Source: an uncultured Clostridia bacterium (GTDB lineage Bacteria > Bacillota > Clostridia > Christensenellales > CAG-917). Taken from it: a stretch of 64,000 nt of DNA. The position numbers and the translations under genes are program-made. The notes under the pieces were generated by a model. That model did no database searches. It was not told the origin of the DNA and worked only from the letters and a program-made list of their open reading frames with translations. Positions within the stretch are counted from its first letter, which is position 1. Every line of letters starts with the position of its first letter. The stretch lies in contig CANQNQ010000004.1 of assembly GCA_947625225.1 (NCBI GenBank), positions 443 through 64,442 of the forward strand. The letters are read 5' to 3'. This document shows positions 1-64,000 of this stretch, piece by piece.

Positions 1-479
1 AATTCCTTGGCGTCATCAAAATCAACGCGTCCGCTGCCGAGGATATAATCGCGCATGCTGTCCATCGCATAGTCCAACGGGTTTTGCACGATTCCCGCCT
101 TGACGGGGTTGTTTTGGATATACAGGGCGCAATTTATCAAATATTGTTCATCCATTATCGCCTGGCTTTTGTACCTGTCGCGGAACACATACCCGACGCG
201 CTGTTTCATATAATTGTAGTATTGCGCATACATCGTGTTGACTTTGCGCATAAACTCGCCAAGCGCCTCAACATCGGGCACGTGCAACAACATGTGGCAG
301 TGATTGTCCATCACGCAATACGCCAGCAGCTTCACCTCAAACTCCTGCTTGCGGTCAACCACCAGCTGCATATATCTTTCCTTAAAATGCGGAGCGGAAA
401 AGATGTTCTCTTTGTTGATCCCTTGCACTATAACGTGAAAAAATTCAGTCTCAAACGCGCAACGCGGCAATCTGGACAT
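1..479 (-). CDS. IS200/IS605-family Y1 (HUH) tyrosine transposase, REP-associated (RayT-like); 3' end lies beyond the window start
   Basis: Own translation of the minus strand from ATG 479-477. It is open to position 1, and absent from the ORF track because there is no stop in the window. Sequence: MSRLPRCAFETEFFHVIVQGINKENIF...KLLAYCVMDNHCHMLLHVPD...CALYIQNNPVKAGIVQNP. The HUH motif (HCH) and the catalytic-Tyr helix Y-x3-NP-x-KAG are hallmarks of PF01797/COG1943. Confidence 0.8.
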   Translation of the reverse strand, partial: MSRLPRCAFETEFFHVIVQGINKENIFSAPHFKERYMQLVVDRKQEFEVKLLAYCVMDNHCHMLLHVPDVEALGEFMRKVNTMYAQYYNYMKQRVGYVFRDRYKSQAIMDEQYLINCALYIQNNPVKAGIVQNPLDYAMDSMRDYILGSGRVDFDDAKE

Positions 480-542
480 AAGACAAATCTCCTTTGTGAT
501 TTCTTGCTAAAATTATACATCTTTTTCCTTTTTTTGTCAATT

Positions 543-591
543 GGGGACGGGGCAAAAATGTTAAATTTTTTTACTTTTTTGCTCCGTCCCC
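543..591. repeat. REP-like palindrome, copy A
   Basis: GGGGACGGGGC (543-553) is the inverted complement of GCTCCGTCCCC (581-591), matching 10/11. Both arms are followed by AAATGTTAAATTTT-like sequence. Confidence 0.75.
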
Positions 592-746
592 AAATGTTAA
601 ATTTTGCTGTTTTCGCCCGACTCAAAGTCACCCTTTCAAACTCTCTTCACTATCAATCAACATGCACAACAATTTCCTGTCGCCAACAATGCACAACATT
701 CCTCTCTTCCTCTTCGGGGACGCGAGCAACCATGCTCTTCCGCTTT

Positions 747-816
747 GGGGACGGAGCAAAAATGTTACATTTGTCTTTGCCAAATCTAACATTTCAGGCG
801 GTGTTGCTCCGTCCCC
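747..816. repeat. REP-like palindrome, copy B (larger loop)
   Basis: GGGGACGGAGCAAAAATGTTACATTT (747-772) faces TAACATTT...GCTCCGTCCCC (787-816). A degenerate GGGGACGCGAGCAA lies at 713-726. Confidence 0.7.
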
Positions 817-994
817 TAATCACCCAACTCTATGCGTCCTTCGACCACCAAACCTATGTATCACTTAAATTGTCAAACCTAATACGCTCCAACCGCCAAA
901 CTTCATATATATTGACGAGAAAATTTCGGTTTCCACTCCCCTTCAAATCTTCATTTGACTTATCTAATTTCGTCCCAAACTCACCGTACATTTT

Positions 995-1039
995 TTCTAT
1001 TGAGAATTTTGGTAAAATGTTACCTTTTTCTCAATAGAA
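995..1039. repeat. 12-bp-arm perfect inverted repeat with nested GGTAA/TTACC stem
   Basis: TTCTATTGAGAA (995-1006) and TTCTCAATAGAA (1028-1039) are exact reverse complements. The loop contains AAAATGTTAC, the same word as in the REP-like copies. Confidence 0.7.
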
Positions 1040-1088
1040 CAAATTATGCTTAACATTGAAACCATCAAAAATTTCACTACGAGCACAC

Positions 1089-1116
1089 AAAAAATCGCAC
1101 CTGAGTGCGATTTTTT
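1089..1116. terminator. Bidirectional intrinsic terminator
   Basis: A-run, stem TCGCAC (1095-1100), loop CTGA, stem GTGCGA (1105-1110), T-run. On the minus strand it ends the transcript of the PH-domain gene after a ~180-nt 3' UTR. Confidence 0.7.
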
Positions 1117-1134
1117 GATAAATTTTTATCTTTT

Positions 1135-1293
1135 TCAGCTATGTTATTCCTTTTTTTCGGTTGTGATTTTTCCCTTCTTTCTCGGCTATGTTATTCCTTC
1201 TTTCTTGGATATGTCATTCTCCCTTTTTCGGCTAAGTTATTTCTTTTTTTTCGGTTATGCTATCCTTATTTTGCGGCTGTTTTTCTCTCGATT
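1135..1293. repeat. About seven degenerate tandem ~23-bp repeats
   Basis: Units resemble TCGGCTATGTTATTCCTTCTTTC (plus strand). Read on the minus strand they are purine-rich with repeated A(A/G)GGA words. All minus-strand frames contain stops. Confidence 0.8.
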
Positions 1294-1980
1294 TCAGCTG
1301 TCGGATCGGTTGGGATTTGAGGTCTCGTTTTCCGCTTGCTCAAACGGATTGGCGGTGTAAGTCGTGGCATAGCCGGGATTGCTGTCGGGGCGCAGCGCGT
1401 TGGGATAACTTATGTCCGCAAGGACGTCCTGCGCTATCTTTTGCAGCTTGGCGGCAAGTCTGTATGGATCCGTCTGGTCAAATATGACCGCCTTGTCGGT
1501 GGGCGTGGTCAGATAGATGTCCCCCACTCGGAACAGTCTGTCGAACAGCCCCACCTTGACGTTGACGCTCTGGATCTTGTCGTAGAACACAAATTTGTAG
1601 TCCACGATGATGCCCGTCCTGATGATTATGCGCTTTTGCGTAAAAACATATTCGATATGTTTAAGCTCCATCGCCGCCTTGACGATGCCCACTATCCACA
1701 CCCACACAGGCGCGAGGTGTATCACAAAAAACACGCAAATCATGGCGATCATCGACTTGGGCATATCCCCGCCCGACAGCGCGAGCATCGTGATGAAGCC
1801 CGCGTCGAACACCAGCCAGATCAGCGCGATGGGCATCATCTTGAGCACCGCCGCCAGCATATATGCCTTACGCTGCGGCTTGCTGCGCCACAGCACGCTT
1901 TCGCCCTCCATCAGCACGTCCTCGACGGCGTTGCTGCGCATGGCGTCGGATCCAAAATATTTTTCGTCGATCTTTTTCAT
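1294..1980 (-). CDS. Membrane protein with bacterial PH domain (bPH_2, YdbS/YdbT-like)
   Basis: ORF 1294..2007 trimmed to MKKIDEKYF, which is preceded by AAAGGAG. Two TM helices (MLAAVLKMMPIALIWLVF.., MIAMICVFFVIHLAPVWVWIVGIV) are followed by the YVFTQKRIIIRTG...VGDIYL pattern typical of PF03703. Confidence 0.65.
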   Translation of the reverse strand: MKKIDEKYFGSDAMRSNAVEDVLMEGESVLWRSKPQRKAYMLAAVLKMMPIALIWLVFDAGFITMLALSGGDMPKSMIAMICVFFVIHLAPVWVWIVGIVKAAMELKHIEYVFTQKRIIIRTGIIVDYKFVFYDKIQSVNVKVGLFDRLFRVGDIYLTTPTDKAVIFDQTDPYRLAAKLQKIAQDVLADISYPNALRPDSNPGYATTYTANPFEQAENETSNPNRSDS

Positions 1981-2157
1981 ATCCCGCTCCTTTTTGTGTA
2001 AACGCAAGTGTGTTTTGCAACAATTTTATATTATATCACTCCTCAAAAAAATTGCAATGATTTTGCCCTTTCCGCTTTACAAGCGGGAGATTTTGTCCAA
2101 AGCGGCGGCGCGGCGCAAAAAATAATCAAATTTGTGCGCTCAACTTTCAAATTTCAC

Positions 2158-2186
2158 TTGCTTATTTCAAACAATAATTGTAAAAT
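2158..2186 (+). promoter_or_regulatory. Sigma-A-type promoter candidate for gap
   Basis: TTGCTT (2158-2163), 17-bp spacer, TAAAAT (2181-2186), about 55 nt upstream of the gap ATG. Confidence 0.45.
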
Positions 2187-2242
2187 GATTGCGGCTGAAA
2201 ATGTAAGCCTTAACAAAAAAACACCTTTATGGAGGAATAACT

Positions 2243-3298
2243 ATGGCAAACGTAAAAGTCGCTATCAACGGTTTCGGTCGTATCGGTCGTCTGGCTTTCA
2301 GACAGATGTTCGGCGCAAAGGGCTATCGCATCGTCGCGATCAATGACCTCACCAGCCCCAAGATGCTGGCTCACCTGCTCAAGTACGATTCCACGCAGGG
2401 CAACTACGCCAATCAGCACACTGTGGAATACGGCGAGGCTGTCCTTAACGAGGACGGCACTGTCAAGGAAGACGGCTACATCGTGGTCGACGGTCAGAAG
2501 ATCACCGTCTACGCCAAGGCAAAGGCAGCGGAACTCCCCTGGAAGAAGCTGCACGTCGACGTAGTGCTTGAGTGCACGGGCTTCTACACCTCGAAGGCGA
2601 AGGCGCAGGCTCACATCGACGCAGGCGCGCGCAAGGTCGTCATCTCCGCACCCGCAGGCAACGATCTGCCCACCATCGTTTACAACGTCAACCATCAGAC
2701 GCTCAAAGCCGAGGACAAGATCATCTCCGCGGCAAGCTGCACCACCAACTGCCTGGCGCCCATGGCAAAAGCGCTCAACGATTATGCGCCCATTGTGTCC
2801 GGTATCATGACCACCGTTCACGCCTACACCGGCGACCAGATGCCTCTTGACGGACCGCAAAGAAAGGGCGATCTGCGCAGATCCCGCGCGGCGGCGATCA
2901 ACATCGTGCCCAACAGCACCGGCGCAGCAAAGGCGATCGGCCTTGTCATCCCCGAACTGAACGGCAAGCTCATCGGCTCCGCACAGCGCGTCCCCACCCC
3001 CACCGGTTCCACCACCATCCTCGTGGCAGTCGTCAAGGGCGAGAACATCACCAAGGAAGGCATCAACGCCGCAATGAAGGCTGAAGCCACCGAGTCCTTT
3101 GCCTACAACGAGGACGAGATCGTGTCCAGCGACATCATCGGCAGCCGCTACGGCTCCATCTTTGACGCCACCCAGACCATGGTGTCCAAGATCGACGACA
3201 ACACCTATCAGGTGCAGGTGGTCAGCTGGTACGACAACGAGAACAGCTACACCTCTCAGATGGTGCGCACCATCAAGTACTTCTCCGAGCTTAAGTGA
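2243..3298 (+). CDS. gap: Type I glyceraldehyde-3-phosphate dehydrogenase
   Basis: [20 protein letters not shown]..., active-site SCTTNCLAP, and the full 351-aa length. RBS GGAGGA lies 7 nt upstream. Confidence 0.97.
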
Positions 3299-3312
3299 TC
3301 GGACAATTCATG

Positions 3313-3346
3313 AAAAAAACGGTGGCAATTTGCCGCCGTTTTTTTA
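3313..3346 (+). terminator. Intrinsic terminator after gap
   Basis: AAAAAACGGTGGCA ATTT GCCGCCGTTTTTTT: a GC-rich stem followed by a T-run. Confidence 0.8.
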
Positions 3347-3393
3347 TACTGTATCGTATTTTGTCCACGTCTCTGCCATTTGACAAAAACCCG

Positions 3394-3418
3394 AAAAACT
3401 CAATACAGGTTGCAAAAA
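3394..3418 (+). repeat. CAATACAGGT-core interspersed motif (exact core 3401-3410)
   Basis: AAAAACT CAATACAGGT TGCAAAAA sits between the two terminators of the gap/kinase convergent gap. Confidence 0.8.
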
Positions 3419-3444
3419 CGGCGACAATTCGTCGCCGTTTTTGT
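3412..3444. terminator. Bidirectional intrinsic terminator (serves the kinase operon on the minus strand)
   Basis: AAAAACGGCGAC AATT GTCGCCGTTTTT: a perfect 9-bp GC stem flanked by an A-run and a T-run. Confidence 0.8.
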
Positions 3445-3473
3445 TCTCTCATGCGTCAAGAGCGTTCCGTCTC

Positions 3474-4559
3474 TCAATCCGCCAAAAACGATATCTTGCC
3501 GTACACCGCTATGCTCAAAAAGTCTATCATCCACACAAACGGGAACAGCGCCATACACAAAAGCCCAAACATCAGCGTCGCCAGGTTGCGCGTCTCAAAC
3601 CACCTGACAATGCGATACAGCGACGCCATAAGCCACCCGAAAAGCAGCTCCACCAGCAACTTCTGCCACAGCTTAAGCGCATTGAAGCCCGTCGTCAGCG
3701 ACTTTTTGGATGTGTCGTCTATGTCCGGCTCTACAGGCAACGTCACGTAAAATGTGCTGCCCTTGCCCAACTTGCTGTGCACGGATATGTTTCCGCCGTG
3801 ATCAAGCACAATTTCCTTTGTTATATACAGTCCCAGCCCGCTGCTCTTGCTGTCCGTCCTTGCCTTGTCCGACCTGAAATATTGGTCAAACACATATGGC
3901 AGGTCCTCCTTGGCGATACCGTCGCCGTGATCCTTTACGGATATAACATACTTTTTTGCCCAAAGGCGGCAGCTTACCGTCACGGTACTGCCCGCGGGCG
4001 AGTACTTGATGGCGTTGGTGACGAGGTTTTGCATGACTCTTCCAAACTGTTTGCTGTCCAGCCGCAGCCTTGCGTCCTCGATTTTTCCAAGTTTTACGGT
4101 TATATTTTTGCTGTCCGCAAATTGCTGCAGGCGGCGCGTCACCTCCGAAAAGTACACGCGTCCGCTCTGTATCGTCTTGCCGCTCGCCTGTTCCTCCAGC
4201 GCCTTGCGCGAGGACGACACCATCTCCAGCACCATATCGTTCATCTGTTGCGTGCGCTGAAGTATCAGCGAGGCGTAGTCCTTATCGTCCATGCCGTCGC
4301 TCAGGCACTCCGCATAGCCCGCGATGACAGCAAGCGGCGTTTTCATGTCGTGCGCGACGGACGCGATGGCGTTGTTGGCGCGCTTTGTTGTGTCCAGCTG
4401 TTCGTCCTGCATTTTGAGCATAGTGAGGCGCAGCTTTTCAAGCCGCTTGCATATCGAGCGGTATACGCCCACGCCCTCGATCTTGAAAGGCACGGCAAGG
4501 TTGCCTTCCTGCAACCTTGTAAGCCCTGCCTCTATTCTGGACATCCTGGATTTCAACAT
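3474..4559 (-). CDS. Sensor histidine kinase with a cytoplasmic N-terminal core and a C-terminal double-TM anchor
   Basis: H-box SVAHDMKTPLAVI, N-box MQNLVTNAIKYS, and G-boxes DHGDGI / GLGLYITKEIV. The last ~70 aa form two hydrophobic helices (LWQKLLVELLFGWLMASLY, LATLMFGLLCMALFPFVWMIDFLSIAVYG). Confidence 0.85.
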   Translation of the reverse strand: MLKSRMSRIEAGLTRLQEGNLAVPFKIEGVGVYRSICKRLEKLRLTMLKMQDEQLDTTKRANNAIASVAHDMKTPLAVIAGYAECLSDGMDDKDYASLILQRTQQMNDMVLEMVSSSRKALEEQASGKTIQSGRVYFSEVTRRLQQFADSKNITVKLGKIEDARLRLDSKQFGRVMQNLVTNAIKYSPAGSTVTVSCRLWAKKYVISVKDHGDGIAKEDLPYVFDQYFRSDKARTDSKSSGLGLYITKEIVLDHGGNISVHSKLGKGSTFYVTLPVEPDIDDTSKKSLTTGFNALKLWQKLLVELLFGWLMASLYRIVRWFETRNLATLMFGLLCMALFPFVWMIDFLSIAVYGKISFLAD

Positions 4560-4569
4560 ATTATCCTAT

Positions 4570-4622
4570 ATTTTGCCACTCATATTGCAAATTTTGCAAT
4601 ACAGGTCATCATTTTGCCACTC
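4570..4622 (+). repeat. CAATACAGGT-core motif (exact core 4597-4606) within three ATTTTGC words phased at 20-21 bp
   Basis: ATTTTGCC at 4570, ATTTTGCA at 4591 and ATTTTGCC at 4611. ATTTTGCCACTC occurs twice. It lies in the 61-bp gap between the regulator stop and the kinase start. Confidence 0.8.
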
Positions 4623-5298
4623 AATCCTGCCACTTGTAGCCAAGGCCCCACACGGTGACAACGTTGTTGACGCCAACCTTTGCAAGCTTCTCCCTGAGCC
4701 TTGTGATAGTCACGGCGACGGTGTTTTCGTCTATATATTCCGCGACGCCCCACACCTCGTCGATGAGTTTCTGCTTGGGGATTATCTGGTTTTCATTGAG
4801 AGTAAGGTAGTCAAGCATCTTGAACTCCTTGGCAGTGAGGGCGATGGGTTTGTCGTCCACCTTTGCCTCGAAGCGGTTGGAGCATATCATCAGCCTGCCA
4901 TAGTAGCGGTCGCCCGCCGTCTGTCTGGTGTTGAGGTCGTAGTAGCGCCTGAGCTGCGCGTTGACCCTCATCACCATCTCCTTGAAGGAAAACGGTTTCG
5001 TTATGTAGTCGTCGGCGCCCAACGCGAACATCCTTTCCTTGTCCTCCTCGGCTACCTTTGCGGACACCACTATGACGGGTATCGTCATCGTTTGACGCAA
5101 GGTCTCGCACACCTCGTAGCCGTCTATGACGGGCATCATGATGTCCAGAAGCACCAGATCCGGGCGCATGTTTTTGGCGATATCCAGCGCCTGCGCGCCG
5201 TCGTACGCCTGATACACCGTGTGCCCCGCCTTTATAAGGTAGTTGCGCATCATGTCGGAAATTTCGAGATTGTCCTCAGCGATAAGAATTTTCCTCAT
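4621..5298 (-). CDS. OmpR/PhoB-family response regulator
   Basis: ORF trimmed to MRKILIAEDN, preceded by GGAGAAAGG. It has a receiver domain (DLVLLDIMMP) and a winged-helix C-terminus (LTAKEFKMLDYL...VWG...TVAVTITRLREKL). Confidence 0.93.
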   Translation of the reverse strand: MRKILIAEDNLEISDMMRNYLIKAGHTVYQAYDGAQALDIAKNMRPDLVLLDIMMPVIDGYEVCETLRQTMTIPVIVVSAKVAEEDKERMFALGADDYITKPFSFKEMVMRVNAQLRRYYDLNTRQTAGDRYYGRLMICSNRFEAKVDDKPIALTAKEFKMLDYLTLNENQIIPKQKLIDEVWGVAEYIDENTVAVTITRLREKLAKVGVNNVVTVWGLGYKWQD

Positions 5299-5368
5299 AG
5301 TCCTTTCTCCGTTTACAAATTGCATTCTTTTTGTGCCGTCATGCGTCAAATTTCACGTCTTAAGTGCA

Positions 5369-6271
5369 TTATACTACATTATCTTGATTTACACCACATA
5401 TTTTTTGCGCTTCGGCGATTTTTTTATCCGCGTTTTCAAAGTAGCGGATATACGCCTTTTTGCAATACTTTGCGTGCTTATTGGGCTGGGGAGCGCCGTC
5501 GTAGTCCATATTGTAGTTGCCGTTTATCCTCCACCCGTTTAGCATGGCTATATTGAACGCGTCCGTCGGGCATCCGAAGGAGCAGCGCGTACACATCAGA
5601 CACTTGCCGCCAAAGGAGAATTTGCCGTCCTCGCCGATATGGATATTGCCCATAGGGCACACGCGCTGACACTTGCCGCAATGTATGCACTTGTCCGCGT
5701 CCACCCTGAACATTCTGCCGTTTACGCGCATTGCGGGATGCTCTATGCGGAACAGCCAGGCGATGGCGTGCCCGAACGCCACTCTTTCAAGCAGATGGCT
5801 CTTTCCCGCGAGGACCTCTCTCGCCTCGATGGGGGCAAGCGCCTTTGCGGTGCGCCACATATGCGTCGCCACGTCGTCGGTGTGACGGAAGATCATGTTG
5901 TAGGGCATGACGTAGTGGTACTCGCTTTGAAGCTCGTATCCCTTGCGCTTCAATATGCCGTTCATCTTAAGCGACGAGATGTTGTTCAGTTTTATCGGTT
6001 CCCCCGACGATTTCAGCACAAAATAGCGCTTTTTCTCAACACAGGGTAACATTTTGGCAAGATCCAGCATTATGTGCGGGGCGTTGAATCCGTGTATGGG
6101 ATACGCAAACCCCACAAGGTCGAAGTCGTTTGGATCGGGCAGATCTTCCAGCGCGCCCCTCACGTCGTACAGTGTGGTCGCGACGCCGTTTGCCTCAAAC
6201 TCATCCTTATACAGCGAGCAAATGCGCCTTGTGTTGCCCGTCCCCGAAAATACGTAAATGATCGCGTTCAT
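5369..6271 (-). CDS. EFR1-family ferredoxin (flavodoxin-like domain plus 2x[4Fe-4S])
   Basis: N-terminal IYVFSGTGNT, and two CxxCxxCxxxCP motifs (CIHCGKCQRVCP, CLMCTRCSFGCP). RBS GAGGT is present. Confidence 0.75.
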   Translation of the reverse strand: MNAIIYVFSGTGNTRRICSLYKDEFEANGVATTLYDVRGALEDLPDPNDFDLVGFAYPIHGFNAPHIMLDLAKMLPCVEKKRYFVLKSSGEPIKLNNISSLKMNGILKRKGYELQSEYHYVMPYNMIFRHTDDVATHMWRTAKALAPIEAREVLAGKSHLLERVAFGHAIAWLFRIEHPAMRVNGRMFRVDADKCIHCGKCQRVCPMGNIHIGEDGKFSFGGKCLMCTRCSFGCPTDAFNIAMLNGWRINGNYNMDYDGAPQPNKHAKYCKKAYIRYFENADKKIAEAQKICGVNQDNVV

Positions 6272-6279
6272 ATTTTACC

Positions 6280-7851
6280 TCAAAACTTTTTGTACTGCGC
6301 GACGTGGTTGCTGTCAAAATAGTACGTGCAATTTTCGCCCGTAGCATGGGTGTCGTACCACACCTGCGCGTAAAACGGCATAAATTTGGACAATCTGTCA
6401 TAGTCCCAAGGCTGGGGCTGGCAGCACTCCGGGCACCAATGTCCCGCCTTAAGCACCGTGTACGGCGAGGCGAAAAAGCGATGTCCGTCGTGGCATTCCC
6501 ACTCCAACTTGGTGTACAGATCTCCCTTGGTCATGCTTTGGGACACACACCTACCGCCCCTGAACGCCGCCGCGGACTGCATATCCTCTATGTCAAGCTC
6601 GCTGTCCGGTTTGCTCTCGTCGTAGCCGTGGTCGAGGTGATAGCCGTGCTCCGCGACCTTGGTGATGTCGCGCATATCGTCGTAGTCTATCTCGCCGTCC
6701 GCGAGCTGTCCCTTGGCGAGTACGGGGAAGTGTTCCCAATCGGTGGGCATACAATCGAGGTTGTCGGGACTTCCGAAAAACGCCTTTACCCTGCCCGTCT
6801 GGTTGGTGTTGACCCATCTCCTTGGCGCGTTTTCATCCTTAAGCAACCTCTCGATGGCGAGCTTTGAGATAAGCTTGGAGGGGAAGATCTTTGCCACCTG
6901 GTAGTAGCTGTGCTTGCGCAATATCTCCTGCCAATAGTCCTTTATATCCTCTTTCTGAAAGTCGAAATAGTCGTTGAGGATGTCGCTGTCCTCAAACCAC
7001 ATGCAATGGAAGTTCCTCAGCGAATTCCACTGCGGCTGCATAAACTTTTCCGTGGAGCCGCCTATGATGCGGAAGCCCTGATCGAAGGTATCGTAGCCCG
7101 TCACTCTGTTGCGCGCGCCGCCGCCTATGTTGTAGCACTTGCGCCAGAATGCGTCCTCCAACTCGCCCGCGGCGTCCTTTGCGACGAGGTTTTTCATCAG
7201 CCTGCCGCTGTCGCGCGCCGTCACCCACTCGATGGGAGCGTTGAAGCAGGTGTGGAACATAAGCCCGTCCTTCATGTTGTTGGTAAGCATGCGGTTGTGC
7301 AGCATACCCGTCTGGCGCAGCACCGCCCAATACTTGACGTCGCTGTCCAGCACGTATCTCTCGCCCTTTATCTTGCTGGCGGAATACTCGTCGTACACGC
7401 TGGATATAAGCGGATCGCCCACCCTGCCCCAGGGATGCTTGTAGTTGCGGTTGCCGTATATAGCCACAGTTGATATATGCACCAGCTTTGGCTGCTTGTC
7501 CTTTATCTCGCTGACGCAATCAACGATGTTTATCGCGCCGACGCGGTTGCACTCGTCCGCCCGATCGGGATAGTGGTCCGCAAGCGGAGGAATGACCGCG
7601 GCGAGGTTGAGCACATAGTCCGTGCCCGCCACCAGCTGACGACATTTCTCCTTGTCGGCGAGGTTGCCGAATATTATCTCCACGCGCTGTCCGTACTTCT
7701 TTTTGCAGTCGCGCGCATAGCGGCGTTCTCTCGCCTCGTTCAGAAGGATCAGCTTCACCTTTTGCACGCATTCCAGCTCCATAAGCTGCAGCATGGTCTC
7801 CATGCCCATATTTCCGCTTGCGCCTGTCAGCGCCACAACGACGTTTTTCAT
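6280..7851 (-). CDS. NAD-dependent epimerase/dehydratase-family protein with a ~190-aa Cys/His-containing C-terminal extension
   Basis: ORF trimmed to MKNVVVALTGASGNMG (Rossmann GxxGxxG) after AGGAGG. It contains the YSASK catalytic-like motif. The C-terminus carries WECHDGHRFF...GHWCPECC, which looks like a zinc ribbon. Confidence 0.7.
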   Translation of the reverse strand: MKNVVVALTGASGNMGMETMLQLMELECVQKVKLILLNEARERRYARDCKKKYGQRVEIIFGNLADKEKCRQLVAGTDYVLNLAAVIPPLADHYPDRADECNRVGAINIVDCVSEIKDKQPKLVHISTVAIYGNRNYKHPWGRVGDPLISSVYDEYSASKIKGERYVLDSDVKYWAVLRQTGMLHNRMLTNNMKDGLMFHTCFNAPIEWVTARDSGRLMKNLVAKDAAGELEDAFWRKCYNIGGGARNRVTGYDTFDQGFRIIGGSTEKFMQPQWNSLRNFHCMWFEDSDILNDYFDFQKEDIKDYWQEILRKHSYYQVAKIFPSKLISKLAIERLLKDENAPRRWVNTNQTGRVKAFFGSPDNLDCMPTDWEHFPVLAKGQLADGEIDYDDMRDITKVAEHGYHLDHGYDESKPDSELDIEDMQSAAAFRGGRCVSQSMTKGDLYTKLEWECHDGHRFFASPYTVLKAGHWCPECCQPQPWDYDRLSKFMPFYAQVWYDTHATGENCTYYFDSNHVAQYKKF

Positions 7852-7993
7852 ATTTTGCCTCCTGTCGCTTTTGCTTTTACACCTACATTTTGACACGCCC
7901 ATCTTACGACGTTATGACCAAATGCTTACAATTTTCTTACATTTTCGGCGTCGGAAGGCAAAATATTTGTATATTTATTTTGATTTCATATAT

Positions 7994-8041
7994 AAAAAAC
8001 TCAATACATATACACAAAAGTTGCACCTGTATTGAGTTTTT
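7994..8041. repeat. Inverted pair of the CAATACAGGT motif (exact core 8025-8034 on the minus strand; degenerate CAATACATAT at 8002-8011)
   Basis: AAAAACTCAATACA (7995-8008) and TGTATTGAGTTTTT (8028-8041) are reverse complements. They lie just downstream of the cobB stop on the minus strand and so could act as its terminator. Confidence 0.75.
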
Positions 8042-8074
8042 GACGTTTTTGGATATAATTTTGCCTCGCGTCGC

Positions 8075-8839
8075 TCAGTTCAGATCTATGCCAAGTTCAC
8101 CCGCTATCTGCTGCGCGACGGCGGCGCAATCGCTGTTGATCACGATATCCGCCTCGCCGTCAAAGGAGGTCGCGCTTTTGTTCACCACCGCCGTTACGGC
8201 GCTGTCCGCGCAGTATGCCACCAGCCCTGCCGCAGGATAGACGTTGAGAGATGTGCCTATAACAATAAACAGGTCCGCCCTGCTTACCGCCCTGACCGCG
8301 CCCGCCAAAGTACGCTCGTCCAGCGTCTCGCCGTACAGCACCACGTCGGGCTTTATCACCCCGCCGCACTTCTCGCAGGTGGGTATCCCCTTGCCCTTCG
8401 CCACATAGTCGAGGTCGTAGAAGGTATGACAGGACGTGCAGTAGTTGCGTGCGCACGCGCCGTGCAGCTCGTACACCTTTTTGTTGCCCGCAAGCGTGTG
8501 CAGGGAGTCAATATTTTGCGTGACCACCGCGCCCAGCTTGCCCATCTGCTCCAGCTTTGCCAGCAACAGATGCGCCGCGTTGGGCTTGGCGTCGGGATAG
8601 AGCATCTTCTCCCTGTAAAAGTCGTAAAATTTCTTTGTGTGCTCAAAGAAAAATTCGTGCGACAGCATCACCTCCGCGGGGAAGGCGCCGATGTGCGTGG
8701 TATACAGCCCTTCCGCGCTTCTGAAATCGGGTATTCCGCTGGGCACGGATATGCCCGCGCCCGTCAATACAACTATGTTTTTTGCAACCTGTATTGCGTT
8801 TTTAAGCCTTTCGACCTGTTCATCAGTTTGATATTCCAT
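8075..8839 (-). CDS. cobB: NAD-dependent protein deacylase (sirtuin)
   Basis: GAGISVPSGIPDFRS, TQNIDSLH, and a Zn ribbon CTSC...CEKCGG. RBS GAGGGGG is present. Confidence 0.92.
   Translation of the reverse strand: MEYQTDEQVERLKNAIQVAKNIVVLTGAGISVPSGIPDFRSAEGLYTTHIGAFPAEVMLSHEFFFEHTKKFYDFYREKMLYPDAKPNAAHLLLAKLEQMGKLGAVVTQNIDSLHTLAGNKKVYELHGACARNYCTSCHTFYDLDYVAKGKGIPTCEKCGGVIKPDVVLYGETLDERTLAGAVRAVSRADLFIVIGTSLNVYPAAGLVAYCADSAVTAVVNKSATSFDGEADIVINSDCAAVAQQIAGELGIDLN
8778..8803 (-). repeat. CAATACAGGT-core motif inside the cobB CDS (exact core 8787-8796)
   Basis: The minus strand reads AAAAACGCAATACAGGTTGCAAAAAA, encoding KNAIQVAKN. Confidence 0.75.
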
Positions 8840-8994
8840 AAATACCCCCTCCGCTTTACGGCTTTACTTGTTCGCGTATATTATAACATCATTCGCACGG
8901 CGATTCAATAGCGCGCGGACAATTTGTAATATACTCTGCAATTGTGCAGTTGCATATCCCGCCGCCTCGTGCTAAAATATATCCGAGGTGCATT

Positions 8995-10179
8995 ATGCTC
9001 AATCAAGATATGTTGCGTTTGGGGGCACATCAGTCCGCCATAAGAAAGATAAGCGAGATAGGCAAACGCCGCGCCGCGACATACGGCAAGGACAGCGTTT
9101 TCGATTTTTCCATAGGAGATCCGCAGGCGCCCGTGCCCGCCGACGTAAAGGCCGCGCTTGCCGCCGCCATATCCTCCCCCGACAAGGAGGGAGTACACGG
9201 CTACACATCCGAGCCGGGCGTCGAAAGCGTGAGGCGCGCGATTGCGCAGGACGTAAACAGAATCTACGGAACGGCCGCGCAGGCAAAGCACATCTACATG
9301 ACCTGCGGAGCCGCCGCGGGGCTTGCCATATCCCTCAAAGCCGTGTGCAACGCGGGCGATGAGGTCATACTGATCGCGCCCTACTTCCCGGAATACGCCA
9401 TATATACGATCGCCGCGGACGCCACGCCAAAGCCGGTGCGTTGCGCGCAGGATTTTACCCTCGACATCGCTGCCATCGGCGCGGCAATAACCCAAAATAC
9501 CAAGGCGATAGTGCTCAACTCCCCCAACAATCCCTCGGGCGCGGTGTATCCCGCGCAGCAGATATCCGCGCTTGCCGCGCTGCTGTCGGACGCGTCCCGA
9601 AAATTGGGACATCACATATACGTCATCACGGACGAGCCGTACAGGGAGCTGACCTACGACGGCAAAATGCCACCCTCGCCGTTTGGCGTATACGACGATA
9701 CGATACTGTGCTACAGCTTTTCAAAGTCGCTGTCCCTGCCCGGCGAACGCATAGGTTACATCGCCATAAGCCCCACCATATCGGACGGTGACGACGCCTA
9801 CGCCGCCATTGACGGAGCGGCAAGAGCGCTTGGTTACATCTGCGCGCCCTCCCTCTTCCAAAGGGCGCTGGAGAGCTGCCTGCCCGTAAAGACGGACCTG
9901 GATTTTTACGCCGAAAACAGAAAGCTGATATACGGCGCGCTGACCGCTCTGGGATTTGAGTGCGCGCCGCCAAACGGAGCGTTCTACCTGTTTATCAAGT
10001 CCCCCGAACAAAATGCGGAGGCATTTTGTACCCGCGCTGCGGAAAAAGGAATACTGTTGGTGCCGGGCGACGAATTCGACTGCCCCGGCTACGCCCGCCT
10101 CGCCTACTGCGTAGATCGCGAAATTTTGGCAAAAAGCATACCTGTATTCGAAAAATTGCGAGATTTGTACTTCAATTGA
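8995..10179 (+). CDS. Class I/II pyridoxal-phosphate-dependent aminotransferase (aspartate aminotransferase-like)
   Basis: ORF trimmed to MLNQDMLRLG after GAGGTG. It contains the PLP-lysine motif SFSKSLSLPGERIGY and NPSG. Confidence 0.88.
   Translation: MLNQDMLRLGAHQSAIRKISEIGKRRAATYGKDSVFDFSIGDPQAPVPADVKAALAAAISSPDKEGVHGYTSEPGVESVRRAIAQDVNRIYGTAAQAKHIYMTCGAAAGLAISLKAVCNAGDEVILIAPYFPEYAIYTIAADATPKPVRCAQDFTLDIAAIGAAITQNTKAIVLNSPNNPSGAVYPAQQISALAALLSDASRKLGHHIYVITDEPYRELTYDGKMPPSPFGVYDDTILCYSFSKSLSLPGERIGYIAISPTISDGDDAYAAIDGAARALGYICAPSLFQRALESCLPVKTDLDFYAENRKLIYGALTALGFECAPPNGAFYLFIKSPEQNAEAFCTRAAEKGILLVPGDEFDCPGYARLAYCVDREILAKSIPVFEKLRDLYFN
10128..10158 (-). repeat. CAATACAGGT-type motif, one core mismatch (ACCTGTATTC 10140-10149), inside the aminotransferase CDS
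   Basis: GGCAAAAAGCAT ACCTGTATTC GAAAAATTG keeps both AT-tract flanks and encodes AKSIPVFEKL. Confidence 0.6.
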
Positions 10180-10194
10180 CCTTAAGTTTGGCAC

Positions 10195-10226
10195 AAAAAA
10201 AAGGACGGCAGTCGCCGTCCTTTTCT
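10195..10226. terminator. Bidirectional intrinsic terminator
   Basis: A8, stem GGACGGC, loop AGTC, stem GCCGTCC, T4. It lies between the convergent aminotransferase and PEPCK genes. Confidence 0.85.
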
Positions 10227-10237
10227 ATAATCGTTTG

Positions 10238-12007
10238 TTATTTCAGATTTGCCTTGAGCTTATCCAGCTCCGCCCTCAACTCCTTGGGCAGCTTGTCGCC
10301 GAACTTCTTGTAGAACTCCTCGATGCCGTCGGCGTCCTGTCTCCACAGCTCCTTGTCGACGGTCAGCAGATTCTCGATGTCGGCAACGGTCATATCCAGC
10401 CCGTTGATGTTGATGTCGTCCGCCTCGGGCACATAGCCGATGGGGGTCTCCTTTGCCTTGGCGGTGCCCTCCGTGCGACGGATTATCCAATCCAGCACGC
10501 GCAGGTTGTCGCCGAAGCCGGGCCACAGGAAGTGACCTTCCTCGTCCGTCCTGAACCAGTTGACGTTGAATATCTTGGGCTGATGCTTGACCTTCTTGCC
10601 CATCTCTATCCAATGTGCGAAGTAGTCGCCCATATGATAGCCGCAGAACGGCAGCATTGCCATAGGATCGCGCCTTACCACGCCGACCGCGCCCGCCGCA
10701 GCGGCAGTGGTCTCGCTTGCCATGATGGAACCCACAAACACGCCGTGATTCCAATCTCTGGCTTCGTATACCAACGGAGCGGTCTTTGCGCGCCTGCCGC
10801 CGAAGATGATGGCGTCAAGCGGCACGCCCTCGGGATTTTCAAACTCGGATGACAGGCAGGGGCAGTTTGCCGTGGGCGCCGTGAATCTGGAATTGGGATG
10901 CGCGCCCTTTATGCCCTGAGCCTGCTGTTCGGGTCCCCAAGGATTGCCCTGCCAATCGATCGCCTTCTTGGGCGGATTCTTGTCAAGGCCTTCCCACCAC
11001 ACGGTGTTGTTCTCGAGGTTGTGGCAGACGTTGGTGAAGATGGTGTTCTTGCGCGTGGAAGCCAAAGCGTTGGGGTTGGACTTCACATTGGTACCGGGCG
11101 CGACGCCGAAGAAGCCGTTTTCGGGGTTGATGGCGTACAGCCTGCCGTCCTTGCCCACGCGGATCCAGGCGATGTCGTCGCCGACTGTGTGCACCTTGTA
11201 ACCCTTCTTTGCAAACTCCTCGGGAGGAATGAGCATTGCCAGGTTGGTCTTGCCGCAAGCGGACGGGAATGCCGCCGCGATATATTTGGTCTCGCCGTTG
11301 GGCTTTTCAAGACCGAGGATGAGCATATGCTCCGCCATCCAGCCCTCTTTCCAGCCCTGGTAGGAGGCTATGCGCAGCGCGAAGCACTTTTTGCCGAGCA
11401 GCACGTTGCCGCCGTACGCGGAGTTGACGGACATGATGGTGTCGTCCTCCGGGAATTGGCAGATGTATCTCTTTTCGGCGTCAACTTCCGCCTTGGAATG
11501 CAGACCCTTGACGAAGTCGTCGCTCTTTCCAAGCGCGTCAAGCACGTTTTGACCCACTCTGGTCATTATAGCCATGTTGAGCACGACGTAAATGGAGTCC
11601 GTAAGCTCTATACCTATCTTGGAGAAGGGCGAGCCGACCTTGCCCATGGAATAGGGGATGACGTACATCGTCCTGCCCTTCATCGCGCCGCGGTAGATGT
11701 CCGCCAGCATCTTGTATGCTTCGTCCTTTTGCATCCAGTTGTTGGTGGGACCTGCCGTCTCCTGCTTTTCGGTGCAGATAAACGTCCTCGCCTCGACGCG
11801 CGCCACGTCGTTGGGCAGAGTGCGATGCAGGTAGCAACCCGGCAGCAGCTCCTGATTGAGCTTGATCATCTCGCCGGTGCCGACCGCTTCCGCGCGCAGA
11901 GCTTCCAGCTGCTGTTCGCTGCCGTCGATGAGCACAACTTTGTCGGGCTGGCACAGCTTTACGCTTTCGTCCACAAATTTTTCAACGCCTTTGCTGAGAA
12001 AATTCAT
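10238..12007 (-). CDS. pckG: Phosphoenolpyruvate carboxykinase (GTP)
   Basis: ORF trimmed to MNFLSKGVEKF after GGAGGT. It contains FPSACGKTNLAML and WMAEHMLILG, typical of the GTP-type enzyme. Confidence 0.93.
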   Translation of the reverse strand: MNFLSKGVEKFVDESVKLCQPDKVVLIDGSEQQLEALRAEAVGTGEMIKLNQELLPGCYLHRTLPNDVARVEARTFICTEKQETAGPTNNWMQKDEAYKMLADIYRGAMKGRTMYVIPYSMGKVGSPFSKIGIELTDSIYVVLNMAIMTRVGQNVLDALGKSDDFVKGLHSKAEVDAEKRYICQFPEDDTIMSVNSAYGGNVLLGKKCFALRIASYQGWKEGWMAEHMLILGLEKPNGETKYIAAAFPSACGKTNLAMLIPPEEFAKKGYKVHTVGDDIAWIRVGKDGRLYAINPENGFFGVAPGTNVKSNPNALASTRKNTIFTNVCHNLENNTVWWEGLDKNPPKKAIDWQGNPWGPEQQAQGIKGAHPNSRFTAPTANCPCLSSEFENPEGVPLDAIIFGGRRAKTAPLVYEARDWNHGVFVGSIMASETTAAAAGAVGVVRRDPMAMLPFCGYHMGDYFAHWIEMGKKVKHQPKIFNVNWFRTDEEGHFLWPGFGDNLRVLDWIIRRTEGTAKAKETPIGYVPEADDININGLDMTVADIENLLTVDKELWRQDADGIEEFYKKFGDKLPKELRAELDKLKANLK

Positions 12008-12341
12008 TTTTACCTCCATATAGTGCATTGTGTCGCACAAAATTATTTTCTTGCATGTTTGAGCGGGCAATCCAGTCTATTTGCCGTTCGCATAGAATGA
12101 TACAACATTTTGATGTCGCATGTCAATAAATTTACGTTTTTAGCGCGCGCATTTTTGCGCGCGCCGCGCGTGCTCCCGCGCTCCCGTGCGCGCGGCGGCC
12201 TTCCGCTCTTGTGCCGAGGGAAGAGAATGTCCCCAACAAATTGTATTGCGACAAAATATTTTTTGTTTTCGCTTGAATTTGCCGCCGCTCGCCTGTATTA
12301 TATTTAGACGCGCATACTACACTGAACAAAGGAAAATTTTT

Positions 12342-12881
12342 ATGCAGTCCTCGTCCTTGGATTTCAATCAGACCTTCGACAGCAAGGTACAAAAATTGGT
12401 CATCCTCTTCGTGTTTGAGAAGATGGCTATTCCGCTTACGGAGGAAACGGTGCTGGATATATGCACCTCCGACAACAAGTGGCTGGGATATATGGAGTGC
12501 AAGCAGTACCTCAACGAGCTTATCGACACCAACCTGCTGTACAACGTGCATAAAAGCGCTCTTATAGGCATCACGCAGGACGGCGTAAGCTGCCTTGGCA
12601 TGTTCTACACTCACATCCCCTCCTCTTTGCGCGAGGAGATAGCGCTGTATGTGGGCGAAAACCGCATGCGCTTCAAAAAAAAGCAGTCGTACTTTTGCGA
12701 CTACTTCAAAAATGCGGACGGCACCTACACCGTCATCATGCGCATAAACACCGAATCGTCTACGCTGATGGAGCTTAAACTTATCGTCACAAGCCGTCAG
12801 CACGCCAAATATCTGGACAAAGTATGGGTGGAAAAGGCGTCCACCATATATACGTCCATCCACGAAAACCTGTTTGAGTGA
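12342..12881 (+). CDS. DUF4364-family protein (function unknown)
   Basis: ORF trimmed to MQSSSLDFNQ. It is 179 aa with KLVILFVFEKMAIPLTEE..., recalled as the Clostridial DUF4364 pattern. A TTGAAT-17-TATTAT promoter candidate lies upstream. Confidence 0.5.
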   Translation: MQSSSLDFNQTFDSKVQKLVILFVFEKMAIPLTEETVLDICTSDNKWLGYMECKQYLNELIDTNLLYNVHKSALIGITQDGVSCLGMFYTHIPSSLREEIALYVGENRMRFKKKQSYFCDYFKNADGTYTVIMRINTESSTLMELKLIVTSRQHAKYLDKVWVEKASTIYTSIHENLFE

Positions 12882-12919
12882 CCGCGCCAAGCGCATAGCG
12901 TAAAGACTGTCCCGTCGGG

Positions 12920-13354
12920 TCAGCCTTTTTCTTTTTGAACAAGGTACGCTATCGCATCCCTGTATCCCTCAAAACCTTTACCGCATATTGTCATTTCGGC
13001 GTAAAGCGAGATGTAGGAAAAGCGACGGAACTCCTCGCGGGCGTTTATGTCGCTCAGGTGGACCTCGACGGTGGGGATGTTAACCGCCTTCAGCGCGTCC
13101 AGGATGGCGACGGAGGTGTGCGTGTACGCCCCCGCGTTGATGACTATGCCGTCCGCCTTTCCGTACGCGCGCTGTATCATCTCCACTATCTCGCCCTCGA
13201 AGTTGCTCTGCCTCACCTCGACGTCCGCGCCGAACTGCCGAGCGCAACTTACTATATACTTTTCCAGCTCCGCATAGCTGCTGTCGCCGTAAATATTCCT
13301 CTCGCGGATACCCAGCATATTGAGGTTTACGCCGTTTATCACCAATATTTTCAT
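12920..13354 (-). CDS. aroQ: Type II 3-dehydroquinate dehydratase
   Basis: ORF trimmed to MKILVINGVNLNMLGIRE after AGGAGGAAG. It contains NAGAYTHTSVAILDA. Confidence 0.93.
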   Translation of the reverse strand: MKILVINGVNLNMLGIRERNIYGDSSYAELEKYIVSCARQFGADVEVRQSNFEGEIVEMIQRAYGKADGIVINAGAYTHTSVAILDALKAVNIPTVEVHLSDINAREEFRRFSYISLYAEMTICGKGFEGYRDAIAYLVQKEKG

Positions 13355-13452
13355 ACTTCCTCCTTTTGCGCCTGTACGCGCAAACACTATTGCGCTGTAA
13401 CTTGCGTCCATTTTCATCTTTTACCGCGCCGTAACGTTACAGCGGAAAATCT

Positions 13453-14724
13453 TTACGTCACTTTTTTTGCTTCGCCGCCTATAAAACGCCGCCTCGCTTC
13501 ACGTGCGATCTTATCCACCGCGTCCTGCAAATTTCCATTGTTTTCCACATACAGGTCTGCATTTTGCCTATAAATCGGCTCTCTTTGGCCGAGCAACTGT
13601 CGCACGCTGTCGATGTCCTTGGACAGCGGTCTGCCGTCTGTGGAAAGCAGCTCGGCTTCTCGCGCTAAGCGCACCACAAAACCCGTTGCGCGCATAAAAT
13701 ACGCATTTTTCGCGGAAGTTACCGCGCCGCCGCCGACGGCTATGACGCTGCCGTTTCCGCGACAGACTTCCTCTACAACTTCGCTCTCCAGCCTTCTGAA
13801 CTCCCCTTCGCCGTCGATCGCGAATATATCGGGGATGGTCCTGCCCGTCCGCTTGCAGATCTCATCGTCCGTATCTGCAAACTTCATGTCAAGCGCCTCC
13901 GCCAGCGCCCTGCCTACGCTGCTTTTGCCAGCGCCCGCCATGCCAATAAGCACGATATTGCTGCGGCTTCCCTCTATACGCTCGGCTATATCCACGCTGA
14001 CCCGGGGCGGGACAAGTTCTCCGCCCTCCGCTTTTGCAAACAGATCGTGCGCCAGCCTGCCCTGCTCTACAAGCATAAGCATGCCGTTCGCAGCCCGCAC
14101 TCCCCTCCTAAGCGCGTTTTGAATGAGCAGCGTGCGGGTGGGATTGTATATGCAGTCGAACACGCCCTCCAGCCTCTCAAATCTGTTTAAGTCTATGGGG
14201 CAGGCGTACATATCGGGATACATGCCCACGGGCGTGGCGTTGATGACGACTTGCGTGCCGTCAAGTTCGTAACAATTTTCGTAGTTGATCTCTCCCATGC
14301 GCGACACGGTGTTGACGCTTGCCGCGCCCAGCTTTTTGCACACGAAATTTGCCGTATGCCCCGTGCCGCCGCTGCCCAAAATGAGCACATGCCTGCGGTT
14401 TATTTGTATTTTTGCATGCTCCAGCGCGCGTATCATGCCCGCGACGTCCGTATTGTATCCCTTAAGCTTTCCGCCCTCGTTGACTACGGTGTTTACCGCG
14501 CCCACCTCAGCCGCCTCGTCGTCCACAAAGTCCAACAGCGGCATGACGTCACGCTTGTATGGGATTGTAACGTTGAAGCCGCCGTACTCCCGCGCGGCGA
14601 CAAACTTGCCAAGCTCCTCAGCGCTTGCAAGCTCCCGCACGCAGTAGTCCTCATCGCCCAGCGCCGCGTGTATCTCCGGCGAGAGCGTGTGCGGCAGACT
14701 TTTGCCTATAACGCAATGTTTCAT
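13453..14724 (-). CDS. aroE/aroK: Bifunctional shikimate dehydrogenase / shikimate kinase fusion
   Basis: The N-terminal half (IGKSLPHTLSPEIH, GYNTD, LGSGGTG) is AroE-like. The C-terminal half (NIVLIGMAGAGKSSVGRALAE, DTDDEI) is AroK-like. Confidence 0.88.
   Translation of the reverse strand: MKHCVIGKSLPHTLSPEIHAALGDEDYCVRELASAEELGKFVAAREYGGFNVTIPYKRDVMPLLDFVDDEAAEVGAVNTVVNEGGKLKGYNTDVAGMIRALEHAKIQINRRHVLILGSGGTGHTANFVCKKLGAASVNTVSRMGEINYENCYELDGTQVVINATPVGMYPDMYACPIDLNRFERLEGVFDCIYNPTRTLLIQNALRRGVRAANGMLMLVEQGRLAHDLFAKAEGGELVPPRVSVDIAERIEGSRSNIVLIGMAGAGKSSVGRALAEALDMKFADTDDEICKRTGRTIPDIFAIDGEGEFRRLESEVVEEVCRGNGSVIAVGGGAVTSAKNAYFMRATGFVVRLAREAELLSTDGRPLSKDIDSVRQLLGQREPIYRQNADLYVENNGNLQDAVDKIAREARRRFIGGEAKKVT
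13541..13568 (+). repeat. CAATACAGGT-type motif, one core mismatch (ACATACAGGT 13547-13556), inside the aroE/K CDS
   Basis: CACATACAGGT CTGCA TTTTGCC has the same N5-TTTTGCC flank as the intergenic copies. It encodes QNADLYVEN on the minus strand. Confidence 0.65.
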
Positions 14725-15854
14725 AGCTCCTCGTACGCTCCCAAAAATTGGAAATTGTCCATGCTGCTCTCTATGTCCGCAAGCAGATTGCGCACCTTTT
14801 GCGAGGTCACCTTCGCCTCGAAATCGAAATAGAAGCAGAATTCGAAGGGACTGCCCGGCATCGGGCGCGACTCCAGCTTGGTGAGGTTAAGCCCCAGCGC
14901 GGAAAACCTGTTGAGCAATCTGTTAAGGCTGCCCGCCTCGTGCGCGAGGTCCAGGCTGACGCTTATCCTGTTGGCGCCCTCGTACACCTTAAGCCGCTTG
15001 GATATGGCGATGAAGCGGGTGTAATTCGCCTCCGAATCGCTCACCTTGTCCTCAATTATCTTCAGCCCGTACAGTTTTGCGCACTCCTTTGACGCGAGGC
15101 AAGCGATATCCTTGCGCCCGCTGTCCGCCACGGCCTTTGCGGCGACCGCCGTGTTGTCGCAGCGCGTGAGCGCGACGTCGGGCATGGTCTTCAAAAACTT
15201 TGCGCATTGTGTAAGCGCCTGATCGTGGGAGATTATCTCCCTTATATCCTCTTTTTTTACGCCGTCCGCGGCAAGCAGACAGTGTTGCACCTTCAGCTTT
15301 ACGCTACGCGCTATAAAAAATTTGTGGTCGTGCATCAGATCGTACACGCCTATCACGCTGCCCACGGTGCTGTTTTCGATGGGCAGCACGCCAAACTCGC
15401 ACATATTCATCTCCACCGCGCGGAACACCGCGTCCCAAGCACGAAAATAGGAGATGTTGGGGATGGCAAACATCTTGCGCGCCGCAATATAGCTGTACGC
15501 GCCCGCCACGCCCTGGCACGCCACTCCCGCCTGCACGGGGAAGGGCTGCACGCCCTCGCTCAGCGCGCTTTCAAGCTGCGAACGTATCTCAGAGCGCATA
15601 AATTCGTACTGATATGCCTTGCTTGTTTCAAACAGCGTCTCGAACACCTGCTTGCCGTACAGCTTTAGTTGTTGCGGCATGTCTGCGGTCACGCGACAGA
15701 TTATGTCGTTTTCGCGCGCGGCATTCTCCACGGGCGCGCCCAGCCTCTGCTTTTCGGCGGCCACCTGCTCGGACAGGCGCATGCGCTGTACGTAGAGGCG
15801 GGCGATGTCGTCGTCCACGCTGTCAATGTTTCTTCTTATCTCGTCAATATCCAT
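14721..15854 (-). CDS. pheA: Bifunctional chorismate mutase / prephenate dehydratase (P-protein)
   Basis: N-terminal CM helices (IDEIRRNIDSVDDDIARLYVQRMRLS), PDT motifs (PIENSTVGSV, TRF) and a C-terminal ACT domain. I chose the ATG at 15854, after GAGGGG. Confidence 0.9.
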   Translation of the reverse strand: MDIDEIRRNIDSVDDDIARLYVQRMRLSEQVAAEKQRLGAPVENAARENDIICRVTADMPQQLKLYGKQVFETLFETSKAYQYEFMRSEIRSQLESALSEGVQPFPVQAGVACQGVAGAYSYIAARKMFAIPNISYFRAWDAVFRAVEMNMCEFGVLPIENSTVGSVIGVYDLMHDHKFFIARSVKLKVQHCLLAADGVKKEDIREIISHDQALTQCAKFLKTMPDVALTRCDNTAVAAKAVADSGRKDIACLASKECAKLYGLKIIEDKVSDSEANYTRFIAISKRLKVYEGANRISVSLDLAHEAGSLNRLLNRFSALGLNLTKLESRPMPGSPFEFCFYFDFEAKVTSQKVRNLLADIESSMDNFQFLGAYEEL

Positions 15855-15867
15855 ATGCACCCCTCAA

Positions 15868-15914
15868 ATTTTTCAATACATGTGCAAATTTTGCAATACA
15901 GGTTCGCATTTTGT
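15868..15914 (+). repeat. Tandem CAATACAGGT motif units (exact core 15894-15903; CAATACATGT 15874-15883) with 20-bp phasing
   Basis: ATTTTTC at 15868, ATTTTGC at 15888 and ATTTTGT at 15908. It fills the pheA/aroC intercistronic gap. Confidence 0.8.
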
Positions 15915-17012
15915 CTAAATAATTCCGTACTTCAACGCCTCGTCCGCAAGCGCCAGCGCGACCGCGCTCTCCACGCAAGGCACCGCTCGCGGCACGATGC
16001 ACGCGTCGTGACGTCCCGCAATCTCAAGCGAAGCGGGCGACATCGTGCGCAGGTCCACCGACTGCTGTCTTATGGCAATGGACGGCGTGGGCTTTATCGC
16101 TACGCGAAGTGTGAGGGGCATTCCGTTTGCTATGCCGCCGTTTATGCCGCCGCTGTTGTTGGTGGTCGTCCTCACCTTTCCGTCCCTTACTTCAAACGCG
16201 TCGTTTGCCTCGCTGCCGCACATCGTCGTGATGGCAAAACCTTTGCCGAACTCCACGCCCTTGACGGCGGGGACAGCAAATATGCTGTATGCCAGTTTGC
16301 TTTCCAGCCCCTCGAACAGCGCGTCGCCCATGCTGCCCGCTTTTACTCCCAACGCCACGCACTCTATTGTGCCGCCGACGCTGTCGCCGCGCGCCTTTGC
16401 GCTCTTTATTGCGATGGCAGCCGCTTCGCACTGCCCGTCCAAGGTGGGAAATGCGTCCGCTTCTATGTCTATATGCGCTATAAATTTGTCAAAAACAGTC
16501 TCGTCTTGCATGCCGTCGTAGCTTGCAAGCCGCACGTCGTTTACGGAGGAAATGTACGCGCCTATCCTTATCCCACGCGAGCGGAGCAGTTCCTTGGCGA
16601 TGCCGCCCGCAATGCATAGCGGCGCGGTCATTCTGCCCGAAAATCTGCCTCCGCCGGGGGCAATGCTACCGTCGCGGCAATACGCGGCATAGTCCGCGTG
16701 CGATGGGCGCGGGACGGTGAGATCGTAGTCGGCAGATCGCACGTCGCGGTTGAGTATCTCCGCTACAATATCGCCCGTCACGACATACTCATCGCCCACC
16801 TTTTCAAGCCCTTCGACAAAACGCGGCAAGTCCTCCTCGGCGCGAGCGGTAGACCATATCCCCGCGCCGCCCTTGCGCCTGAGCAACATATTTTGCACAT
16901 CGCCAAGCGTCAGCCTTGTCCCGACGGGGACGCCGCCCAGCCTCAGCCCGATCTTGTCGGCGTGGGAGCTGCCGAATATCTCCACATTCAATTTTTCAAA
17001 ATTTGCTTTCAT
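15915..17012 (-). CDS. aroC: Chorismate synthase
   Basis: ORF trimmed to MKANFEKLNVEIFGSSH. It contains RPSHADY and GRHDACIVPRAVP. Confidence 0.92.
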   Translation of the reverse strand: MKANFEKLNVEIFGSSHADKIGLRLGGVPVGTRLTLGDVQNMLLRRKGGAGIWSTARAEEDLPRFVEGLEKVGDEYVVTGDIVAEILNRDVRSADYDLTVPRPSHADYAAYCRDGSIAPGGGRFSGRMTAPLCIAGGIAKELLRSRGIRIGAYISSVNDVRLASYDGMQDETVFDKFIAHIDIEADAFPTLDGQCEAAAIAIKSAKARGDSVGGTIECVALGVKAGSMGDALFEGLESKLAYSIFAVPAVKGVEFGKGFAITTMCGSEANDAFEVRDGKVRTTTNNSGGINGGIANGMPLTLRVAIKPTPSIAIRQQSVDLRTMSPASLEIAGRHDACIVPRAVPCVESAVALALADEALKYGII

Positions 17013-17070
17013 ATATTTTGCCCTTACGGATGATTTTCGTATTTTCCACGCCATATCGCTGTTTTATGTG

Positions 17071-17100
17071 AAAAACTACAATACAGGTGGCACTTTTGCC
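17071..17100 (+). repeat. CAATACAGGT-core motif (exact core 17079-17088), aroC/aroA gap
   Basis: AAAAACTA CAATACAGGT GGCAC TTTTGCC. Confidence 0.8.
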
Positions 17101-17101
17101 A

Positions 17102-18325
17102 TCAGTCGCGCTCGATGTCCGCGCCCACAGACCTCAGATCCTCAAAGAAATTCGGATAGGATTTGCCCACGCAATCCGCGCCATCAAGGGTACAGCCGCC
17201 AAGTTTCAAGCCGATCAGCGCGGCGCTCATCGCCATGCGGTGATCCCCGTATGAAACAAAGTTTGCGCTGTGCGGGTCTCCGCCGAATATGACGAGTCTG
17301 TCGCCATCTACCTGTGTTGAGATGTCGCAGCGCGACAGCATATCCACCACCGCGGCAAGCCTGTCGCTCTCCTTATCCCTCAAGCGCGATACGCCGTAAA
17401 CAGTTGATTTTCCCTTCGCAAACGCCAACGCCGCGCTGAGCGCGGGCACAAGGTCGGGGCAGTCTTTCGCGTCAAACTCGATGGGATCAAGCTCGCCTTG
17501 CACACAGCCCACTCCGTCCTTGCTATAAACTTTTGCACCAGCCGATTTGAGCAGTTCGACTACAACTTTGTCGCCCTGAACGGAGCGCATGTTTACGTTG
17601 TCCACGCGCACGTCGCCCATCAGCGCGCCCGCGATAAGCATAGCCGCCGCTGACGACCAATCCCCCTCAAGCATATCAGCATCAGGCGCAACATAGCGCT
17701 GTTTTGACGGCAAAAAATAACCTGTATTGAGTTTTTTTACCATAATTCCGCTGTTTTTCAACATGTCGAGAGTCAAATCCACATACCCCTGCGACACTGT
17801 TTTGCCCACAAGATGTATCTCGCTGTCCTCGCCAAGCAGTGGCAGCGCCATCAACATCCCGGATATAAATTGCGAGCTGACGTCCGCGGGCACCTTGAAA
17901 ACGCCGCCGCTCAACCTTCCTCGCACCTCAAGCGGCAACCAGCCGTCTGCGGGCGCGGTTATCTGCGCGCCATGCGCGTTGAGCGCGTCAATAAGCTCCT
18001 TCATAGGCCGCTTTGCCAGCCTACCCTCGCCCTCAAACGTGACTTTTGCGCCAAGCGCCGCCGCGATGGGCAACAAAAACCTCAATGTGGAACCGCTTTC
18101 GCCAACATTCAACGTTTTATGCGCGCTTTTGTCGCGCGCGATATTTTCGCTCAACTGCTCCAGACAACGCGCAGTAGCCGACACGTCCTTGTTTATATAT
18201 GGAAGTTCGGCGGGCTGCCCTGCAAGCGCCGAGGCTATCAAAAATCTGTGCGCCACCGATTTTGAGTACGGCACGCGCACGCTGCCCCGCAGCACGGATC
18301 TCTCAAGCCTCATGACCTCGCCCAT
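17102..18325 (-). CDS. aroA: 3-phosphoshikimate 1-carboxyvinyltransferase (EPSP synthase)
   Basis: VPYSKSVAHRFLI, LNVGESGSTLRFL and YGDHRMAMS. RBS AGGGAG is present. Confidence 0.93.
   Translation of the reverse strand: MGEVMRLERSVLRGSVRVPYSKSVAHRFLIASALAGQPAELPYINKDVSATARCLEQLSENIARDKSAHKTLNVGESGSTLRFLLPIAAALGAKVTFEGEGRLAKRPMKELIDALNAHGAQITAPADGWLPLEVRGRLSGGVFKVPADVSSQFISGMLMALPLLGEDSEIHLVGKTVSQGYVDLTLDMLKNSGIMVKKLNTGYFLPSKQRYVAPDADMLEGDWSSAAAMLIAGALMGDVRVDNVNMRSVQGDKVVVELLKSAGAKVYSKDGVGCVQGELDPIEFDAKDCPDLVPALSAALAFAKGKSTVYGVSRLRDKESDRLAAVVDMLSRCDISTQVDGDRLVIFGGDPHSANFVSYGDHRMAMSAALIGLKLGGCTLDGADCVGKSYPNFFEDLRSVGADIERD
17709..17738 (-). repeat. CAATACAGGT-core motif inside the aroA CDS (exact core 17720-17729)
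   Basis: The plus strand reads GGCAAAAAATA ACCTGTATTG AGTTTTTTT. It encodes KKLNTGYF in aroA. Confidence 0.75.
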
Positions 18326-18345
18326 AGTAAAACTCCCTTATTTTA

Positions 18346-18376
18346 CAAAAATTTATACCTGTATCGCGTTTTTCGG
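18346..18376 (-). repeat. CAATACAGGT-type motif, one mismatch (ACCTGTATCG 18357-18366), aroA/aroB gap
   Basis: CAAAAATTTAT ACCTGTATCG CGTTTTTCGG. Confidence 0.65.
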
Positions 18377-18388
18377 CAATTTTCAACG

Positions 18389-19423
18389 TCAAGCCTTGAC
18401 GTATTCGCCAAATTGCGCCCAGCTCATACGCCTTACCGCGCAGTTGCCGATACCGCGCATACACACCACGTTTATACCTTCGTCCGCGTCCGCCTTTTTG
18501 TCCGCGCGCGCAAACTCAAGCAAGTCGTCTATATCCTCGCCCTCCAAGTCAAAGCTGTACTTGCGCTCAAGCTCCTCTACCTTTTTAAGCTCATCCCGGC
18601 GAAGTTCGCCCGCCTTTAGGGCAGCGCGCGCCATGATAAGCACGCCCTTTGCCACCGCCACGCCGTGCGGGACGGTATAGCCGCTTGCGCACTCCAGCGC
18701 GTGCCCCAGCGTGTGCCCAAGGTTGAGCAGCATGCGCTTGCCACCTTCGAATTGGTCCTGCTCCACCACTTGCGCCTTGTAGCTCACGCAAAGCTCCACA
18801 AACCGCTCTAGGGGCTCTATCCCCTCGGCAAGCAGTTTTTCAAGCTCGCCGCCCGCGAGGCAAGCGTACTTTATGCCCTCGCCTATACCGCAACGCCACT
18901 CCGCCTCGGGCAGCGTGTCCAAAAAATCCAGATCTGCCGCGACAAGTATTGGCTGATGGAAGGCGCCAAGCAGATTTTTGCCGCCTGCGAGGTCTACTCC
19001 CGTCTTTCCGCCGACGCTGCTGTCTATCATAGCAAGCAGAGTGGTCGGCATTTGAACGACGGATATGCCGCGCATGTAGGTCGCCGCGGCAAAGCCCGCA
19101 ATGTCACCGACTACGCCTCCGCCAAGCGCCACAACGATGTCCTTTCTCGAAAAGCGCCTGTATCTGAGCGCCTCGATGACGGCAAGATAGGTCTCCACCG
19201 TCTTTGACGCCTCGCCCGCCTCGAAGGAGAATGTGCTTACCTTATATCCCGCGCGGTCAAACGCCTTTACGACGCGCGCAAGATGCAGAGGCGCAACGTT
19301 GCTGTCGGTCACCACCATTACTTTGCAGTCCTTTTGGCATATCTTGCCTATTGCCTCGTCAAGAATGCCGCGTCCTATATAAACCTTATATGCGGGCATA
19401 AGCCTCACTTCAACCTCTGTCAT
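18389..19423 (-). CDS. aroB: 3-dehydroquinate synthase
   Basis: GGGVVGDIAGFAAATYMRGI, LNLGHTLGHALE and HGVAVAKG. Confidence 0.93.
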   Translation of the reverse strand: MTEVEVRLMPAYKVYIGRGILDEAIGKICQKDCKVMVVTDSNVAPLHLARVVKAFDRAGYKVSTFSFEAGEASKTVETYLAVIEALRYRRFSRKDIVVALGGGVVGDIAGFAAATYMRGISVVQMPTTLLAMIDSSVGGKTGVDLAGGKNLLGAFHQPILVAADLDFLDTLPEAEWRCGIGEGIKYACLAGGELEKLLAEGIEPLERFVELCVSYKAQVVEQDQFEGGKRMLLNLGHTLGHALECASGYTVPHGVAVAKGVLIMARAALKAGELRRDELKKVEELERKYSFDLEGEDIDDLLEFARADKKADADEGINVVCMRGIGNCAVRRMSWAQFGEYVKA

Positions 19424-20267
19424 CGCCTCTCTCCCTTGCCGCCCTATCGGCTTCGAGTTTACGATTCGTGCTTTGTCTTAAAAGCACGTTAAGTGTTTTC
19501 GCATCGCCCATGTCTATTGCGCGCTTATACTGTTCAAGCCTGTCTATCATGCCGTCTATGCGGCTTACAAGATTGTCCGCGTTGTTCAAAAACAGCTCTG
19601 TCCACATATCTGCGTCAAGTCTTGCCACGCGTGTGAGGTCGTTAAAACTGCCCGCTGAGTAGCCCGCATGCTGCGCCGAAAGCGGATCGGAAGCGTAACA
19701 TCCCGACACCACGTGCGCCAGCTGGGACGTGTACGAAATCAACGTATCGTGTTTTTGAGCGGAGCATATTTCAACGTCTTTGAAGCCCAACGGAAGCAGC
19801 AACTTTGCCGCCAAGTCCTCCGCGCCGGGGCTTACGGGCACAAGGATGGCGTACGCGCCCTTGAAAAGAGTGGGAGCTGAATGCGCTATGCCGTTGAACT
19901 CCCGTCCCGCCATGGGATGAAATCCGCAGAAGTTCAGTTTGCCGTAAGTTGCCATAAGTTTCTGCATATGTGCGACGATCCCGCGCTTGTTGCCGCACAC
20001 ATCCATCACCAGCGCGCCGTCCTTAAGTTTGGGGCACAGCGCGTCAAGCTGCCTTATCGTATCCGCCTCGTTCAGCGCAACGATGGCGACGTCCATATCG
20101 CCTATGTTGTCCTCAGACAGCCTGCCGCTGACGGCGCAAAGTTTGTCCGCCTCGTCCAGCGCTTCCTCGCGGATATCAAAGCCGTACACCGTATTGTCGG
20201 TGTACTTGACGAACGCTCTGCCAAGCGAGCCGCCTATGAGTCCCATTCCGATGATAGCAATTTTCAT
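19410..20267 (-). CDS. tyrA: Prephenate dehydrogenase
   Basis: ORF trimmed to [19 protein letters not shown] (Rossmann fold) after GTGAGG. It contains HPMAG. Confidence 0.88.
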
Positions 20268-20272
20268 AAGCC

Positions 20273-21292
20273 TCACTTATCGTCCCTGTGCTTGCCGACT
20301 GCGGGAAGCATCATATCTATCGCCTTTACCATGCCGTCAAATTGGTCCGGGCGCAGCGATTGCGCGCCGTCACACAGCGCGTGGACGGGATCGTTGTGCA
20401 CCTCTATCATCAAGCCGTCCGCGCCCGCGCCTACCGAAGCGAGGCTGAGCGGAGGTACCAGCCTTGACAGCCCCGACGCGTGGGAGGGGTCGACTATCAC
20501 GGGCAGATGCGTGCGCTCCTTGAGTATGGGGATGGCCGAGATGTCAAGCGTGTTGCGCGTGTACGTCTCGTAGGTGCGTATGCCGCGCTCGCAAAGTATA
20601 ACGTTGGGATTACCCTCGGACATGATATACTCCGCGCTCATCAGCCACTCCTCGATAGTGGCGGCGAGTCCGCGTTTTAGCAAAACAGGGGTTTTAAGTC
20701 TGCCTAAGCGCTTGAGCAAGTCGAAGTTCTGCATATTGCGCGCGCCCACCTGCAAGATGTCCACGCCCTCGAAATCGTCGATATGCTCCTCGCTCATTAT
20801 CTCGCTGATGATGGGCATGCCCGTCTCCTGCTTCGCCTTTTTAAGCAGTTTGAGGCCGTCCACGCCCAAGCCCTGAAAAGCGTAAGGCGATGTGCGCGGC
20901 TTGAACGCGCCGCCGCGAAGTATGGTCGCGCCCGCCCGCTTGACCGCCTGCGCCACCTCGATTATCTGTCGCTCGCTCTCCACAGAGCATGGCCCCGCGA
21001 TGATCTGGAAACTGCCGCCGCCAAACTTGTGCCCGCCGACGTCTATCACAGTGTCCGCGGGGTGGAATTTGCGGTTGGCATTTTTGTACGGCTCCTGCAC
21101 GCGGGTGACGCTCTCCACAATGTCAAGCGTGCGCACCAGCCCGATGTCCACCTTGGACGTGTCGCCGATGAGCCCCAACACGGTGCTGTTTTCGCCCTCG
21201 CTGACATGCACGCCAAGCCCCAGGCCCTTTATCCAATTGATGAGGCTGTCGACCTGTTTTGGGTCCTTATCCTTTTTGATTACGACGATCAT
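20273..21292 (-). CDS. aroF: 3-deoxy-7-phosphoheptulonate (DAHP) synthase, type I-beta with N-terminal regulatory domain
   Basis: [17 protein letters not shown].. (ferredoxin-like domain), then [20 protein letters not shown] and VIVDPSH. RBS GGAGGG is present. Confidence 0.92.
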
Positions 21293-21336
21293 GTGCCCTC
21301 CAAAAAGCTCGTTTACTTAAATTCTGCCCTATTTAT

Positions 21337-21360
21337 AAAAAAATCCAACACCGTGTTTGG
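21337..21360 (-). terminator. Attenuator terminator candidate in the aro leader
   Basis: The minus strand reads CCAAACACGGTGTTGG followed by ATTTTTTTAT. The stem is short (about 6 bp with a bulge). It lies ~45 nt upstream of the aroF ATG. Confidence 0.5.
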
Positions 21361-21395
21361 GTGCCGGTCTTTCAAAATCCGCACACCAAACACAG

Positions 21396-21458
21396 CTACC
21401 TGACGTAGCCGAAGTAAAAGTAATATGCGGAAGCAGAATATTTGTTGCGATTTTTCAT
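21396..21458 (-). CDS. Candidate aromatic leader peptide (20 aa): MKNRNKYSASAYYFYFGYVR
   Basis: Own translation; the ORF is too short for the ORF track. It has 5 Tyr and 2 Phe, and 6 of 7 residues at positions 12-18 are aromatic. The ATG lies 6 nt after the -10 box and there is no SD. The stop is 3 nt before the alternative-hairpin region. Confidence 0.5.
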   Translation of the reverse strand: MKNRNKYSASAYYFYFGYVR

Positions 21459-21464
21459 AATTTC

Positions 21465-21493
21465 AGTGTATACTTGCGCGCGCGATTTGTCAA
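21465..21493 (-). promoter_or_regulatory. Sigma-A-type promoter candidate for the aro operon
   Basis: The minus strand reads TTGACA (21493-21488), 17-bp spacer, TACACT (21470-21465). It shares the 12-mer TTGACAAATCGC with the promoter candidate at 22764. Confidence 0.5.
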
Positions 21494-21602
21494 GAAATAT
21501 TTATTTATAATACAAATATGCATATTTTGCGCGTGTTTTGCGCGTGATTTTTTGAGATCCAAGACGACTTTTGCGCAAAAAATCCGCATTTTTTTAGGCT
21601 TG

Positions 21603-22505
21603 TTATTTGCCGCCGACAAACCTTTTTGTAAGCCTCTCAAGCTTCAAGCCGTACAGCGCGGCGACCGCCACCACCGAGGATATTGCGGCTTGCGCGGCGT
21701 CCATCGGCAGCGCGACCAGCGCCGTTGCGTACGTCCCGTAAAAGAAAGTCTGGCACACAAAATAGCCCGTCATCATAAACGCAGAGGAAAAAATACACAC
21801 CGCAAAAGACAACAATATCTGTACGACAGCGGCGACGCGGTTTGTGCGTTTTTGTGCGCTATCGGAATTTGAATTGCATTTTTCTTTGGATAAAGTACTG
21901 TTTTCGTCATATTCCGCCATATCGTTTGCATGGGGCGCGTTGTCCGGATCGCCCTCGCCGGTGCCGTCTTGAGCGTCACATATATAATCGGATCCGGAAA
22001 GAGAATTTTGTATATTTTCGGACAAATCCGTCGGCGCGGAATTGTCGTCTGCCGTAGCGCCGCTCGCCCCGACGTCAGTTGCGCCGTCCGCGTCGCTGTC
22101 TGCAAATTCGCCTTCCTCCATAGAGTCACGGCTATGCGCAGGCGAGAAACCGGCTGCTGCGGTGGATGTGGAAAACTTCCCGCCAAAGGCACGCTTCACC
22201 ATAAACTTTACCAACTTGAAAAGCATGCCGGCGATGAGCCCTTCAAGCGCTTTGATGACAAGCGTGAACAGCATCGTCGCGGGATACACGGTGAGGTCGG
22301 CAAAGAACGCGCCCAGCCCTCCCGCTATCATCGCGGGGATGGGCCCGAACAGCGATGCGCAGATGAGTATCACGCTGTCGCCGAGGTTGAAATAAAACTG
22401 CGCGCCGGAAAATCCTATAAGCGTACCCACGTACGTAAGCGCCGTCATGACCGCGGTGTAGGCGACAAACCTCGTCGCCGATTTTGCAAACTTTGCGTTT
22501 TTCAT
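21603..22505 (-). CDS. ECF-transporter S component (substrate unknown) with a ~118-aa acidic low-complexity insertion
   Basis: ORF trimmed to MKNAKFAKS after GAAGGAG. It has the S-component pattern FNLGDSVILICASLFGPIPAMIAGGLGAFFADL. An acidic S/D/G/A-rich block follows at 21840-22193, then two more TM helices. Confidence 0.7.
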   Translation of the reverse strand: MKNAKFAKSATRFVAYTAVMTALTYVGTLIGFSGAQFYFNLGDSVILICASLFGPIPAMIAGGLGAFFADLTVYPATMLFTLVIKALEGLIAGMLFKLVKFMVKRAFGGKFSTSTAAAGFSPAHSRDSMEEGEFADSDADGATDVGASGATADDNSAPTDLSENIQNSLSGSDYICDAQDGTGEGDPDNAPHANDMAEYDENSTLSKEKCNSNSDSAQKRTNRVAAVVQILLSFAVCIFSSAFMMTGYFVCQTFFYGTYATALVALPMDAAQAAISSVVAVAALYGLKLERLTKRFVGGK

Positions 22506-22523
22506 AAAAAGATCTCCTTCAAT

Positions 22524-22546
22524 AAAAAATGCACCAATATGGTGCA
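22524..22546 (-). terminator. Intrinsic terminator inside the 5' leader of the ECF S-component gene
   Basis: The minus strand reads TGCACCA TAT TGGTGCA followed by TTTTTTATTG. It lies 18 nt upstream of the RBS, so it is a conditional (riboswitch or attenuator type) terminator. Confidence 0.7.
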
Positions 22547-22729
22547 CGCTGTTCAGGAGGTCGAGAAGGTTGCCATGCAAAAAAAATTGCGGGCAAAATT
22601 CTTTCCCAGTCTGACTTTACAGGCGGTTGCGGGATCTCACCGCATCGGCTGTTGGGGCTGTTGGACTTGTTCGCTCAAGGCGACATTACCACCGGTTGGG
22701 TACACCCGATCCAAAGAATCGTATTTTGT
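22547..22729 (-). promoter_or_regulatory. Structured leader, riboswitch-like (class unresolved; weak resemblance to the cobalamin riboswitch core)
   Basis: The minus strand contains GAUGCGGUGAGAUCCCGCAACCGCCUGUAAAGUCAGAC. Compare the cobalamin riboswitch P4/L4 GGGUGAGAAUCCCGC, ..CCGCUACUGU.. and the B12-box AGYCAGGAGAC. The usual GGGAA is missing. An anti-SD CCUCCU is also present. Confidence 0.3.
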
Positions 22730-22735
22730 ATAAAA

Positions 22736-22764
22736 AGTGTAGACCTTATTTTGCGATTTGTCAA
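22736..22764 (-). promoter_or_regulatory. Sigma-A-type promoter candidate for the ECF S-component gene
   Basis: The minus strand reads TTGACA (22764-22759), 17-bp spacer, TACACT (22741-22736). Confidence 0.5.
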
Positions 22765-22979
22765 TAGCGGCGCGCAACTATTGAAAACTTATATGCTACC
22801 AAATACACTGTACGTGTTTTATAACCCATATAGCTATCGACTTTGATTTTGATATTAACACGTATCGTGTTTTTTATAAATATGTTTTTCACTGCGGTAC
22901 ACTTTCAGCCACGAGTCACACAACGCAAGCATTATCGCGCCGAACGCAGGCAGATAGGCAGGGAAAGTTTTCAAACATA

Positions 22980-23003
22980 AAGCGCCGCATTTTCGCGGCG
23001 CTT
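22980..23003 (-). terminator. Hairpin terminator downstream of the fumarase genes
   Basis: AAGCGCCGC / GCGGCGCTT form a 9-bp stem with a 6-nt loop. The minus strand follows with TTATGTTTG, an imperfect T-run. Confidence 0.6.
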
Positions 23004-23031
23004 CGACATGGCATATCAAAAATAAGGCAAT

Positions 23032-23556
23032 CTAACGGTTGTAAATGCTATTGCCCAGGCTATCAATGGCAACGATCAACGGAAAATCTTGCACGCTTAG
23101 ACAAAATATTGCCTCCGTGCCCAAATCTTCGTACGCCACAACGCGCGCGGACTTGATACAGTCGGCATACAGCGCCCCCGCTCCGCCTATCGCGGCAAGA
23201 TATACTGCTCCGTTTTTTTGTATTGATTGATACACGTTTTGTGTTCTATCACCTTTGCCTATCGTGACTTTTATTCCGCGGTCGTAAAGCGCGGGTGCGT
23301 AGACGTCCATCCTTGCCGAAGTGGTGGGACCCGCCGACACGGGATTGCCGTCCTTTATGCATGGACCCACATAGTATATCCCCTGCCCCTCAAGCGGGAT
23401 AGGAAGAGGTTGACCGCTTTTTATCGCGTCTGTCAAACGCTTGTGCGCGGCATCCCTGCCCGTATAAAGCGTGCCGGACACGCTTACAAACTCGCCTGCG
23501 CGAAGCGCGGCGACGTCCTCTGATGCAAATGGGGCTTTGAGTCGTTTGAATTCCAT
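23032..23556 (-). CDS. Class I (Fe-S) fumarate hydratase / hydro-lyase, beta subunit
   Basis: ORF trimmed to MEFKRLKAPF. It contains GTLYTGRDAAHKRL and GKGDR. The start lies 3 nt after the alpha-subunit stop. Confidence 0.85.
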   Translation of the reverse strand: MEFKRLKAPFASEDVAALRAGEFVSVSGTLYTGRDAAHKRLTDAIKSGQPLPIPLEGQGIYYVGPCIKDGNPVSAGPTTSARMDVYAPALYDRGIKVTIGKGDRTQNVYQSIQKNGAVYLAAIGGAGALYADCIKSARVVAYEDLGTEAIFCLSVQDFPLIVAIDSLGNSIYNR

Positions 23557-23558
23557 AT

Positions 23559-24395
23559 TTACAGCGTGACCTCCGCAACGCGCGCTGCGTTGCATTGTAT
23601 GTTGACCGCGACAGGAAGCGCCGCGATGTGCGTGGGGTACTTGCCTATGTGCACCGCAAGCGCGGTGTTGTTGCCGCCGAATCCCTGAACGCCTATGCCC
23701 AGCGCATTGATGGCGTCCTTCAGCTCTATCTCAAGCGCGGCAAGCGTCGGATCGTCTGAGGGGGCGCCCACTTCGCGCAGCAACTGTTGCTTTGCAAGCA
23801 CGCACGCCTTGTCCGCAGTGCCGCCTATGCCCACGCCGACGATTATAGGCGGACAGGGTTTGGAGCCCGCCTCCTTCACGGCATTTACGACGCAGCGCTT
23901 TACGCCCTCCACGCCATCGGAAGGTGTGAGCATATACAGCCTCGACATATTTTCGCTTCCAAAGCCCTTTGGCAGAAAGGTCAGCGACAGCGCGTCGCCC
24001 GCCGTAAGCTCTATGTGGACGACCGCGGGGGTGTTGTCTCCCGTGTTTTTGCGCGTGATGGGATCGAGCACGCTTGCACGGCAGCCGTTTGCCGCATAGC
24101 CTCTGCGCACGCCCTCGTTGATGGCGTCCTCAAGCAGGCCGCCCTCTATATGGACGTCCTGTCCCAGCCTTACAAAAAACACCGCCATGCCCGTATCCTG
24201 GCACAGAGGCAAGCGTTTTTGCTGCGCCAGCGCGGCGTTTTGAAGCAGCATATCCAGCGAAAAAGCAGCGGAAGGCTCGCTCTCGGTCTCCCTTGCGCGT
24301 CTCAGCGCCGCCTCGCAGGAGGGGGTCATCCTTAGGCACGCGGACGTCAGAGAGCTGCACGCCTCGACGACAGTATCGTAAAAAATAGTCCTCAT
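23559..24395 (-). CDS. Class I (Fe-S) fumarate hydratase / hydro-lyase, alpha subunit
   Basis: ORF trimmed to MRTIFYDTVVEA. It contains LCQDTGMAVFFV and KGFGSENMS. Confidence 0.85.
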   Translation of the reverse strand: MRTIFYDTVVEACSSLTSACLRMTPSCEAALRRARETESEPSAAFSLDMLLQNAALAQQKRLPLCQDTGMAVFFVRLGQDVHIEGGLLEDAINEGVRRGYAANGCRASVLDPITRKNTGDNTPAVVHIELTAGDALSLTFLPKGFGSENMSRLYMLTPSDGVEGVKRCVVNAVKEAGSKPCPPIIVGVGIGGTADKACVLAKQQLLREVGAPSDDPTLAALEIELKDAINALGIGVQGFGGNNTALAVHIGKYPTHIAALPVAVNIQCNAARVAEVTL

Positions 24396-24507
24396 ATTAT
24401 GAATTATAGCCGATTTGCCCGCATATTTCAACACATTTGCCAATAGAGTTGTATATTTTGAGCAAATGTTGTAAAATATGACCGAAAACATATCGTGAGG
24501 CAACAAT

Positions 24508-25677
24508 ATGGACTATCAGAAGCTCTCGCTTGAAAAGCACTTCGAATGGAAGGGCAAGCTGGAAATGCATTCGCGCGTCAAGGTGACCGACCGCGAGTCG
24601 CTGTCGCTGGCGTACACGCCGGGCGTCGCCGCTCCCTGCCTTGCCATAAAAGACGACCCGACGCTCAGCTACGAGCTGACGCGCCGTAACAACACGGTCG
24701 CCGTCGTCACGGACGGCTCCGCAGTGCTGGGGCTTGGCAACATAGGCGCCGCGGCAGGTATGCCCGTGATGGAGGGCAAGTGCGTGTTGTTCAAGGAGTT
24801 TGCCGACATAGACGCCATCCCCATACTTATTGGCACGCAAGACGTGGACGAAATTGTCGCCACCGTAAAGAACATCGCGGACAGCTTCGGAGGCATCAAT
24901 CTGGAGGATATTTCCGCTCCGCGCTGTTTCGAGGTGGAACGCAGACTCAAACAGCTGGTGGACGTCCCCGTATTTCACGACGACCAACACGGCACAGCCA
25001 TCGTGCTTGCCGCGGCGCTGCAAAACGCGCTAAAACTTGTAAAAAAAGACATCTCAGGTGCGCATTTGGTGATAAACGGCGCGGGAAGCGCGGGCATCGC
25101 CATAGCGGAATTTTTGCTGTCGTTGGGGGCGGGCGACCTAATCGTGTGCGACCGCCTTGGCATAATCGACGACGGCGGGCGCTTCAACGCGGCGCAAAAC
25201 GCGCTTGCAAAAAAGACCAATCCCCGCGGCGTTAAGGGAGGACTGAAAGAGGCGATCGCCGGCGCGGACGCGTTTATTGGGGTAAGCGTCAAGGGCGCCC
25301 TCAGCGAGGAGATGGTGCGCACGATGAACAGCGACGCCATAGTGTTTGCAATGGCAAATCCCTCCCCCGAAATAGAGCCGGAACTCGCCCTCAAGGCGGG
25401 CGCAAGGATAGTGGCGACAGGGCGCAGCGACCTGCCAAATCAAATAAACAACGTGCTGGCTTTCCCCGGAATATTCAGGGGCGCTCTGGACGTGCGCGCA
25501 AAGGACATCAACGAGGAAATGAAGATCGCCGCTTCCCGCGCGCTGGCGGGACTTATTGGCGAGGATGAACTTAGCGATACCAACATAATCCCAAAACCCT
25601 TTGACAAACGAGTCGTTGCGGCGGTATCCGTCGCCGTTGCCGAAGCTGCGCGAAGAAGCGGGGTGGCAAGGATATAA
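24508..25677 (+). CDS. NAD(P)-dependent malic enzyme
   Basis: LAYTPGVA, VVTDGSAVLGLGNIG, FGGINLEDI, FHDDQHGTAIV and INGAGSAGIA. Confidence 0.93.
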   Translation: MDYQKLSLEKHFEWKGKLEMHSRVKVTDRESLSLAYTPGVAAPCLAIKDDPTLSYELTRRNNTVAVVTDGSAVLGLGNIGAAAGMPVMEGKCVLFKEFADIDAIPILIGTQDVDEIVATVKNIADSFGGINLEDISAPRCFEVERRLKQLVDVPVFHDDQHGTAIVLAAALQNALKLVKKDISGAHLVINGAGSAGIAIAEFLLSLGAGDLIVCDRLGIIDDGGRFNAAQNALAKKTNPRGVKGGLKEAIAGADAFIGVSVKGALSEEMVRTMNSDAIVFAMANPSPEIEPELALKAGARIVATGRSDLPNQINNVLAFPGIFRGALDVRAKDINEEMKIAASRALAGLIGEDELSDTNIIPKPFDKRVVAAVSVAVAEAARRSGVARI

Positions 25678-25744
25678 ATCACAAATTTGTCAAAAGGCGG
25701 CGCATGCCGCCTTTTATTTTTGCGCATATGTATGCTATTTCAAA

Positions 25745-25776
25745 AGAAATTTGCAATACAGGTGCAACTTTTGCCC
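25745..25776 (+). repeat. CAATACAGGT-core motif (exact core 25754-25763)
   Basis: AGAAATTTG CAATACAGGT GCAAC TTTTGCCC. The 22-nt run CAATACAGGTGCAACTTTTG is identical to the minus strand of the copy at 8013-8034. Confidence 0.8.
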
Positions 25777-25824
25777 GTTTTTGGCGCAAATCATATATCT
25801 CGCGTGCGCGGCATAACCTTTAAG

Positions 25825-26880
25825 GTGAAAAAGTCGTTGAGGACCGCCTTTTTATACATAGGTACGGCGATAGGCGCGGGCTTTTCGTCCGGCAAGGAAA
25901 TAGCGCTTTTCTTTGGCAAGGCGTCTCCGCTGAACGTCGCGCTTACATCTGTATTTATGGCGCTGTTGTGCGGGCTTTTTCTTGTTGCGGGCAAGCAGAA
26001 TATGATGCCCAAAAGCAGGCTGATGCGCTTTGGCATATTTTTGTCGGCATGCATATCTCTATGTTCCATGCTGGCGGGCGGAGAGTATGTGATGCGCACG
26101 CTCAGCGGCATACCTCTGTTGGGTCTTGTCATGGCAATACTCGGCGCAATCGTCGTCATTTTGGGTATAGAAAAGATGAAAGCGGCCAACTGCGTGCTTG
26201 TGCCTCTCATCGTGCTGTCCATTGCGCTGATATTTTTCAAGCTGCCGCACCTGCGCGGCGAGCTACCATTTGACATCGCGCGCCCCATGATATACAGCGG
26301 ACTGGACGTGTTGCTGGGCGGGGTGATAATCGCGGACGAGGGCAAAAAGCTCAACTATCGGCAGATATTTGGCACCTGTATGCTGATTTTCGCGTTTTTG
26401 TTTGGGATGTTGTTCATGTTGCAGACGGTCGTGCTGGCGGACGGATGCGTCTCGTCGATGCCCGTGCTGGCGGTTGCAAAGCGCTTCGGCTTGCAGGCGA
26501 TATGCGGAGTGCTGATAGCGGCGGCCATATTCACCACGCTAATATCCTCCCTCAAGATAGTGTCCGACAGTCTGCTGGCTTTTTTGAGGCACACAAAGAG
26601 GCTATCCTCCTTCGGCGACGTCAAAAACACGCCATTCGCGGTGTTCCTCTGCCTGCTGATCGCATATCCCGTCAGCTTTGTGGGCTTTGACAACATAGTC
26701 AATACGATGTACCCCTTCATCAGCGTATGCGGCATATTGATGACCGCGATCGTGCTGGTCAGGTTCTGCATAAAGGCGGTTTTGTTGATAAAGCGACGCA
26801 GATCTTATAGTTCCTCTCCCCCGCGCGCAAAAAAGAGGTATAAAAAAAGCAAGGCGACACGCCCTGCGATTTCCGTATAG
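25825..26880 (+). CDS. YkvI-family polytopic membrane protein
   Basis: IGTAIGAGFSSGKEIALFF near the N-terminus and about 10 TM helices. The start is uncertain: I chose the in-frame GTG at 25825 (VKKSLRTAF), and the upstream part of ORF 25687.. overlaps the repeat motif. Confidence 0.6.
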   Translation: MKKSLRTAFLYIGTAIGAGFSSGKEIALFFGKASPLNVALTSVFMALLCGLFLVAGKQNMMPKSRLMRFGIFLSACISLCSMLAGGEYVMRTLSGIPLLGLVMAILGAIVVILGIEKMKAANCVLVPLIVLSIALIFFKLPHLRGELPFDIARPMIYSGLDVLLGGVIIADEGKKLNYRQIFGTCMLIFAFLFGMLFMLQTVVLADGCVSSMPVLAVAKRFGLQAICGVLIAAAIFTTLISSLKIVSDSLLAFLRHTKRLSSFGDVKNTPFAVFLCLLIAYPVSFVGFDNIVNTMYPFISVCGILMTAIVLVRFCIKAVLLIKRRRSYSSSPPRAKKRYKKSKATRPAISV

Positions 26881-26885
26881 TTTGC

Positions 26886-27551
26886 TCACTCTCCGTCATG
26901 GCAGTCGCAATGCTCGTGCTGGCAATCGTCGTGATGACAGTCGCAATCGTCGCACTCGTCCTCGTCGTCCTCGTACGCGCCCAATTCGTCGTCGACGTCG
27001 CCCAGCTCGTCCTCTGAATCGTCCTCGAACTCTTCGCTTTCTCGGCGCGGTCTGAACAAGTCCTCAAACGGTGAGCGGCGGCTGTCCTCCTCAGGCTCGT
27101 CAAGCCCCTTGAGGTAGCGGTACAGCGGGTCGTCCGTGAAGTCCTGCTTGAGGTCGAAATCCCCGCCCAGCTCCTCGACGGCGTTGCGGATCTCCATATA
27201 CTCGTTGTAGTTCGGTTCGTACTCGTCGCAGAATGTTTTTAGCACCTGTATGCCGTTTTCGTCGCCGTAGCTGCCAATCAGGCGCGCAAACAACGCGACG
27301 TCCTCGCCCTTATAGAGGTAGCTGACCAGTCCCATAAAAATAGCTTTGTTGCCCTTGTAGCCCGCCAGCACTTCCATCAGCATCTTGCCCGTTTCGCCCT
27401 CAAGCGAATAGAGCTTGGCAAGCATATCGTCCACTATCTCCTCGCAGTCCTCAAGCAAAAACTCGTACGCTTCCAGCCGCTTGTTGTAGTCGACGTCCTC
27501 GTCCAGCATGACGTCAAGCATTTTAAGCATATTTTCCCTGTTTTTAATCAT
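26886..27551 (-). CDS. Acidic protein with C-terminal Cys/His-rich tail (function unknown)
   Basis: ORF trimmed to MIKNRENMLKML. Its ATG overlaps the stop of the upstream TPR gene (ATGATTAA). The C-terminus is DDEDECDDCDCHHDDCQHEHCDCHDGE. Confidence 0.7.
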   Translation of the reverse strand: MIKNRENMLKMLDVMLDEDVDYNKRLEAYEFLLEDCEEIVDDMLAKLYSLEGETGKMLMEVLAGYKGNKAIFMGLVSYLYKGEDVALFARLIGSYGDENGIQVLKTFCDEYEPNYNEYMEIRNAVEELGGDFDLKQDFTDDPLYRYLKGLDEPEEDSRRSPFEDLFRPRRESEEFEDDSEDELGDVDDELGAYEDDEDECDDCDCHHDDCQHEHCDCHDGE

Positions 27552-29286
27552 CGTCGTCCTCCCCGAAAAGGATATCCTTATACTTGAAATACGTGCGTTC
27601 ATTGAGCCTGTAGCGCTCTATTGCGGCGGCGTCGCTGTCGTCGTCGTAGTCCTTGTACACGTCCGCAAGCAGCACCGCCATCAGCGTGACGGGACTGCGC
27701 ATATGCGACACTTTTTCCAGCCTTTTGGCGCTTTTCGACTCCGCCTGATTGCGGATGTCGCGCTTGAAACTCATAAGTTTGTTGATGTCCGTGCCCAGCA
27801 GTCTCAGCGCGCGATAAGGCTCGTCGTCGGTATACAAGATGTCCACCACCGCAAACCTGTACGCCTGCTTGAGCGGTTTGGGCATCGAGGCATAGTACCT
27901 GTTGCCCATTGTCACGCTCTCCTTAAAACAGCCCTGCGCGACCACGTTGAGGTTGACGTCGCATCTGCCGTCGGCAAGATCCAGCAGCGCGATGACAAGC
28001 CTGCTGAACACGCCGAAGGAATGGTCGCCCACCGCCAGCTGTTCGAATATGACGCCGAGAAGTTCGTCGGCGATGTCCTCCCTGTTGAGGTCGTCAGCGT
28101 TTATGGTTTTATCAAACGGACCGTGCATAAACAAAATGATGTTGCACATCTTGCTTACCAGCAGGTCTATAAGCTTCTCGTCGCCCTCCAGAAACGCCCA
28201 ATTTATGACCCCGATCATATCTTTTGCCGCGATCGCCGCCGCCTCAACGGGCATAAGCAGCAACGCCTCGATGTGTTTGAAGTTGTCGATACGCGTCTGC
28301 ATGGGCGTGACCGCGGTGTACGGCACCGTCTTTACGCCCTGGCGATACATCTGCAAGATGGCGCTTGCGGGGGTAAACTCGCCGAAGATATTTTCCACCC
28401 TGCGCATGACGTTGAACGCCTCGTTGTAGTTGCCCAGGTTGTACAGCGCCTCGGACAGCCAGATCATCACGTCGGAGTTGTACTTGACGCGCTCGAGAAT
28501 GCGGCGGGTGTACTTGACTATCTCGCCGTGTCTTTCCGCGTTGATCATAAGCGGCAGCACAAGCATGATGTCGTCGGATGTTGTATAGTCCTTTGTCAGG
28601 ATGAGGTCGATAAGCGCGTCCGCCTCCTCGTCCTTGCCCTCCATCTTGTAGGCGGTGGCAAGCGCGCATTGTGTGGCGAGGTTGTCGCCGTCCCGCGCGA
28701 GCATAGCTTTGGCGTTGGCGATGACTCCGTCCACGTCGTCCTTCAGCATAAGGCACATCAGCGCGAGGTAGTCCGCAAGGTTGCGGTGCTTGCTGCGGCT
28801 GTCCACCTCGTCGAGGACGCTCATAGCCTCGTCAAGGCGCTGTTCGCGTATAAGCGCGTACGCCCTTTGGGTCAGCTTCTCGTAGTAGTCCTCCCCCTCG
28901 GGGTAGACTATGTGGAATTTGCGCTCCGGCTCGTCATGCTGTTCGGCGGTGAAATAGTCCGCAAAGTCCTCCACGTAAAACTCGGACACGTCGCTCTGTC
29001 CCATCGCCGCAAAGTTGAGCGCGAGCATAGTGCGCGCGTAGTCGTCCTGTTCGGGCGTGGGGTGCGCGCACAGCGCTTTGAAATAGTAGCGGTTGCTGAG
29101 CTCCACGACGTCTATTGCCGCATACGCCCCCGCCAACTTTATGTATATATCCGCGCGGGAGGGGTCCAGGCGGGCGGCTTTGAAAAGATAGGCGATATCC
29201 TTTTCAATATCGCCCTTTCCAAACGCCTCGTCGGCAAGATGAATGTAATCATCGCAATTAAGTTGAAATTTGATGACCTTGTCCAC
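27544..29286 (-). CDS. TPR-repeat protein (function unknown)
   Basis: 580 aa, GTG start directly after the TGA of the upstream gene. It has repeated A-x3-Y/F-x-K/A-A TPR-like helices (AFGKGDIEKDIAYLFKAARLDP, NYNEAFNVMRRV ...). Confidence 0.75.
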   Translation of the reverse strand: MDKVIKFQLNCDDYIHLADEAFGKGDIEKDIAYLFKAARLDPSRADIYIKLAGAYAAIDVVELSNRYYFKALCAHPTPEQDDYARTMLALNFAAMGQSDVSEFYVEDFADYFTAEQHDEPERKFHIVYPEGEDYYEKLTQRAYALIREQRLDEAMSVLDEVDSRSKHRNLADYLALMCLMLKDDVDGVIANAKAMLARDGDNLATQCALATAYKMEGKDEEADALIDLILTKDYTTSDDIMLVLPLMINAERHGEIVKYTRRILERVKYNSDVMIWLSEALYNLGNYNEAFNVMRRVENIFGEFTPASAILQMYRQGVKTVPYTAVTPMQTRIDNFKHIEALLLMPVEAAAIAAKDMIGVINWAFLEGDEKLIDLLVSKMCNIILFMHGPFDKTINADDLNREDIADELLGVIFEQLAVGDHSFGVFSRLVIALLDLADGRCDVNLNVVAQGCFKESVTMGNRYYASMPKPLKQAYRFAVVDILYTDDEPYRALRLLGTDINKLMSFKRDIRNQAESKSAKRLEKVSHMRSPVTLMAVLLADVYKDYDDDSDAAAIERYRLNERTYFKYKDILFGEDDDD

Positions 29287-30423
29287 TCAGTTTTTCTTCT
29301 TTTTCTTTTTGGGATTCTGATAGGGCTTGGGAGCCTGTTTTTTGGCGGGAGCGTTGCTCTGCTGCCTGTTTGCCTTGCTCTCCTTGCGCGCCTGTTGTCT
29401 GAGCTCCTGCTGCTTTTGTTTATCCGCGTCCAGCTTGCGCAAATGGCACTTTGTCATGCCGCGCGACGCCATAGCTATCCAGCAAAGCTCCATCAAGCTG
29501 CAGCCCGCGACAAGCATGGCAACGTATATGATGATGGAGAATATCATGTTTATCAAGCACAACAGCAGCGGCGCCGCGGACAGTATAGCCACCAAAGAGA
29601 CCATCACGGGATTGTTGACGATGATGACCAGCGCGTTTTTGAAGGTCTGCGCAAACGTCAGCTCATATGTGGTGTAAAGAGAAAGCATCACCATGGGGAT
29701 GAGCATCAGCGGCGCGCCGAATATAAAGCTGAACACCACCGCGCAGTACGCGCCCGCGCCCGCCGTACCCAGCGACTGCTGCTGCAACAGATACAACACG
29801 CTTGTCGCCATGGCAAGCCCGATGAGCACCTCCACCGCGGCGGTCAGCAAAAACTTCCACCAATACTTTGCAAAGCCCATCCAATATGTGCGCACAAAGC
29901 GGCTGTAATAGTCCTGAAAATAGCAGCGCTTTGCGCAGTAAAATGCGCCCGAAGCGCCCAGCCCGCCCAGAATGAGCGTCGCCGCGACCATTGCGAAAAC
30001 GGGTTCCTTCACGTCCCAATACAGGCGCGCCACGCTCACCGCGAGGCTGTCGCCGCCGCCGGGGAAGCCCGTGCCTATGTCGCCCATAAAGTTGAACGCG
30101 CCGCCCAGCACCATGTCCTCAAAATAGCCTGCGAACCACGCTATGATGATGACAAACGGAATTGTGAACAGCATAAAGAACAGCGAGCTTTTGATCATCA
30201 GCCCGAATTCGCCCTTGAACACCTTGAACGCCCTGCCGAAAAACGTGTCGGGATAATCCTTTTGGGGACGAGCCTGCGCCAGACCCGCCACCAGCACCTT
30301 TTGCGGTTCCTCGGGTTCCACGCGCACGGGCGCGTCCGTAAAGAGGCCTGCCAACAGCAGTTTTTTCTGCTTGACGGCGGTCTGCTTAGGAGCGGAGTTG
30401 TTGTTTGATGCGTTGTTTGCCAT
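29287..30423 (-). CDS. Polytopic membrane protein with Lys/Gln-rich C-terminal tail (YesL/DUF624-like topology; family uncertain)
   Basis: 378 aa with about 6 TM helices. The C-terminus is KQKQQELRQQARKESKANRQQSNAPAKKQAPKPYQNPKKKKKKN. It is the first gene of a tightly coupled 3-gene unit. Confidence 0.7.
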   Translation of the reverse strand: MANNASNNNSAPKQTAVKQKKLLLAGLFTDAPVRVEPEEPQKVLVAGLAQARPQKDYPDTFFGRAFKVFKGEFGLMIKSSLFFMLFTIPFVIIIAWFAGYFEDMVLGGAFNFMGDIGTGFPGGGDSLAVSVARLYWDVKEPVFAMVAATLILGGLGASGAFYCAKRCYFQDYYSRFVRTYWMGFAKYWWKFLLTAAVEVLIGLAMATSVLYLLQQQSLGTAGAGAYCAVVFSFIFGAPLMLIPMVMLSLYTTYELTFAQTFKNALVIIVNNPVMVSLVAILSAAPLLLCLINMIFSIIIYVAMLVAGCSLMELCWIAMASRGMTKCHLRKLDADKQKQQELRQQARKESKANRQQSNAPAKKQAPKPYQNPKKKKKKN

Positions 30424-30578
30424 TGCGACTCCTTTTAAGCCGATATATGCTTATTATAAAGATTATACATTATAAATCCGCAAAGCGCAAACAAATCACA
30501 AAAATATTTGCCGCCGAATATAAATACCCTAGAAAACTGCTGTGCGGCGGGACGTCGCGCGGCATGGGAGGCGACAGC

Positions 30579-31598
30579 GTGAACAGATACAACATAGCCG
30601 TGGTGGGCGCAACGGGCATGGTGGGGCGCAAGTTTCTTACGGTGCTTGCCCAGCGCAAAGTGCCCATAGACAATCTATATCTTTTTGCCTCGGCGCGCAG
30701 CGCGGGCAGCAGTATGGACTTTGGCGGCAAGAGCTACGTCGTGAGGGAGTTGACGCCAGAAAACGTGCTTAAACTGTCAAATATGATAGATTATGCCCTG
30801 TTTTCGGCGGGAGCGGCGGTATCCAAGGTATATGCGCCGCTGTTTGTCGAGGCGGGCGCGACGGTGGTGGACAACAGCTCGCAGTGGCGCATGTCCGAAG
30901 GTGTGCCGCTGGTGGTGCCGGAGGTGAATCCTGAGGACGCGTTTTGCGGGAGCGGGATAATCGCCAACCCCAACTGCTCCACCATACAGGCGGTGGCGGC
31001 GCTTGCTCCGCTTGAAAGGGAATTTGGCATAGAGCGCGTGGTGTACAGCACCTATCAAGCGGTGTCCGGCGCGGGGATGGGCGGCTACAACGACCTCATC
31101 GACGGCGTGAAGGGGCTGCCTCCGCGCAAATTTCCGCATCCCATCGCATACAATATCTTGCCGCACATAGACGTGTTTATGGAGGACGGCTACACCAAGG
31201 AGGAGTGGAAGATGATCGTTGAAACTCGCAAGATACTTCACCGTCCCGACCTGCGCGTCACGGCGACCACGGCGCGCGTGCCCGTGTTTTACGGTCACTG
31301 CGAGTCCATCAACGTACAGCTTAAGTCGCCATGCACCGCACAGCGCGCGCGGCAACTGCTTATGGACGCAAAGGGCGTGGAGGTGATGGACGATCCCGCG
31401 TCCAACGTGTATCCCCTGCCCATCCTCGCCGAGGGGCGGGACGAGGTGTTTGTGGGGCGCATACGCGAGGATTTAAGCGCGCCCAACGCGCTTAACATGT
31501 GGGTGGTGGCGGACAACATCCGCAAGGGCGCGGCGACCAACGCCGTGCAGATAGTGGAGCTACTTATATCGCGCAAGGAGGCAAAAGGCGATGTTTAA
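30579..31598 (+). CDS. asd: Aspartate-semialdehyde dehydrogenase
   Basis: I chose the GTG start at 30579, 7 nt after GGGAGG: VNRYNIAVVGATGMVGRKF. It contains the active-site NPNCSTIQ. Confidence 0.9.
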   Translation: MNRYNIAVVGATGMVGRKFLTVLAQRKVPIDNLYLFASARSAGSSMDFGGKSYVVRELTPENVLKLSNMIDYALFSAGAAVSKVYAPLFVEAGATVVDNSSQWRMSEGVPLVVPEVNPEDAFCGSGIIANPNCSTIQAVAALAPLEREFGIERVVYSTYQAVSGAGMGGYNDLIDGVKGLPPRKFPHPIAYNILPHIDVFMEDGYTKEEWKMIVETRKILHRPDLRVTATTARVPVFYGHCESINVQLKSPCTAQRARQLLMDAKGVEVMDDPASNVYPLPILAEGRDEVFVGRIREDLSAPNALNMWVVADNIRKGAATNAVQIVELLISRKEAKGDV

Positions 31599-32457
31599 GG
31601 GTACAATAACTGCGCTTATGACCCCGTTTTGTGCAGATGGGGTGGATATTTCCGCGCTGGAGCGGCTTATAGACCGCCAGCTTGAGGCGGGCGTAAACGC
31701 GCTTGTCGTGTTGGGCACCACGGGCGAGCCCGCCACAATGACTGCCGCCGAAAAGCAGAGCGTGATACGCTGCGCCGTGGCGCGCTGCAAGGGAGAGATA
31801 CCCGTCATAGTGGGCGCGGGCAGCAACAGCACCGTGGGCGCTATAGACAACTGCGCGATGGCGAGGCGGCTGGGCGCGGACGGAGCGCTGATAGTCACGC
31901 CGTACTACAACAAATGCACTCAGCGCGGGCTTATTGAGCACTACGGCGCGATAGCGGCGACCACCGACCTGCCCATAATTTGCTACAACGTCCCCTCGCG
32001 CACGGGCGTGAATATGCTGCCATCCACCTGCGCGGAGCTGGCAAAACTGCCAAATGTCGTCGGTTTTAAGGAGGCGAGCGGCAATGTGGAGCAAATCGAG
32101 GAATGTATCCGCCTTGTGGGCGACAAGGTGTACAGCGGCGACGACGCGCTGACCGTCCCGCTGATGGCGATGGGCGCAAGCGGCGTGATAAGCGTCGTGA
32201 GCAACATCCTGCCCCGCTGCACCGTGCGCATGACGGACGCGGCGCTGCGCGGCGATATTGCCGAGGCACGCGCAAGGCAGCTGAAACTGTTGCCGCTTAT
32301 AAAGGCGCTGTTTTGCGAGGTGAATCCCATCCCCGTCAAAAAGGCGGCGGAGCATATGGGCTTATGTTCGGGCGCGGTGAGGCTGCCGCTTACCCCGCTG
32401 AGTCGCGAAAATGCCGAGAAACTGCGTGAAATTTTGGACGAATACGAGGACGCATAG
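31591..32457 (+). CDS. dapA: 4-hydroxy-tetrahydrodipicolinate synthase
   Basis: MFKGTITALMTPF, VLGTTGEPATM, YNVPSRTG and FKEASGN. It overlaps the asd stop by 8 nt. Confidence 0.95.
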   Translation: MFKGTITALMTPFCADGVDISALERLIDRQLEAGVNALVVLGTTGEPATMTAAEKQSVIRCAVARCKGEIPVIVGAGSNSTVGAIDNCAMARRLGADGALIVTPYYNKCTQRGLIEHYGAIAATTDLPIICYNVPSRTGVNMLPSTCAELAKLPNVVGFKEASGNVEQIEECIRLVGDKVYSGDDALTVPLMAMGASGVISVVSNILPRCTVRMTDAALRGDIAEARARQLKLLPLIKALFCEVNPIPVKKAAEHMGLCSGAVRLPLTPLSRENAEKLREILDEYEDA

Positions 32458-32461
32458 CGGC

Positions 32462-32487
32462 AAAAAACTCAATACAGGTAGCAAAAA
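32462..32487 (+). repeat. CAATACAGGT-core motif (exact core 32470-32479) abutting a terminator
   Basis: AAAAAACT CAATACAGGT AGCAAAAA. The 17-nt AAAAACTCAATACAGGT is also present at 3394 and, on the minus strand, at 17736-17720 and 8041-8025. Confidence 0.8.
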
Positions 32488-32509
32488 GCCCGCCTGACGG
32501 CGGGCTTTT
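32483..32509. terminator. Bidirectional intrinsic terminator (dapA / giant LRR gene)
   Basis: AAAAA GCCCGCC TGAC GGCGGGC TTTT. Confidence 0.85.
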
Positions 32510-32525
32510 GAGTTGTGATACGATA

Positions 32526-35500
32526 TCAGCCTTTGGCGCCGGGATCCGCAATTTCGATGGCGGGATTCATTGCGTCGGGCAATGAGGTGCATCCGCTGAA
32601 CGAGTTGTGCGCAACTTTTGCGATGTCAAAATCGTTGAAGTTGGTGGTGGCAAGATTGACGCAGCCCATAAACGCAGAGTCGCCAATGCTTGTCAAATTG
32701 GTGGTCTTATCACCGGATTCTTGCACCGTGACGGAAGTCAGATTGGTCTGACCCCTGAACGCATACTCGCCGATCGCGGTCACTTTGAACTCGATTTCAT
32801 CTCCCGCCTTGATGACGGTCGCGGGGATCACCACGTTGGTGAGGTAGGAGCTTTGGCGCACCACCGTTGCGGTGTGATTTTCAAGGTCAAGCGCGAAGCG
32901 CATCTTGACGATCTGCTCGCCCTCTACAAGCGCTCTGCCCGCAGCCTCGATCGTGCCGTCCGCTTTGGCTATATACTCCGCCACATAGTAGTAGTTGCCA
33001 TCCGTTGCTACGCCTTCTTTATCGCTGTAGACCACGGGCACGGTTTCCGCCTGCGGATACACGTCGTTGGCGCAGTCATCCCACATGTTGTTCCAGCCGG
33101 CGGGCGTTGCCGTCTCTATGAAGTCCACATAGACCGTAAGCGCATAGCAGGTGGCAAACGCTCTGTTGCCTACATGGTCAATTTCCGATGACAGATGTAT
33201 CTCCAGCAAGCTGGTGCAGCGGGAGAACGCGGCGTCGCCTATATAATCCAAATTCTTCAATATGCCGTCGCCCACGCCGAACACATTGCCTACTTCGCCG
33301 ACGAAGATGTCCACAAGCGACTCGCAGCCGTTGAAGCAGCTGTCTTGGATGGACTTAAGCCCTGTGGGCAGCACGATCTGTTTGAGCGCGACGCACTCTC
33401 CAAACGTGGACGCGGCAAGGTCTGTGAGACGGCTGTTTTTGCTGAGGTCGATGGACGTGATGCCGCTCTGACCGAATGCGGACGGGCCAAGCAGAGCAAG
33501 GTTTGTGGACGAAGTGAGGTCCACGGACGTCAGGCTGCTGCATCTTGCAAACGCGCTGTTGCCGATGTCGGTGAGGGAGATGTTCAAGCGGCTGTACACT
33601 CTGGCGCGGTACTCGCTGGCGCTGTCGTACACGATAGCTCTGAATCTCTCCACATTTTCGGATATGCCGCCGTACTGCGGGATAGACTGCTGTTTGCCGT
33701 TCTTCATGAAATACGTGGAAGTCTGCAGATAGATGGAGCTGGGCAGGTACATATACACGTCGCCGTTGGTTGCGGGTTCGGGCATAACAATGCCATCCTT
33801 AAAGCCGACCACTCTGTAAATTACATCGTCAAACTCGTACTCGGACTCCAGCGTGAACACGTAGTGCGTTCTGCCGCTTTCCACAACGGCTTCATACGCC
33901 GTGGCGGGCACGCTGGTCACAATGGCTTCATATACGTCTTTGTCGTCGACTTTGCCCACCGCTTTATCGGAATATTGCTCAAAATTAGCCTTTTCCAGCT
34001 TGGTAACGTCCTTGCCTGTGGCGGTAGTCTCCTGCGCGGTGTAGACGTTTTTGAGATTGACGCAACCCGCAAACGTGAAGTTGCCGATGACCCTTATGTT
34101 GGAGCTGAGATAGACGGTCACCAGATTGGTCAGTCCCGCGAACACGCCCGTGGAAATGTCGCCGTTTTTCTCGCCTATCTGCGTGACGGTGTATGTCTTT
34201 CCGTCAATGGTGCAAGTCTTGGGGACGACCACCGTCCTGACCGTGGACGCCTGCGCAGTAAGCGAAGTCGCCGTTATCTTTGCGGTCTTTGCAACTTCGT
34301 CGAGGGGAACAAACGTGAACAGCGAAGGATCCTCCTGCAACACCACCGAGTATATTACCGAGAATTCAAGCCTCTTGGTCGCCTCGTTGAGGTTGTTGTA
34401 CACAAACTTCGCGCTGTAGAAGCCCAGCAGATCCGTGCTGAGCGCAGAGGCGCCGCGTCCGTTGACCTGCGTGAGGGAGAAGCCGTTGGTGTTGGTGAGG
34501 GCAAGTTGCTGCTCGCTGCCATCCTCCCTTATCATGATGACGCTGAGCCCGGACCTGAACGTGGTAGGATTGCCGTTGAGGGGCACGGAGAACGCTCTCC
34601 TCTGCTCCACTTTTTCATACTTGGGCACTCTGACCATGTAGGCAAAGCTTATCATATAAGTGCCTATGCCGTGGAAGTCGACCTCTATCGTTGCGGTCTT
34701 TGACCTGCCGCCGTTGTCGTCGGTGAAGCTGAGGCCGTCGATGTCGTTGAGGTCGATTGCAATTGAGTGCGTCTTGCCGCTGTAGTCTGAATAATTGAAT
34801 ACAGGTTTCAATTCGCCGGGATCGGAGGACGACCAGAACGTGGGAGTGCCCGAACCCAAAAGGTCGCCCGCGCTGTTTGTATCTCCTTCAAGACCGCTTA
34901 TCCAGAAAGGATATGATACGTTGCCGCCCGATGTCAGCAAATTGGATCTTACAGATTGATTGTTTTTGTTATATTCATTTGACGAATAGAACGATGTGGT
35001 GCCCTCTATCTTACGATAGTCGTACACTTCGATGAGGAATTTACCATCGCCCTCTACATCGCCCTCTACGTTCGTGTTAAATTCCTGTTCCTGATATACA
35101 AATTTCAGCGAGTAGACGCCGCCGAAGTCGTTGTCGCTCACTTTGACCATCTCAAGTTGGTTGCCCACCACGCTGAGAGGCTCGCGGCGCTCCACGCCCG
35201 CATTGCTCTTGACGATCAGCGCGTCCTCGATGACCGCCTCTTTACCGTACTTGTCGAGGAATGCGTTGCCGCCTTCATCGTCTGTGCCGCTCTCGCCCGT
35301 GCGCAACAGTTTTGGGGAGATCTTGGCGCTGTCTATACTGACGGACGCGAGTTTTTCCTCCACAAATCTGTCCTTGTTGAACAAGTACATGTTGTACCAG
35401 GCTTCCGTTACGGCGTCATCACCCGTTATCTTTGCACCGCCTTCGATGGCAGCGAATGCCTCCATGACCGATTTGCGGAAATAGAACTTCAGCTCGGCAT

Positions 35501-38306
35501 TCATCTCGCCGTAGGTGTTGTCAAAGCTGTCGCCGTATATGGCGGGCGCGCCGACCAGCTTGTAGCCGTTTGTCTCGTCGCTCTCCACCTCGATGTTGGA
35601 CAGTATCAACGCCTTGAGGTTGACCGCGCCGCTGAACGCGTTGCTTGCGATCTCTGTCACGTTGCCGCTGAGCAGTATGCTGTTGAGGTTGGTGGCGTAG
35701 TTGTTGAACGCGTACTCCGCGATCGTTATGTCGCCCGTGTTCGGCACGACGACATTGACGTTGGTGGTCTGCGTGCCGTAGAACTCCGTCAAAATGCCGT
35801 TGACCACGGTGAGGCCGCTGTTGACATAGGTGCCTTTGCCCTCGGTGTTGACCTCGCCGCTGTCGTGCTGTATGTATGCTGTGTTGAGGAATGCGTCTCT
35901 GCCAATAACCGTGATCTTGGACGCGTCGTCAAATTTTATGTCGCGTAGCTTCGTGCAGCCCGTGAACGCCATAGGCGCAATTGCCGTGACGTCAAACGAA
36001 ATGCCATCGCTCAAACCTTCGATACGCGGGCGCGTGACTGAAGCGGGAACTTGGAATGAAGTCGCATTCCTGTTGGTCATGCGGTACAGAATGTGTCCGA
36101 TGTAAATTGCGTTGTTGTTGTAGTTGTATTTGTTTGCCGCGCTGAGGAACACGTCGTTGAACGCGTTTTCGCCGATATACGCGATACGGCTATCGACCGG
36201 CATGATCAGCGCCACCAACTTTTCAAGGTCGGAGAACGCGCCGTTTTCTATCCTCTCGATGTTGACAGACAGCTTGAGCTGTTTTAGCTCCTTGGCGTTG
36301 CTGAACGCGCCGCTCATTATGTTGGTCGCGGTGTACAATCTGCTGTTGTATCCGGCCATCAAATCGCCGCCCACGCCGGGCATATTGTCCTGAGTATAGT
36401 AATTTTGCGGGGACAAATCGAGGGTTTCGACTTTCTCGTCGCCGACATACTTGTATATAGTTTTGTTGATGACTATAAACTGTTTGCCGTTGTTCAACGC
36501 CGAATAGTTGTCCTCAAAAGGCGTGCTGCTGAACGCGTTGTTGCCGACGGAGGTTATAGTCTCATTCTCCTCTATACCCGCTATCTCCTTGAGGGCGCTG
36601 CACTGCGCAAACGCTTCCTCGCCTATGGCGGTGAGGTTGGCGGCATGCGTGATGTCCACCTTGGTCAGCGCCTTCATGCTGAGGCAAGCGCGGGGGCCTA
36701 TCTCGGAGATGTTGTGCCAGGCGTCGCCTATCTTCAGCTGAGCGGGGATGATGATCTCGTTGACAGCCTCGCCCGAAGCCTTGTCCAGCCTTATGGAGCC
36801 GTCGGACTTGATGGTGTAGCCATCCTTGAACAGGTATTGCGTGAAGTAGTTGCTCAGCGCTTCCCTGTCGGTTTCCTCCGCGTCGTTATAATCGGACGTC
36901 CAATAGACGTACGCCACGCCGTCGGAAGTCACGTTGTCGGACGTGACAAACTCCTCCGTACATTCGGAGTCCTTGTAAAGCGTGGCGGACGCAAAGATAA
37001 ACGAGGTGCCCTTTGCAAACACCGTGCCCAGTTTGTTGTCATCGCCATAGAAGTCGGAGAACTTCAGCATCACCTTTCTGTCGCCGACGGAGAGCTCGGC
37101 ATAATACTTGTCATAGGACTGGTTGAAGGTGAAGCCGGTGAAAATTATGCGGTTGATGACGTTTTCGGCAGAGCCTGCGCTTGCGACCACGTCAAGTTGG
37201 ATGAGGTTCGCCGCGTCGGAGTCGGACACGTCGGACTGTATGCCTGCGGCAAAACCGCCGCCCATCGTGTACAGCGTAAACGAATAGGTGCGCTCCGTCC
37301 AGCGGGCGTACAGCGTGAAGTCTTCATTGCCCACGGATGAGCGGAAATTCCAGGCGGTGCCGCCCGTCTTCTCGGTGTACCAGCCCACAAAATAGAGCGC
37401 GCTGTACACGTTGAACTTGTTGACTTCGGGCCTTGCGACCCTGCCGACCATTTTTTCTACGGATTGCGAATGCTCCTCGCCGCCCTCTGCAAACAAGGGC
37501 GCTGGATCATTGGCTCCGTCCTTGAGCTCGAGATTGCCTTGGGGGAGATTGAGATCGAAAGTTACAGTGATAACGTTGTGCGTCCAGACGGTATCTATGT
37601 CGCAATCGCTGTCCAGCACAAAGGGGAAGCCCTCGGTCGGGCTGAGAGTGACGGCGGTGCCGTCCTTCTTTTCAACAGTTACGCTTGAAAGCGCGTACGC
37701 GTCGCGGAAAACGCGGAATGTGGAGATAAACTCCTGCCAATCGGTAAATTCATAGCCCTTGTCCACCCTGACAATTGCCTTGCCGTTTTCCACATCCAGC
37801 TCGCCATTGGAGGTGTAACCGCCGTTGAGCGTGATGGTCACGGTCACCCTCTCCAGCTTGCCGCTGTCGTCCTTGAGGTGGATCTTTGTGGTGCCCGACA
37901 CCGTCTCGCCCGAGGTGAGCGTGGTGGAAATGTGTATCTCGTGATGACCGGGTTGCTTCAGTTTGGGTCTATCCTCTTCGGCAACCATCTCCTCAGTCAC
38001 GTTGCCAAGCGGAACTTCGCTGACCGCAACGCCGGACGCGCTGACGTATACCACGGAAAATTCCACATCCGAAATGTCAAACTCGTCAAGGGAGATGCCC
38101 TGAAACACCGAGTTTGCCATCGGGAAGTAAAACTTGAGATACGCAGGAGTGCTCTGCTGCAATGTACCGTTGTTGATTTGTCCGCCGATGTCGTCGGGCA
38201 GATCGTCAATGCTGGTGGGGGTGCGGTTGCACGCCACAAGCGAGATCGCCATAACAACAGCAAGCATAACGATCAAAATCAAACTTACACTGACTTTCTT
38301 TTTCAT
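32526..38306 (-). CDS. Giant (1926 aa) surface lipoprotein with BspA-type leucine-rich repeats
   Basis: ORF trimmed to MKKKVSVSLILIVMLAVVMAISLVAC (signal peptide plus lipobox LVAC) after GGCGGAG. Many LRR_5-like units recur, for example IGNSAFARCSSLTSVDL, IQDSCFNGCESLVDI, IGDAAFSRCTSLLEI and IGEEAFAQCSALKEI. Confidence 0.85.
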   Translation of the reverse strand: MKKKVSVSLILIVMLAVVMAISLVACNRTPTSIDDLPDDIGGQINNGTLQQSTPAYLKFYFPMANSVFQGISLDEFDISDVEFSVVYVSASGVAVSEVPLGNVTEEMVAEEDRPKLKQPGHHEIHISTTLTSGETVSGTTKIHLKDDSGKLERVTVTITLNGGYTSNGELDVENGKAIVRVDKGYEFTDWQEFISTFRVFRDAYALSSVTVEKKDGTAVTLSPTEGFPFVLDSDCDIDTVWTHNVITVTFDLNLPQGNLELKDGANDPAPLFAEGGEEHSQSVEKMVGRVARPEVNKFNVYSALYFVGWYTEKTGGTAWNFRSSVGNEDFTLYARWTERTYSFTLYTMGGGFAAGIQSDVSDSDAANLIQLDVVASAGSAENVINRIIFTGFTFNQSYDKYYAELSVGDRKVMLKFSDFYGDDNKLGTVFAKGTSFIFASATLYKDSECTEEFVTSDNVTSDGVAYVYWTSDYNDAEETDREALSNYFTQYLFKDGYTIKSDGSIRLDKASGEAVNEIIIPAQLKIGDAWHNISEIGPRACLSMKALTKVDITHAANLTAIGEEAFAQCSALKEIAGIEENETITSVGNNAFSSTPFEDNYSALNNGKQFIVINKTIYKYVGDEKVETLDLSPQNYYTQDNMPGVGGDLMAGYNSRLYTATNIMSGAFSNAKELKQLKLSVNIERIENGAFSDLEKLVALIMPVDSRIAYIGENAFNDVFLSAANKYNYNNNAIYIGHILYRMTNRNATSFQVPASVTRPRIEGLSDGISFDVTAIAPMAFTGCTKLRDIKFDDASKITVIGRDAFLNTAYIQHDSGEVNTEGKGTYVNSGLTVVNGILTEFYGTQTTNVNVVVPNTGDITIAEYAFNNYATNLNSILLSGNVTEIASNAFSGAVNLKALILSNIEVESDETNGYKLVGAPAIYGDSFDNTYGEMNAELKFYFRKSVMEAFAAIEGGAKITGDDAVTEAWYNMYLFNKDRFVEEKLASVSIDSAKISPKLLRTGESGTDDEGGNAFLDKYGKEAVIEDALIVKSNAGVERREPLSVVGNQLEMVKVSDNDFGGVYSLKFVYQEQEFNTNVEGDVEGDGKFLIEVYDYRKIEGTTSFYSSNEYNKNNQSVRSNLLTSGGNVSYPFWISGLEGDTNSAGDLLGSGTPTFWSSSDPGELKPVFNYSDYSGKTHSIAIDLNDIDGLSFTDDNGGRSKTATIEVDFHGIGTYMISFAYMVRVPKYEKVEQRRAFSVPLNGNPTTFRSGLSVIMIREDGSEQQLALTNTNGFSLTQVNGRGASALSTDLLGFYSAKFVYNNLNEATKRLEFSVIYSVVLQEDPSLFTFVPLDEVAKTAKITATSLTAQASTVRTVVVPKTCTIDGKTYTVTQIGEKNGDISTGVFAGLTNLVTVYLSSNIRVIGNFTFAGCVNLKNVYTAQETTATGKDVTKLEKANFEQYSDKAVGKVDDKDVYEAIVTSVPATAYEAVVESGRTHYVFTLESEYEFDDVIYRVVGFKDGIVMPEPATNGDVYMYLPSSIYLQTSTYFMKNGKQQSIPQYGGISENVERFRAIVYDSASEYRARVYSRLNISLTDIGNSAFARCSSLTSVDLTSSTNLALLGPSAFGQSGITSIDLSKNSRLTDLAASTFGECVALKQIVLPTGLKSIQDSCFNGCESLVDIFVGEVGNVFGVGDGILKNLDYIGDAAFSRCTSLLEIHLSSEIDHVGNRAFATCYALTVYVDFIETATPAGWNNMWDDCANDVYPQAETVPVVYSDKEGVATDGNYYYVAEYIAKADGTIEAAGRALVEGEQIVKMRFALDLENHTATVVRQSSYLTNVVIPATVIKAGDEIEFKVTAIGEYAFRGQTNLTSVTVQESGDKTTNLTSIGDSAFMGCVNLATTNFNDFDIAKVAHNSFSGCTSLPDAMNPAIEIADPGAKG

Positions 38307-38360
38307 AATTCTCCGCCTTCGCGCGCACGTAAGCACGTGTACGCTACTTATACAAATATA

Positions 38361-38389
38361 ATGATATGATAAAAAAGCCTAAATGTCAA
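38361..38389 (-). promoter_or_regulatory. Sigma-A-type promoter candidate for the giant LRR gene
   Basis: The minus strand reads TTGACA (38389-38384), 17-bp spacer, TATCAT (38366-38361), ~55 nt upstream of the ATG. Confidence 0.4.
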
Positions 38390-38655
38390 TAGAAATATTG
38401 TTTTTACGCCGACTGAAAATTTCGCTTTGCGTTTAAGGCTCCCCACTATCGGGGTCCCCACGGAAATACGAAGTGTTTCTGCGGGGTGAAGTTGGGGAGC
38501 TGTCTGCGAGCAAACGTGCGCAGCAGACTGAAGGGATTGTCCCCAAAGCTGTCCGTTAAACAATTCCCTCAGCCGCCAAAGGCGGCAGCCCCCCTTACTA
38601 AAGTGGGCCTTAAATGGAAAAGAGAATTGGAAAAAAAGAAATTTTTTAACATCTA

Positions 38656-38702
38656 GGGACGGAGCAAAAATGTTAAAAAACTTAACATTTTTGCTCCGTC
38701 CC
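38656..38702. repeat. REP-like palindrome, orphan perfect copy
   Basis: GGGACGGAGCAAAAATGTTAA (38656-38676), a 5-nt loop, then TTAACATTTTTGCTCCGTCCC (38682-38702). The 21-bp arms are perfect and use the same arm sequence as copies A and B near the transposase. Confidence 0.85.
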
Positions 38703-38738
38703 CAAAAGTTAAATTTTCTCCTCTTTGTTGCTTATTCT

Positions 38739-39746
38739 CTACCCTTCAAACACCAACTTTATTATTTCCTTGCAGGTGCGGTCGTTGGCGGCAAAATCCA
38801 TTGCGGAGACAAAATACCTTTCGGCGGCGAGGTGCATCTCGCGCGCTCTGTTCAGCTCCTCGCGGGCGAAGGCGATCTCCACATCTCTGCCGTCCCTCTC
38901 CTCGTCCGCGGCGGGAGTCTGCGCGCAGAAAATATACAAATTTACGTCCTCGAATATCTCTGACGTAAACTGCCCCACGTCGCTTACCACCGCTACGTCG
39001 CCAAGCAGTATGCCCTCCTTCACGGACGGCTCCAAGGCGTTTTGCAGCACCGTGCCGCCGTCAAACAGCGCGCATAGCTGGTCGAAAAACACCCGCCTTG
39101 CCGCGTCCGTGCCACTCACCTTGAATATACGCTTGCCTCTGAGGTGGTCAAAATAGGCGCTTTCGCCGGCGGGACAGATGGCGTTTGCAAACAGCTCGCG
39201 CCGTCTTGACACAGCGCCCGTATCCCCCCTCAGCCGCGAGGCGAACGCCGCCGCAAGACAGCGGACATCCGTGACTTTAAGCCCGACGCTTTCCGACTCC
39301 AATTGATTGTTGAAATGACATAAAGCCGTGTTTAAGTGTTGGTATGCACGCATAAAGTGCGCTTTTTTGCACCTAAGCAGTCCATCTATCTCATCCCGAT
39401 GCGGCGCAAGTTTTGCCGCAGACAGGTTTGCCGCAAGGTCAAAGATATAGTCCTTCATCTTGGGCAGATCCGCTCCGCTGGCGTGCGGCGCGGTGGCGTC
39501 GGTGACGGCGCTGTCCAAGTCCTTGACATACACGCCGTCCAGGCTGTCGGGATCGCCGGAGCAGTACCACAGCTCGTAGTCCATGCCGCGCGACTTTGCC
39601 TCGGCGGCAATACGCTTAAGCAGCGACGACTTGCCCGTACCCGGTCCGCCCTTTAGCAGTACGGAGCGGCTTACCGCCGCAAGCTCCCGCTGATAGTTGC
39701 CGTAAAAGCCGTGCGCGGTGTTGTTGCCCACAAAATATCTTTCCAT
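38739..39746 (-). CDS. P-loop NTPase of unknown function
   Basis: Walker A LLKGGPGTGKSSLLKRI at residues ~30-46. I recognise no other domain. RBS GAGGTG is present. Confidence 0.6.
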   Translation of the reverse strand: MERYFVGNNTAHGFYGNYQRELAAVSRSVLLKGGPGTGKSSLLKRIAAEAKSRGMDYELWYCSGDPDSLDGVYVKDLDSAVTDATAPHASGADLPKMKDYIFDLAANLSAAKLAPHRDEIDGLLRCKKAHFMRAYQHLNTALCHFNNQLESESVGLKVTDVRCLAAAFASRLRGDTGAVSRRRELFANAICPAGESAYFDHLRGKRIFKVSGTDAARRVFFDQLCALFDGGTVLQNALEPSVKEGILLGDVAVVSDVGQFTSEIFEDVNLYIFCAQTPAADEERDGRDVEIAFAREELNRAREMHLAAERYFVSAMDFAANDRTCKEIIKLVFEG

Positions 39747-39836
39747 AAGTCACCTCGCTTTATGCTATGAGCGGTTTTTGAAATTTGGTGAATGAGCGCT
39801 GTCACTCTTTTTTGAGCGGGACGCATAGCATACCGT

Positions 39837-40559
39837 ATGGAAAAGATGTTGACCGTGTATCAATCGGATAAGCGTATGGCATACCTCGCCGACCTGTTGG
39901 ACGCGCGCAAGCTGACACGTCCCCTGTACGTGTACGCGCCAAACATACTTGTTGACGAAGCCGAGACGGCGCAGGCCGCAAACGACAGCGACATAGTGGG
40001 CGGCAAGTTCACGGCGGAGGCGAAAACGCTTGCCCGAAGCCGCGGCATACGGTTATTCAATATGATGGAAAACGAGCGCTTTCAGGCGGTCAACTCCCGC
40101 CTCACCGCGGAGGGCGCTCTTGGCGCGCTTATAGCCCGCAGTCCCAAGTCCGTCCGCGACTGCCGCGTGCTGGTGATGGGCTTCGGGCGGATGGGCGCGG
40201 CGGTGGCAAAACTGTTTGCGGCGCTGAACGTACGCATGGACATAGCCACGTCCTCCGTGCGACCCGCGCACGCGTTTGCCCGGCGCGTTCTGCCCCTTGC
40301 CAACTTCGACTTTGCGCCATATGACGCGGTGGTGAACACCGTGCCGCTGCCCATAGTCCCCGACAGCGACCTTGCCACCTTCAGAAACGGAACGGTCTAT
40401 ATAGACCTCGCCTCGACGGCGGCGATCAACCTCGAATACGCCCGCTATCTGGGCGTGAATGCAGACATATATCCCGCGTTGCCCGCTAAGACCTGCCCGC
40501 TGAGCGCGGCGGAAGCGATGGCGGCATACATCTCGGAGGTGATTCTATGCAAAAATTAG
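39837..40559 (+). CDS. spoVFA: Dipicolinate synthase subunit A (short, 240 aa)
   Basis: The NAD-binding segment VLVMGFGRMGAAVAKLFAALNVRMDI and its position directly upstream of, and overlapping, spoVFB support the call. It is about 55 aa shorter than B. subtilis SpoVFA (297 aa, from memory). Confidence 0.75.
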   Translation: MEKMLTVYQSDKRMAYLADLLDARKLTRPLYVYAPNILVDEAETAQAANDSDIVGGKFTAEAKTLARSRGIRLFNMMENERFQAVNSRLTAEGALGALIARSPKSVRDCRVLVMGFGRMGAAVAKLFAALNVRMDIATSSVRPAHAFARRVLPLANFDFAPYDAVVNTVPLPIVPDSDLATFRNGTVYIDLASTAAINLEYARYLGVNADIYPALPAKTCPLSAAEAMAAYISEVILCKN

Positions 40560-41113
40560 GACTTTGCGTCACAGGCTCCTTCTGCACCCTGAAGAGCATG
40601 CTGACCGCGCTGGACGGCGTATTGGAAGAGGGCTACGACGTCACGCCCATATTCAGCTTCAACGTCGCGTCGCTGGATACCCGCTTCTTCAAACAGGCGG
40701 AATTTGAGCGGATAATAGAGCAAAAAACGGGCAAACGCCCCATCAAAAGCATCGTTGAGGCGGAGCCGCTGGGCACCTCTCGCGGTCTGGACATTATGCT
40801 TGTCGCGCCCTGCACGGGCAACACGCTGGCGAAGCTGGCAAACGGCATAACCGACACGCCCGTAACCATGGCGGTGAAGGCGCACCTGCGCAACAACCGC
40901 CCCGTGGTGCTGTGCGTCGCAAGCAACGACAGCCTCGCCGCCAACGCGCGCAACATAGGTAGGCTGCTCAACGTCAAAAACGTGTACTTTGTGCCCTTTG
41001 GGCAGGACGCGCCCGACAAAAAGCCCAACTCGCTGGTTGCGGATTTTGGGCAGATAGTCCCCACCTTGCGCGCCGCGCTTGAGGGCAAACAGTATCAACC
41101 CGTACTGTTTTAA
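40547..41113 (+). CDS. spoVFB: Dipicolinate synthase subunit B (flavoprotein)
   Basis: LGLCVTGSFCT..., MLVAPCTGNTLAKLANGITD and VASNDSLAANARNIGRLLN. Confidence 0.88.
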   Translation: MQKLGLCVTGSFCTLKSMLTALDGVLEEGYDVTPIFSFNVASLDTRFFKQAEFERIIEQKTGKRPIKSIVEAEPLGTSRGLDIMLVAPCTGNTLAKLANGITDTPVTMAVKAHLRNNRPVVLCVASNDSLAANARNIGRLLNVKNVYFVPFGQDAPDKKPNSLVADFGQIVPTLRAALEGKQYQPVLF

Positions 41114-41131
41114 GTCATCTTTTCCAAAAAC

Positions 41132-41159
41132 AAAAAGCGGCTGTAAAGTCGCTTTTTTT
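41132..41159 (+). terminator. Intrinsic terminator after spoVFB
   Basis: AAAAAGCG, a 10-nt loop, then CGCTTTTTTT. Confidence 0.65.
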
Positions 41160-41183
41160 GCATTATTCATATTTTACATATCA

Positions 41184-41210
41184 AAAACGCGGTCATAAAC
41201 CGCGCCTTTT
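41184..41210 (-). terminator. Intrinsic terminator after rsmA
   Basis: Stem CGCGGT / ACCGCG with a 5-nt loop. The minus strand is followed by TTTTTG. Confidence 0.65.
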
Positions 41211-41215
41211 GTTGT

Positions 41216-42061
41216 TTACTGCACGCCTGCCTTGTCAAGCGTCCTTGCCAGCTTTATAAAATCCCGCAAAGTCAGCGCCTCGCCGCGCACAAGCGGATCA
41301 AAGCCCGCCTCGGCGATGTACGCCGCCGCGTCCTGCTTTGAGATGTTGAATGCTACGCTGAGGTTGTTGGCAAGCGTCTTACGCCTCATCGCGAACGCGC
41401 TACGCGCAAGTTTGTGCAAAAGCGCCGCGTTTTCACCCGCCAACTTGTCTCTGTTTATGTCCAGCCTTACCACCGCGCTGTCCACGTTTGGCATGGGGTA
41501 AAACAGCTTGCGCGACACCGTGCGAGTAAGCGTTGCGCGCCCCGCCATCTCCAACGCAAGCGTCACCGCCGCGTAGTCCGCGCTGCCCGCCTTGGCGACA
41601 AACCTGTCCGCGACCTCCTTCTGCACCATGACGGTGAGGCTTTTCACGTCCAGATCGCTCTCCACAAAGCGCATGACCATGGGCGTCGTCACATAGTACG
41701 GCAGGTTGGCTACCACCTTGAACGGACAGCCGACGATGTCCGCCAGCCCCTCGTCGCTGAGCTTGAGCACATCGCGGAACACCACTTCCGCATTGTCCAC
41801 ACCCCTTAGCGACAGCGCCAACACAGGCTCCAGCGACCTGTCCACCTCAAAGGAGATCACCCTCTTCGCCCTCGTCGCAAGCGCGCGCGTAAGCGTGCCC
41901 GCCCCTGTGCCTATCTCTACGACGGTATCCTCCTCGCCCACGCCGCTGTCGGAAACTATGGCGTCAAGCAGATTTTTGTCGGATATAAAATTTTGTCCAA
42001 GCGCCTTGTTGAAGCGAAAGGACGTGGCGGCGAGTATCTCTCTTAAGGTAAGCTCTTCCAT
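41216..42061 (-). CDS. rsmA: 16S rRNA (adenine1518/1519-N6)-dimethyltransferase
   Basis: ORF trimmed to MEELTLREIL. It contains LGQNFISD, VVEIGTGAGTLT and ANLPYYVTTP. Confidence 0.93.
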   Translation of the reverse strand: MEELTLREILAATSFRFNKALGQNFISDKNLLDAIVSDSGVGEEDTVVEIGTGAGTLTRALATRAKRVISFEVDRSLEPVLALSLRGVDNAEVVFRDVLKLSDEGLADIVGCPFKVVANLPYYVTTPMVMRFVESDLDVKSLTVMVQKEVADRFVAKAGSADYAAVTLALEMAGRATLTRTVSRKLFYPMPNVDSAVVRLDINRDKLAGENAALLHKLARSAFAMRRKTLANNLSVAFNISKQDAAAYIAEAGFDPLVRGEALTLRDFIKLARTLDKAGVQ

Positions 42062-42188
42062 ATATCTCCAATCAAAACCGCGTATAATACTCACTATTCC
42101 GCGCATGCTAAGCGTGTACAAAAGACTTACGCGTACACAAGATGGAAGCGGAAGTTCGGCAAGTCCGACTTCCGTCTTTCCTTTTATA

Positions 42189-42806
42189 TCAGTACTCCGT
42201 ATCCTTTTCTATAAGTTTGCGCACCCTGAAGCGCGCGCCCGTCCCGGCGGCGATCTCCGCGCACTTTGCGACATCCTCCGCGCCTATGCAATCCACCACG
42301 CTCAGCGTAGCGTCTATGCCCGCCTGCACGCAGCGTTTTGCGAAGTTCAGCAGTCCCGCGTACGCCGCCTTGCCGAATGCGCTGTGGCACACCGCGTCGT
42401 ACTTCTCTGCCGAAGCCTCGTTGAGGGAAATGGAAACGCAGTCCACGCGCCCCTTTAGCTCGCCCACGACGTCGCGGTCGGGATATTTGAGCTCCGCCAG
42501 TCCGTTGGTGTTGAGCCTCACGCGGTAACCCAGCTGCTTCAGCTTTTCCGCTACGCTCAGCATGACGTCCAACTTGCAAGTCGGCTCCCCAAAACCGCAG
42601 AATACCGCCTCTCTGTATTTGGAGGCGTCATAGCCGTCGAGCGCCGCGATAAGCTCTTCCGCGGACGGCTCCCTGTCAAGCCAAAGTTCGCTGCCGCTTA
42701 CGCCGTCCTTGACGTGGCGTATGCAGAAGTCGCAATTGTTTTCGCACCTGTTTGTGATGTTGAAATACAGGCTGTCGCCAAATTCATATATATAATTGTT
42801 TGCCAT
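42189..42806 (-). CDS. TatD-associated radical SAM protein (function unknown)
   Basis: It has the CxxxCxxC motif CENNCDFC and is 205 aa. It sits immediately downstream of tatD, which matches the family described as TatD-family nuclease-associated radical SAM (recalled as TIGR04038). Confidence 0.7.
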   Translation of the reverse strand: MANNYIYEFGDSLYFNITNRCENNCDFCIRHVKDGVSGSELWLDREPSAEELIAALDGYDASKYREAVFCGFGEPTCKLDVMLSVAEKLKQLGYRVRLNTNGLAELKYPDRDVVGELKGRVDCVSISLNEASAEKYDAVCHSAFGKAAYAGLLNFAKRCVQAGIDATLSVVDCIGAEDVAKCAEIAAGTGARFRVRKLIEKDTEY

Positions 42807-42824
42807 ATCTCACACTTTACACTG

Positions 42825-43601
42825 TCATTTCATACGCGTAAACAGCGTTTTTGCATTTTTTGATGTCACCTCTTCAAGCTCCGCGCGTTCGACGCCCAAA
42901 AGCTGCGCCGCCCTGTCTGCGACAAGCGACAAGTACTTTGGCTCGTTGAGCTCTCCCCTGAAAGGCACGGGGGTCATATATGGGCAATCCGTTTCCAACA
43001 GCAGCCTGTCCCTTGGCACGGCGCACAGCGCCTCGAGGTTGTGCTTTGCGTTTTTGAAGGTTATCGCCCCGCCGAACGCGTAGTAGGCGTCCACCTTGTC
43101 AAACTCCCTGACCATCTCGGCGGAACCCGAATAGCAATGCAGCAGCACGCCGTTGCGTAGGTACGCGCTCATCTCAAACAGAATGCGCCTCGCCTCCTCG
43201 TACGCGTCGCGCACGTGCAGTATTATGGGCAACCCAAGCGTGTCGGCAAGCTCGATCTGCTCGCGGAAAGCGCCCTGCTGAATTGCGCGCGGACTGTTGT
43301 CGTAGTGGTAGTCCAGCCCTATCTCGCCTATGCCGACCACTTTTTGGGAGGAAGACAGCGTAGCCAACCTCTCGTACTTGTCGTAATCCGCGGTGACGGA
43401 GTCGTGGGGATGTATGCCGATGGCAGCGTACAATTTGTCGTACTTGTTTGCAAGTTCTGCGGCGAGTTCGCTTGAAGGCATGTCGTAGCCCACGCAGACG
43501 GCGCTCTCTATCCCGTCGCGATCGAAGTTTGAGACTATCTCCTCTGCGCGGGGCAACAATTTTTCGTCGTTGAGGTGGCAATGTGTGTCAATAAGCATCA
43601 T
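42825..43601 (-). CDS. tatD: TatD-family metal-dependent hydrolase
   Basis: MMLIDTHCHL, GEIGLDYHY, PIILHVRDA and LETDCPYM. Confidence 0.93.
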   Translation of the reverse strand: MMLIDTHCHLNDEKLLPRAEEIVSNFDRDGIESAVCVGYDMPSSELAAELANKYDKLYAAIGIHPHDSVTADYDKYERLATLSSSQKVVGIGEIGLDYHYDNSPRAIQQGAFREQIELADTLGLPIILHVRDAYEEARRILFEMSAYLRNGVLLHCYSGSAEMVREFDKVDAYYAFGGAITFKNAKHNLEALCAVPRDRLLLETDCPYMTPVPFRGELNEPKYLSLVADRAAQLLGVERAELEEVTSKNAKTLFTRMK

Positions 43602-45610
43602 CTCACCTGACTTCCGCTCGCCACGGGCTTGATGGGCGACACCAACACGACGTCCTCGCTGCCGTCCTCAAGTTTGTTGCAAGCGCACAGTATCATTCCG
43701 TTGCTCTCTATCCCTCTCAGCTTTGCGGGCTTGAGGTTGCTTACCAACACGACGTCCCTGCCCACCAGCTCCTCGGGCGCGTAGTACTTCGCGATGCCGC
43801 TGACGACGGTGCGTACCTCGTCGCCCACCTGCACCGAGAGCTTAAGCAGTTTGTCCGCCTTTTCCACCTTTTCCGCGGCGTTTATATGCGCCACTTTAAG
43901 CTGAACTTTGGCAAAATCCTCTATGCCTATCATAGCTGCATCCGCAACGTTTTCCATATCCTTGTTCTCCGTTTTGGCAACTTTATCTGCCGCTTTTGCC
44001 TGTTTAACTTCCGTTTTTGCAACTTGTTCGTCATTTTCCGACGCGAGCAGTCCGCGCTCCAGAAGCGTCTTTTTTACTTTTTCCACGTCGATGCGCGTAA
44101 AAAGGTACTGCGGCTTGTCGCTCACCTTATATCTCTCCACCGCGCCGAATTTGTCAAGCTGCGCGTACTCTCTCGGTGCGGTGCCAAGCTGTTCCGCCGC
44201 GCGGCGCGCCGTAGAGGGCATATAGGGGTAAAGCAGACCCGAAGCGATGTCTATGGTTTCGGCAAGGTTGTACAGCACTGTCCTCAACCTGTCCGCCTTT
44301 TCTGCGTCCTTTGCGAGCACCCAAGGCGTGGTCTCGTCGATATACTTGTTCGCGCGGCGCAGCAGAGCGAATATCTCGCCCAGCGCGTCCGCCGCCCTGT
44401 ACTCGTCCAACAGTCCGAACACCTTGTCGCGTGTAGTCACCGCCATATCCTTCAGTTGGCTGTCAAGCGGCTCATGCGCGCCCGCATCGTACAACTCGCC
44501 GCCGAAGTACTTGTTTGCCATGGCGACGGTGCGCTGCACGAGGTTGCCGTACACGTTGACGAGGTCGCTGTTTATCACGTCCATCACGGACTCCCAGCTT
44601 ATGACGCCGTCGTTGTCAAAGGGCATCTGCCCCAGCATAAAGTACCTGACCGCGTCCACGCCGAAAAACTCCACAAGGTCGTCGGCGTATATCACGTTGC
44701 CCTTGGATTTGGACATCTTGCCGCCGTTTTGCAGCAGCCACGGATGCCCGTATATCCTCTTTGGCAACGGCAGCCCCAGCGCCATGAGGAATATGGGCCA
44801 ATATATGACGTGGAAGCGCACGATATCCTTGCCGATGATGTGCAGATCCGCAGGCCACAGCTTGTCAAACTGCTCCGTCCTGCCGTCCGCGCCGTAGCCT
44901 ATGCCCGTGATGTAGTTGGTCAGCGCGTCCAGCCACACATACACGACGTGCCTGCTGTCAAAGCTGACGGGTATGCCCCACTTGAAGGACGTGCGCGACA
45001 CGCACAGATCCTGAAGGCCGGGCTTGAGGAAGTTGTTGACCATCTCGTTTTTGCGGGACACGGGCGTGATGAAGTCGGGATGTTCGTCGTAGTACTTCAT
45101 CAGCCTGTCCGCGTACTTGCTCATGTTGAAGAAGTACGCCTCCTCCTCGGCGGGATGCACTTCCCTGCCGCAGTCGGGGCATTTGCCGTCCTTAAGCTGG
45201 CTCTCCGTCCAGAAGGATTCGCAGGGCGTGCAGTACATTCCCTTGTAGGTGCCTTTGTAGATGTCGCCTTGTTTGTACAGCTTTTCGAATATCGCCTGCA
45301 CGGCGCGCTCGTGCTCGGGATCGGTGGTTCGGATAAACTTGTCAAACGACGCGTCCATCAGCGTCCACATCTCCTTTATGCCGCCCGCCACTTCGTCCAC
45401 AAATTGTTTGGGAGACACGCCCGCCGCCGCGGCTTTAAGCTCTATCTTTTCGCCGTGCTCGTCGGTGCCCGTCTGGAAAAACACGTCGTAGCCCTGCATG
45501 CGCTTCGCGCGCGCGATGAGGTCGGCAAGCACAACTTCGTAGGTGTTGCCCACGTGCGGCTTGCCCGACGTATAGGTGATGGCTGTGGTAAGATAAAATT
45601 TCTTGTTCAT
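43598..45610 (-). CDS. metG: Methionine--tRNA ligase with C-terminal tRNA-binding domain
   Basis: ORF trimmed to MNKKFYLTTAITYTSGKPHVGN (the HIGH-type motif). It contains KMSKS, a Zn knuckle CPDCG and a C-terminal EMAP-like domain. Confidence 0.95.
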   Translation of the reverse strand: MNKKFYLTTAITYTSGKPHVGNTYEVVLADLIARAKRMQGYDVFFQTGTDEHGEKIELKAAAAGVSPKQFVDEVAGGIKEMWTLMDASFDKFIRTTDPEHERAVQAIFEKLYKQGDIYKGTYKGMYCTPCESFWTESQLKDGKCPDCGREVHPAEEEAYFFNMSKYADRLMKYYDEHPDFITPVSRKNEMVNNFLKPGLQDLCVSRTSFKWGIPVSFDSRHVVYVWLDALTNYITGIGYGADGRTEQFDKLWPADLHIIGKDIVRFHVIYWPIFLMALGLPLPKRIYGHPWLLQNGGKMSKSKGNVIYADDLVEFFGVDAVRYFMLGQMPFDNDGVISWESVMDVINSDLVNVYGNLVQRTVAMANKYFGGELYDAGAHEPLDSQLKDMAVTTRDKVFGLLDEYRAADALGEIFALLRRANKYIDETTPWVLAKDAEKADRLRTVLYNLAETIDIASGLLYPYMPSTARRAAEQLGTAPREYAQLDKFGAVERYKVSDKPQYLFTRIDVEKVKKTLLERGLLASENDEQVAKTEVKQAKAADKVAKTENKDMENVADAAMIGIEDFAKVQLKVAHINAAEKVEKADKLLKLSVQVGDEVRTVVSGIAKYYAPEELVGRDVVLVSNLKPAKLRGIESNGMILCACNKLEDGSEDVVLVSPIKPVASGSQVR

Positions 45611-45751
45611 ATATCCTCGCGGCGCACTTGGCGCAAACGTATTTGTCCCTTGCATTATAACCCTTTTGTAAACTGTTGTAAATTGTTTTGTTGACGCGCG
45701 CGCAAATTCTCCGCTTGTCATAAACGCGCGGCGGCGCAATTATATTTTAGT

Positions 45752-46396
45752 ATGAACGCCGCATTCACCCTCCTCACGCTCATATCCCTCGTCATGTTGA
45801 CCGTATTATCCCCGCAAAAGGCGTTCCCCACGCTTATAGAGGGAGTGGGCGGAGCTGTGGCGCTCGCCTTCAAACTGGTAGCCGTCTACGCCGTGTGGCT
45901 AAGCGTGCTGAAAATGGCGGAGGCAACGGGGCTTGACAAAAAGCTGTCCCGCGGGCTGCGTCCACTCATACGCAAGCTGTTCAAGGGCGAAAGCGACGAC
46001 GCCTACGATCACATCTCCGTCAACCTGGCGTCCAACATGCTGGGCATGGGCGGAGTCGCCACTCCCGCGGGCATCAAAGCAATAGGTAGTATGCGCTCGG
46101 ACGGCGTGCGCGCAAGCGACAACATGATACTGCTTGTGGTCATAAACGCCACGTCAATACAGCTTATCCCCGCCGCGGTCATCGCCATACGCGCGGCAAA
46201 CGGCAGCGCAGACGCAGCGGACATATTTTTGCCCACGTTTATATCCACCGCCGTCTCCACGCTGAGCGGAATACTGATATGCAAGACGCTGTCGCTTAAG
46301 GACAAACATAACAAAAACGACATTTCATATGACTTAAACTCAATTGTAAAACCCGATTTTTGCAAAAAATTCAAATACGGCAGGAATGACAAATGA
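45752..46396 (+). CDS. spmA: Spore maturation protein A (nucleoside-recognition-domain membrane protein)
   Basis: LSVLKMAEATGL, NMLGMGGVATPAGIKA. Confidence 0.8.
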   Translation: MNAAFTLLTLISLVMLTVLSPQKAFPTLIEGVGGAVALAFKLVAVYAVWLSVLKMAEATGLDKKLSRGLRPLIRKLFKGESDDAYDHISVNLASNMLGMGGVATPAGIKAIGSMRSDGVRASDNMILLVVINATSIQLIPAAVIAIRAANGSADAADIFLPTFISTAVSTLSGILICKTLSLKDKHNKNDISYDLNSIVKPDFCKKFKYGRNDK

Positions 46397-46899
46397 GCGT
46401 ATACATCCTGCCCGTTCTGCTCATTTTGCTCATAGTATATTGCGCCGTCAAGCGCGTCAAGGTGTACGACTGTTTCCTCGCGGGCGCAAGGGACAGCCTG
46501 TCGCTGGTAAAAAACATCTTCCCCTATATCGCGGCGATATTTATATGTATAGAGGCGTTCAAGGCAAGCGGGCTGGCGCAGGCTTTGGCGGACGTTCTTC
46601 AAAAACCTCTGTCATATCTTGGCATACCCTCCGAGTTGGCGCAGCTCATCGCCCTCGTTCCACTGTCCGGCAACGGCACCATCGCGCTGCTGGAGAGCAT
46701 AATAAAAGACTGCGGCCCGGACAGTTATCCCGCCCGTTGCGCCGCGGTCATTTCGGGTGCGACGGAGACTATATTTTACATCGCCGCCGTATATTTTTCC
46801 TCAAGCTCCGTCAAAAAGCTGCGCTACGCCATCCCCGTCTCACTGTTTTGCACACTGATGGGAGCGGTAGTCGCCTGCGCGCTGTGCCGCGTGATGTAG
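46393..46899 (+). CDS. spmB: Spore maturation protein B
   Basis: VKVYDCFLAGARD, PLSGNGTIALLESIIKDCGPDS, and a 4-nt overlap with spmA. Confidence 0.8.
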   Translation: MSVYILPVLLILLIVYCAVKRVKVYDCFLAGARDSLSLVKNIFPYIAAIFICIEAFKASGLAQALADVLQKPLSYLGIPSELAQLIALVPLSGNGTIALLESIIKDCGPDSYPARCAAVISGATETIFYIAAVYFSSSSVKKLRYAIPVSLFCTLMGAVVACALCRVM

Positions 46900-46900
46900 C

Positions 46901-47821
46901 TTACAGTACGGACAGATAGCGCATACCCGTGTCGGGCAGCAGAGTCACAATCGTTTTGCCCTCGAATTGCTTGCGCTTTGCCACCTCTATTGCCGCGCAC
47001 ACCGCCGCGCCGGAGGATATGCCCACAAACAACCCTTCCATGGCGCACAACTTGCGCGCGAAGTCTATTGCGTCCTCATTGGACACCGTTATCACCTCGT
47101 CGTAGACGGACGTATCCAGCACGTCGGGCACAAAGCCCGCGCCTATGCCCTGTATGGCGTGCTTGCCCGCTCTGCCCTGAGACAGCACGGGAGACGCCGC
47201 AGGCTCCACCGCGACCACCTTTACGGACGCATTTTTCTCCTTGAGGTATCTGCCAACGCCCGTTATGGTGCCGCCCGTGCCCACGCCCGCGACGAATGCG
47301 TCCACTTGTCCGTCCGCGTCCGCATATATCTCGGGGCCCGTGTGCTCGTAGTGCGCCCGCGCGTTTGCGGGATTGGAAAATTGGTTGGGGATAAAGCTGT
47401 TTTCTATCTCCGCGGCGAGGCTTGCCGCCTTTTCTATTGCGCCCTTCATGCCCTTCGCGCCCTCGGTGAGCACCAGCTCCGCGCCGTACATCTTTATCGC
47501 CTGCCTGCGCTCGACGGACATGCTGTCGGGCATCACTATAATCGTTCGGTAGCCCTTTGCCACGGCAATCGCGGCAAGCGCAATGCCCGTGTTGCCGCTG
47601 GTAGGCTCGATGACAACGCTGCCCGCCTTCAGCGCGCCGCGCCTCTCGGCGTCCTCTATCATTGCCAGCGCGACTCTGTCCTTCACGGAGCCGACGGGAT
47701 TGAAATATTCCACCTTGGCAAGCAGCCTTGCGCCAAGCCCGAATTGCTGTTCCACCCTTTTAAGCTCCACAAGCGGAGTCCCGCCGATAAGTTGCGTCAT
47801 TGACTCAAATACCTTTGACAT
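46901..47821 (-). CDS. cysK: Cysteine synthase A (O-acetylserine sulfhydrylase)
   Basis: NPVGSVKDR (PLP lysine), PTSGNTGIALA and GVGTGGTITG. Confidence 0.95.
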   Translation of the reverse strand: MSKVFESMTQLIGGTPLVELKRVEQQFGLGARLLAKVEYFNPVGSVKDRVALAMIEDAERRGALKAGSVVIEPTSGNTGIALAAIAVAKGYRTIIVMPDSMSVERRQAIKMYGAELVLTEGAKGMKGAIEKAASLAAEIENSFIPNQFSNPANARAHYEHTGPEIYADADGQVDAFVAGVGTGGTITGVGRYLKEKNASVKVVAVEPAASPVLSQGRAGKHAIQGIGAGFVPDVLDTSVYDEVITVSNEDAIDFARKLCAMEGLFVGISSGAAVCAAIEVAKRKQFEGKTIVTLLPDTGMRYLSVL

Positions 47822-47907
47822 ACGCCATCCTTTATATTATAAGAGTGGCGCGAAGCCACTCCGTATACTTCAAAAAACAATGTTTATCGTTATATTTTGC
47901 GCTTTTA

Positions 47908-48339
47908 TCAGGTGTTTGAGGCAAATGGCGTGCTGTCCAGCACCACCTGCACGGCGTCCTTGGTGCCCCATATGACCATCTTTTCGTTTCTGTACACCTC
48001 ATAAAGGTTGAGCCTCTTGAGCGAGTCGTACACAGCCCTTGCCGCGGCGTTGGAATTGAACTCCGCCACGCTGACGTGCCTCAGCAGCTCGTCCAGATGA
48101 CCCGCCTCAAGCTCACGCTGTGCGGAAATGCCCCACTTGCAATCCTTTTCCTCGCACTTGCCGGGGATGAGCAGATTGAGCGCGGCGTTTACTTCGGCAG
48201 CGTCGAGGGAAGTCACCGTGTACCCCTCCTTTTTGAGCGCGTCGGTGTAGTGTTTGCTGTAATTGCATGCCGTAAGGCACATGCACATCGCCACAGCCAG
48301 CAGCGCGACCGTCACGAGCGCCAAAACTTTTTTCTTCAT
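47908..48339 (-). CDS. Small lipoprotein, paralog 1 (function unknown)
   Basis: ORF trimmed to MKKKVLALVTVALLAVAMCMCLTAC (lipobox LTAC) after AAGGAGG. Confidence 0.75.
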   Translation of the reverse strand: MKKKVLALVTVALLAVAMCMCLTACNYSKHYTDALKKEGYTVTSLDAAEVNAALNLLIPGKCEEKDCKWGISAQRELEAGHLDELLRHVSVAEFNSNAAARAVYDSLKRLNLYEVYRNEKMVIWGTKDAVQVVLDSTPFASNT

Positions 48340-48459
48340 GTTCAGCCTCCTTAAAGGATCTTGCGCGGCAATACCGTCCGGTATGCGCAAATTTGTAAAC
48401 TTATATATATTATATTTAGTATGTTGCAGTTAGTCAAACGTTTGATAAAAATTGTGTAA

Positions 48460-48483
48460 AACAAAGGGACGGCACGCCGTCCC
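48460..48483 (-). terminator. Intrinsic terminator after lipoprotein paralog 2
   Basis: GGGACGG CACG CCGTCCC (48466-48483). The minus strand is followed by TTTGTTTT. Confidence 0.7.
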
Positions 48484-48505
48484 TCCGCTGTTTTGTGGGT
48501 TTTGA

Positions 48506-48862
48506 TCATTTTGCGGCTTTTATGCCCGCCTCGGTGCCCACAAACACGATGGCGCTGGATCTTTCGCACTTGCTGCCAAGTATGCTGACAAAGTCGCTTT
48601 CAAAATCTTTGGCGTCCGCGGTCTTCTTGAACTTGATCACCATGACGGTGTCGGGAAGCTTGCTGCCGACCACTGCCCATTCGATCTTGCTTTCGTCAAG
48701 ACCAAGCTCGGATAGGTCGTCTTTGTCTGCTTTGGCGACTTTGTAATCTGCTTTTTCAAGTTTCTTGGTGTAGCTGTCCGCGTTGCACGCCACCAGGCAA
48801 ACCGCCAGAATAGCGACCAGAGCGAGCACTGCTACGATTGCAACAATTTTCTTTCTGTTCAT
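48506..48862 (-). CDS. Small lipoprotein, paralog 2 (function unknown)
   Basis: ORF trimmed to MNRKKIVAIVAVLALVAILAVCLVAC (lipobox LVAC) after GGAGGG. The mature N-terminus CNADSYTKKLEKADYKV parallels CNYSKHYTDALKKEGYTV of paralog 1. Confidence 0.75.
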   Translation of the reverse strand: MNRKKIVAIVAVLALVAILAVCLVACNADSYTKKLEKADYKVAKADKDDLSELGLDESKIEWAVVGSKLPDTVMVIKFKKTADAKDFESDFVSILGSKCERSSAIVFVGTEAGIKAAK

Positions 48863-48999
48863 AATGAACCCTCCAAAATTGATACACCAATTATATCGCC
48901 TCCTAAAAGTCAAGTCAATATCCGTGCCCCGCAATTAAGCCTACATTGTCGTACGATTTGTATGATTATTGCGCCTATCGTCGCCAAATGTCTGCAATT

Positions 49000-49152
49000 T
49001 TACAGCTTTGAGAGGCTGATAAGCACGTTGCCGCCGCCCTTGAGCTTAAGCACAAACATATAGCCCATTTCCCTGTCCAAATAGCGGATGTCCTCCGCTT
49101 CATCCAGCTCCGTGAACGCAAGTTCGCCCAACTTTACCAAAAGTTCTTCCAT
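49000..49152 (-). CDS. 50-aa acidic small protein (function unknown)
   Basis: MEELLVKLGELAFTELDEAEDIRYLDREMGYMFVLKLKGGGNVLISLSKL. A strong RBS (GGAGGT) lies 6 nt upstream of this internal ATG of ORF 49000..49566. Confidence 0.55.
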   Translation of the reverse strand: MEELLVKLGELAFTELDEAEDIRYLDREMGYMFVLKLKGGGNVLISLSKL

Positions 49153-49203
49153 ATTGTACCTCCAAAATGTATATGTTTTCTGTTTTCGTAAAAAGTATAT
49201 CGC

Positions 49204-49242
49204 AGTATTAGAGCTATTCGCAACAATTTTAGCTCTGATACT
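49204..49242. promoter_or_regulatory. Operator-like inverted repeat in the divergent promoter region
   Basis: AGTATTAGAGCT (49204-49215) and AGCTCTGATACT (49231-49242) match 11/12 as an inverted repeat, with a 15-bp spacer. Confidence 0.5.
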
Positions 49243-49282
49243 AACATAATAGTTTACGCAATATGTCGAAATATGGAGTTTT

Positions 49283-49720
49283 ATGTCAAACCTGAGCACG
49301 CGGCTTAATGCCCTTATAACCGAAAACTCGCTCAATCCGTTTGCGCTGTCCAAAAAGTTGGGCGTATCTTCGTCAGTGGTGCGCAAATGGCTGCGCCCAT
49401 ACTGCGACGTCACGCTTGCCAACCTCGTAAGGCTGGCGGACTTTTTCGACTGCTCCATCGAGTACCTCACCGGCAGAAGCGACGACCTGTCCGCCTGCGG
49501 CTTCAAGCCCATACCCGACTTCGCCCCGCAACTGCGCAAGGTGATAGACCAAAGCGGCAGATCCATCTACGACATATGTAAGCACACCACGCTTGCCTGG
49601 AGATGTTTTTACGATTGGTTCCATGGGCAGAATCCGCGCCTCAGCTCGCTGTCGCAGCTTGCCGACTACTTTGGCATAACCATAGACGAACTTGTGGGTC
49701 GCGAAAGAGATTTGACTTGA
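49283..49720 (+). CDS. Transcriptional regulator with two tandem XRE-type HTH domains
   Basis: Two copies of the Cro/C1 pattern: LSKKLGVSSSVVRKWL...LANLVRLADFFDCSIEYLTG and ICKHTTLAWRCFYDWF...LSSLSQLADYFGITIDELVG. Confidence 0.8.
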   Translation: MSNLSTRLNALITENSLNPFALSKKLGVSSSVVRKWLRPYCDVTLANLVRLADFFDCSIEYLTGRSDDLSACGFKPIPDFAPQLRKVIDQSGRSIYDICKHTTLAWRCFYDWFHGQNPRLSSLSQLADYFGITIDELVGRERDLT

Positions 49721-49774
49721 TCCCCACTTTATATGCGCATAACGCGCGCATAAACCAAAATATCAGGCAAAATA

Positions 49775-49806
49775 ACAGCAGACCGTTCGGCCTGCTGTCA
49801 ATTTTT
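49775..49806. terminator. Bidirectional intrinsic terminator (XRE gene / rubrerythrin)
   Basis: ACAGCAG ACCGTTCGGC CTGCTGT followed by CAATTTTTA. Confidence 0.75.
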
Positions 49807-49821
49807 ATTTTGCCTTAAACA

Positions 49822-50364
49822 TCATTTGAAGTAACGCGCAAGCAGTCCTTCAAACGCCTTGCCGTGTCTTGCCTCGTCGCGCGCCATTTCGTGAACGGTG
49901 TCGTGGATGGCGTCAAGCCCCTCTTCCTTCGCGCGCTTTGCCAGCTCGAACTTGCCCTTGGTCGCGCCGTTTTCAGCGGCAACGCGAACGGTGAGATTCT
50001 CCTTGGTGGAATCGGACACCAACTCGCCAAGCAGCTCGCAGAATTTTGCGGCATGCTCCGCCTCTTCAAAGGCAGCCTTCTCCCAATAAAGACCTATCTC
50101 GGGATAACCCTCGCGATGCGCGACGCGCGCCATTGCCAGATACATGCCCACCTCGGTGCACTCGCCCTCGAAGTTGGCCTTAAGACCCGCGTAGATATCC
50201 TCGGGGATGGAACCCTTTTTGCCCACGCCGACGACGTGCTCGGCAGCCCAGCTGAGCTGGTTGGACTCCTCTTTCTTCAGCGCCGCCTTGCAGACGGGGC
50301 AGACTGCGGGCGGATTGTCGCCCTCATAGACGTAACCGCAAACGGGACATACGTACTTTGCCAT
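49822..50364 (-). CDS. rbr: Reverse rubrerythrin (N-terminal rubredoxin domain plus ferritin-like di-iron domain)
   Basis: ORF trimmed to MAKYVCPVCGYVYEG..CPVC after AAAGGAGAG. It has di-iron ligand motifs EGECTEVGMY and EEAEHAAKF ... DEARH. Confidence 0.9.
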   Translation of the reverse strand: MAKYVCPVCGYVYEGDNPPAVCPVCKAALKKEESNQLSWAAEHVVGVGKKGSIPEDIYAGLKANFEGECTEVGMYLAMARVAHREGYPEIGLYWEKAAFEEAEHAAKFCELLGELVSDSTKENLTVRVAAENGATKGKFELAKRAKEEGLDAIHDTVHEMARDEARHGKAFEGLLARYFK

Positions 50365-50396
50365 AGATATACTCTCCTTTATAAAAATATTTTTTA

Positions 50397-50810
50397 TCAA
50401 TTGACGGCGCTTTCGCTGCCGCAAATTTCACTTTCCGCGCACTTGTCGCACACGCCGCCGAAGGTTATGTGCGCGCTGTCCAGCCTGTACGCGCAGTCGC
50501 TGCCTGCCGCTTTAAGCACCGCGTCCACGTCCAGCGGCACGTCGAACACGCCTCCGCACTTCTCGCACACCATATGCGCGTGGGAGCAGTTTGTGCTGTC
50601 AAACCTGGACGGCGCCCCGCTTACGGGCACCTCGACTATCTCGCCCGCTTCGGCAAGCGCGTGCAAAATGCGATACACCGTGCCAAGGCTGATGGACGGC
50701 AACTCAGACCTCGCGGAGGCGTATATACTCTCCGCAGTGGGGTGCGCTTTTGAGGAAAGCACCAGCTTCCTCACCAGCTCTTTCTGGACTGTGTTGCGTT
50801 TCTCTTTCAT
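50397..50810 (-). CDS. perR: Fur-family peroxide-responsive regulator
   Basis: Winged helix (LGTVYRILHALAEAG), a structural Zn site (CEKCGG...CDKC), and a position upstream of rbr. Confidence 0.7.
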   Translation of the reverse strand: MKEKRNTVQKELVRKLVLSSKAHPTAESIYASARSELPSISLGTVYRILHALAEAGEIVEVPVSGAPSRFDSTNCSHAHMVCEKCGGVFDVPLDVDAVLKAAGSDCAYRLDSAHITFGGVCDKCAESEICGSESAVN

Positions 50811-50822
50811 AGACCTAAACGA

Positions 50823-50837
50823 TAGTGATTATCATTA
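50823..50837. promoter_or_regulatory. Fur/PerR-box-like 7-1-7 inverted repeat
   Basis: TAGTGAT T ATCATTA matches 6/7 as an inverted repeat. It lies 13 nt upstream of the perR ATG. Confidence 0.5.
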
Positions 50838-50906
50838 CCGAAATTATAACATATATATCACCTTTGTCAATATGTTTGCAAAAATTTTTCAAAAAATTTT
50901 TTTGAA

Positions 50907-50934
50907 AAACCGACGGTTTCAAAACCGTCGGTTT
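50907..50934 (-). terminator. Intrinsic terminator after the GH18 gene
   Basis: ACCGACGGTT / AACCGTCGGT stem with flanking A and T runs. Confidence 0.75.
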
Positions 50935-50982
50935 AACAATTCAAATCGCGCGTATAAAGCGCTTATTTTGCGATATTGTGCC

Positions 50983-51999
50983 CTACTTGGACAGTATGTC
51001 GTGCGCCTCCGTCATCAGGCTCCCGTCCATATTGCAGCCCAAGTGCCAGCAGAACACTCCGCCGTAGCCGCGCTTTTTGACCAGTTCCACCTTTTTCATC
51101 AGGTGGTCGCGGTCGTCAAAGGACAGCCTGTGCCCCTCGTAGTTGGCAAAGCAGAAGTCGTCCTTGACCTGCAGCTTTATCTCGCCGTCCTCGATCATTT
51201 GCATAAGCTCGTCGTATTCCTTGTAGTCGTAGTCCGCGTCCTTGCATCTCTCGTAGAACGGCAGCCCCAGATTGAGCTGTGACTTCTTAAAGCCCGCGAG
51301 GCTCGCATTGAACATGGACATAGCCGTGTCGCTCAGCTTGCAATGATTGCGCATGCTGAGGTCGTAGGTCATCACGTTGACAAAGTCCAGCGTCTTTGCC
51401 ATGCGCGTGCGGTTGAGATCGTTCATATAAGTGATGCTGCCGCACATCGCTATGGACAGCAATGTGTCCTTGCCAAACGCCTCGCGCATATCTTCCATCA
51501 GCGCGGCGTAGTCGGACGCGTCGTGTATGCAGTGCTTGTTGGACGGGCGATTGGGATACTCCCAATCCACGTCGAAGCCGTCAAGGCCGTACTGCTCTTT
51601 AAGCTCGGCAAGTCCGGCGATTAGCTGCGCCCTCTTAGCCGCGGTGCGCGTGGCGTTGCACATGCCCGTACCGTTGATGGAAAGCATCAGCTTGGCGGAG
51701 GGCATATTCTCGTGCATATACGCGCTCAGCTTGCCAAGCGCCTTGGCGTCGTCCTCGGTCAGCCGCGGCACGGGATCGTCGTTTACGGACGCAAAAGCAA
51801 ACAGCACGTGCGTAAGCGAAGTCGGCACCGCGTCCATATTTTCCGACTCGTTGACCGTACGGCCCATAATGTAGCCCACCGTGCGGTACTCCTCCACAGG
51901 CTCGTGATTGAAATACAGACCCACAAATACCGCCATTATGATAATCCCCGCCCCGAACACGCAAGCGAGCACAATGGCGATTATCTTTTTACGCGACAT
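50983..51999 (-). CDS. Membrane-anchored glycoside hydrolase family 18 (chitinase-like)
   Basis: ORF trimmed to MSRKKIIAIVLACVFGAGIIIMAVFVGLYF (TM anchor) after GGGGGA. It contains the catalytic DGFDVDWEYP. Confidence 0.85.
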   Translation of the reverse strand: MSRKKIIAIVLACVFGAGIIIMAVFVGLYFNHEPVEEYRTVGYIMGRTVNESENMDAVPTSLTHVLFAFASVNDDPVPRLTEDDAKALGKLSAYMHENMPSAKLMLSINGTGMCNATRTAAKRAQLIAGLAELKEQYGLDGFDVDWEYPNRPSNKHCIHDASDYAALMEDMREAFGKDTLLSIAMCGSITYMNDLNRTRMAKTLDFVNVMTYDLSMRNHCKLSDTAMSMFNASLAGFKKSQLNLGLPFYERCKDADYDYKEYDELMQMIEDGEIKLQVKDDFCFANYEGHRLSFDDRDHLMKKVELVKKRGYGGVFCWHLGCNMDGSLMTEAHDILSK

Positions 52000-52066
52000 A
52001 ATTTTTCCCCCTGTTTTAAGACGCAATTTGCGACGTCACGCCTGTCGGCGAACAACTCCAATATAA

Positions 52067-52098
52067 GCAAAAAGCCACAATCCCACGGGACTGCGGCT
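52067..52098 (-). terminator. Intrinsic terminator after rplL
   Basis: The minus strand reads AGCCGCAGTCCC..GGGATTGTGGCT followed by TTTTTGC. Confidence 0.7.
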
Positions 52099-52115
52099 TG
52101 CTGTTGCGCGCAAAA

Positions 52116-52502
52116 TTACTTGAGTTCGGCAACTGCGCCTTCTGCCTTGAGCTTCTCGACGAGAGCTTCCGCGGCTTCCTTGGGAAGGGCTTCCTTGACG
52201 GTCTTGGGAGCGCCGTCGACAATTGCCTTTGCCTCGACCAGGCCCAGACCGGTTGCGTCCTTGACGACCTTGATGACCTTGACCTTGTTGGGGCCGACCT
52301 CTTTGAGGACGACGTCAAACTCGGTCTTCTCCTCTTCTGCGGGAGCTGCCGCGACGGCTGCGCCTGCAACTGCGACGGGTGCCGCAGCACTCACGCCAAA
52401 CTTCTCCTCAAGTGCCTTGACCAGCTCGTTGAGCTCCAGCACTGTCATTTTCTCGATCTGAGCGATAAATTCGTTGACATCAATCATTTTTTTACTCTCC
52501 AA
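52116..52502 (-). CDS. rplL: 50S ribosomal protein L7/L12
   Basis: Ala-rich hinge, then [25 protein letters not shown]. Confidence 0.97.
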
Positions 52503-52542
52503 TTATTTTTTATTTTTTCAGGCAATTTGCCTCACGCGGCGC

Positions 52543-53043
52543 TTAAGCTTGCTCCGCCCTTTGCTCCGCAATTCTGCCCAGGCAGATCGCGATCTTGCTG
52601 ATGGGCGACTGTATGCTGCCGACCAGCCTTGAAAGCAGAATTTCCCTTGAAGGAATGTCTGCAATTTGCTTCACGCCGTTTTCGTCCAGGAACTGACCTT
52701 CCACCATGCCGCACTTTGTCTTCATCTTGTTGAGAGCCTTGATGTTTTTGACAATGAACTTGGCAGGCGCAACTGCGTCCGTGGAGGAAAAAGCAACTGC
52801 CGTGGGACCGTTGAGCGCTTCGTCAAACTGGGTGTAGCCCAACTCGTTGAACGCGATCTTGACAAGGCGGTTTTTGAGCACGGCATAGTCCACGCCGTTC
52901 TCTCTGAGTTCCTTGCGGAAGGCGGTGTCCTGCGCGACCGTCAGGCCCATGTAGTCGATGATGACGATGGACTTTGCGGATTGGATCTTCGCCTTGATCT
53001 CTTCAACCTGTTGCTTTTTGGCTTCGAGAACTTCTTTGTTCAT
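52543..53043 (-). CDS. rplJ: 50S ribosomal protein L10
   Basis: 166 aa, MNKEVLEAKKQQVEEIKAKIQ..., GLTVAQDTAFRKELRE. Confidence 0.95.
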   Translation of the reverse strand: MNKEVLEAKKQQVEEIKAKIQSAKSIVIIDYMGLTVAQDTAFRKELRENGVDYAVLKNRLVKIAFNELGYTQFDEALNGPTAVAFSSTDAVAPAKFIVKNIKALNKMKTKCGMVEGQFLDENGVKQIADIPSREILLSRLVGSIQSPISKIAICLGRIAEQRAEQA

Positions 53044-53258
53044 CCTTACCTCCTATAAAATTTGCTGCGGTGTCCCGCAAATAAATAGCGTCACCCCAAG
53101 ACGGAATGACGCGACGAAATACTATCACTTCAATCCTCGGCAAGCACTACGTTTACGGCACAATGCCACTTGCTGTCTCAGGAACGTATCTATGATATAT
53201 TATTTTGTTTTGCCTGTCAATCAATTGCGACAACTTTGTTGCGCGGCAGGCAAAAAAC
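53044..53258 (-). promoter_or_regulatory. Candidate L10 (rplJL) autoregulatory leader
   Basis: A 215-nt untranslated gap lies between rplA and rplJ, which is the conserved position of the L10 leader in Firmicutes. I did not verify the structure. Confidence 0.4.
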
Positions 53259-53951
53259 TCAGGCGTTGACCCTGTAAGTCACCTTGATGCCGGGACCCAT
53301 GGTGGCGGCAATGTAGATGGAACGGAAATACACGCCCTTTGCTGCTGCCGGCTTCGCCTTGACAAGCGCGTCCATGATGGTGTTGTAGTTTTCGGTCAGC
53401 TTCTCAACGCCGAACGACGCCTTGCCGAAAGGCACGTGGCATATGGCCTGCTTGTCAACTCTGTACTCCACTTTACCGGCTTTGATATCGTGTATAGCGC
53501 GAGTGAGGTCCATGGTGACGGTGCCGGACTTGGGGTTTGGCATCAAGCCCTTGGGGCCCAGCAACTTACCAAGACGTCCCACAACGCCCATCATATCGGG
53601 AGTTGTGACGATCACGTCGTAGTCAAACCAGTTTTCGTGCTGGATCTTCTGGATCATCTCGTCGCCGCCCACGAAGTCTGCGCCTGCGGCGGTAGCCTCT
53701 TCGACCTTCTCGCCCTTGCAGATGGCAAGCACGCGCACTGTCTTACCTGTGCCGTTGGGGAGGACCACAACGCCTCTGACCTGCTGGTCGGCGTGACGTG
53801 GGTCGATACCCAACTTGACATGCAGCTCTATCGTTTCATCGAACTTGGACTTTGCGGTCTGGATGGCGAGCGCTATTGCCTCGGGTCCCTCGTAGACCTT
53901 GGTCTTGTCGATAAGTTTTTTCGAATCAATATAATGTTTACCGCGTTTCAT
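53259..53951 (-). CDS. rplA: 50S ribosomal protein L1
   Basis: [45 protein letters not shown]. Confidence 0.97.
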
Positions 53952-53962
53952 ACTCAGCCTCC

Positions 53963-54388
53963 TTATTCCTCTACTGTGACGCCCATGGAGCGTGCAGTTC
54001 CGGCGATCATGCGCATTGCGGACTCAACGTTTGCCGCATTGAGGTCGGGCATCTTTTGAGTCGCGATGGCCCTCAGCTGCTCCTGCGTGAGCTTTGCCAC
54101 CTTCGCCTTGTTGGGCGTGGCGGATCCGCTTTCGATGCCGCATGCCTTCTTGATGAGCACGGGTGCCGGCGGAGTCTTGAGAATGAATGTGAACGAGTGA
54201 TCCTGATATATGGTGATGACCACGGGGATCACAAGGCCTGCGTCCTTGGATGTTTTTTCATTGAACTCCTTGGTGAAGCCTGCGATGTTGATGCCGTGAG
54301 GACCAAGCGTGGAACCGACGGGCGGTCCGGGAGTCGCTTTGCCTGCGGGCAGTTGCAACTTTACTACTGCTGTGATTTTTTTAGCCAT
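53963..54388 (-). CDS. rplK: 50S ribosomal protein L11
   Basis: [27 protein letters not shown]. Confidence 0.97.
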
Positions 54389-54527
54389 AAATCCTCCTGA
54401 CTAATGTGGTTAGCGATGACACTCAAAGATTTTGCCATCTCCCACTTTGCCGCAAAACCAGCCGTTTATGCGACAATTTTGCACGATAAACGTGCCATAT
54501 GTGCGCTTTTGCGCCTTCGAGCAAAAC

Positions 54528-55082
54528 TCAAAGTTTTTCCACTTGGGCAAAGTCCAGCTCGATAGGCGTCTGCCTGCCGAACATTGCCACGTTTACCTTG
54601 ACCTTCTGATGCTCCGCGTCGATGGATTGCACATCTCCGATGAAGCCGTCCAGCGCCCCGTTGATGATCTTGACATGGTCGTTGACCTGGATGTTGAAGT
54701 CCTCTATGCTTACGGTTTCAAGACCTATACGCCTTATCTCCTCATCCGTCAACGGTATGGGACGTCCACCCGAGCCGACAAAGCTGGTGACGCCGCGCGT
54801 ACGCGTGACCATAAACCAGATGTGGTTGGTGTATATCATCTTGATGAATGCGTAGCTGGGAAACTTCTTGCGCTGAATGACCTTCTTTTTGCCATTCCTT
54901 TCGACAATATCGTCCTCCACGGGCACCTTTATGTCAAAGATGTACTCGTGCAGATCGTTGTTGTCGACCATGTTGCGCAGATCCTGTTCCACCGAATTTT
55001 CATAGCCCGAATAGGTGTGGATGACATACCACTTCGGTTGTTCTTGATTTTCCTGCTTTTCCAACTTTTCCGGCTTTTCCAT
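54528..55082 (-). CDS. nusG: Transcription termination/antitermination factor NusG
   Basis: KWYVIHTYSGYENSV, and a KOW segment (VKIINGALDGFIGDVQSID). Confidence 0.95.
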   Translation of the reverse strand: MEKPEKLEKQENQEQPKWYVIHTYSGYENSVEQDLRNMVDNNDLHEYIFDIKVPVEDDIVERNGKKKVIQRKKFPSYAFIKMIYTNHIWFMVTRTRGVTSFVGSGGRPIPLTDEEIRRIGLETVSIEDFNIQVNDHVKIINGALDGFIGDVQSIDAEHQKVKVNVAMFGRQTPIELDFAQVEKL

Positions 55083-55094
55083 GTGCCCTCCCGC

Positions 55095-55457
55095 TCAGAT
55101 GAACATTGTCGTCCACTTTCCGTTTGTGACAAGTCCCAAAATACCGGACAGCACATAGTCTATCGCAAATAGTATGACGAAAAACAGTATAACAACCACC
55201 ACAACCACCAGCGTGTTGTTGCCCACTTCCTTGCCCTTGGGCCACGTGACCTTTTTGAGCTCGGAGAAAATGCCCTTTATGCCCTTCCACATCCTCTTGA
55301 AGATGTTGGGCTTGTCGGACTTTTTGTTGTTGACCTTCTTTTTCGCTTTATTCTGAGGCTGATTTTTGGAGTCGACGTTGACAGCCGCCTTTTCTACGCG
55401 CGCCTGCGAGGTCTGTTCCACGGTCGAGGTATCGGTTTTAGGCGTTTTCTTTGCCAT
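55095..55457 (-). CDS. secE: Preprotein translocase subunit SecE with a long Lys-rich N-terminal extension
   Basis: The C-terminal 55 aa (IFSELKKVTWPKGKEVGNNTLVVVVVVILFFVILFAIDYVL) is SecE-like. RBS AGGAGG is present. Confidence 0.85.
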   Translation of the reverse strand: MAKKTPKTDTSTVEQTSQARVEKAAVNVDSKNQPQNKAKKKVNNKKSDKPNIFKRMWKGIKGIFSELKKVTWPKGKEVGNNTLVVVVVVILFFVILFAIDYVLSGILGLVTNGKWTTMFI

Positions 55458-55475
55458 AATGCCTCCTAAAATTGC

Positions 55476-55640
55476 TTACTTTGTTTCTCTGTGCAGGGTA
55501 TGCTTTTTGCAGAATCTGCAATACTTCTGAAGCTCCAGTCTGTCGGGGTGCTTCTGTTTGTTTTTACTTTGATTGTAGTTGCGCTGCTTGCACTCGGTGC
55601 ATGCCAGGACAACCTTGACTCTTGCTCCCTTCTGAGCCAT
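55476..55640 (-). CDS. rpmG: 50S ribosomal protein L33
   Basis: Own translation (not in the ORF track): [64 protein letters not shown] is present. Confidence 0.9.
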
Positions 55641-55674
55641 ACTAGCCTCCTTATGTCCTTATCAATACGACACC

Positions 55675-55700
55675 CTGCACGGCAGTTGCCCGCCGTGCAG
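55675..55700 (-). terminator. Strong hairpin between tuf and rpmG (partial terminator or processing site)
   Basis: CTGCACGGC / GCCGTGCAG form a 9-bp stem. There is no clear T-run on the minus strand. Confidence 0.35.
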
Positions 55701-55730
55701 AGCAATGTCTATATTATATTGAAAGAACAA

Positions 55731-56936
55731 TTATTCGATGATTTTTGCAACGACGCCGGAGCCGACCGTTCTGCCGCCCTCGCGGATAGCGAAGCGCAGT
55801 CCTTCCTCGATTGCGATGGGGGTGATCAGCGTGATCTCCATGTCGATGTGGTCGCCGGGCATGACCATTTCAACGCCCTGAGGCAGTTTGATGGAGCCGG
55901 TAACGTCAGTCGTTCTGAAGTAGAACTGAGGACGATAGCCATCGAAGAACGGGGTGTGACGTCCGCCCTCTTCCTTGGTCAGGACGTAAACCTGGCTGGT
56001 GAAGTGGGTGTGAGGATGAATGGTGCCGGGCTTTGCCAGGACCTGACCACGCTCGATCTCAGTGCGCTGTACGCCGCGCAGCAGAACGCCGATGTTGTCG
56101 CCGCCCTCTGCATAGTCAAGCAGTTTGCGGAACATTTCGATACCGGTGACGGTGGTCTCTTTCTTCTCGTCTCTGAGGCCGACGATCTCGACCTTGTCGC
56201 CCATCTTGAGCATACCGCGCTCAACTCTGCCCGTTGCCACGGTGCCGCGGCCGGTGATGGTGAACACGTCTTCAACAGGCATAAGGAAGGGCTTGTCGGT
56301 GTCGCGCTGAGGATCGGGAATGTAGCTGTCAACTGCGTCAAGCAGCTCTCTGACTGCGTCAAGAGCGGGATTGTCCCAGTCGCCTGCAAGACCTGCGTTC
56401 ATCGCCTGAAGAGCAGAACCGCGGATGATGGGGGTGTCGTCGCCGGGGAAGCCGTACTCGTTGAGCAGCTCGCGGACTTCCATCTCCACCAACTCAAGCA
56501 GCTCCTCGTCGTCGACCTGGTCGCACTTGTTGAGGAACACGAGGATGTAGGGAACGCCGACCTGACGGGCGAGCAGGATGTGCTCACGGGTCTGGGGCAT
56601 GGGACCGTCGGACGCTGCGACCACGAGGATAGCGCCGTCCATCTGCGCTGCGCCGGTGATCATGTTCTTGACATAGTCGGCGTGGCCGGGGCAGTCAACG
56701 TGCGCATAGTGACGCTTGTCTGTTTCGTACTCAACGTGCGCGGTGTTGATCGTGATGCCTCTTGCCTTCTCTTCGGGGGCCTTGTCGATCTCGTCATACT
56801 TCATGACCTGAGCCTTGCCCAAATGCGCGCTGTACATAGTGATAGCGGCAGTAAGGGTGGTCTTGCCGTGGTCAACGTGTCCGATGGTACCGATGTTGAC
56901 ATGCGGCTTTGTTCTTTCAAATTTCGCTTTTGCCAT
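55731..56936 (-). CDS. tuf: Elongation factor Tu
   Basis: [28 protein letters not shown]..., [12 protein letters not shown]. Confidence 0.98.
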
Positions 56937-57025
56937 AATTAGAATTCCTCCAATATAGTTTTATTTGGCTTTTTGTTTTATATATCCAACAATGTATTAC
57001 TTATATAAATTACAATATATAAGCA

Positions 57026-59122
57026 TTACTTTGCCGAATTCGAGTTTTTCGCGTCGCCTACGATCTTGTCCGCGACCGCCTTTGGCACGACCGCATAGTG
57101 ATCGAACAGCATCGTGAAGTTTGCTCTGCCCTGCGTGATGCTGCGCAAGGACGTTGCGTAACCGAACATTTCGGACAGCGGCACGTCGCAATCCACTGCT
57201 TGCGCGCCGTTTCTGGGCTCTATGCCCTTGACCTGTCCGCGTCTTGAGGTGAGGTTGTTCATCACGTCGCCCAGATAGTCGTCGGGAGTGACCACCTCCA
57301 CCTTCATTATGGGCTCCAACAGCGTCGGGGCAGCTTTTGCCGCCGCAGCTTTGAATGCCATTGAACCCGCGATCTTGAACGCCATCTCCGAGCTGTCCAC
57401 CTCGTGCATGCTGCCGTCCACAAGTCTCACCTTGAAGTCCACGCATTCATAGCCCGCGATTATACCGCTCTGAGCCGCCTCCTTGATGCCTTCCCATGCC
57501 GCCGCCGCAAATTCCTTGCTGACAGCGCCGCCAACGATGACGTTTTCCACCTCGAGGCCGCCCTCGGGATTGGGCTCCAGCTCGATGACGATGTGTCCGT
57601 ACTGACCGTGGCCGCCCGACTGCCTGACAAACTTGCCTTCCGACTTGGCGGGTTTGGTAATGGTCTCGCGGTAGCTCACCTGAGGCTTGCCTATGTTTGC
57701 CTCGACCTTGAACTCCCTGAGCATCCTGTCCACGATTATGTCCAGATGCAGCTCGCCCATGCCGGCGATGATGGTCTGACCCGTCTCTTTGTCGGTGTAC
57801 GCCTTGAATGTGGGGTCCTCCTCCTGCAGCTTGAGGATAGCGATGTTCATCCTCTCCTGCGAAGCCTTGGACTTGGGCTCGATCGCCACTTTGATGACGG
57901 GGTCGGGGAACACCATGTTTTCCAAAACTATCTGATGACCCTTGTCCGACAGCGTATCGCCCGTGGTGCTGCGCTTTAGCCCTATCACCGCCACGATGTC
58001 GCCCGCATAGGCGACGTCGATGTCCTCGCGGTTGTCGGCGTTCATGCGAAGTATGCGCCCTATGCGCTCGTTTTCGCCCTTGACGGTGTTGAACACCATC
58101 GTGCCCGTCTGCAATGTGCCGGAATATATCCTTATGAAGGACAGCTTGCCCACAAACTCGTCGGTGAGTATCTTGAACACCAGCGCGCTGAAAGGCTCCG
58201 ATTCGCCGGGATGCCTCAGCTCCGGCTTGTTCGTCCTGGGATTTGTACCCTCGATGCTCGCCACGTCCGTGGGCGCGGGCAGGAAGTCCACCACCGCGTC
58301 CAGCATAAGCTGTACGCCCTGATTGTGATAGGAACTGCCGCACAACACGGGATTGAGGCGCATCTCGACAGTGCCCTTGCGTATCGCCGCCTTGAGCTGT
58401 TCGAGGGATATGGAATCGTAGTCCTCCATTATAAGCTTCTCGAACATGTCCTCGTCGAAGTCCGCCGCCGCCTCAAGCAGTTTAAGGCGATACTCGTCTG
58501 CCTGCTGTTTGTACGCGTCGGGGATGTCCTTATAGTACATCGTGACGCCCTTGTCCTTCTGATCGAAGTAGACGGCTTGCATTGTCAGCAGGTCGATGAC
58601 TCCTTCAAAGTCGGACTCCTTGCCGATGGGCAGGGTTATGGGAACGGCATTTGCGCCAAGACGCTGCTTCATCATCTCCACAGCGCCGAAGAAATTGGCG
58701 CCGTTGATGTCCATTTTGTTGACGAACGCTATCCTGGGCACCTTGTAGGTATCCGCCTGACGCCACACATTCTCCGACTGAGGCTCCACGCCTCCCTTTG
58801 CGCAGAAAACGGCGACTGCTCCGTCAAGCACCCTCAGACTGCGCTCCACCTCGACTGTGAAGTCCACGTGCCCGGGAGTGTCGATGATGTTGATCTGATG
58901 CCCCTTCCATATCGCGGTGGTCGCAGCAGATGTGATGGTGATGCCTCTTTCACGCTCTTGCTCCATGTAGTCCATCGTTGCTGAACCGTCATGGGTCTCT
59001 CCGAGTTTTCTGTTGACGCCTGTGTAGTAGAGGATGCGCTCGGTCGTTGTGGTCTTGCCGGCGTCGATGTGTGCCATGATGCCGATGTTTCTGACCTTGT
59101 CAAGAGCATACTTTCTTGCCAT
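57026..59122 (-). CDS. fusA: Elongation factor G
   Basis: [32 protein letters not shown], 698 aa. Confidence 0.98.
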
Positions 59123-59125
59123 ACG

Positions 59126-59596
59126 TTACCACCTGTAGTGCGCAAACGCTTTGTTGGCCTCTGCCGCGCGGTGCATTTCATCCTTTCTCTTGACGGCGCC
59201 GCCGGTCATGTTGTAAGCGTCCATCAGCTCGCCCGCAAGCCTTGCGTCCATGGTCTTTTCGCCTCTCTTTCTGGCAAAAGACACGATCCATCTGATGGCA
59301 AGCGTCTGCCTGCGCTCGGGACGGATCTCCATAGGGACCTGATAGGTGGAGCCGCCCACGCGTCTTGCCTTTACCTCAAGCAAAGGCATTGCGTTTTGCA
59401 GAGCCTTCTCGAAAATTTCCATAGGCTCTTGTCCCAATTTTTCTGATGCTATATCCAAAGCCCCGTAGACGATGGCTTGCGCGGTACCCTTTTTGCCGTC
59501 CAGCATCACCTGGTTGATGAGCTTGGTGACGACCTTGTTGTTATATATAGGATCCGGCAGCACGTCCCTCTTGGGCACGCCACTTCTTCTTGGCAT
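59126..59596 (-). CDS. rpsG: 30S ribosomal protein S7
   Basis: [19 protein letters not shown]...AHYRW. Confidence 0.97.
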
Positions 59597-59631
59597 AGTA
59601 ACCTCCTAGATTTTTAATACATTCGAAAAAA

Positions 59632-60006
59632 TTATTTTTTGGGGCGCTTCGCACCGTACTTCGACCTTGCCTGACCGCGTTTTGCAACACCTGCGGTATC
59701 AAGCGCGCCACGTATGATGTGATAACGCACACCGGGCAGATCCTTGACCCTGCCGCCTCTGATGAGCACCACGCTGTGCTCCTGCAGATTGTGGCCTTCG
59801 CCGGGGATGTAGACAGTACCCTCCATGCCGTTGACAAGGCGCACTCTCGCGATCTTACGCAGCGCCGAGTTGGGCTTTTTGGGGGAAGTCGTTGTCACGC
59901 TGAGGCAGATACCGCGCTTTTGCGGGCACTGCTCCATGATAGGTGTAAGCGACTTTTTGATCTGCTTTTCTCTGCCCTTTCTGATGAGCTGATTGATTGT
60001 TGGCAT
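59632..60006 (-). CDS. rpsL: 30S ribosomal protein S12
   Basis: ORF trimmed to [12 protein letters not shown] after AGGAGGAA. It contains [10 protein letters not shown]. Confidence 0.97.
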
Positions 60007-60060
60007 TCCTGTTCCTCCTATAAGATTTTTCGAATGTACCTGCAACCCAACAGGTGCAAT

Positions 60061-60330
60061 TCAATGTATCGCCGTGCGTTTCAGACCCACTACCGCCGCC
60101 GCGACCTCCACGCCCGCCACTTCACCCAGCCTCTTTTTTGAAGGCACGAAGGTGACGTCGACATGGCATTGCTCGGCCTGAGCGACGATCTTGCGTTTGA
60201 ACTCCGCGTCGGCGTCCGACGCTATGATCACACACCTGACCGTCCCGTCGGACATACCCTTCAAAACCTGTTTGGAACCGACAACTTTTGAAGAGCTTGT
60301 TATCAATGCTTCAAGTTTTCCCTTGTCCAT
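60061..60330 (-). CDS. ybxF: Ribosome-associated L7Ae-family protein (YbxF-like)
   Basis: 89 aa, VVGSKQVLKGMSDGTVRCVIIASDA. It sits immediately upstream of rpsL, as in Bacillus. Confidence 0.75.
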   Translation of the reverse strand: MDKGKLEALITSSSKVVGSKQVLKGMSDGTVRCVIIASDADAEFKRKIVAQAEQCHVDVTFVPSKKRLGEVAGVEVAAAVVGLKRTAIH

Positions 60331-60375
60331 AGTTTTCGCAAAGCTAAAAACTGCTTGCGATTTGCAAGCCTCATT

Positions 60376-60404
60376 ATTTTAGCAGTTAATTTGTTTTGTG
60401 TCAA
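60376..60404 (-). promoter_or_regulatory. Strong sigma-A-type promoter for ybxF-rpsL-rpsG-fusA-tuf
   Basis: The minus strand reads TTGACA (60404-60399), 17-bp spacer, TAAAAT (60381-60376). An AT-rich UP-like element (ATTTTATTTTATTTG) lies upstream. Confidence 0.6.
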
Positions 60405-60520
60405 ACAAATAAAATAAAATTTTTCGTATACGACAAAAATTTATTTAATACGCGCATTATGCGCACTACGCACGCGCATATATTGTGCCCGCTTGCGTGG
60501 GCGGACACAATGGCGCGCCT

Positions 60521-61177
60521 TCACCATATAAATTTGGCGTTGTCGCGCTCGCCGTTGTCAACAAGGATGTCCTGCGCGGTCATGCTGCGGTTGACGACGG
60601 CGACAAAATATATCCATTCCGCTATCTCCTCCGCAGTCGCCCACTTTTTGAGGGGGGTCAGCCCCATTATCTGCTTCCACTTCTCTTCGTTTTCCATCAC
60701 GGGCGCGTTCAGAGACGTCAGCACTCCGCCGGGGGAGACGCTGTTTGCGGTGGCGCCATATTTTGCGATCTGAAGCGCGACGTGCTTGGTGTACGCCAAA
60801 ACTCCGCCCTTGGAAGCGCTGTACCGCGCAAATTCCGCTCCCGTATGCGCGCTGGCGCTGGCGACGTTGACCACCGCCCTTATCGCGGGCTGAAAGGCGT
60901 ACTTCTCCGTGACGTTGATGGTGCCCTCCAGGTTGACAGCGATGTCGTCCGCGTTTTGCACTCCCGCGTTGTTGACAAGCGCCTGCACGTCCTCCAGGTC
61001 GGGAAGCGAAGCGGGATCGCGCACGTCGGCGACAAAATGCGTATAGCGCGCGTCCTCTATCGTAGAGGGCAACACGTCTATGCCGTATACCTCGCATCCC
61101 TCCGCAAGAAACTTCAGCGCGGCGGCTCTGCCAATGCCCCGCGAAGTCCCCGTGATGACGGTCTTAAGTCCTTTCAT
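60521..61177 (-). CDS. Short-chain dehydrogenase/reductase (SDR)
   Basis: TGTSRGIGRAAA, NNAG, and YSASKGG (catalytic Y-x3-K). Confidence 0.85.
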   Translation of the reverse strand: MKGLKTVITGTSRGIGRAAALKFLAEGCEVYGIDVLPSTIEDARYTHFVADVRDPASLPDLEDVQALVNNAGVQNADDIAVNLEGTINVTEKYAFQPAIRAVVNVASASAHTGAEFARYSASKGGVLAYTKHVALQIAKYGATANSVSPGGVLTSLNAPVMENEEKWKQIMGLTPLKKWATAEEIAEWIYFVAVVNRSMTAQDILVDNGERDNAKFIW

Positions 61178-61251
61178 ATTTCACCCCGATATCTTTATTA
61201 TGTTACGCAATGCGATGTTAAACGTATCAAAATCCGCATTTAATATGCCTG

Positions 61252-62037
61252 TTACGCGTTATTGGTCGCGTCGGCGGGCGCGGCGTTTTGGGCGTCGGCG
61301 CTTATCAGTGAGATGTAACCCTCGCCCACGTTATCCTTTTCCCAACGCCTTGCTATCCTGTATCCGATGGGCGAGAACACCACCTCGCACAGCAACTCCA
61401 CCAACATACCCGTGAGGGAGCAGGTGACGCATTGCAAAATGCTCCAGCCGAAGAAGTTGAGACTGACGATGAGGCTGAACAGCATGTTGTCCACAAACTG
61501 TCCCACCATGGTGGACACATAACTACGCACCGCAAACGCGCCGAATCCGCGACTTTTGAGCGCCTTGCCCAGCGCCCAGTTGAGCAGGTTGTTGACCACC
61601 GCCGAACACAAAAACGCGATAGTGCTGCCCATCACGACGTACCAAGTGCCCGCAAAAGTGTTGTTGAGCGCGGTGTTGATGACGTCCTCGCTGCCCTCCA
61701 CAAAACTCTCTCCCCACACGCCGGGGATGCGAGAAGCAATGAACAGTATTAGCGCCAACAACAGGTTTATGAAAGCCGCGATAAACGACAGTTTGATGGC
61801 CGCCTTTGGTCCGAAGCGCCTTACCGTGATGTCCATGGTGAGGAAGGACAGCCAGCTGAGCAGTATGCCCGCGTCCAGCGCAAGCCAGCTTACGCCGGTG
61901 TCGATGCTCTTGTTGGCAAGCAGGTTCATGCCTATCACCGAGATGACAAACAGCGCCATCGTCACGGCGGGCATGCCTCTTAAGAGCGCCTTGGTCTGAG
62001 CAAACTCTCTTGACAGCAACGTCTTGAATTTTTCCAT
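61252..62037 (-). CDS. yhhQ: Queuosine-precursor transporter (YhhQ/VUT family)
   Basis: Polytopic protein with FLTMDITVRRFGPK and YVSTMVGQFVDNMLF, and a preQ1-I riboswitch directly upstream. Confidence 0.8.
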   Translation of the reverse strand: MEKFKTLLSREFAQTKALLRGMPAVTMALFVISVIGMNLLANKSIDTGVSWLALDAGILLSWLSFLTMDITVRRFGPKAAIKLSFIAAFINLLLALILFIASRIPGVWGESFVEGSEDVINTALNNTFAGTWYVVMGSTIAFLCSAVVNNLLNWALGKALKSRGFGAFAVRSYVSTMVGQFVDNMLFSLIVSLNFFGWSILQCVTCSLTGMLVELLCEVVFSPIGYRIARRWEKDNVGEGYISLISADAQNAAPADATNNA

Positions 62038-62043
62038 GAAAAA

Positions 62044-62086
62044 AACTCCTTTTTGATATTTTAATAGCGGGTTAGGACACCGCTAT
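62044..62086 (-). promoter_or_regulatory. preQ1-I riboswitch
   Basis: The minus strand reads AGCGG UGUCCUAAC CCGCU AUUAAAAUAUCAAAAAGGAG: a 5-bp stem, a loop ending UAAC-CC, and an A-rich tail running into the SD. It parallels the T. tengcongensis aptamer CUGGGUCGCAGUAACCCCAGUUAACAAAACAAGG (recalled). Confidence 0.75.
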
Positions 62087-62154
62087 TTCAAAATGCCGCA
62101 AGGCATTCCGAATATTTTCCGCCCTCGAACAAGTCGGGGGCTTATCTTGCCACT

Positions 62155-62184
62155 ACTATACACCTACCGCCGACCTCACGTCAA
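62155..62184 (-). promoter_or_regulatory. Sigma-A-type promoter candidate for the preQ1 riboswitch-yhhQ unit
   Basis: The minus strand reads TTGACG (62184-62179), 18-bp spacer, TATAGT (62160-62155). Confidence 0.5.
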
Positions 62185-62212
62185 GCGAATACGGCGGGTA
62201 TATTTTAAGCCG

Positions 62213-63244
62213 TTATTTTAGCGGAACGGTGGCTTTTGCGTCCAGGTCCAGCCCGTCCGGCTCCGCCCCGTCACGTATGGCAAAGCACGCCGCCGCGCCT
62301 ATCATCGCGGCGTTGTCCGTGCAATATTTCAGCTTGGGATAGTGCACCTCGCACCCCTGCGCCTTCAGCGCGTCCATGCGCGCCCTGAGCAGTTCGTTGG
62401 CGCTTACGCCGCCCGCGACAGCCAATTTTTTGACGCCCGTGCGCGAAATTATCTCGCCCAGCACGTCCATCAGCTGCCCCACCGCCGCCTGCTGAAAACT
62501 TGCGGCGATGTCAGCGCGCGGAAGGGGCTGCCCCGTCTGCTCGAAGCGATGCGCCAGATTTATCACGTAAGTTTTGAGGCCGCTGTAGCTGAAGTACAGC
62601 TCCTCGCCCAACTTGACGGAGGGCATGGCGAAGGACGGCTGTCCCTCGCGTGCCAACTTCTGTATCTCGGGGCCGCCGGGGTACGGCAATCCCAATATGC
62701 GCGCCACTTTGTCAAACGCCTCGCCCGCGGCGTCGTCGCGGCTTGTTGCCAGCACGGATATGTCGCTGTAGTTTTCCACCATCACCACCGCGGTGTGTCC
62801 GCCGCTTGCCAGCAGGCAGAGATAGGGCGGTTTGAGGTCACTGTCTATATAGTTCGCGGCGATGTGTCCCTTGATGTGCGACACCTTAAACAGCGGCTTG
62901 TCCCACGCGTAGGCAAGTCCCTTTGCGAAGTTGACGCCAACAAGCAGCGCGCCCAGCAGACCCGCGCCGTAGGTGACGGCGATCGCGTCTATGTCGTCCC
63001 TTGTAAGCCCCGCCTGCTCCATTGCCTCCTTGACTACATTCTCTATGGCGAGCGTGTGATTGCGGCTGGCGATCTCGGGGACCACCCCGCCGAACCTGCG
63101 ATGTATCTCTATCTGAGTTGCGACCACATTGGAAAGTACCGTCCTGCCGTCGCGGACGACGGCGCAGGCGGTTTCGTCACAGCTGGACTCGATCGCCAGC
63201 ACTGTAAGCGTAGGTTTGTCCTTAAGTCTTTCCATATTGCTCAA
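62213..63244 (-). CDS. tsaD: tRNA N6-adenosine threonylcarbamoyltransferase
   Basis: LAIESSCDETA, HIKGHI, SGGHT, GGVSAN. Confidence 0.95.
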   Translation of the reverse strand: MSNMERLKDKPTLTVLAIESSCDETACAVVRDGRTVLSNVVATQIEIHRRFGGVVPEIASRNHTLAIENVVKEAMEQAGLTRDDIDAIAVTYGAGLLGALLVGVNFAKGLAYAWDKPLFKVSHIKGHIAANYIDSDLKPPYLCLLASGGHTAVVMVENYSDISVLATSRDDAAGEAFDKVARILGLPYPGGPEIQKLAREGQPSFAMPSVKLGEELYFSYSGLKTYVINLAHRFEQTGQPLPRADIAASFQQAAVGQLMDVLGEIISRTGVKKLAVAGGVSANELLRARMDALKAQGCEVHYPKLKYCTDNAAMIGAAACFAIRDGAEPDGLDLDAKATVPLK

Positions 63245-63322
63245 AACAGCATTATCGCCGTTTTATCAACTCATTCTTGGGTCTTTAAGCGGCGGTCCTG
63301 TTGTATTTACACTTTTGCTATT

Positions 63323-64000
63323 TCACTCCTGAATGGAGCTGAGCTTGAGGTATTCGTTGATAAATCCCTCCAGATCTCCGTCCATGACTGCCTGCACGTT
63401 GCCCGTTTCGTAGCCCGTTCGGTGATCCTTGACCATAGTGTACGGGCAGAATACGTAGCTGCGTATCTGGCTGCCCCACTCTATCTTTTTTAGTTGGCCG
63501 CTTATCGCCGCCGCCTCTTCCTCGCGTTCGCGCTCCCTGCGCTCGATAAGTTTTGAACGCAGCATCTGCATGGCGACTTCCCTGTTCTGTATCTGGCTGC
63601 GCTCGTTCTGGCACGCCACTATGATGCCCGTTGGGATGTGCGTGATGCGGATGGCGCTCTCCGTCTTGTTGACGTGCTGGCCGCCCGCGCCGCTTGAACG
63701 GTAGGTGTCCACCTTGAGGTCCTCGGGACGTATCTCTATCTCGGAGGTGTCGATTATCTCCGGCATAACTTCGAGGGACGCAAATGAGGTGTGCCTCCTT
63801 GCGTTGGCGTCAAAGGGGGAGATGCGCACCAGCCTGTGCACTCCCTTTTCCGCCTTGAGGTAGCCGTACGCGTTGTCGCCCTCCACCCTGAAGGTGACGC
63901 TCTTTATGCCCGCCTCGTCGCCAGCGAGGTAGTCAAGCTCAGTACAACTCCAGCCCTCGCGCTCCACGTAGCGCGTGTACATCCTGTACAGCATGGAGCA
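63323..64000 (-). CDS. prfB: Peptide chain release factor 2 (5' part outside the window)
   Basis: SPF tripeptide (RISPFD) and [20 protein letters not shown]. The frame stays open to the window end. Confidence 0.93.

Follow-up and report, generated by a model that had tools for sequence, protein, structure and literature searches.

What is a near-invariant 10-bp sequence doing at gene ends and inside genes along one block of an uncultured Clostridia genome, and what, if anything, reads it? The window analysed, a single stretch of 64 kb, contains nine exact matches to CAATACAGGT on its two strands, and a recount agrees with the original prediction on the position and strand of each. Only 0.06 exact matches are expected from dinucleotide shuffles, and 0.06–0.47 from Markov models of orders 1–5, so that the claimed over-representation holds against the k-mer background (nine found, at most 0.5 expected). 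When up to one mismatch is allowed, there are 19 matches against 2.3 expected.

Number and anatomy of the copies

A position-weight scan yields 15–16 true copies, with bimodal scores well apart from the background and no strand bias (10 on the plus strand, 6 on the minus strand). Ten near copies had also been predicted; six of these, at 6037, 10140, 13547, 15874, 18357 and 26374, carry the flanks and reach 22–36 on a wide position-weight score for which the background stays below 15. The candidates at 17310 and 30017 were rejected as flankless and chance-like, and that at 27244 as a coding coincidence, because it encodes GDENGIQVLKTF, which is identical in motif-free relatives. The tenth, within the CDS of a leucine-rich repeat (LRR) protein (34788..34818, plus strand, core GAATACAGGT at 34797), is doubtful, having poor flanks and scoring 25 in one position-weight scan and 18 in the wide scan, a value intermediate between true copies and background. 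The earlier list of near copies did not include the partner half-sites at 8002 and 8765.

The unit consists of an asymmetric 10-bp core embedded in A/T tracts that together extend over about 90 bp. Relative to the core, the phasing of A/T content, at 10.5–11 bp, runs from about −47 to +39; the Fourier power in the outer flanks is 0.28 and 0.23, whereas none of 500 random sets exceeded 0.078. The phasing is detected separately in the window and in a related locus, L190. The flanks of the predicted 30-nt unit are thus real, whereas its length was underestimated, since the phasing spans about 90 bp. Each tract may be an A-tract or a T-tract, even at one orthologous site, such as the aroB/aroA spacer, where the window has AAATTTTT and L190 has TTAAAAAT. 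This interchangeability indicates that DNA shape, and not flank sequence, is conserved. The unit is not palindromic and single copies do not fold; inverted pairs form terminator-like folds (−20.1 and −18.5 kcal/mol, z about −5).

Placement relative to genes

Ten of the 16 copies lie within the non-coding 7% of the region (P = 1.5 × 10−8), an enrichment of at least 7-fold, and six lie inside CDSs. Copies are found 12–23 nt past stop codons or beside terminators, and also within CDSs in either orientation, at about one copy per 1–2 kb inside the cluster. Convergent 3' ends hold three of them (3401, 10140 and 32470). The first (3392..3422, core 3401–3410, plus strand) lies between the GAPDH and histidine-kinase genes, with a 3' A-tract that enters a bidirectional terminator at 3419–3437 (−22.9 kcal/mol). 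The second (10128..10158, core GAATACAGGT, minus strand, score 36) occupies the final 15 codons of the aminotransferase CDS, where the convergent PEPCK gene also has its 3' region. The third (32461..32491, core 32470–32479, plus strand) has the dapA stop 13 nt before it, and its 3' A-tract enters the terminator that separates dapA from the convergent LRR gene. An inverted pair 3' of the Sir2 gene (7993..8043) joins a partial plus-strand copy at 8002–8011 to a full minus-strand copy at 8025–8034 in an A-run/hairpin/T-run arrangement (−20.1 kcal/mol, z = −5.2). Folding bears out both this predicted pair (about 7993–8041) and the terminator-adjacent copies at 3401 and 32470. Within the first 20 or so codons of the Sir2 CDS, a minus-strand copy (8787–8796) has a degenerate plus-strand partner (8765–8774), and the hairpin of this pair (8765..8805) is not significant (z = −0.6).

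Several other copies occupy spacers. The 61-nt spacer from a response-regulator stop to a kinase start is filled by a plus-strand copy (4588..4618, core 4597–4606) that is antisense to the operon, and the spacer between the chorismate-synthase gene and pheA is filled by a plus-strand tandem pair with a 20-nt period (15865..15915; 15874–15883, CAATACATGT, and 15894–15903). A plus-strand copy in the aroA/aroC spacer (17070..17100, core 17079–17088) has the aroA stop 14 nt before it, the aroB/aroA spacer holds a minus-strand copy (18345..18375, core CGATACAGGT), and a plus-strand copy (25745..25775, core 25754–25763) lies 30 nt past the malic-enzyme terminator (25692–25715) and about 50 nt upstream of the GTG start (25825) of a membrane-protein gene. 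Inside CDSs, copies are found at the 3' end of the shikimate dehydrogenase/kinase gene (13538..13568, core ACATACAGGT, plus strand), in mid-aroA (17708..17738, core 17720–17729, minus strand), where VKKLNTGYFLP is encoded, within the membrane-protein gene (26362..26392, core GCATACAGGT, minus strand, score 29), and in a ferredoxin-like CDS (6028..6058, core CAACACAGGG with two mismatches, plus strand, good flanks, score 26). An independent assembly calls the ferredoxin-like CDS at 300 aa. About half of the copies (4597, 6037, 13547, 15874, 15894, 17079 and 26374) run antisense to the local mRNA, and none lies at the best predicted promoters, those of the aro operon (21493–21465), PEPCK (12126–12097) and the fumarase gene (24431–24403).

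Regional clustering

All true copies lie at 3401–32470 (or to 34797 with the borderline copy), a block of about 31 kb. None occurs in the window from 35 to 64 kb (29 kb), nor in a further 4.4 kb taken from a second assembly of the same species, and not even the 8-mer ATACAGGT is found in these 33 kb of core genes; at the observed density, the probability of such a gap is about 4 × 10−8. The cluster extends over the genes for GAPDH, PEPCK, malic enzyme, fumarase and the aminotransferase, together with asd-dapA and the entire aro operon. The housekeeping and translation half of the window is copy-free, the 33 kb including ribosomal proteins, EF-Tu/G, MetRS, TsaD, RF2 and SecA. In a probable sister lineage, 10.8 kb were scanned and contained no copies, nor the 8-mer.

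Relatives and evolutionary origin

AroA of L190 shares 58% identity with that of the window, and the spacers are otherwise unalignable, yet 7–8 of the roughly 10 L190 copies match window copies in position and orientation. The gaps between copies also recur, and the two loci have in common a copy-free stretch running from aroB to the fumarase gene. L190 has in common with the window the copies in the shikimate dehydrogenase/kinase and membrane-protein CDSs, and it carries one in the spacer equivalent to that of 25745..25775; the copy in the aroB/aroA spacer has the same position and orientation in L190, L192 and L193. The tandem pair is kept in L192 and L193 and is a single copy in L190. The site at 13538..13568 encodes LYV in motif lineages and VTV or III in motif-free relatives. 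L190 and L193 have the aroA-internal copy, in L192 it has decayed, and L194 and L195 lack it; at this site, motif-free relatives read VETTETGYFVK. The aroA-internal copy shows no indel relative to five homologues, and Lys and Asn codons make phased A-tracts across about 60 nt. The alignment indicates that this copy originated by substitution, not insertion.

The motif is restricted to one lineage. Copies are absent from the syntenic loci of relatives at 45–49% AroA identity, two complete scans of 185,579 species genomes for the exact 18-mer gave at most three matches per genome, and none of the species-representative genomes scanned has a comparable motif density. Each of several other Christensenellales-like MAGs has 1–3 exact 18-mers, which are flanked by A-tracts and frequently lie immediately before a terminator, and the neighbours of the 17/18-mer in other MAGs are unrelated (obg, nrdD/trxB, murG, hslV and thiD). 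These low-density copies suggest a conserved factor whose sites have expanded in number in this lineage.

Proposed docking sites for a DNA-bending protein and the rival explanations

Among the alternatives listed by the original prediction, the best fit is an array of sites bound by a nucleoid-associated or global regulator. The reading favored here, at a probability of about one half, is that selection maintains the copies as sites where a lineage-restricted, sequence-specific protein docks and bends or wraps the DNA at transcription-unit boundaries, in an apparently undescribed kind of array. A monomer or asymmetric complex would read the core, and the in-phase A/T tracts, about four helical turns per side, would pre-bend some 90 bp around the protein. 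The sites lie at transcription-unit boundaries (post-stop, intercistronic, terminator-side and convergent ends), sometimes within genes, and the dense array spans one block of about 30 kb of central-metabolism and amino-acid genes. The physiological effect may be architectural, as a local roadblock or insulator or in supercoiling or domain management of the block; such a role, if true, would be distinct from promoter-proximal regulation and from DNA uptake. As to the putative binder, no gene of the window is both motif-lineage-specific and plausibly DNA-binding, the sole motif-lineage-specific one encoding a membrane protein. The loss of individual sites in a close relative, as with the decayed aroA copy of L192, speaks against docking sites, as does the asymmetric core when compared with the palindromic sites of known chromosomal arrays. 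So does a site-density gap of about 100-fold between related lineages, which is more typical of a self-propagating or drive element than of a regulon.

A DNA uptake signal, in which a competence-pilus or receptor protein of naturally competent Clostridia would prefer CAATACAGGT with its A/T flanks, and uptake and recombination would spread the motif, appears distinctly improbable. The architecture does resemble that of the DUS of Neisseriaceae and the USS of Pasteurellaceae, as had been predicted. Shared features are a short asymmetric core (9–12 bp in those systems) on both strands, A/T flanks with helical phasing like that of the Haemophilus USS, an excess in intergenic DNA, copies in CDSs that arose through substitutions at permissive positions, and lineage restriction with large density differences among related lineages. 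A ComFC-like gene is found in the probable sister lineage, but ComF genes are widespread in Firmicutes, both with and without sequence-specific uptake. Inverted pairs that double as terminator-like hairpins are described for both USS and DUS (PMC1852404), and the in-cluster spacing resembles the 1.1–1.5 kb of DUS (PMC2397512). However, DUS and USS are over-represented core-genome-wide in hundreds to thousands of copies (PMC1852404, PMC2397512), whereas here 16 copies in 31 kb are followed by none in 33 kb, the sister lineage is copy-free where scanned, copy-free stretches are conserved between lineages, no scanned genome has hundreds of copies, and the A/T phasing is bilateral and reaches about 90 bp. 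Confinement of the copies had been named beforehand as telling against uptake, and it is on this point that the uptake interpretation fails. Operators of a classical transcription factor, governing a regulon of aromatic amino-acid, lysine and central-carbon genes, are unlikely. The metabolic character of the cluster genes (GAPDH to asd-dapA), the copy-free housekeeping half and the conserved positions beside orthologous genes are consistent with a regulon, and phasing of the A/T tracts suits regulators that wrap DNA, such as those of the Lrp/AsnC type. Nevertheless, the best predicted promoters are copy-free, three copies sit between convergent 3' ends and several inside CDSs, the 17/18-mer adjoins unrelated genes elsewhere, and the site is not a dyad.

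A selfish or mobile miniature repeat (REP/BIME- or MITE-like) accumulating in spacers and 3' ends would account for the sharp differences in copy number between lineages, for the intercistronic and post-stop enrichment, and for the tandem and inverted arrangements. The REP/BIME elements of enterobacteria, which bind gyrase and IHF, occupy the same post-stop, intercistronic and operon-end positions, singly, in tandem or inverted, and are thought to work through proteins bound to them, on the topology of the DNA or the ends of mRNAs, much as proposed for the motif. Yet REPs are imperfect palindromes, strictly extragenic and RAYT-mobilised, whereas the motif is asymmetric, is intragenic in 6 of 16 copies, has no target-site duplications or terminal repeats, and has flanks that vary rather than being copied. 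The insertion-free origin of the aroA copy and the positions and orientations conserved at 58% AroA identity contradict this predicted alternative, which is thus very improbable. Hardly credible is an RNA-level element, a 3'-UTR or intercistronic signal for processing, stability or protein binding. Many copies do lie in transcribed spacers or 3' UTRs, those adjacent to terminators are sense-oriented (3401, 32470 and one after nrdD in L030), and the core resembles the CsrA SELEX ligand, RUACARGGAUGU. The motif acts at the DNA level, however: the occurrence of both orientations, about half of them antisense to the local transcription unit, argues against RNA, an interchange of A- and T-tracts would be meaningless in RNA, phasing at 10.5 bp is characteristic of duplex DNA, and the element matches no Rfam family.

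Comparison with other protein-bound DNA sites

The IHF site (WATCAANNNNTTR with a flanking A-tract) is similar in having an asymmetric core with an A-tract about one turn off, which implies strong bending, and in being frequent in extragenic repeat contexts. The motif, (A)CTCAA-TACA-GGT, shares the TCAA part, but otherwise departs from the IHF consensus, with GGT in place of TTR and GCAA in many copies, and the phasing of the motif reaches much further; to our knowledge, Firmicutes generally lack IHF. Regional arrays, such as parS clusters, matS, Noc and SlmA sites and the ram sites of RacA, likewise place many repeats in a limited chromosomal region, between and within genes, maintained by selection and read by a dedicated structural protein, which for the motif is putative. 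The parS, matS, Noc and SlmA sites, in contrast, are palindromes read by dimers, the motif copies are packed more densely and into a smaller region than in matS or Noc domains, and no parS-like sequence was found in the region. GapR and gyrase favor A/T-rich, periodically bendable DNA and resemble the motif in their association with gene 3' ends and convergent junctions and in a periodicity of about 10.5 bp over some 100 bp; their sequence specificity is weak, whereas the motif has a near-invariant core of 10 bp.

Copy number and placement of the motif

The asymmetric 10-bp word CAATACAGGT, which forms the core of the motif, or its complement, matches exactly nine times in the window, where 0.06 occurrences are expected from dinucleotide shuffles and 0.06–0.47 from Markov models of order 1–5. 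The nine exact copies and their positions given in the original prediction are therefore real and, within the window, far in excess of the k-mer background. Scanning with a 31-nt position-weight matrix yields 17 candidates versus 0.15 in shuffles. The scores of a second matrix, which is wider and strand-agnostic and leaves the background below 15, are bimodal, with 15 copies at 22–38; position 34797 reaches a borderline 18 and the degenerate partner at 8002 of an inverted pair 14.5. Ten near copies had also been proposed, among which 6037, 10140, 13547, 15874, 18357 and 26374 hold and 34797 is the borderline case, but 17310 and 30017 lack the flanks and 27244 is a coding coincidence, since motif-less relatives encode the very same peptide, GDENGIQVLKTF, at this place.

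Tested for strand and for coding versus intergenic position, the copies show no strand bias (10 plus, 6 minus, n = 16) and a marked intergenic enrichment: non-coding DNA makes up 7% of the region but holds 10/16 copies (P = 1.5 × 10−8), the remaining six being inside coding sequences. About half are antisense to local transcription. Most are found after stop codons or at convergent gene ends, the usual position being 12–23 nt past a stop codon (RR–HK, aroB–aroA, aroA–aroC, aroC–pheA, dapA). Copies 3401, 25754 and 32470 adjoin predicted intrinsic terminators, in agreement with the terminator neighbours (3394, 32462) described originally; terminator calls, like the promoter calls used below, are consensus matches only.

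The copy-bearing region encodes GAPDH, a two-component system, a ferredoxin-like gene, an epimerase, Sir2, an aminotransferase, PEPCK, an eight-gene aro operon, malic enzyme, a membrane protein and asd-dapA, and the copy-free half KsgA, TatD, MetRS, CysK, rubrerythrin, ribosomal proteins, NusG, EF-Tu/G, TsaD and RF2. Directly past the last good copy lies a BspA-type leucine-rich-repeat surface protein of 1936 aa (32526–38336, minus strand). The window has a G+C content of ~55%, the named relatives nearest to it being Clostridia or Christensenellales MAGs (TsaD identity 75–79%). Several genes are shorter than their longest ORF, namely PEPCK (~590 aa), DUF4364 (~179 aa) and the response regulator (234 aa). 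The longest aroC ORF begins 14 codons (17013–17054) upstream of the start used in two close relatives, L192 and L193 (365 aa); with that start, the true aroA–aroC spacer is therefore ~89 nt.

Architecture of the conserved unit

The ~30-nt consensus first proposed is correct but incomplete, as the phasing of A/T tracts extends across ~90 bp. A/T content peaks at −47, −37, −26, −14.5, −5, +3, +16, +26 and +37 around the core, and the outer flanks alone have a power of 0.28 and 0.23 at a period of 10.5–11 bp, against a maximum of 0.078 in 500 random sets. The window shows this phasing by itself, and so does L190, a more distant contig syntenic with the aro region of the window. Upstream of the core the tract is an A-run in 14 copies and a T-run in nine, and downstream an A-run in 10 and a T-run in 14; the type may switch even at one orthologous site. 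Since the tracts are in phase and A-type and T-type are interchangeable, the conserved unit, as judged from sequence, is a 10-bp asymmetric word within ~90 bp of in-phase, bendable duplex DNA. A single core with its flanks is asymmetric, and folding is confined to paired copies. The inverted pairs at 7993–8041 in the window (−20.1 kcal/mol) and 15433–15483 in L190 (−18.5 kcal/mol), each flanked by A and T runs, give A-run/hairpin/U-run folds with z of about −5, which confirms the inverted pair described originally for the window.

Conserved positions and origin by substitution

Contigs syntenic with the window were reached via AroA homologues, whose identity to the window protein is 97% in L193, 89% in L192, 58% in L190 and L191, 49% in L194 and 45% in L195; when the genome collection was scanned with the AroA protein, the best identity among the matches listed was 40%. 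L190 (48% G+C) carries ~10 copies in the 16 kb examined of its 39.9-kb contig, and 7–8 of these match window copies in position and orientation, including those in the aroA interior, at the aroE/K 3′ end and inside the membrane-protein coding sequence. Neither the window nor L190 has a copy between aroB and the fumarase gene, and their spacers are unalignable apart from the motif. L194 and L195, with a gene order identical to that of the window, have zero copies. The aroA-internal copy shows no indel relative to five homologues: the site reads LKNSGIMVKKLNTGYFLPSKQ in the motif lineages, where Lys/Asn codons make phased A-tracts across ~60 nt, and LAEFGISVETTETGYFVKGNQ in L194. The substitution without indel and the conserved positions together indicate that the motif is not a mobile insertion. 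These comparisons point to an element that works at the DNA level, is made by substitution and is kept over deep divergence in one lineage only.

The multi-pass membrane protein with a basic C-terminal tail (window 25825–26880; L190 1028–2179) is found at its position only in these two motif-bearing lineages, and its gene has copies both upstream and inside; its place in L194 and L195 is taken by a HAD hydrolase and small genes. Five CGGTTTAYA words are found in these aro spacers of the motif-less L194 (9906, 12397/12423, 12492 and 15551), an inverted pair included, and in one of them the flanks, AAAAACT-core-TGCGAAAAT, resemble those around the window motif. This word may be another “dialect” of the core, too weak a case to be claimed.

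Distribution and alternative explanations

No copy falls outside 3.4–34.8 kb of the window; the 8-mer ATACAGGT occurs 15 times there and 0 times at 35–64 kb. Towards the left end of the cluster, an exact look-up of GAPDH had no match, and the kinase matched only a contig of 3.9 kb that stays within the window. The remaining 29 kb of the window and 4.4 kb past it in a second assembly of the same species (RF2, SecA) contain no copy, and the chance of a copy-free 33 kb at cluster density is ~4 × 10−8. Copies are likewise absent from 10.8 kb of L231 and L232 (ComF-like gene, SecA, RF2, TsaD, S12, S7), two contigs that probably belong to the L190 lineage, as they were sampled together with L190 and have a TsaD of intermediate identity (88%) to that of the window. 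Across 185,579 species genomes, the counts from two complete 18-mer scans were near chance, and 17-mer/18-mer scans of species genomes, JGI metagenomes and viral contigs yielded near-chance matches and no dense locus. Several Christensenellales-like MAGs have 1–3 exact AAAAAACTCAATACAGGT with A-tract flanks, next to unrelated genes and often directly before a terminator, indicating that the word predates the dense array. A literature search on the motif sequence, or on uptake or repeat elements in Christensenellaceae, returned nothing relevant.

The original prediction saw in the motif a DNA uptake signal like the uptake sequences of Neisseria and Pasteurellaceae (DUS/USS), with which it has many architectural traits in common: a short conserved core on both strands, far over the k-mer background, and inverted pairs that form terminator-like hairpins. 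Such architecture (core, A/T flanks, terminator pairs, origin by substitution) is nevertheless insufficient for inferring DNA uptake, and genome scans need to check the distribution of a motif across the genome. DUS/USS number hundreds to thousands of copies across the core genome, at ~1 per kb (PMC1852404, PMC2397512). This dense and even coverage, their defining trait, is lacking here, given the 33 kb and 10.8 kb without a copy and the at most three exact 18-mers per genome among the 185,579 species; the confinement of the copies to one part of the window thus contradicts the uptake signature, and an uptake signal is improbable. The one com/pil gene seen is ComFC-like (DZR_2 + Pribosyltran; L231 3–2097), upstream of secA-prfB and with a 421-aa gene preceding it; competence-machinery genes therefore exist, but they are common in Firmicutes and this one is not specific evidence for uptake.

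It is also unlikely that the copies are classical transcription-factor operators of a regulon. The upstream regions with the best predicted promoters (aro operon, PEPCK, fumarase gene) contain no copy, and placement at gene ends is not promoter-proximal. As to the genes concerned, the window cluster consists of metabolic ones, and in other MAGs the 17/18-mer adjoins unrelated genes. To our knowledge, the core fits no SigE/SigK −10 box and no CodY, CcpA, WalR, LytTR or ComK box. A miniature repeat family, listed in the original prediction as an alternative, is very unlikely indeed: the motif is repeated and mostly intergenic, but it is neither an imperfect palindrome of the REP/BIME kind nor bounded by terminal inverted repeats like a MITE, it is not strictly extragenic, and both its origin by substitution in aroA and its conserved positions in L190 speak against insertion. 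An RNA element conflicts with the mixed orientation and interchangeable tracts; Rfam covariance models match the window only at an FMN riboswitch (22594–22723, minus strand, before an ECF riboflavin S-component gene) and a ribosomal L10 leader (53073–53200, minus strand, before rplJ), and no family overlaps any copy. Mixed orientation also dismisses a CsrA-like RNA site. Promoters would have an unusable −35/−10 geometry and half of them would drive antisense transcription; the parS/ParB 16-bp palindrome TGTTNCACGTGAAACA is absent, its sole 3-mismatch match being at chance level; shufflon or invertase sites are at odds with the conserved synteny, and replication terminator (Ter) sites with orientations that lack two opposed groups.

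A putative array of docking sites

Because these rivals fail on placement, origin or distribution, and because the phasing positively points to bending, the copies are best explained, at roughly even odds, as docking sites, arrayed at transcription-unit boundaries, for a sequence-specific protein that bends or wraps DNA. The motif is repeated in a limited region, its position is conserved and its DNA shape implies bending or wrapping, features that favour another alternative first listed, the binding array of a nucleoid-associated protein. We infer both the protein and the effect of the array: once bound, it might serve as a roadblock or an insulator, or help to manage supercoils or domains. 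The genes of the window offer no candidate for the cognate protein. DUF4364 (12342–12881), which has no PDB relative by sequence, is present too in L195 with its zero copies, and the sole motif-lineage-specific gene here encodes the multi-pass membrane protein.

More tentatively, the motif might represent an undescribed class of element, a ~30-kb domain array with its wrapping protein, or else the first sequence-specific uptake or recombination signal of Firmicutes, with a regionally targeted drive. In the former case a sequence-specific asymmetric core, set in ~90 bp of pre-bent DNA and present even within coding sequence, would form a dense array that marks ~30 kb of metabolic operons as a domain in a lineage related to Christensenellales, and the putative protein would constitute a nucleosome-like or topological-insulator system in Firmicutes. 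Should a dedicated protein read the docking sites, this would be a sequence-addressed DNA-wrapping system in Firmicutes, with a regional array at gene boundaries, strong enough for the recoding of enzymes such as AroA. It could explain how uncultured gut Clostridia manage operon boundaries, supercoiling and local chromosome domains, and the ~100-fold expansion of one docking motif in one lineage. The motif is a ready bait for the binding protein (pull-down, DAP-seq).

Other repeats in the window

The window has three copies (530–605, 744–815 and 38642–38717) of a nearly perfect palindrome of ~76 nt with arms GGGGACGGAGCAAAAATGTTAA. Their single strands fold at −21.7 to −26.5 kcal/mol (z −7 to −10), and the element was not found in the 304 loci searched. 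The outer palindromes bracket the CAATACAGGT cluster, perhaps by coincidence. The centre of the third, TGTTA-N7-TAACA, resembles a GlnR/TnrA box, and next to the first lies, on the minus strand (540 to 512), a perfect TTGACA-17-TATAAT promoter. The ~790 nt at 507–1293 contain no convincing ORF. Past a strong predicted terminator (1088–1117) lies a 23-nt tandem repeat of 6.5 copies (1129–1278) with the consensus TCTTTTTCGGCTATGTTATTCCT.

Follow-up and report, generated by a model that had tools for sequence, protein, structure and literature searches.

Leader-peptide control of aroF, and leader peptides encoded without an untranslated leader, have been reported or predicted in several bacterial groups. 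The aroR leader peptide of C. glutamicum, which carries the residues F-Y-F, attenuates aroF; stalling at its Phe/Tyr codons raises transcription, and the response is reported to be to Phe and not to Tyr (Neshat et al. 2014, as summarised in PMC11802643 and PMC4046766). The predicted element uORFC-13-1 combines an upstream ORF (uORF) with an adjacent intrinsic terminator and occurs exclusively upstream of aroF in Acholeplasma; it is described with a ribosome-binding site (RBS) and a stretch of U residues that encodes one or more Phe, and its 24 representatives come only from Acholeplasma and unassigned environmental sequences (PMC8632094). Within the Firmicutes, His leader-peptide attenuators have been predicted in the Bacillus cereus group, Peptostreptococcaceae and Erysipelotrichales (PMC2965389, PMC9413887). 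Leaderless leader peptides have been described in Deinococcus deserti (PMC4007540), for C. glutamicum ilvL (PMC11857589) and for mycobacterial poly-Cys short ORFs (bioRxiv 10.1101/834739). Full-text searches of the openly accessible literature yielded no description of a leader peptide for an aro operon in Clostridia.

Here we analysed the leader of an aromatic amino-acid operon in a 64-kb stretch of clostridial DNA (64,000 nt; hereafter, the window). As in E. coli pheL-pheA, and also trpL and hisL, an ORF rich in codons for the regulated amino acid precedes alternative 1:2, 2:3 and 3:4 helices, its stop codon stands just before region 2, and an intrinsic terminator lies ahead of the first biosynthetic gene. 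We consider it highly probable, judging from these sequence features, that the leader is a ribosome-mediated (leader-peptide) transcription attenuator through which the charging state of tRNA-Tyr and tRNA-Phe governs the aroF operon. An earlier note on this DNA had proposed such an attenuator, and the proposal is supported by the ORF with its regulatory codons, the three alternative helices, the placement of the stop codon and the conservation of the arrangement in relatives.

The aroF operon and its leader ORF

The promoter, the leader ORF and the operon are all on the minus strand of the window, at the following positions:

21488..21493, minus strand: -35 hexamer TTGACA, conserved as TTGACA in the five closest relatives (L001-L005)
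21465..21470, minus strand: -10 hexamer TACACT, 6 nt 5' of the leader ATG
21396..21458, minus strand: leader ORF MKNRNKYSASAYYFYFGYVR plus TAG stop, 20 codons with the ATG at 21458
21405..21425, minus strand: regulatory codon run, codons 12-18, TAT TAC TTT TAC TTC GGC TAC, encoding YYFYFGY (6 of 7 aromatic)
21301-21296, minus strand: Shine-Dalgarno sequence (SD) of aroF, GGAGGG
12920..21292, minus strand: eight-gene operon aroF-tyrA-aroB-aroA-aroC-pheA-aroEK-aroQ

Besides tyrA and pheA, the operon encodes the common pathway. Its first gene, aroF, encodes a DAHP synthase with an N-terminal ferredoxin-like regulatory domain, pheA encodes a chorismate mutase/prephenate dehydratase, and aroE and aroK are fused; relatives repeat the gene order aroF-tyrA-aroB-aroA. 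The gene upstream of the leader is a riboflavin-transporter gene, after which no strong minus-strand terminator was seen, and no promoter-like site was found between the leader terminator and aroF.

In the window copy, the promoter hexamers are separated by a spacer of 17 nt, and no SD was detected for the leader ATG. Tyr (five) and Phe (two) account for 7 of the 20 codons of MKNRNKYSASAYYFYFGYVR, whose TAG stop occupies 21398-21396. The promoter, its 6-nt distance to an ATG without SD, and the 20-codon ORF with its aromatic run had all been pointed out in the earlier note, and each was confirmed in the sequence. Because the -10 hexamer ends 6 nt before the ATG, transcription is predicted to start at the A of the leader AUG or 1 nt before it, which would make the mRNA leaderless. 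This reading, also made in the earlier note, was strengthened by the comparison with the five closest relatives: in these, as in the window copy, the -10 box is kept 6-7 nt before the ATG without an SD, and the bases between them vary. The next-closest relatives (L006, L081 and L082) have a normal SD and a 5' untranslated region (UTR).

Both strands of the 64-kb window were scanned for similar elements. Mini-ORFs with an ATG start and at least 5 of 7 consecutive aromatic residues occur twice, the second lying within coding DNA, and only 5 ATG or GTG triplets are placed in a leaderless-like manner behind promoter matches scoring 10/12 or better. Two candidate leader peptides apart from that of aroF were rejected: a poly-Phe ORF at 29273-29320 (plus strand) is inside coding DNA, and the ORF MIITIV at 50835 (minus strand) is a by-product of a Fur-box-like sequence before a Fur-family gene.

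Competing RNA helices and the predicted switch

The segment between the regulatory codons and aroF contains the following elements:

21420..21430, minus strand: region 1, CCGCAUAUUAC, covering the Ser-Ala-Tyr-Tyr codons and pairing with region 2
21394..21410, minus strand: stop-codon hairpin GGCUAC-GUCAG-GUAGCU, containing the last Tyr codon and the stop and nested inside 1:2
21379..21395, minus strand: region 2, CUGUGUUUGGUGUGCGG, adjoining the stop codon on its 3' side and forming the upstream half of the antiterminator
21351..21367, minus strand: region 3, CCGGCACCCAAACACGG, common to the antiterminator and to the 5' arm plus loop of the terminator
21335..21367, minus strand: intrinsic terminator, CCGGCACC, loop CAAACAC and GGUGUUGG, then AUUUUUUUAU; 8 bp, 5 of them G-C

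The helices 1:2, 2:3 and 3:4 are mutually exclusive. The antiterminator CUGUGUUUGGUGUGCGG:CCGGCACCCAAACACGG has a folding energy of -21.8 kcal/mol (z = -4.2; 0 of 200 shuffles fold as well), and that of the 1:2 helix is -21.7 kcal/mol (z = -4.2). The terminator is modest at -11.5 kcal/mol, with two G-U pairs among its 8 bp; its arms are CCGGCACC (21367-21360) and GGUGUUGG (21352-21345), and AUUUUUUUAU at 21344-21335 supplies a U7 run. With an aromatic-codon ORF, a terminator, exclusive helices whose region 1 lies in the regulatory codons, and the stop codon placed before region 2, the leader carries sequence features that define the leader-peptide attenuator class; its initiation signal would be the predicted 5'-terminal AUG.

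The scheme of 2:3 against 3:4 had been anticipated in the earlier note, from which the 2:3 hairpin and the switch stand, and the 3:4 stem has been redrawn. That note had paired CCAAACAC with GGUGUUGG, which cannot be the terminator because the two segments are adjacent and leave no room for a loop; the 5' arm is CCGGCACC, and the actual stem is longer and less marginal than its caveat about a short stem had suggested. The gap between the stop codon and GUGUUUGG was likewise corrected from 3 nt to 2 nt. Region 1 and the stop-codon hairpin (21410-21394) are additions to the earlier description; region 1, by pairing with region 2, would serve as an anti-antiterminator or possibly as a pause helix.

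According to the proposed mechanism, a ribosome would load straight onto the 5'-terminal AUG of the leaderless mRNA. When Tyr and Phe are plentiful, it would reach the UAG and cover about 12 nt downstream, corresponding to the 5' part of region 2; with region 2 covered, region 3 would pair with region 4, and the resulting CCGGCACC/GGUGUUGG-U7 terminator would stop transcription about 45 nt before aroF. When Tyr-tRNA or Phe-tRNA is scarce, the ribosome would stall within YYFYFGY, covering region 1 and opening the stop-codon hairpin; region 2, left uncovered, would pair with region 3 once the latter is made, no terminator would form, and transcription would read through into the operon. In transcripts that are not translated, for example those reading through from the upstream gene, in which the SD-less AUG would be internal, 1:2 would pair and the terminator would form, so that the default state of an untranslated leader would be off. 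Translation of the ORF, pausing and regulated termination in vivo are predictions of this model. Bacillota have been classed among bacteria with 'runaway' transcription, which outpaces the ribosomes (PMC13323073, PMC7858274), and ribosome-dependent attenuation would therefore be kinetically demanding in them unless RNA polymerase pauses in the leader.

To follow the switch, the leader was folded with and without masking by a ribosome. Whichever of the 7 aromatic codons was given the footprint, the minimum-energy fold of the window leader was the antiterminator and held 0% of the terminator pairs; a ribosome at the stop codon, or no ribosome at all, gave 89% of them. The check proposed in the earlier note, folding with and without the mask, therefore returned the predicted terminator/antiterminator switch in the window. 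The same switch was obtained in the minimum-energy folds of four relatives (L001, L003, L004 and L081), and those of three others (L002, L005 and L006) retained the terminator despite a ribosome at an aromatic codon. In the majority of the distant relatives, it was the terminator (-15 to -27 kcal/mol) that prevailed at equilibrium; the masked folds showed no switch because these terminators are very strong, and the switch there accordingly rests on a kinetic argument. For the distant relatives, equilibrium masked folding was replaced by a duplex-potential test on 82 distinct leaders, which gave a median of -16 kcal/mol and a median z of -1.9, with z < -2 in 39 of the 82; this result is supportive, not decisive. 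In 79 of the 82 leaders, region 2 would be covered by a ribosome within the ORF or at its stop.

Conservation of the leader upstream of aroF

The window copy was compared with its five closest relatives, with a close set of 8 relatives and with a wider set of aroF loci, nearly all from metagenome-assembled genomes. AroF identities of the relatives ranged from 58 to 83% (75-83% in the nearest genomes), that is, these are not near-identical strains; a metagenome scan contributed only three more loci, at 72-73% identity, and public assemblies held no record with an exact match to the window AroF.

A Tyr/Phe-rich mini-ORF was found upstream of aroF at 102 of 154 loci; 93 of the 102 have a terminator at the same position and 96 start with ATG. 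An SD-like motif precedes 85% of the leader ORFs compared with 7% of the remaining ATG triplets in these upstream regions; the cultivable Oscillibacter valericigenes Sjm18-20 (L016) is among the carriers of the SD-type leader. In a set of 78 loci, 51 (65%) had a mini-ORF upstream of aroF in which 5 or more of 7 residues are aromatic, as against 3.5% of dinucleotide shuffles. Among the relatives, Tyr codons are exchanged for Phe codons and vice versa, and synonymous substitutions occur, without loss of the reading frame; the leader peptide outside the aromatic run is not conserved in sequence across the class. Longer versions of the ORF are annotated as 'hypothetical protein' on more than 1000 contigs in public databases. 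The Tyr share of the leader is weakly higher where tyrA follows aroF (0.45 versus 0.30), a difference that we do not take as evidence. This class of leader is frequent before aroF in Oscillospiraceae, Ruminococcus and Christensenella-like Clostridia. The survey of aroF upstream regions suggested in the earlier note thus found the Y/F-rich mini-ORF and the stems conserved; its remark that such control would be unusual for Firmicutes has to be qualified, as the class is common before aroF in these Clostridia, though uncatalogued.

The helices are maintained along with the ORF. All 8 close relatives have a terminator, a 1:2 helix and an antiterminator that starts 0-9 nt after the stop codon, and in all 8 the segment just 3' of the stop pairs with the 5' arm of the terminator. 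Alignment-based covariation could be counted for the stop-codon hairpin only, the other helices being judged from independent per-sequence folds. In this hairpin, 3 of 6 pairs show compensatory double changes (6 sequences), which arise through synonymous or stop-codon changes: Gly GGC>GGU accompanies the stop change UAG>UGA, and Tyr UAC>UAU accompanies Arg AGG>AGA. By eye in the per-sequence folds, the pair flanking the CGCA/UGCG core of 1:2 is C:G in the window, U:A in L001 and A:U in L003-L005. For the 2:3 and 1:2 segments, MAFFT/RNAalifold analysis of the few close sequences misaligned the stems, and the resulting consensus structures carried no information. As the nearest AroF proteins are only 75-83% identical and the metagenome additions lie at 72-73%, alignment-based covariation has little power here.

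Alternative readings and relation to known systems

Leader-peptide families in Rfam include those for Phe, Trp, His, Leu, Thr and leu/phe. At the gathering threshold, the window leader matched no Rfam family; at E <= 10, the sole leader-family match was Thr_leader, which scored 15.1 bits (E = 3.4) where the cut-off is 55. Pfam and NCBIfam HMMs likewise had no match at E <= 10 to seven leader peptides including that of the window.

A real attenuator of the TRAP or PyrR kind, whose UAY/UUY-rich segment is recognised by an RNA-binding protein or a small ligand and whose ORF is incidental, would fit the U/A-rich triplet repeat that the aromatic run forms over region 1, the missing SD of the window copy and the frequency of protein- or RNA-sensed attenuators in Bacillota. 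We regard it as improbable, given the strict 3-nt period of the repeat, which shares its frame with a conserved ATG and stop, the Tyr/Phe swaps and synonymous variation that preserve the frame, the SD at the right distance in 85% of the analogous ORFs against the 7% background, and the conserved position of the stop relative to region 2; furthermore, a search of the leader for TRAP-type (G/U)AG repeats (spacing 2-3 nt) found one UAG and no GAG, and no Rfam riboswitch or leader family matched. The mini-ORF could instead encode a functional aromatic-rich small peptide, the hairpin and U-run being its terminator or a read-through insulator and aroF having its own unseen promoter. The absence of peptide conservation beyond the aromatic run, of any promoter-like site from the terminator to aroF, and the specific association with aroF make this quite improbable, as does the conserved competing helix with its 5' half abutting the stop codon, which a plain terminator does not need; the many 'hypothetical protein' annotations of longer ORFs and the lack of a strong minus-strand terminator after the upstream gene speak for it.

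Comparative data contradict the view that a promoter-like site, a short ORF and hairpins have come together by chance in AT-rich intergenic DNA. The promoter scan by itself was indeed not enriched (2 sites found versus 1.3 expected), but the aromatic mini-ORF is far rarer in shuffles (3.5%) than observed (65%), the helix z-scores are near -4 and the entire layout is kept in diverged relatives, leaving chance scarcely credible. The probability of a T-box or another tRNA-binding leader is practically negligible. T-boxes do stand upstream of aroF in Erysipelotrichaceae, where the search found those of L053, L069 and L079 at 114-125 bits; the T-box model (RF00230) had no match at E <= 10 in 21200-21700 of the window, whose leader is about 120 nt long as opposed to about 220-250 nt for the T-box matches at aroF. 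Neither this nor any other covariance model scored significantly on the leader, so that the refuting outcome named in the earlier note did not arise.

The leader-peptide attenuator, which we prefer to these alternatives, works by a textbook mechanism. C. glutamicum already has a known leader peptide before aroF and Acholeplasma a predicted one; what is new here lies in where such attenuators occur and in the form they take, not in the principle. In a further reading, which we judge slightly less likely than not, these leaders form a large uncatalogued family of Tyr/Phe attenuators. In Oscillospiraceae, Ruminococcus and Christensenella-like gut Clostridia, this family, and not T-boxes, may be what chiefly regulates the shikimate/aro operon; the leaderless sub-type in the clade of the window would be, as far as we found, the first leaderless ribosome-mediated attenuator in Bacillota. 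No T-box was found upstream of aroF in these genomes, in which the leader ORFs are unannotated or called 'hypothetical protein'. Contrary to a common assumption, leader-peptide attenuation appears frequent, not exceptional, in one class of Bacillota, and it offers an explanation of how a large group of abundant gut Clostridia may regulate aromatic amino-acid synthesis, filling a regulatory gap. Ribosome-mediated attenuation needs the first ribosome to stay close behind RNA polymerase; if the mechanism is true, functional ribosome-polymerase proximity or programmed pausing would be implied in these leaders despite the 'runaway-transcription' class of Bacillota. The leaders could serve as natural reporters for coupling or pausing in Clostridia, with the leaderless sub-type removing the SD step. 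In practical terms, metagenome-assembled genomes could be annotated more accurately, and the engineering of anaerobes would gain a compact part that responds to Tyr/Phe.

Among the known systems, the C. glutamicum aroR-aroF attenuator resembles the window element in having a leader peptide with Phe/Tyr codons upstream of a DAHP-synthase operon; it belongs to Actinobacteria and has three regulatory codons, whereas the window has a 7-residue run with 6 aromatics, and homology between the two is unlikely. uORFC-13-1, compared by description only, shares an aroF uORF with a terminator, and Acholeplasma is Bacillota in the broad sense; its consensus (promoter, RBS, start codon, U-run and an extra stem) includes an RBS, which the window copy lacks. 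The leaderless leader peptides described elsewhere agree with the window prediction in that transcription starts at the start codon and there is no SD, but they come from Deinococcota and Actinobacteria, in which leaderless mRNAs are abundant, whereas the host here belongs to Clostridia. The Firmicute His leader attenuators likewise place a leader peptide where a T-box is used elsewhere, for another amino acid, before other operons and with unrelated sequence. The Erysipelotrichaceae aroF T-boxes (specifier UUC, Phe, in the one examined, that of L079, by eye from the alignment) share the position and the terminator/antiterminator output and respond to a related signal, tRNA charging; unlike the window leader, they have no ORF and sense uncharged tRNA directly by RNA-tRNA contacts. 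Control of aroF appears to differ between lineages, some using a leader peptide and others a T-box. Compared with E. coli pheL, trpL and hisL, the window element has no sequence or covariance-model similarity, lacks an SD, is predicted to be leaderless and has an extra conserved stop-codon hairpin; in its clostridial host it would sense two amino acids (5 Tyr and 2 Phe codons) and control the common pathway plus both branches instead of a single branch gene.

Leader ORF and competing helices

The aro leader is encoded on the minus strand, with aroF (20273-21292) downstream and the gene for an ECF riboflavin-type S component (21603-22580) upstream. It holds a promoter, a 20-codon Tyr/Phe-rich ORF and three helices predicted to be mutually exclusive, namely 1:2 (anti-antiterminator), 2:3 (antiterminator) and 3:4 (terminator).

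Features of the aro leader
21493-21488, minus strand: -35 box TTGACA, followed by a 17-nt spacer
21470-21465, minus strand: -10 box TACACT, 6 nt before the ATG
21458-21396, minus strand: leader ORF encoding MKNRNKYSASAYYFYFGYVR (codons ATG AAA AAT CGC AAC AAA TAT TCT GCT TCC GCA TAT TAC TTT TAC TTC GGC TAC GTC AGG TAG)
21430-21420, minus strand: CCGCAUAUUAC (Ser-Ala-Tyr-Tyr codons), pairing with GGUGUGCGG as helix 1:2; -21.7 kcal/mol, z -4.2
21410-21394, minus strand: stop-codon hairpin GGCUAC-GUCAG-GUAGCU, nested within 1:2 and holding the ORF's stop together with its final Tyr codon
21395-21379 and 21367-21351, minus strand: CUGUGUUUGGUGUGCGG with CCGGCACCCAAACACGG, helix 2:3; -21.8 kcal/mol, z -4.2
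21367-21335, minus strand: CCGGCACC, loop CAAACAC and GGUGUUGG, then AUUUUUUUAU, helix 3:4; -11.5 kcal/mol, z -2.5
to 21335, minus strand: extent of the structured segment and U-run
21301-21296, minus strand: aroF Shine-Dalgarno (SD) motif GGAGGG

None of 200 shuffles gave an antiterminator as good as 2:3. The earlier note had drawn the 3:4 stem between CCAAACAC and GGUGUUGG, an impossible pairing of adjacent segments; the true 5' arm is located 7 nt upstream of the one drawn, and the attenuator logic is left intact because all of region 3 still falls within the antiterminator. The leader was then refolded with a ribosome footprint masked, its 3' edge being set 12 nt past the first base of the codon in the A site. 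With the A site at any of the seven aromatic codons, terminator pairs were formed at 0% and the antiterminator appeared instead; with the A site at the stop codon they reached 89%, as they did with the ribosome absent, when 1:2 and the terminator formed together. This three-state folding is the classical behaviour of the trp and phe attenuators.

Inspection of the region before the ATG revealed no SD motif, and the A of the ATG is the seventh base after the -10 hexamer, so that a leaderless mRNA is predicted; across the whole window, only five promoter matches of at least 10/12 abut an ATG or GTG in this manner. Besides the leader ORF, the 64-kb window contains a single ATG mini-ORF with at least 5/7 aromatic residues, MTLSTQFFFFFFLGF (29273-29320, plus strand), which is embedded in long ORFs of either strand and was attributed to chance in T-rich sequence.

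Tyr/Phe leaders upstream of aroF in relatives

To place the leader among its relatives, 160 aroF loci (AroF identity 57-83%) were gathered from genome and metagenome collections, the nearest coming from uncultured Clostridia of rabbit gut and 'Christensenella sp. UBA1262'. Mini-ORFs with 5/7 or more aromatic residues were found at most 300 nt upstream of aroF in 65% of the first 78 loci, compared with only 3.5% of dinucleotide shuffles of the upstream regions. Of 154 loci that could be used, 153 of them fetched and one the window itself, 102 carry an aromatic leader ORF within 220 nt of aroF. The start codon is ATG in 96 of these ORFs, a hairpin and T-run follow 93, and an SD-like motif precedes 86 (85%, versus 7% of the remaining ATG triplets in these regions). 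The 102 peptides contain Phe (16%) and Tyr (13%) more often than any other residue. The terminator 5' arm has its complement within the ORF or directly after the ORF's stop in 79 of 82 distinct leaders, where a translating or terminating ribosome would cover that complement.

Two layouts were observed. In one, to which the window belongs, the ORF is short (15-21 codons) and region 2 sits just past its stop; in the other, found in Oscillibacter and Ruminococcus (for example, ...AEYRYFSFTYF.GKAYFGLAE...), the ORF runs to 28-41 codons and itself contains region 2. The Oscillibacter-type leaders, about 90-200 nt upstream of aroF, share a peptide tail past the aromatic run (...F.GKAYFGLAE...; loci L014, L016, L031, L087-L095, L107, L138 and others), part of which overlaps the antiterminator 5' half; its conservation can be read as RNA pairing alone or as a nascent-peptide function as well. 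Three loci from metagenome-assembled genomes labelled Lentisphaerae or Kiritimatiellae (L022, L034, L044; aroF 60-65% identical to that of the window) also have a Tyr/Phe-rich leader ORF and terminator; these genomes may have been misbinned or mislabelled, or the operon may have moved horizontally along with its leader.

In the window and its closest loci (L001-L005), the order TTGACA, spacer of 17-18 nt, TAnAnT, gap of 6-7 nt, ATGAAAA recurs throughout with no SD motif before the leader ATG, while the gap itself varies in sequence. The leaderless form is a local variant, since the next relatives (L006, L081, L082) have a like ORF (MNSMITVYNYYYFYFEESIS) after a 35-nt UTR with a GGAG SD motif. 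All eight close relatives retain the terminator, the 1:2 helix and an antiterminator 5' half beginning 0-9 nt past the stop, despite substantial sequence change. Compensatory double changes were found in three of the six pairs of the stop-codon hairpin, leaving the peptide's logic unaltered: stop UAG to UGA against Gly GGC to GGU (L002), Arg AGG to AGA against Tyr UAC to UAU (L003), and G-C to A-U at the stem base (L004, L005). Likewise, the 1:2 pair flanking the CGCA/UGCG core, read by eye from per-sequence folds, is C:G in the window, U:A in L001 and A:U in L003, L004 and L005. Such joint constraint on coding and pairing, as read from the sequences, is a prediction of a translated attenuator.

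No aroF locus with a leader ORF had an Rfam match. T-boxes occupy the same position in Erysipelotrichaceae and Massilimicrobiota loci (L053, 2717-2964 and 4110-4358, the second just downstream of aroF; L069, 2732-2965; L079, 2713-2942, specifier UUC (Phe) by eye from the alignment). The predicted sensing systems, leader ORF and T-box, are thus clearly exchanged at one gene, aroF.

The aro operon and its surroundings

The closely packed, single-strand operon comprises aroF, tyrA, aroB, aroA, aroC, pheA (chorismate mutase/prephenate dehydratase), an aroE-aroK fusion and aroQ, so its products are chorismate and, in turn, both Tyr and Phe; a leader with Tyr and Phe codons intermixed and no Trp codon fits this output. 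AroF has an N-terminal ferredoxin-like regulatory domain (Pfam DAHP_snth_FXD) and aligns over its full length to PDB 1rzm and 3pg9, which we take to be the Thermotoga maritima enzyme feedback-inhibited by Tyr and Phe; together these argue that allosteric control in addition to transcriptional control of the pathway is likely.

The operon probably ends at a strong terminator-like hairpin (12680-12707, minus strand; 10 pairs and T5) about 210 nt past the aroQ stop. This hairpin lies inside a 254-aa ORF (12132-12896, minus strand) that has no Pfam or NCBIfam match and may be spurious; the next gene, a GTP-type PEP carboxykinase (10238-12070), has its own promoter, TTGACA-18-TATCAT. On the other side, a terminator-like hairpin, TTGCGCGTGTTTTGCGCGTGA then TTTTTT (21527-21547, plus strand), lies just upstream of the aro promoter, antisense to the operon. 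The S-component ORF (21603-22580, minus strand; 325 aa as listed, Pfam match only at residues 35-129) directly follows an FMN riboswitch (22594-22723, minus strand; 67.5 bits, just over the gathering score). Elsewhere in the window are a ribosomal protein L10 leader (Rfam RF00557; 53073-53200, minus strand; 67.6 bits) and a perfect promoter, TTGACA-16-TATAAT, followed by ATGATAATCACTATC (50820-50870, minus strand), Fur-box-like by eye, upstream of a 137-aa ORF (50397-50810, minus strand) whose N-terminal sequence suggests a putative Fur-family regulator. The 6-codon ORF MIITIV there looks like a by-product of the Fur-box-like sequence rather than a leader peptide.

Proposed mechanism, alternatives and known systems

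The leader-peptide attenuator proposed in the earlier note is supported, its redrawn stem apart: the ORF, the predicted helices, their mutual exclusivity and their conservation are established at the sequence level, and the element very probably acts by ribosome-mediated attenuation. Transcription would start at the leader AUG, onto which a ribosome would load directly. Stalling at Tyr/Phe codons would keep region 1 covered, so that 2:3 forms and the terminator is blocked; a ribosome at the stop would cover the 5' part of region 2 and let the terminator form. The 1:2 or stop-codon hairpin is, speculatively, a candidate RNA polymerase pause signal at which the ribosome could catch up. Untranslated RNA would adopt 1:2 plus the terminator, including RNA read through from the upstream gene, in which the AUG, lacking an SD motif, is not at the 5' end. 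An insulating role for the element is therefore also expected. After the upstream transporter gene, no strong terminator was found on the minus strand, so read-through into the leader is possible and would be halted by the attenuator's default state.

A protein- or ligand-sensed attenuator is disfavoured because the repeat keeps a strict codon periodicity in register with start and stop codons that are themselves conserved, Tyr and Phe codons replace one another, SD motifs are in excess before leader ORFs, and TRAP-type repeats are absent. An independent small-protein gene followed by a plain terminator does not explain the data: it leaves unaccounted for a competing helix that is conserved and adjoins the stop codon, and a promoter scan found no promoter between the terminator and aroF. 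Chance is excluded by the shuffle controls and conservation, and a T-box by the lack of an Rfam T-box match in the window's leader region.

Ribosome-mediated attenuation would be shared with E. coli trpL, pheL and hisL, although no Rfam leader model matches the window leader. Histidine leader peptides have been predicted in Firmicutes (PMC2965389, PMC9413887). For Clostridia Tyr/Phe leaders, neither a paper, in a literature search outside which many subscription papers lay, nor an Rfam, Pfam or NCBIfam entry was found, and the longer leader ORFs are deposited only as 'hypothetical protein' (>1000 contigs); the family is widespread in gut Clostridia and appears to be uncatalogued. Bacillota are placed among the organisms in which RNA polymerase runs ahead of the ribosomes (PMC13323073, PMC7858274), so a common ribosome-dependent attenuator in Clostridia is a useful test case. 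Upstream of aroF itself, experiments have established a leader peptide in Corynebacterium glutamicum (aroR, motif F-Y-F; PMC11802643, PMC4046766, PMC3890552), and a Phe-type uORF with terminator is predicted in Acholeplasma (uORFC-13-1, 24 representatives; PMC8632094). The leaderless start predicted for the window's clade has counterparts in leader peptides of Deinococcus deserti (PMC4007540), C. glutamicum ilvL (PMC11857589) and, reportedly, mycobacteria (bioRxiv 10.1101/834739).
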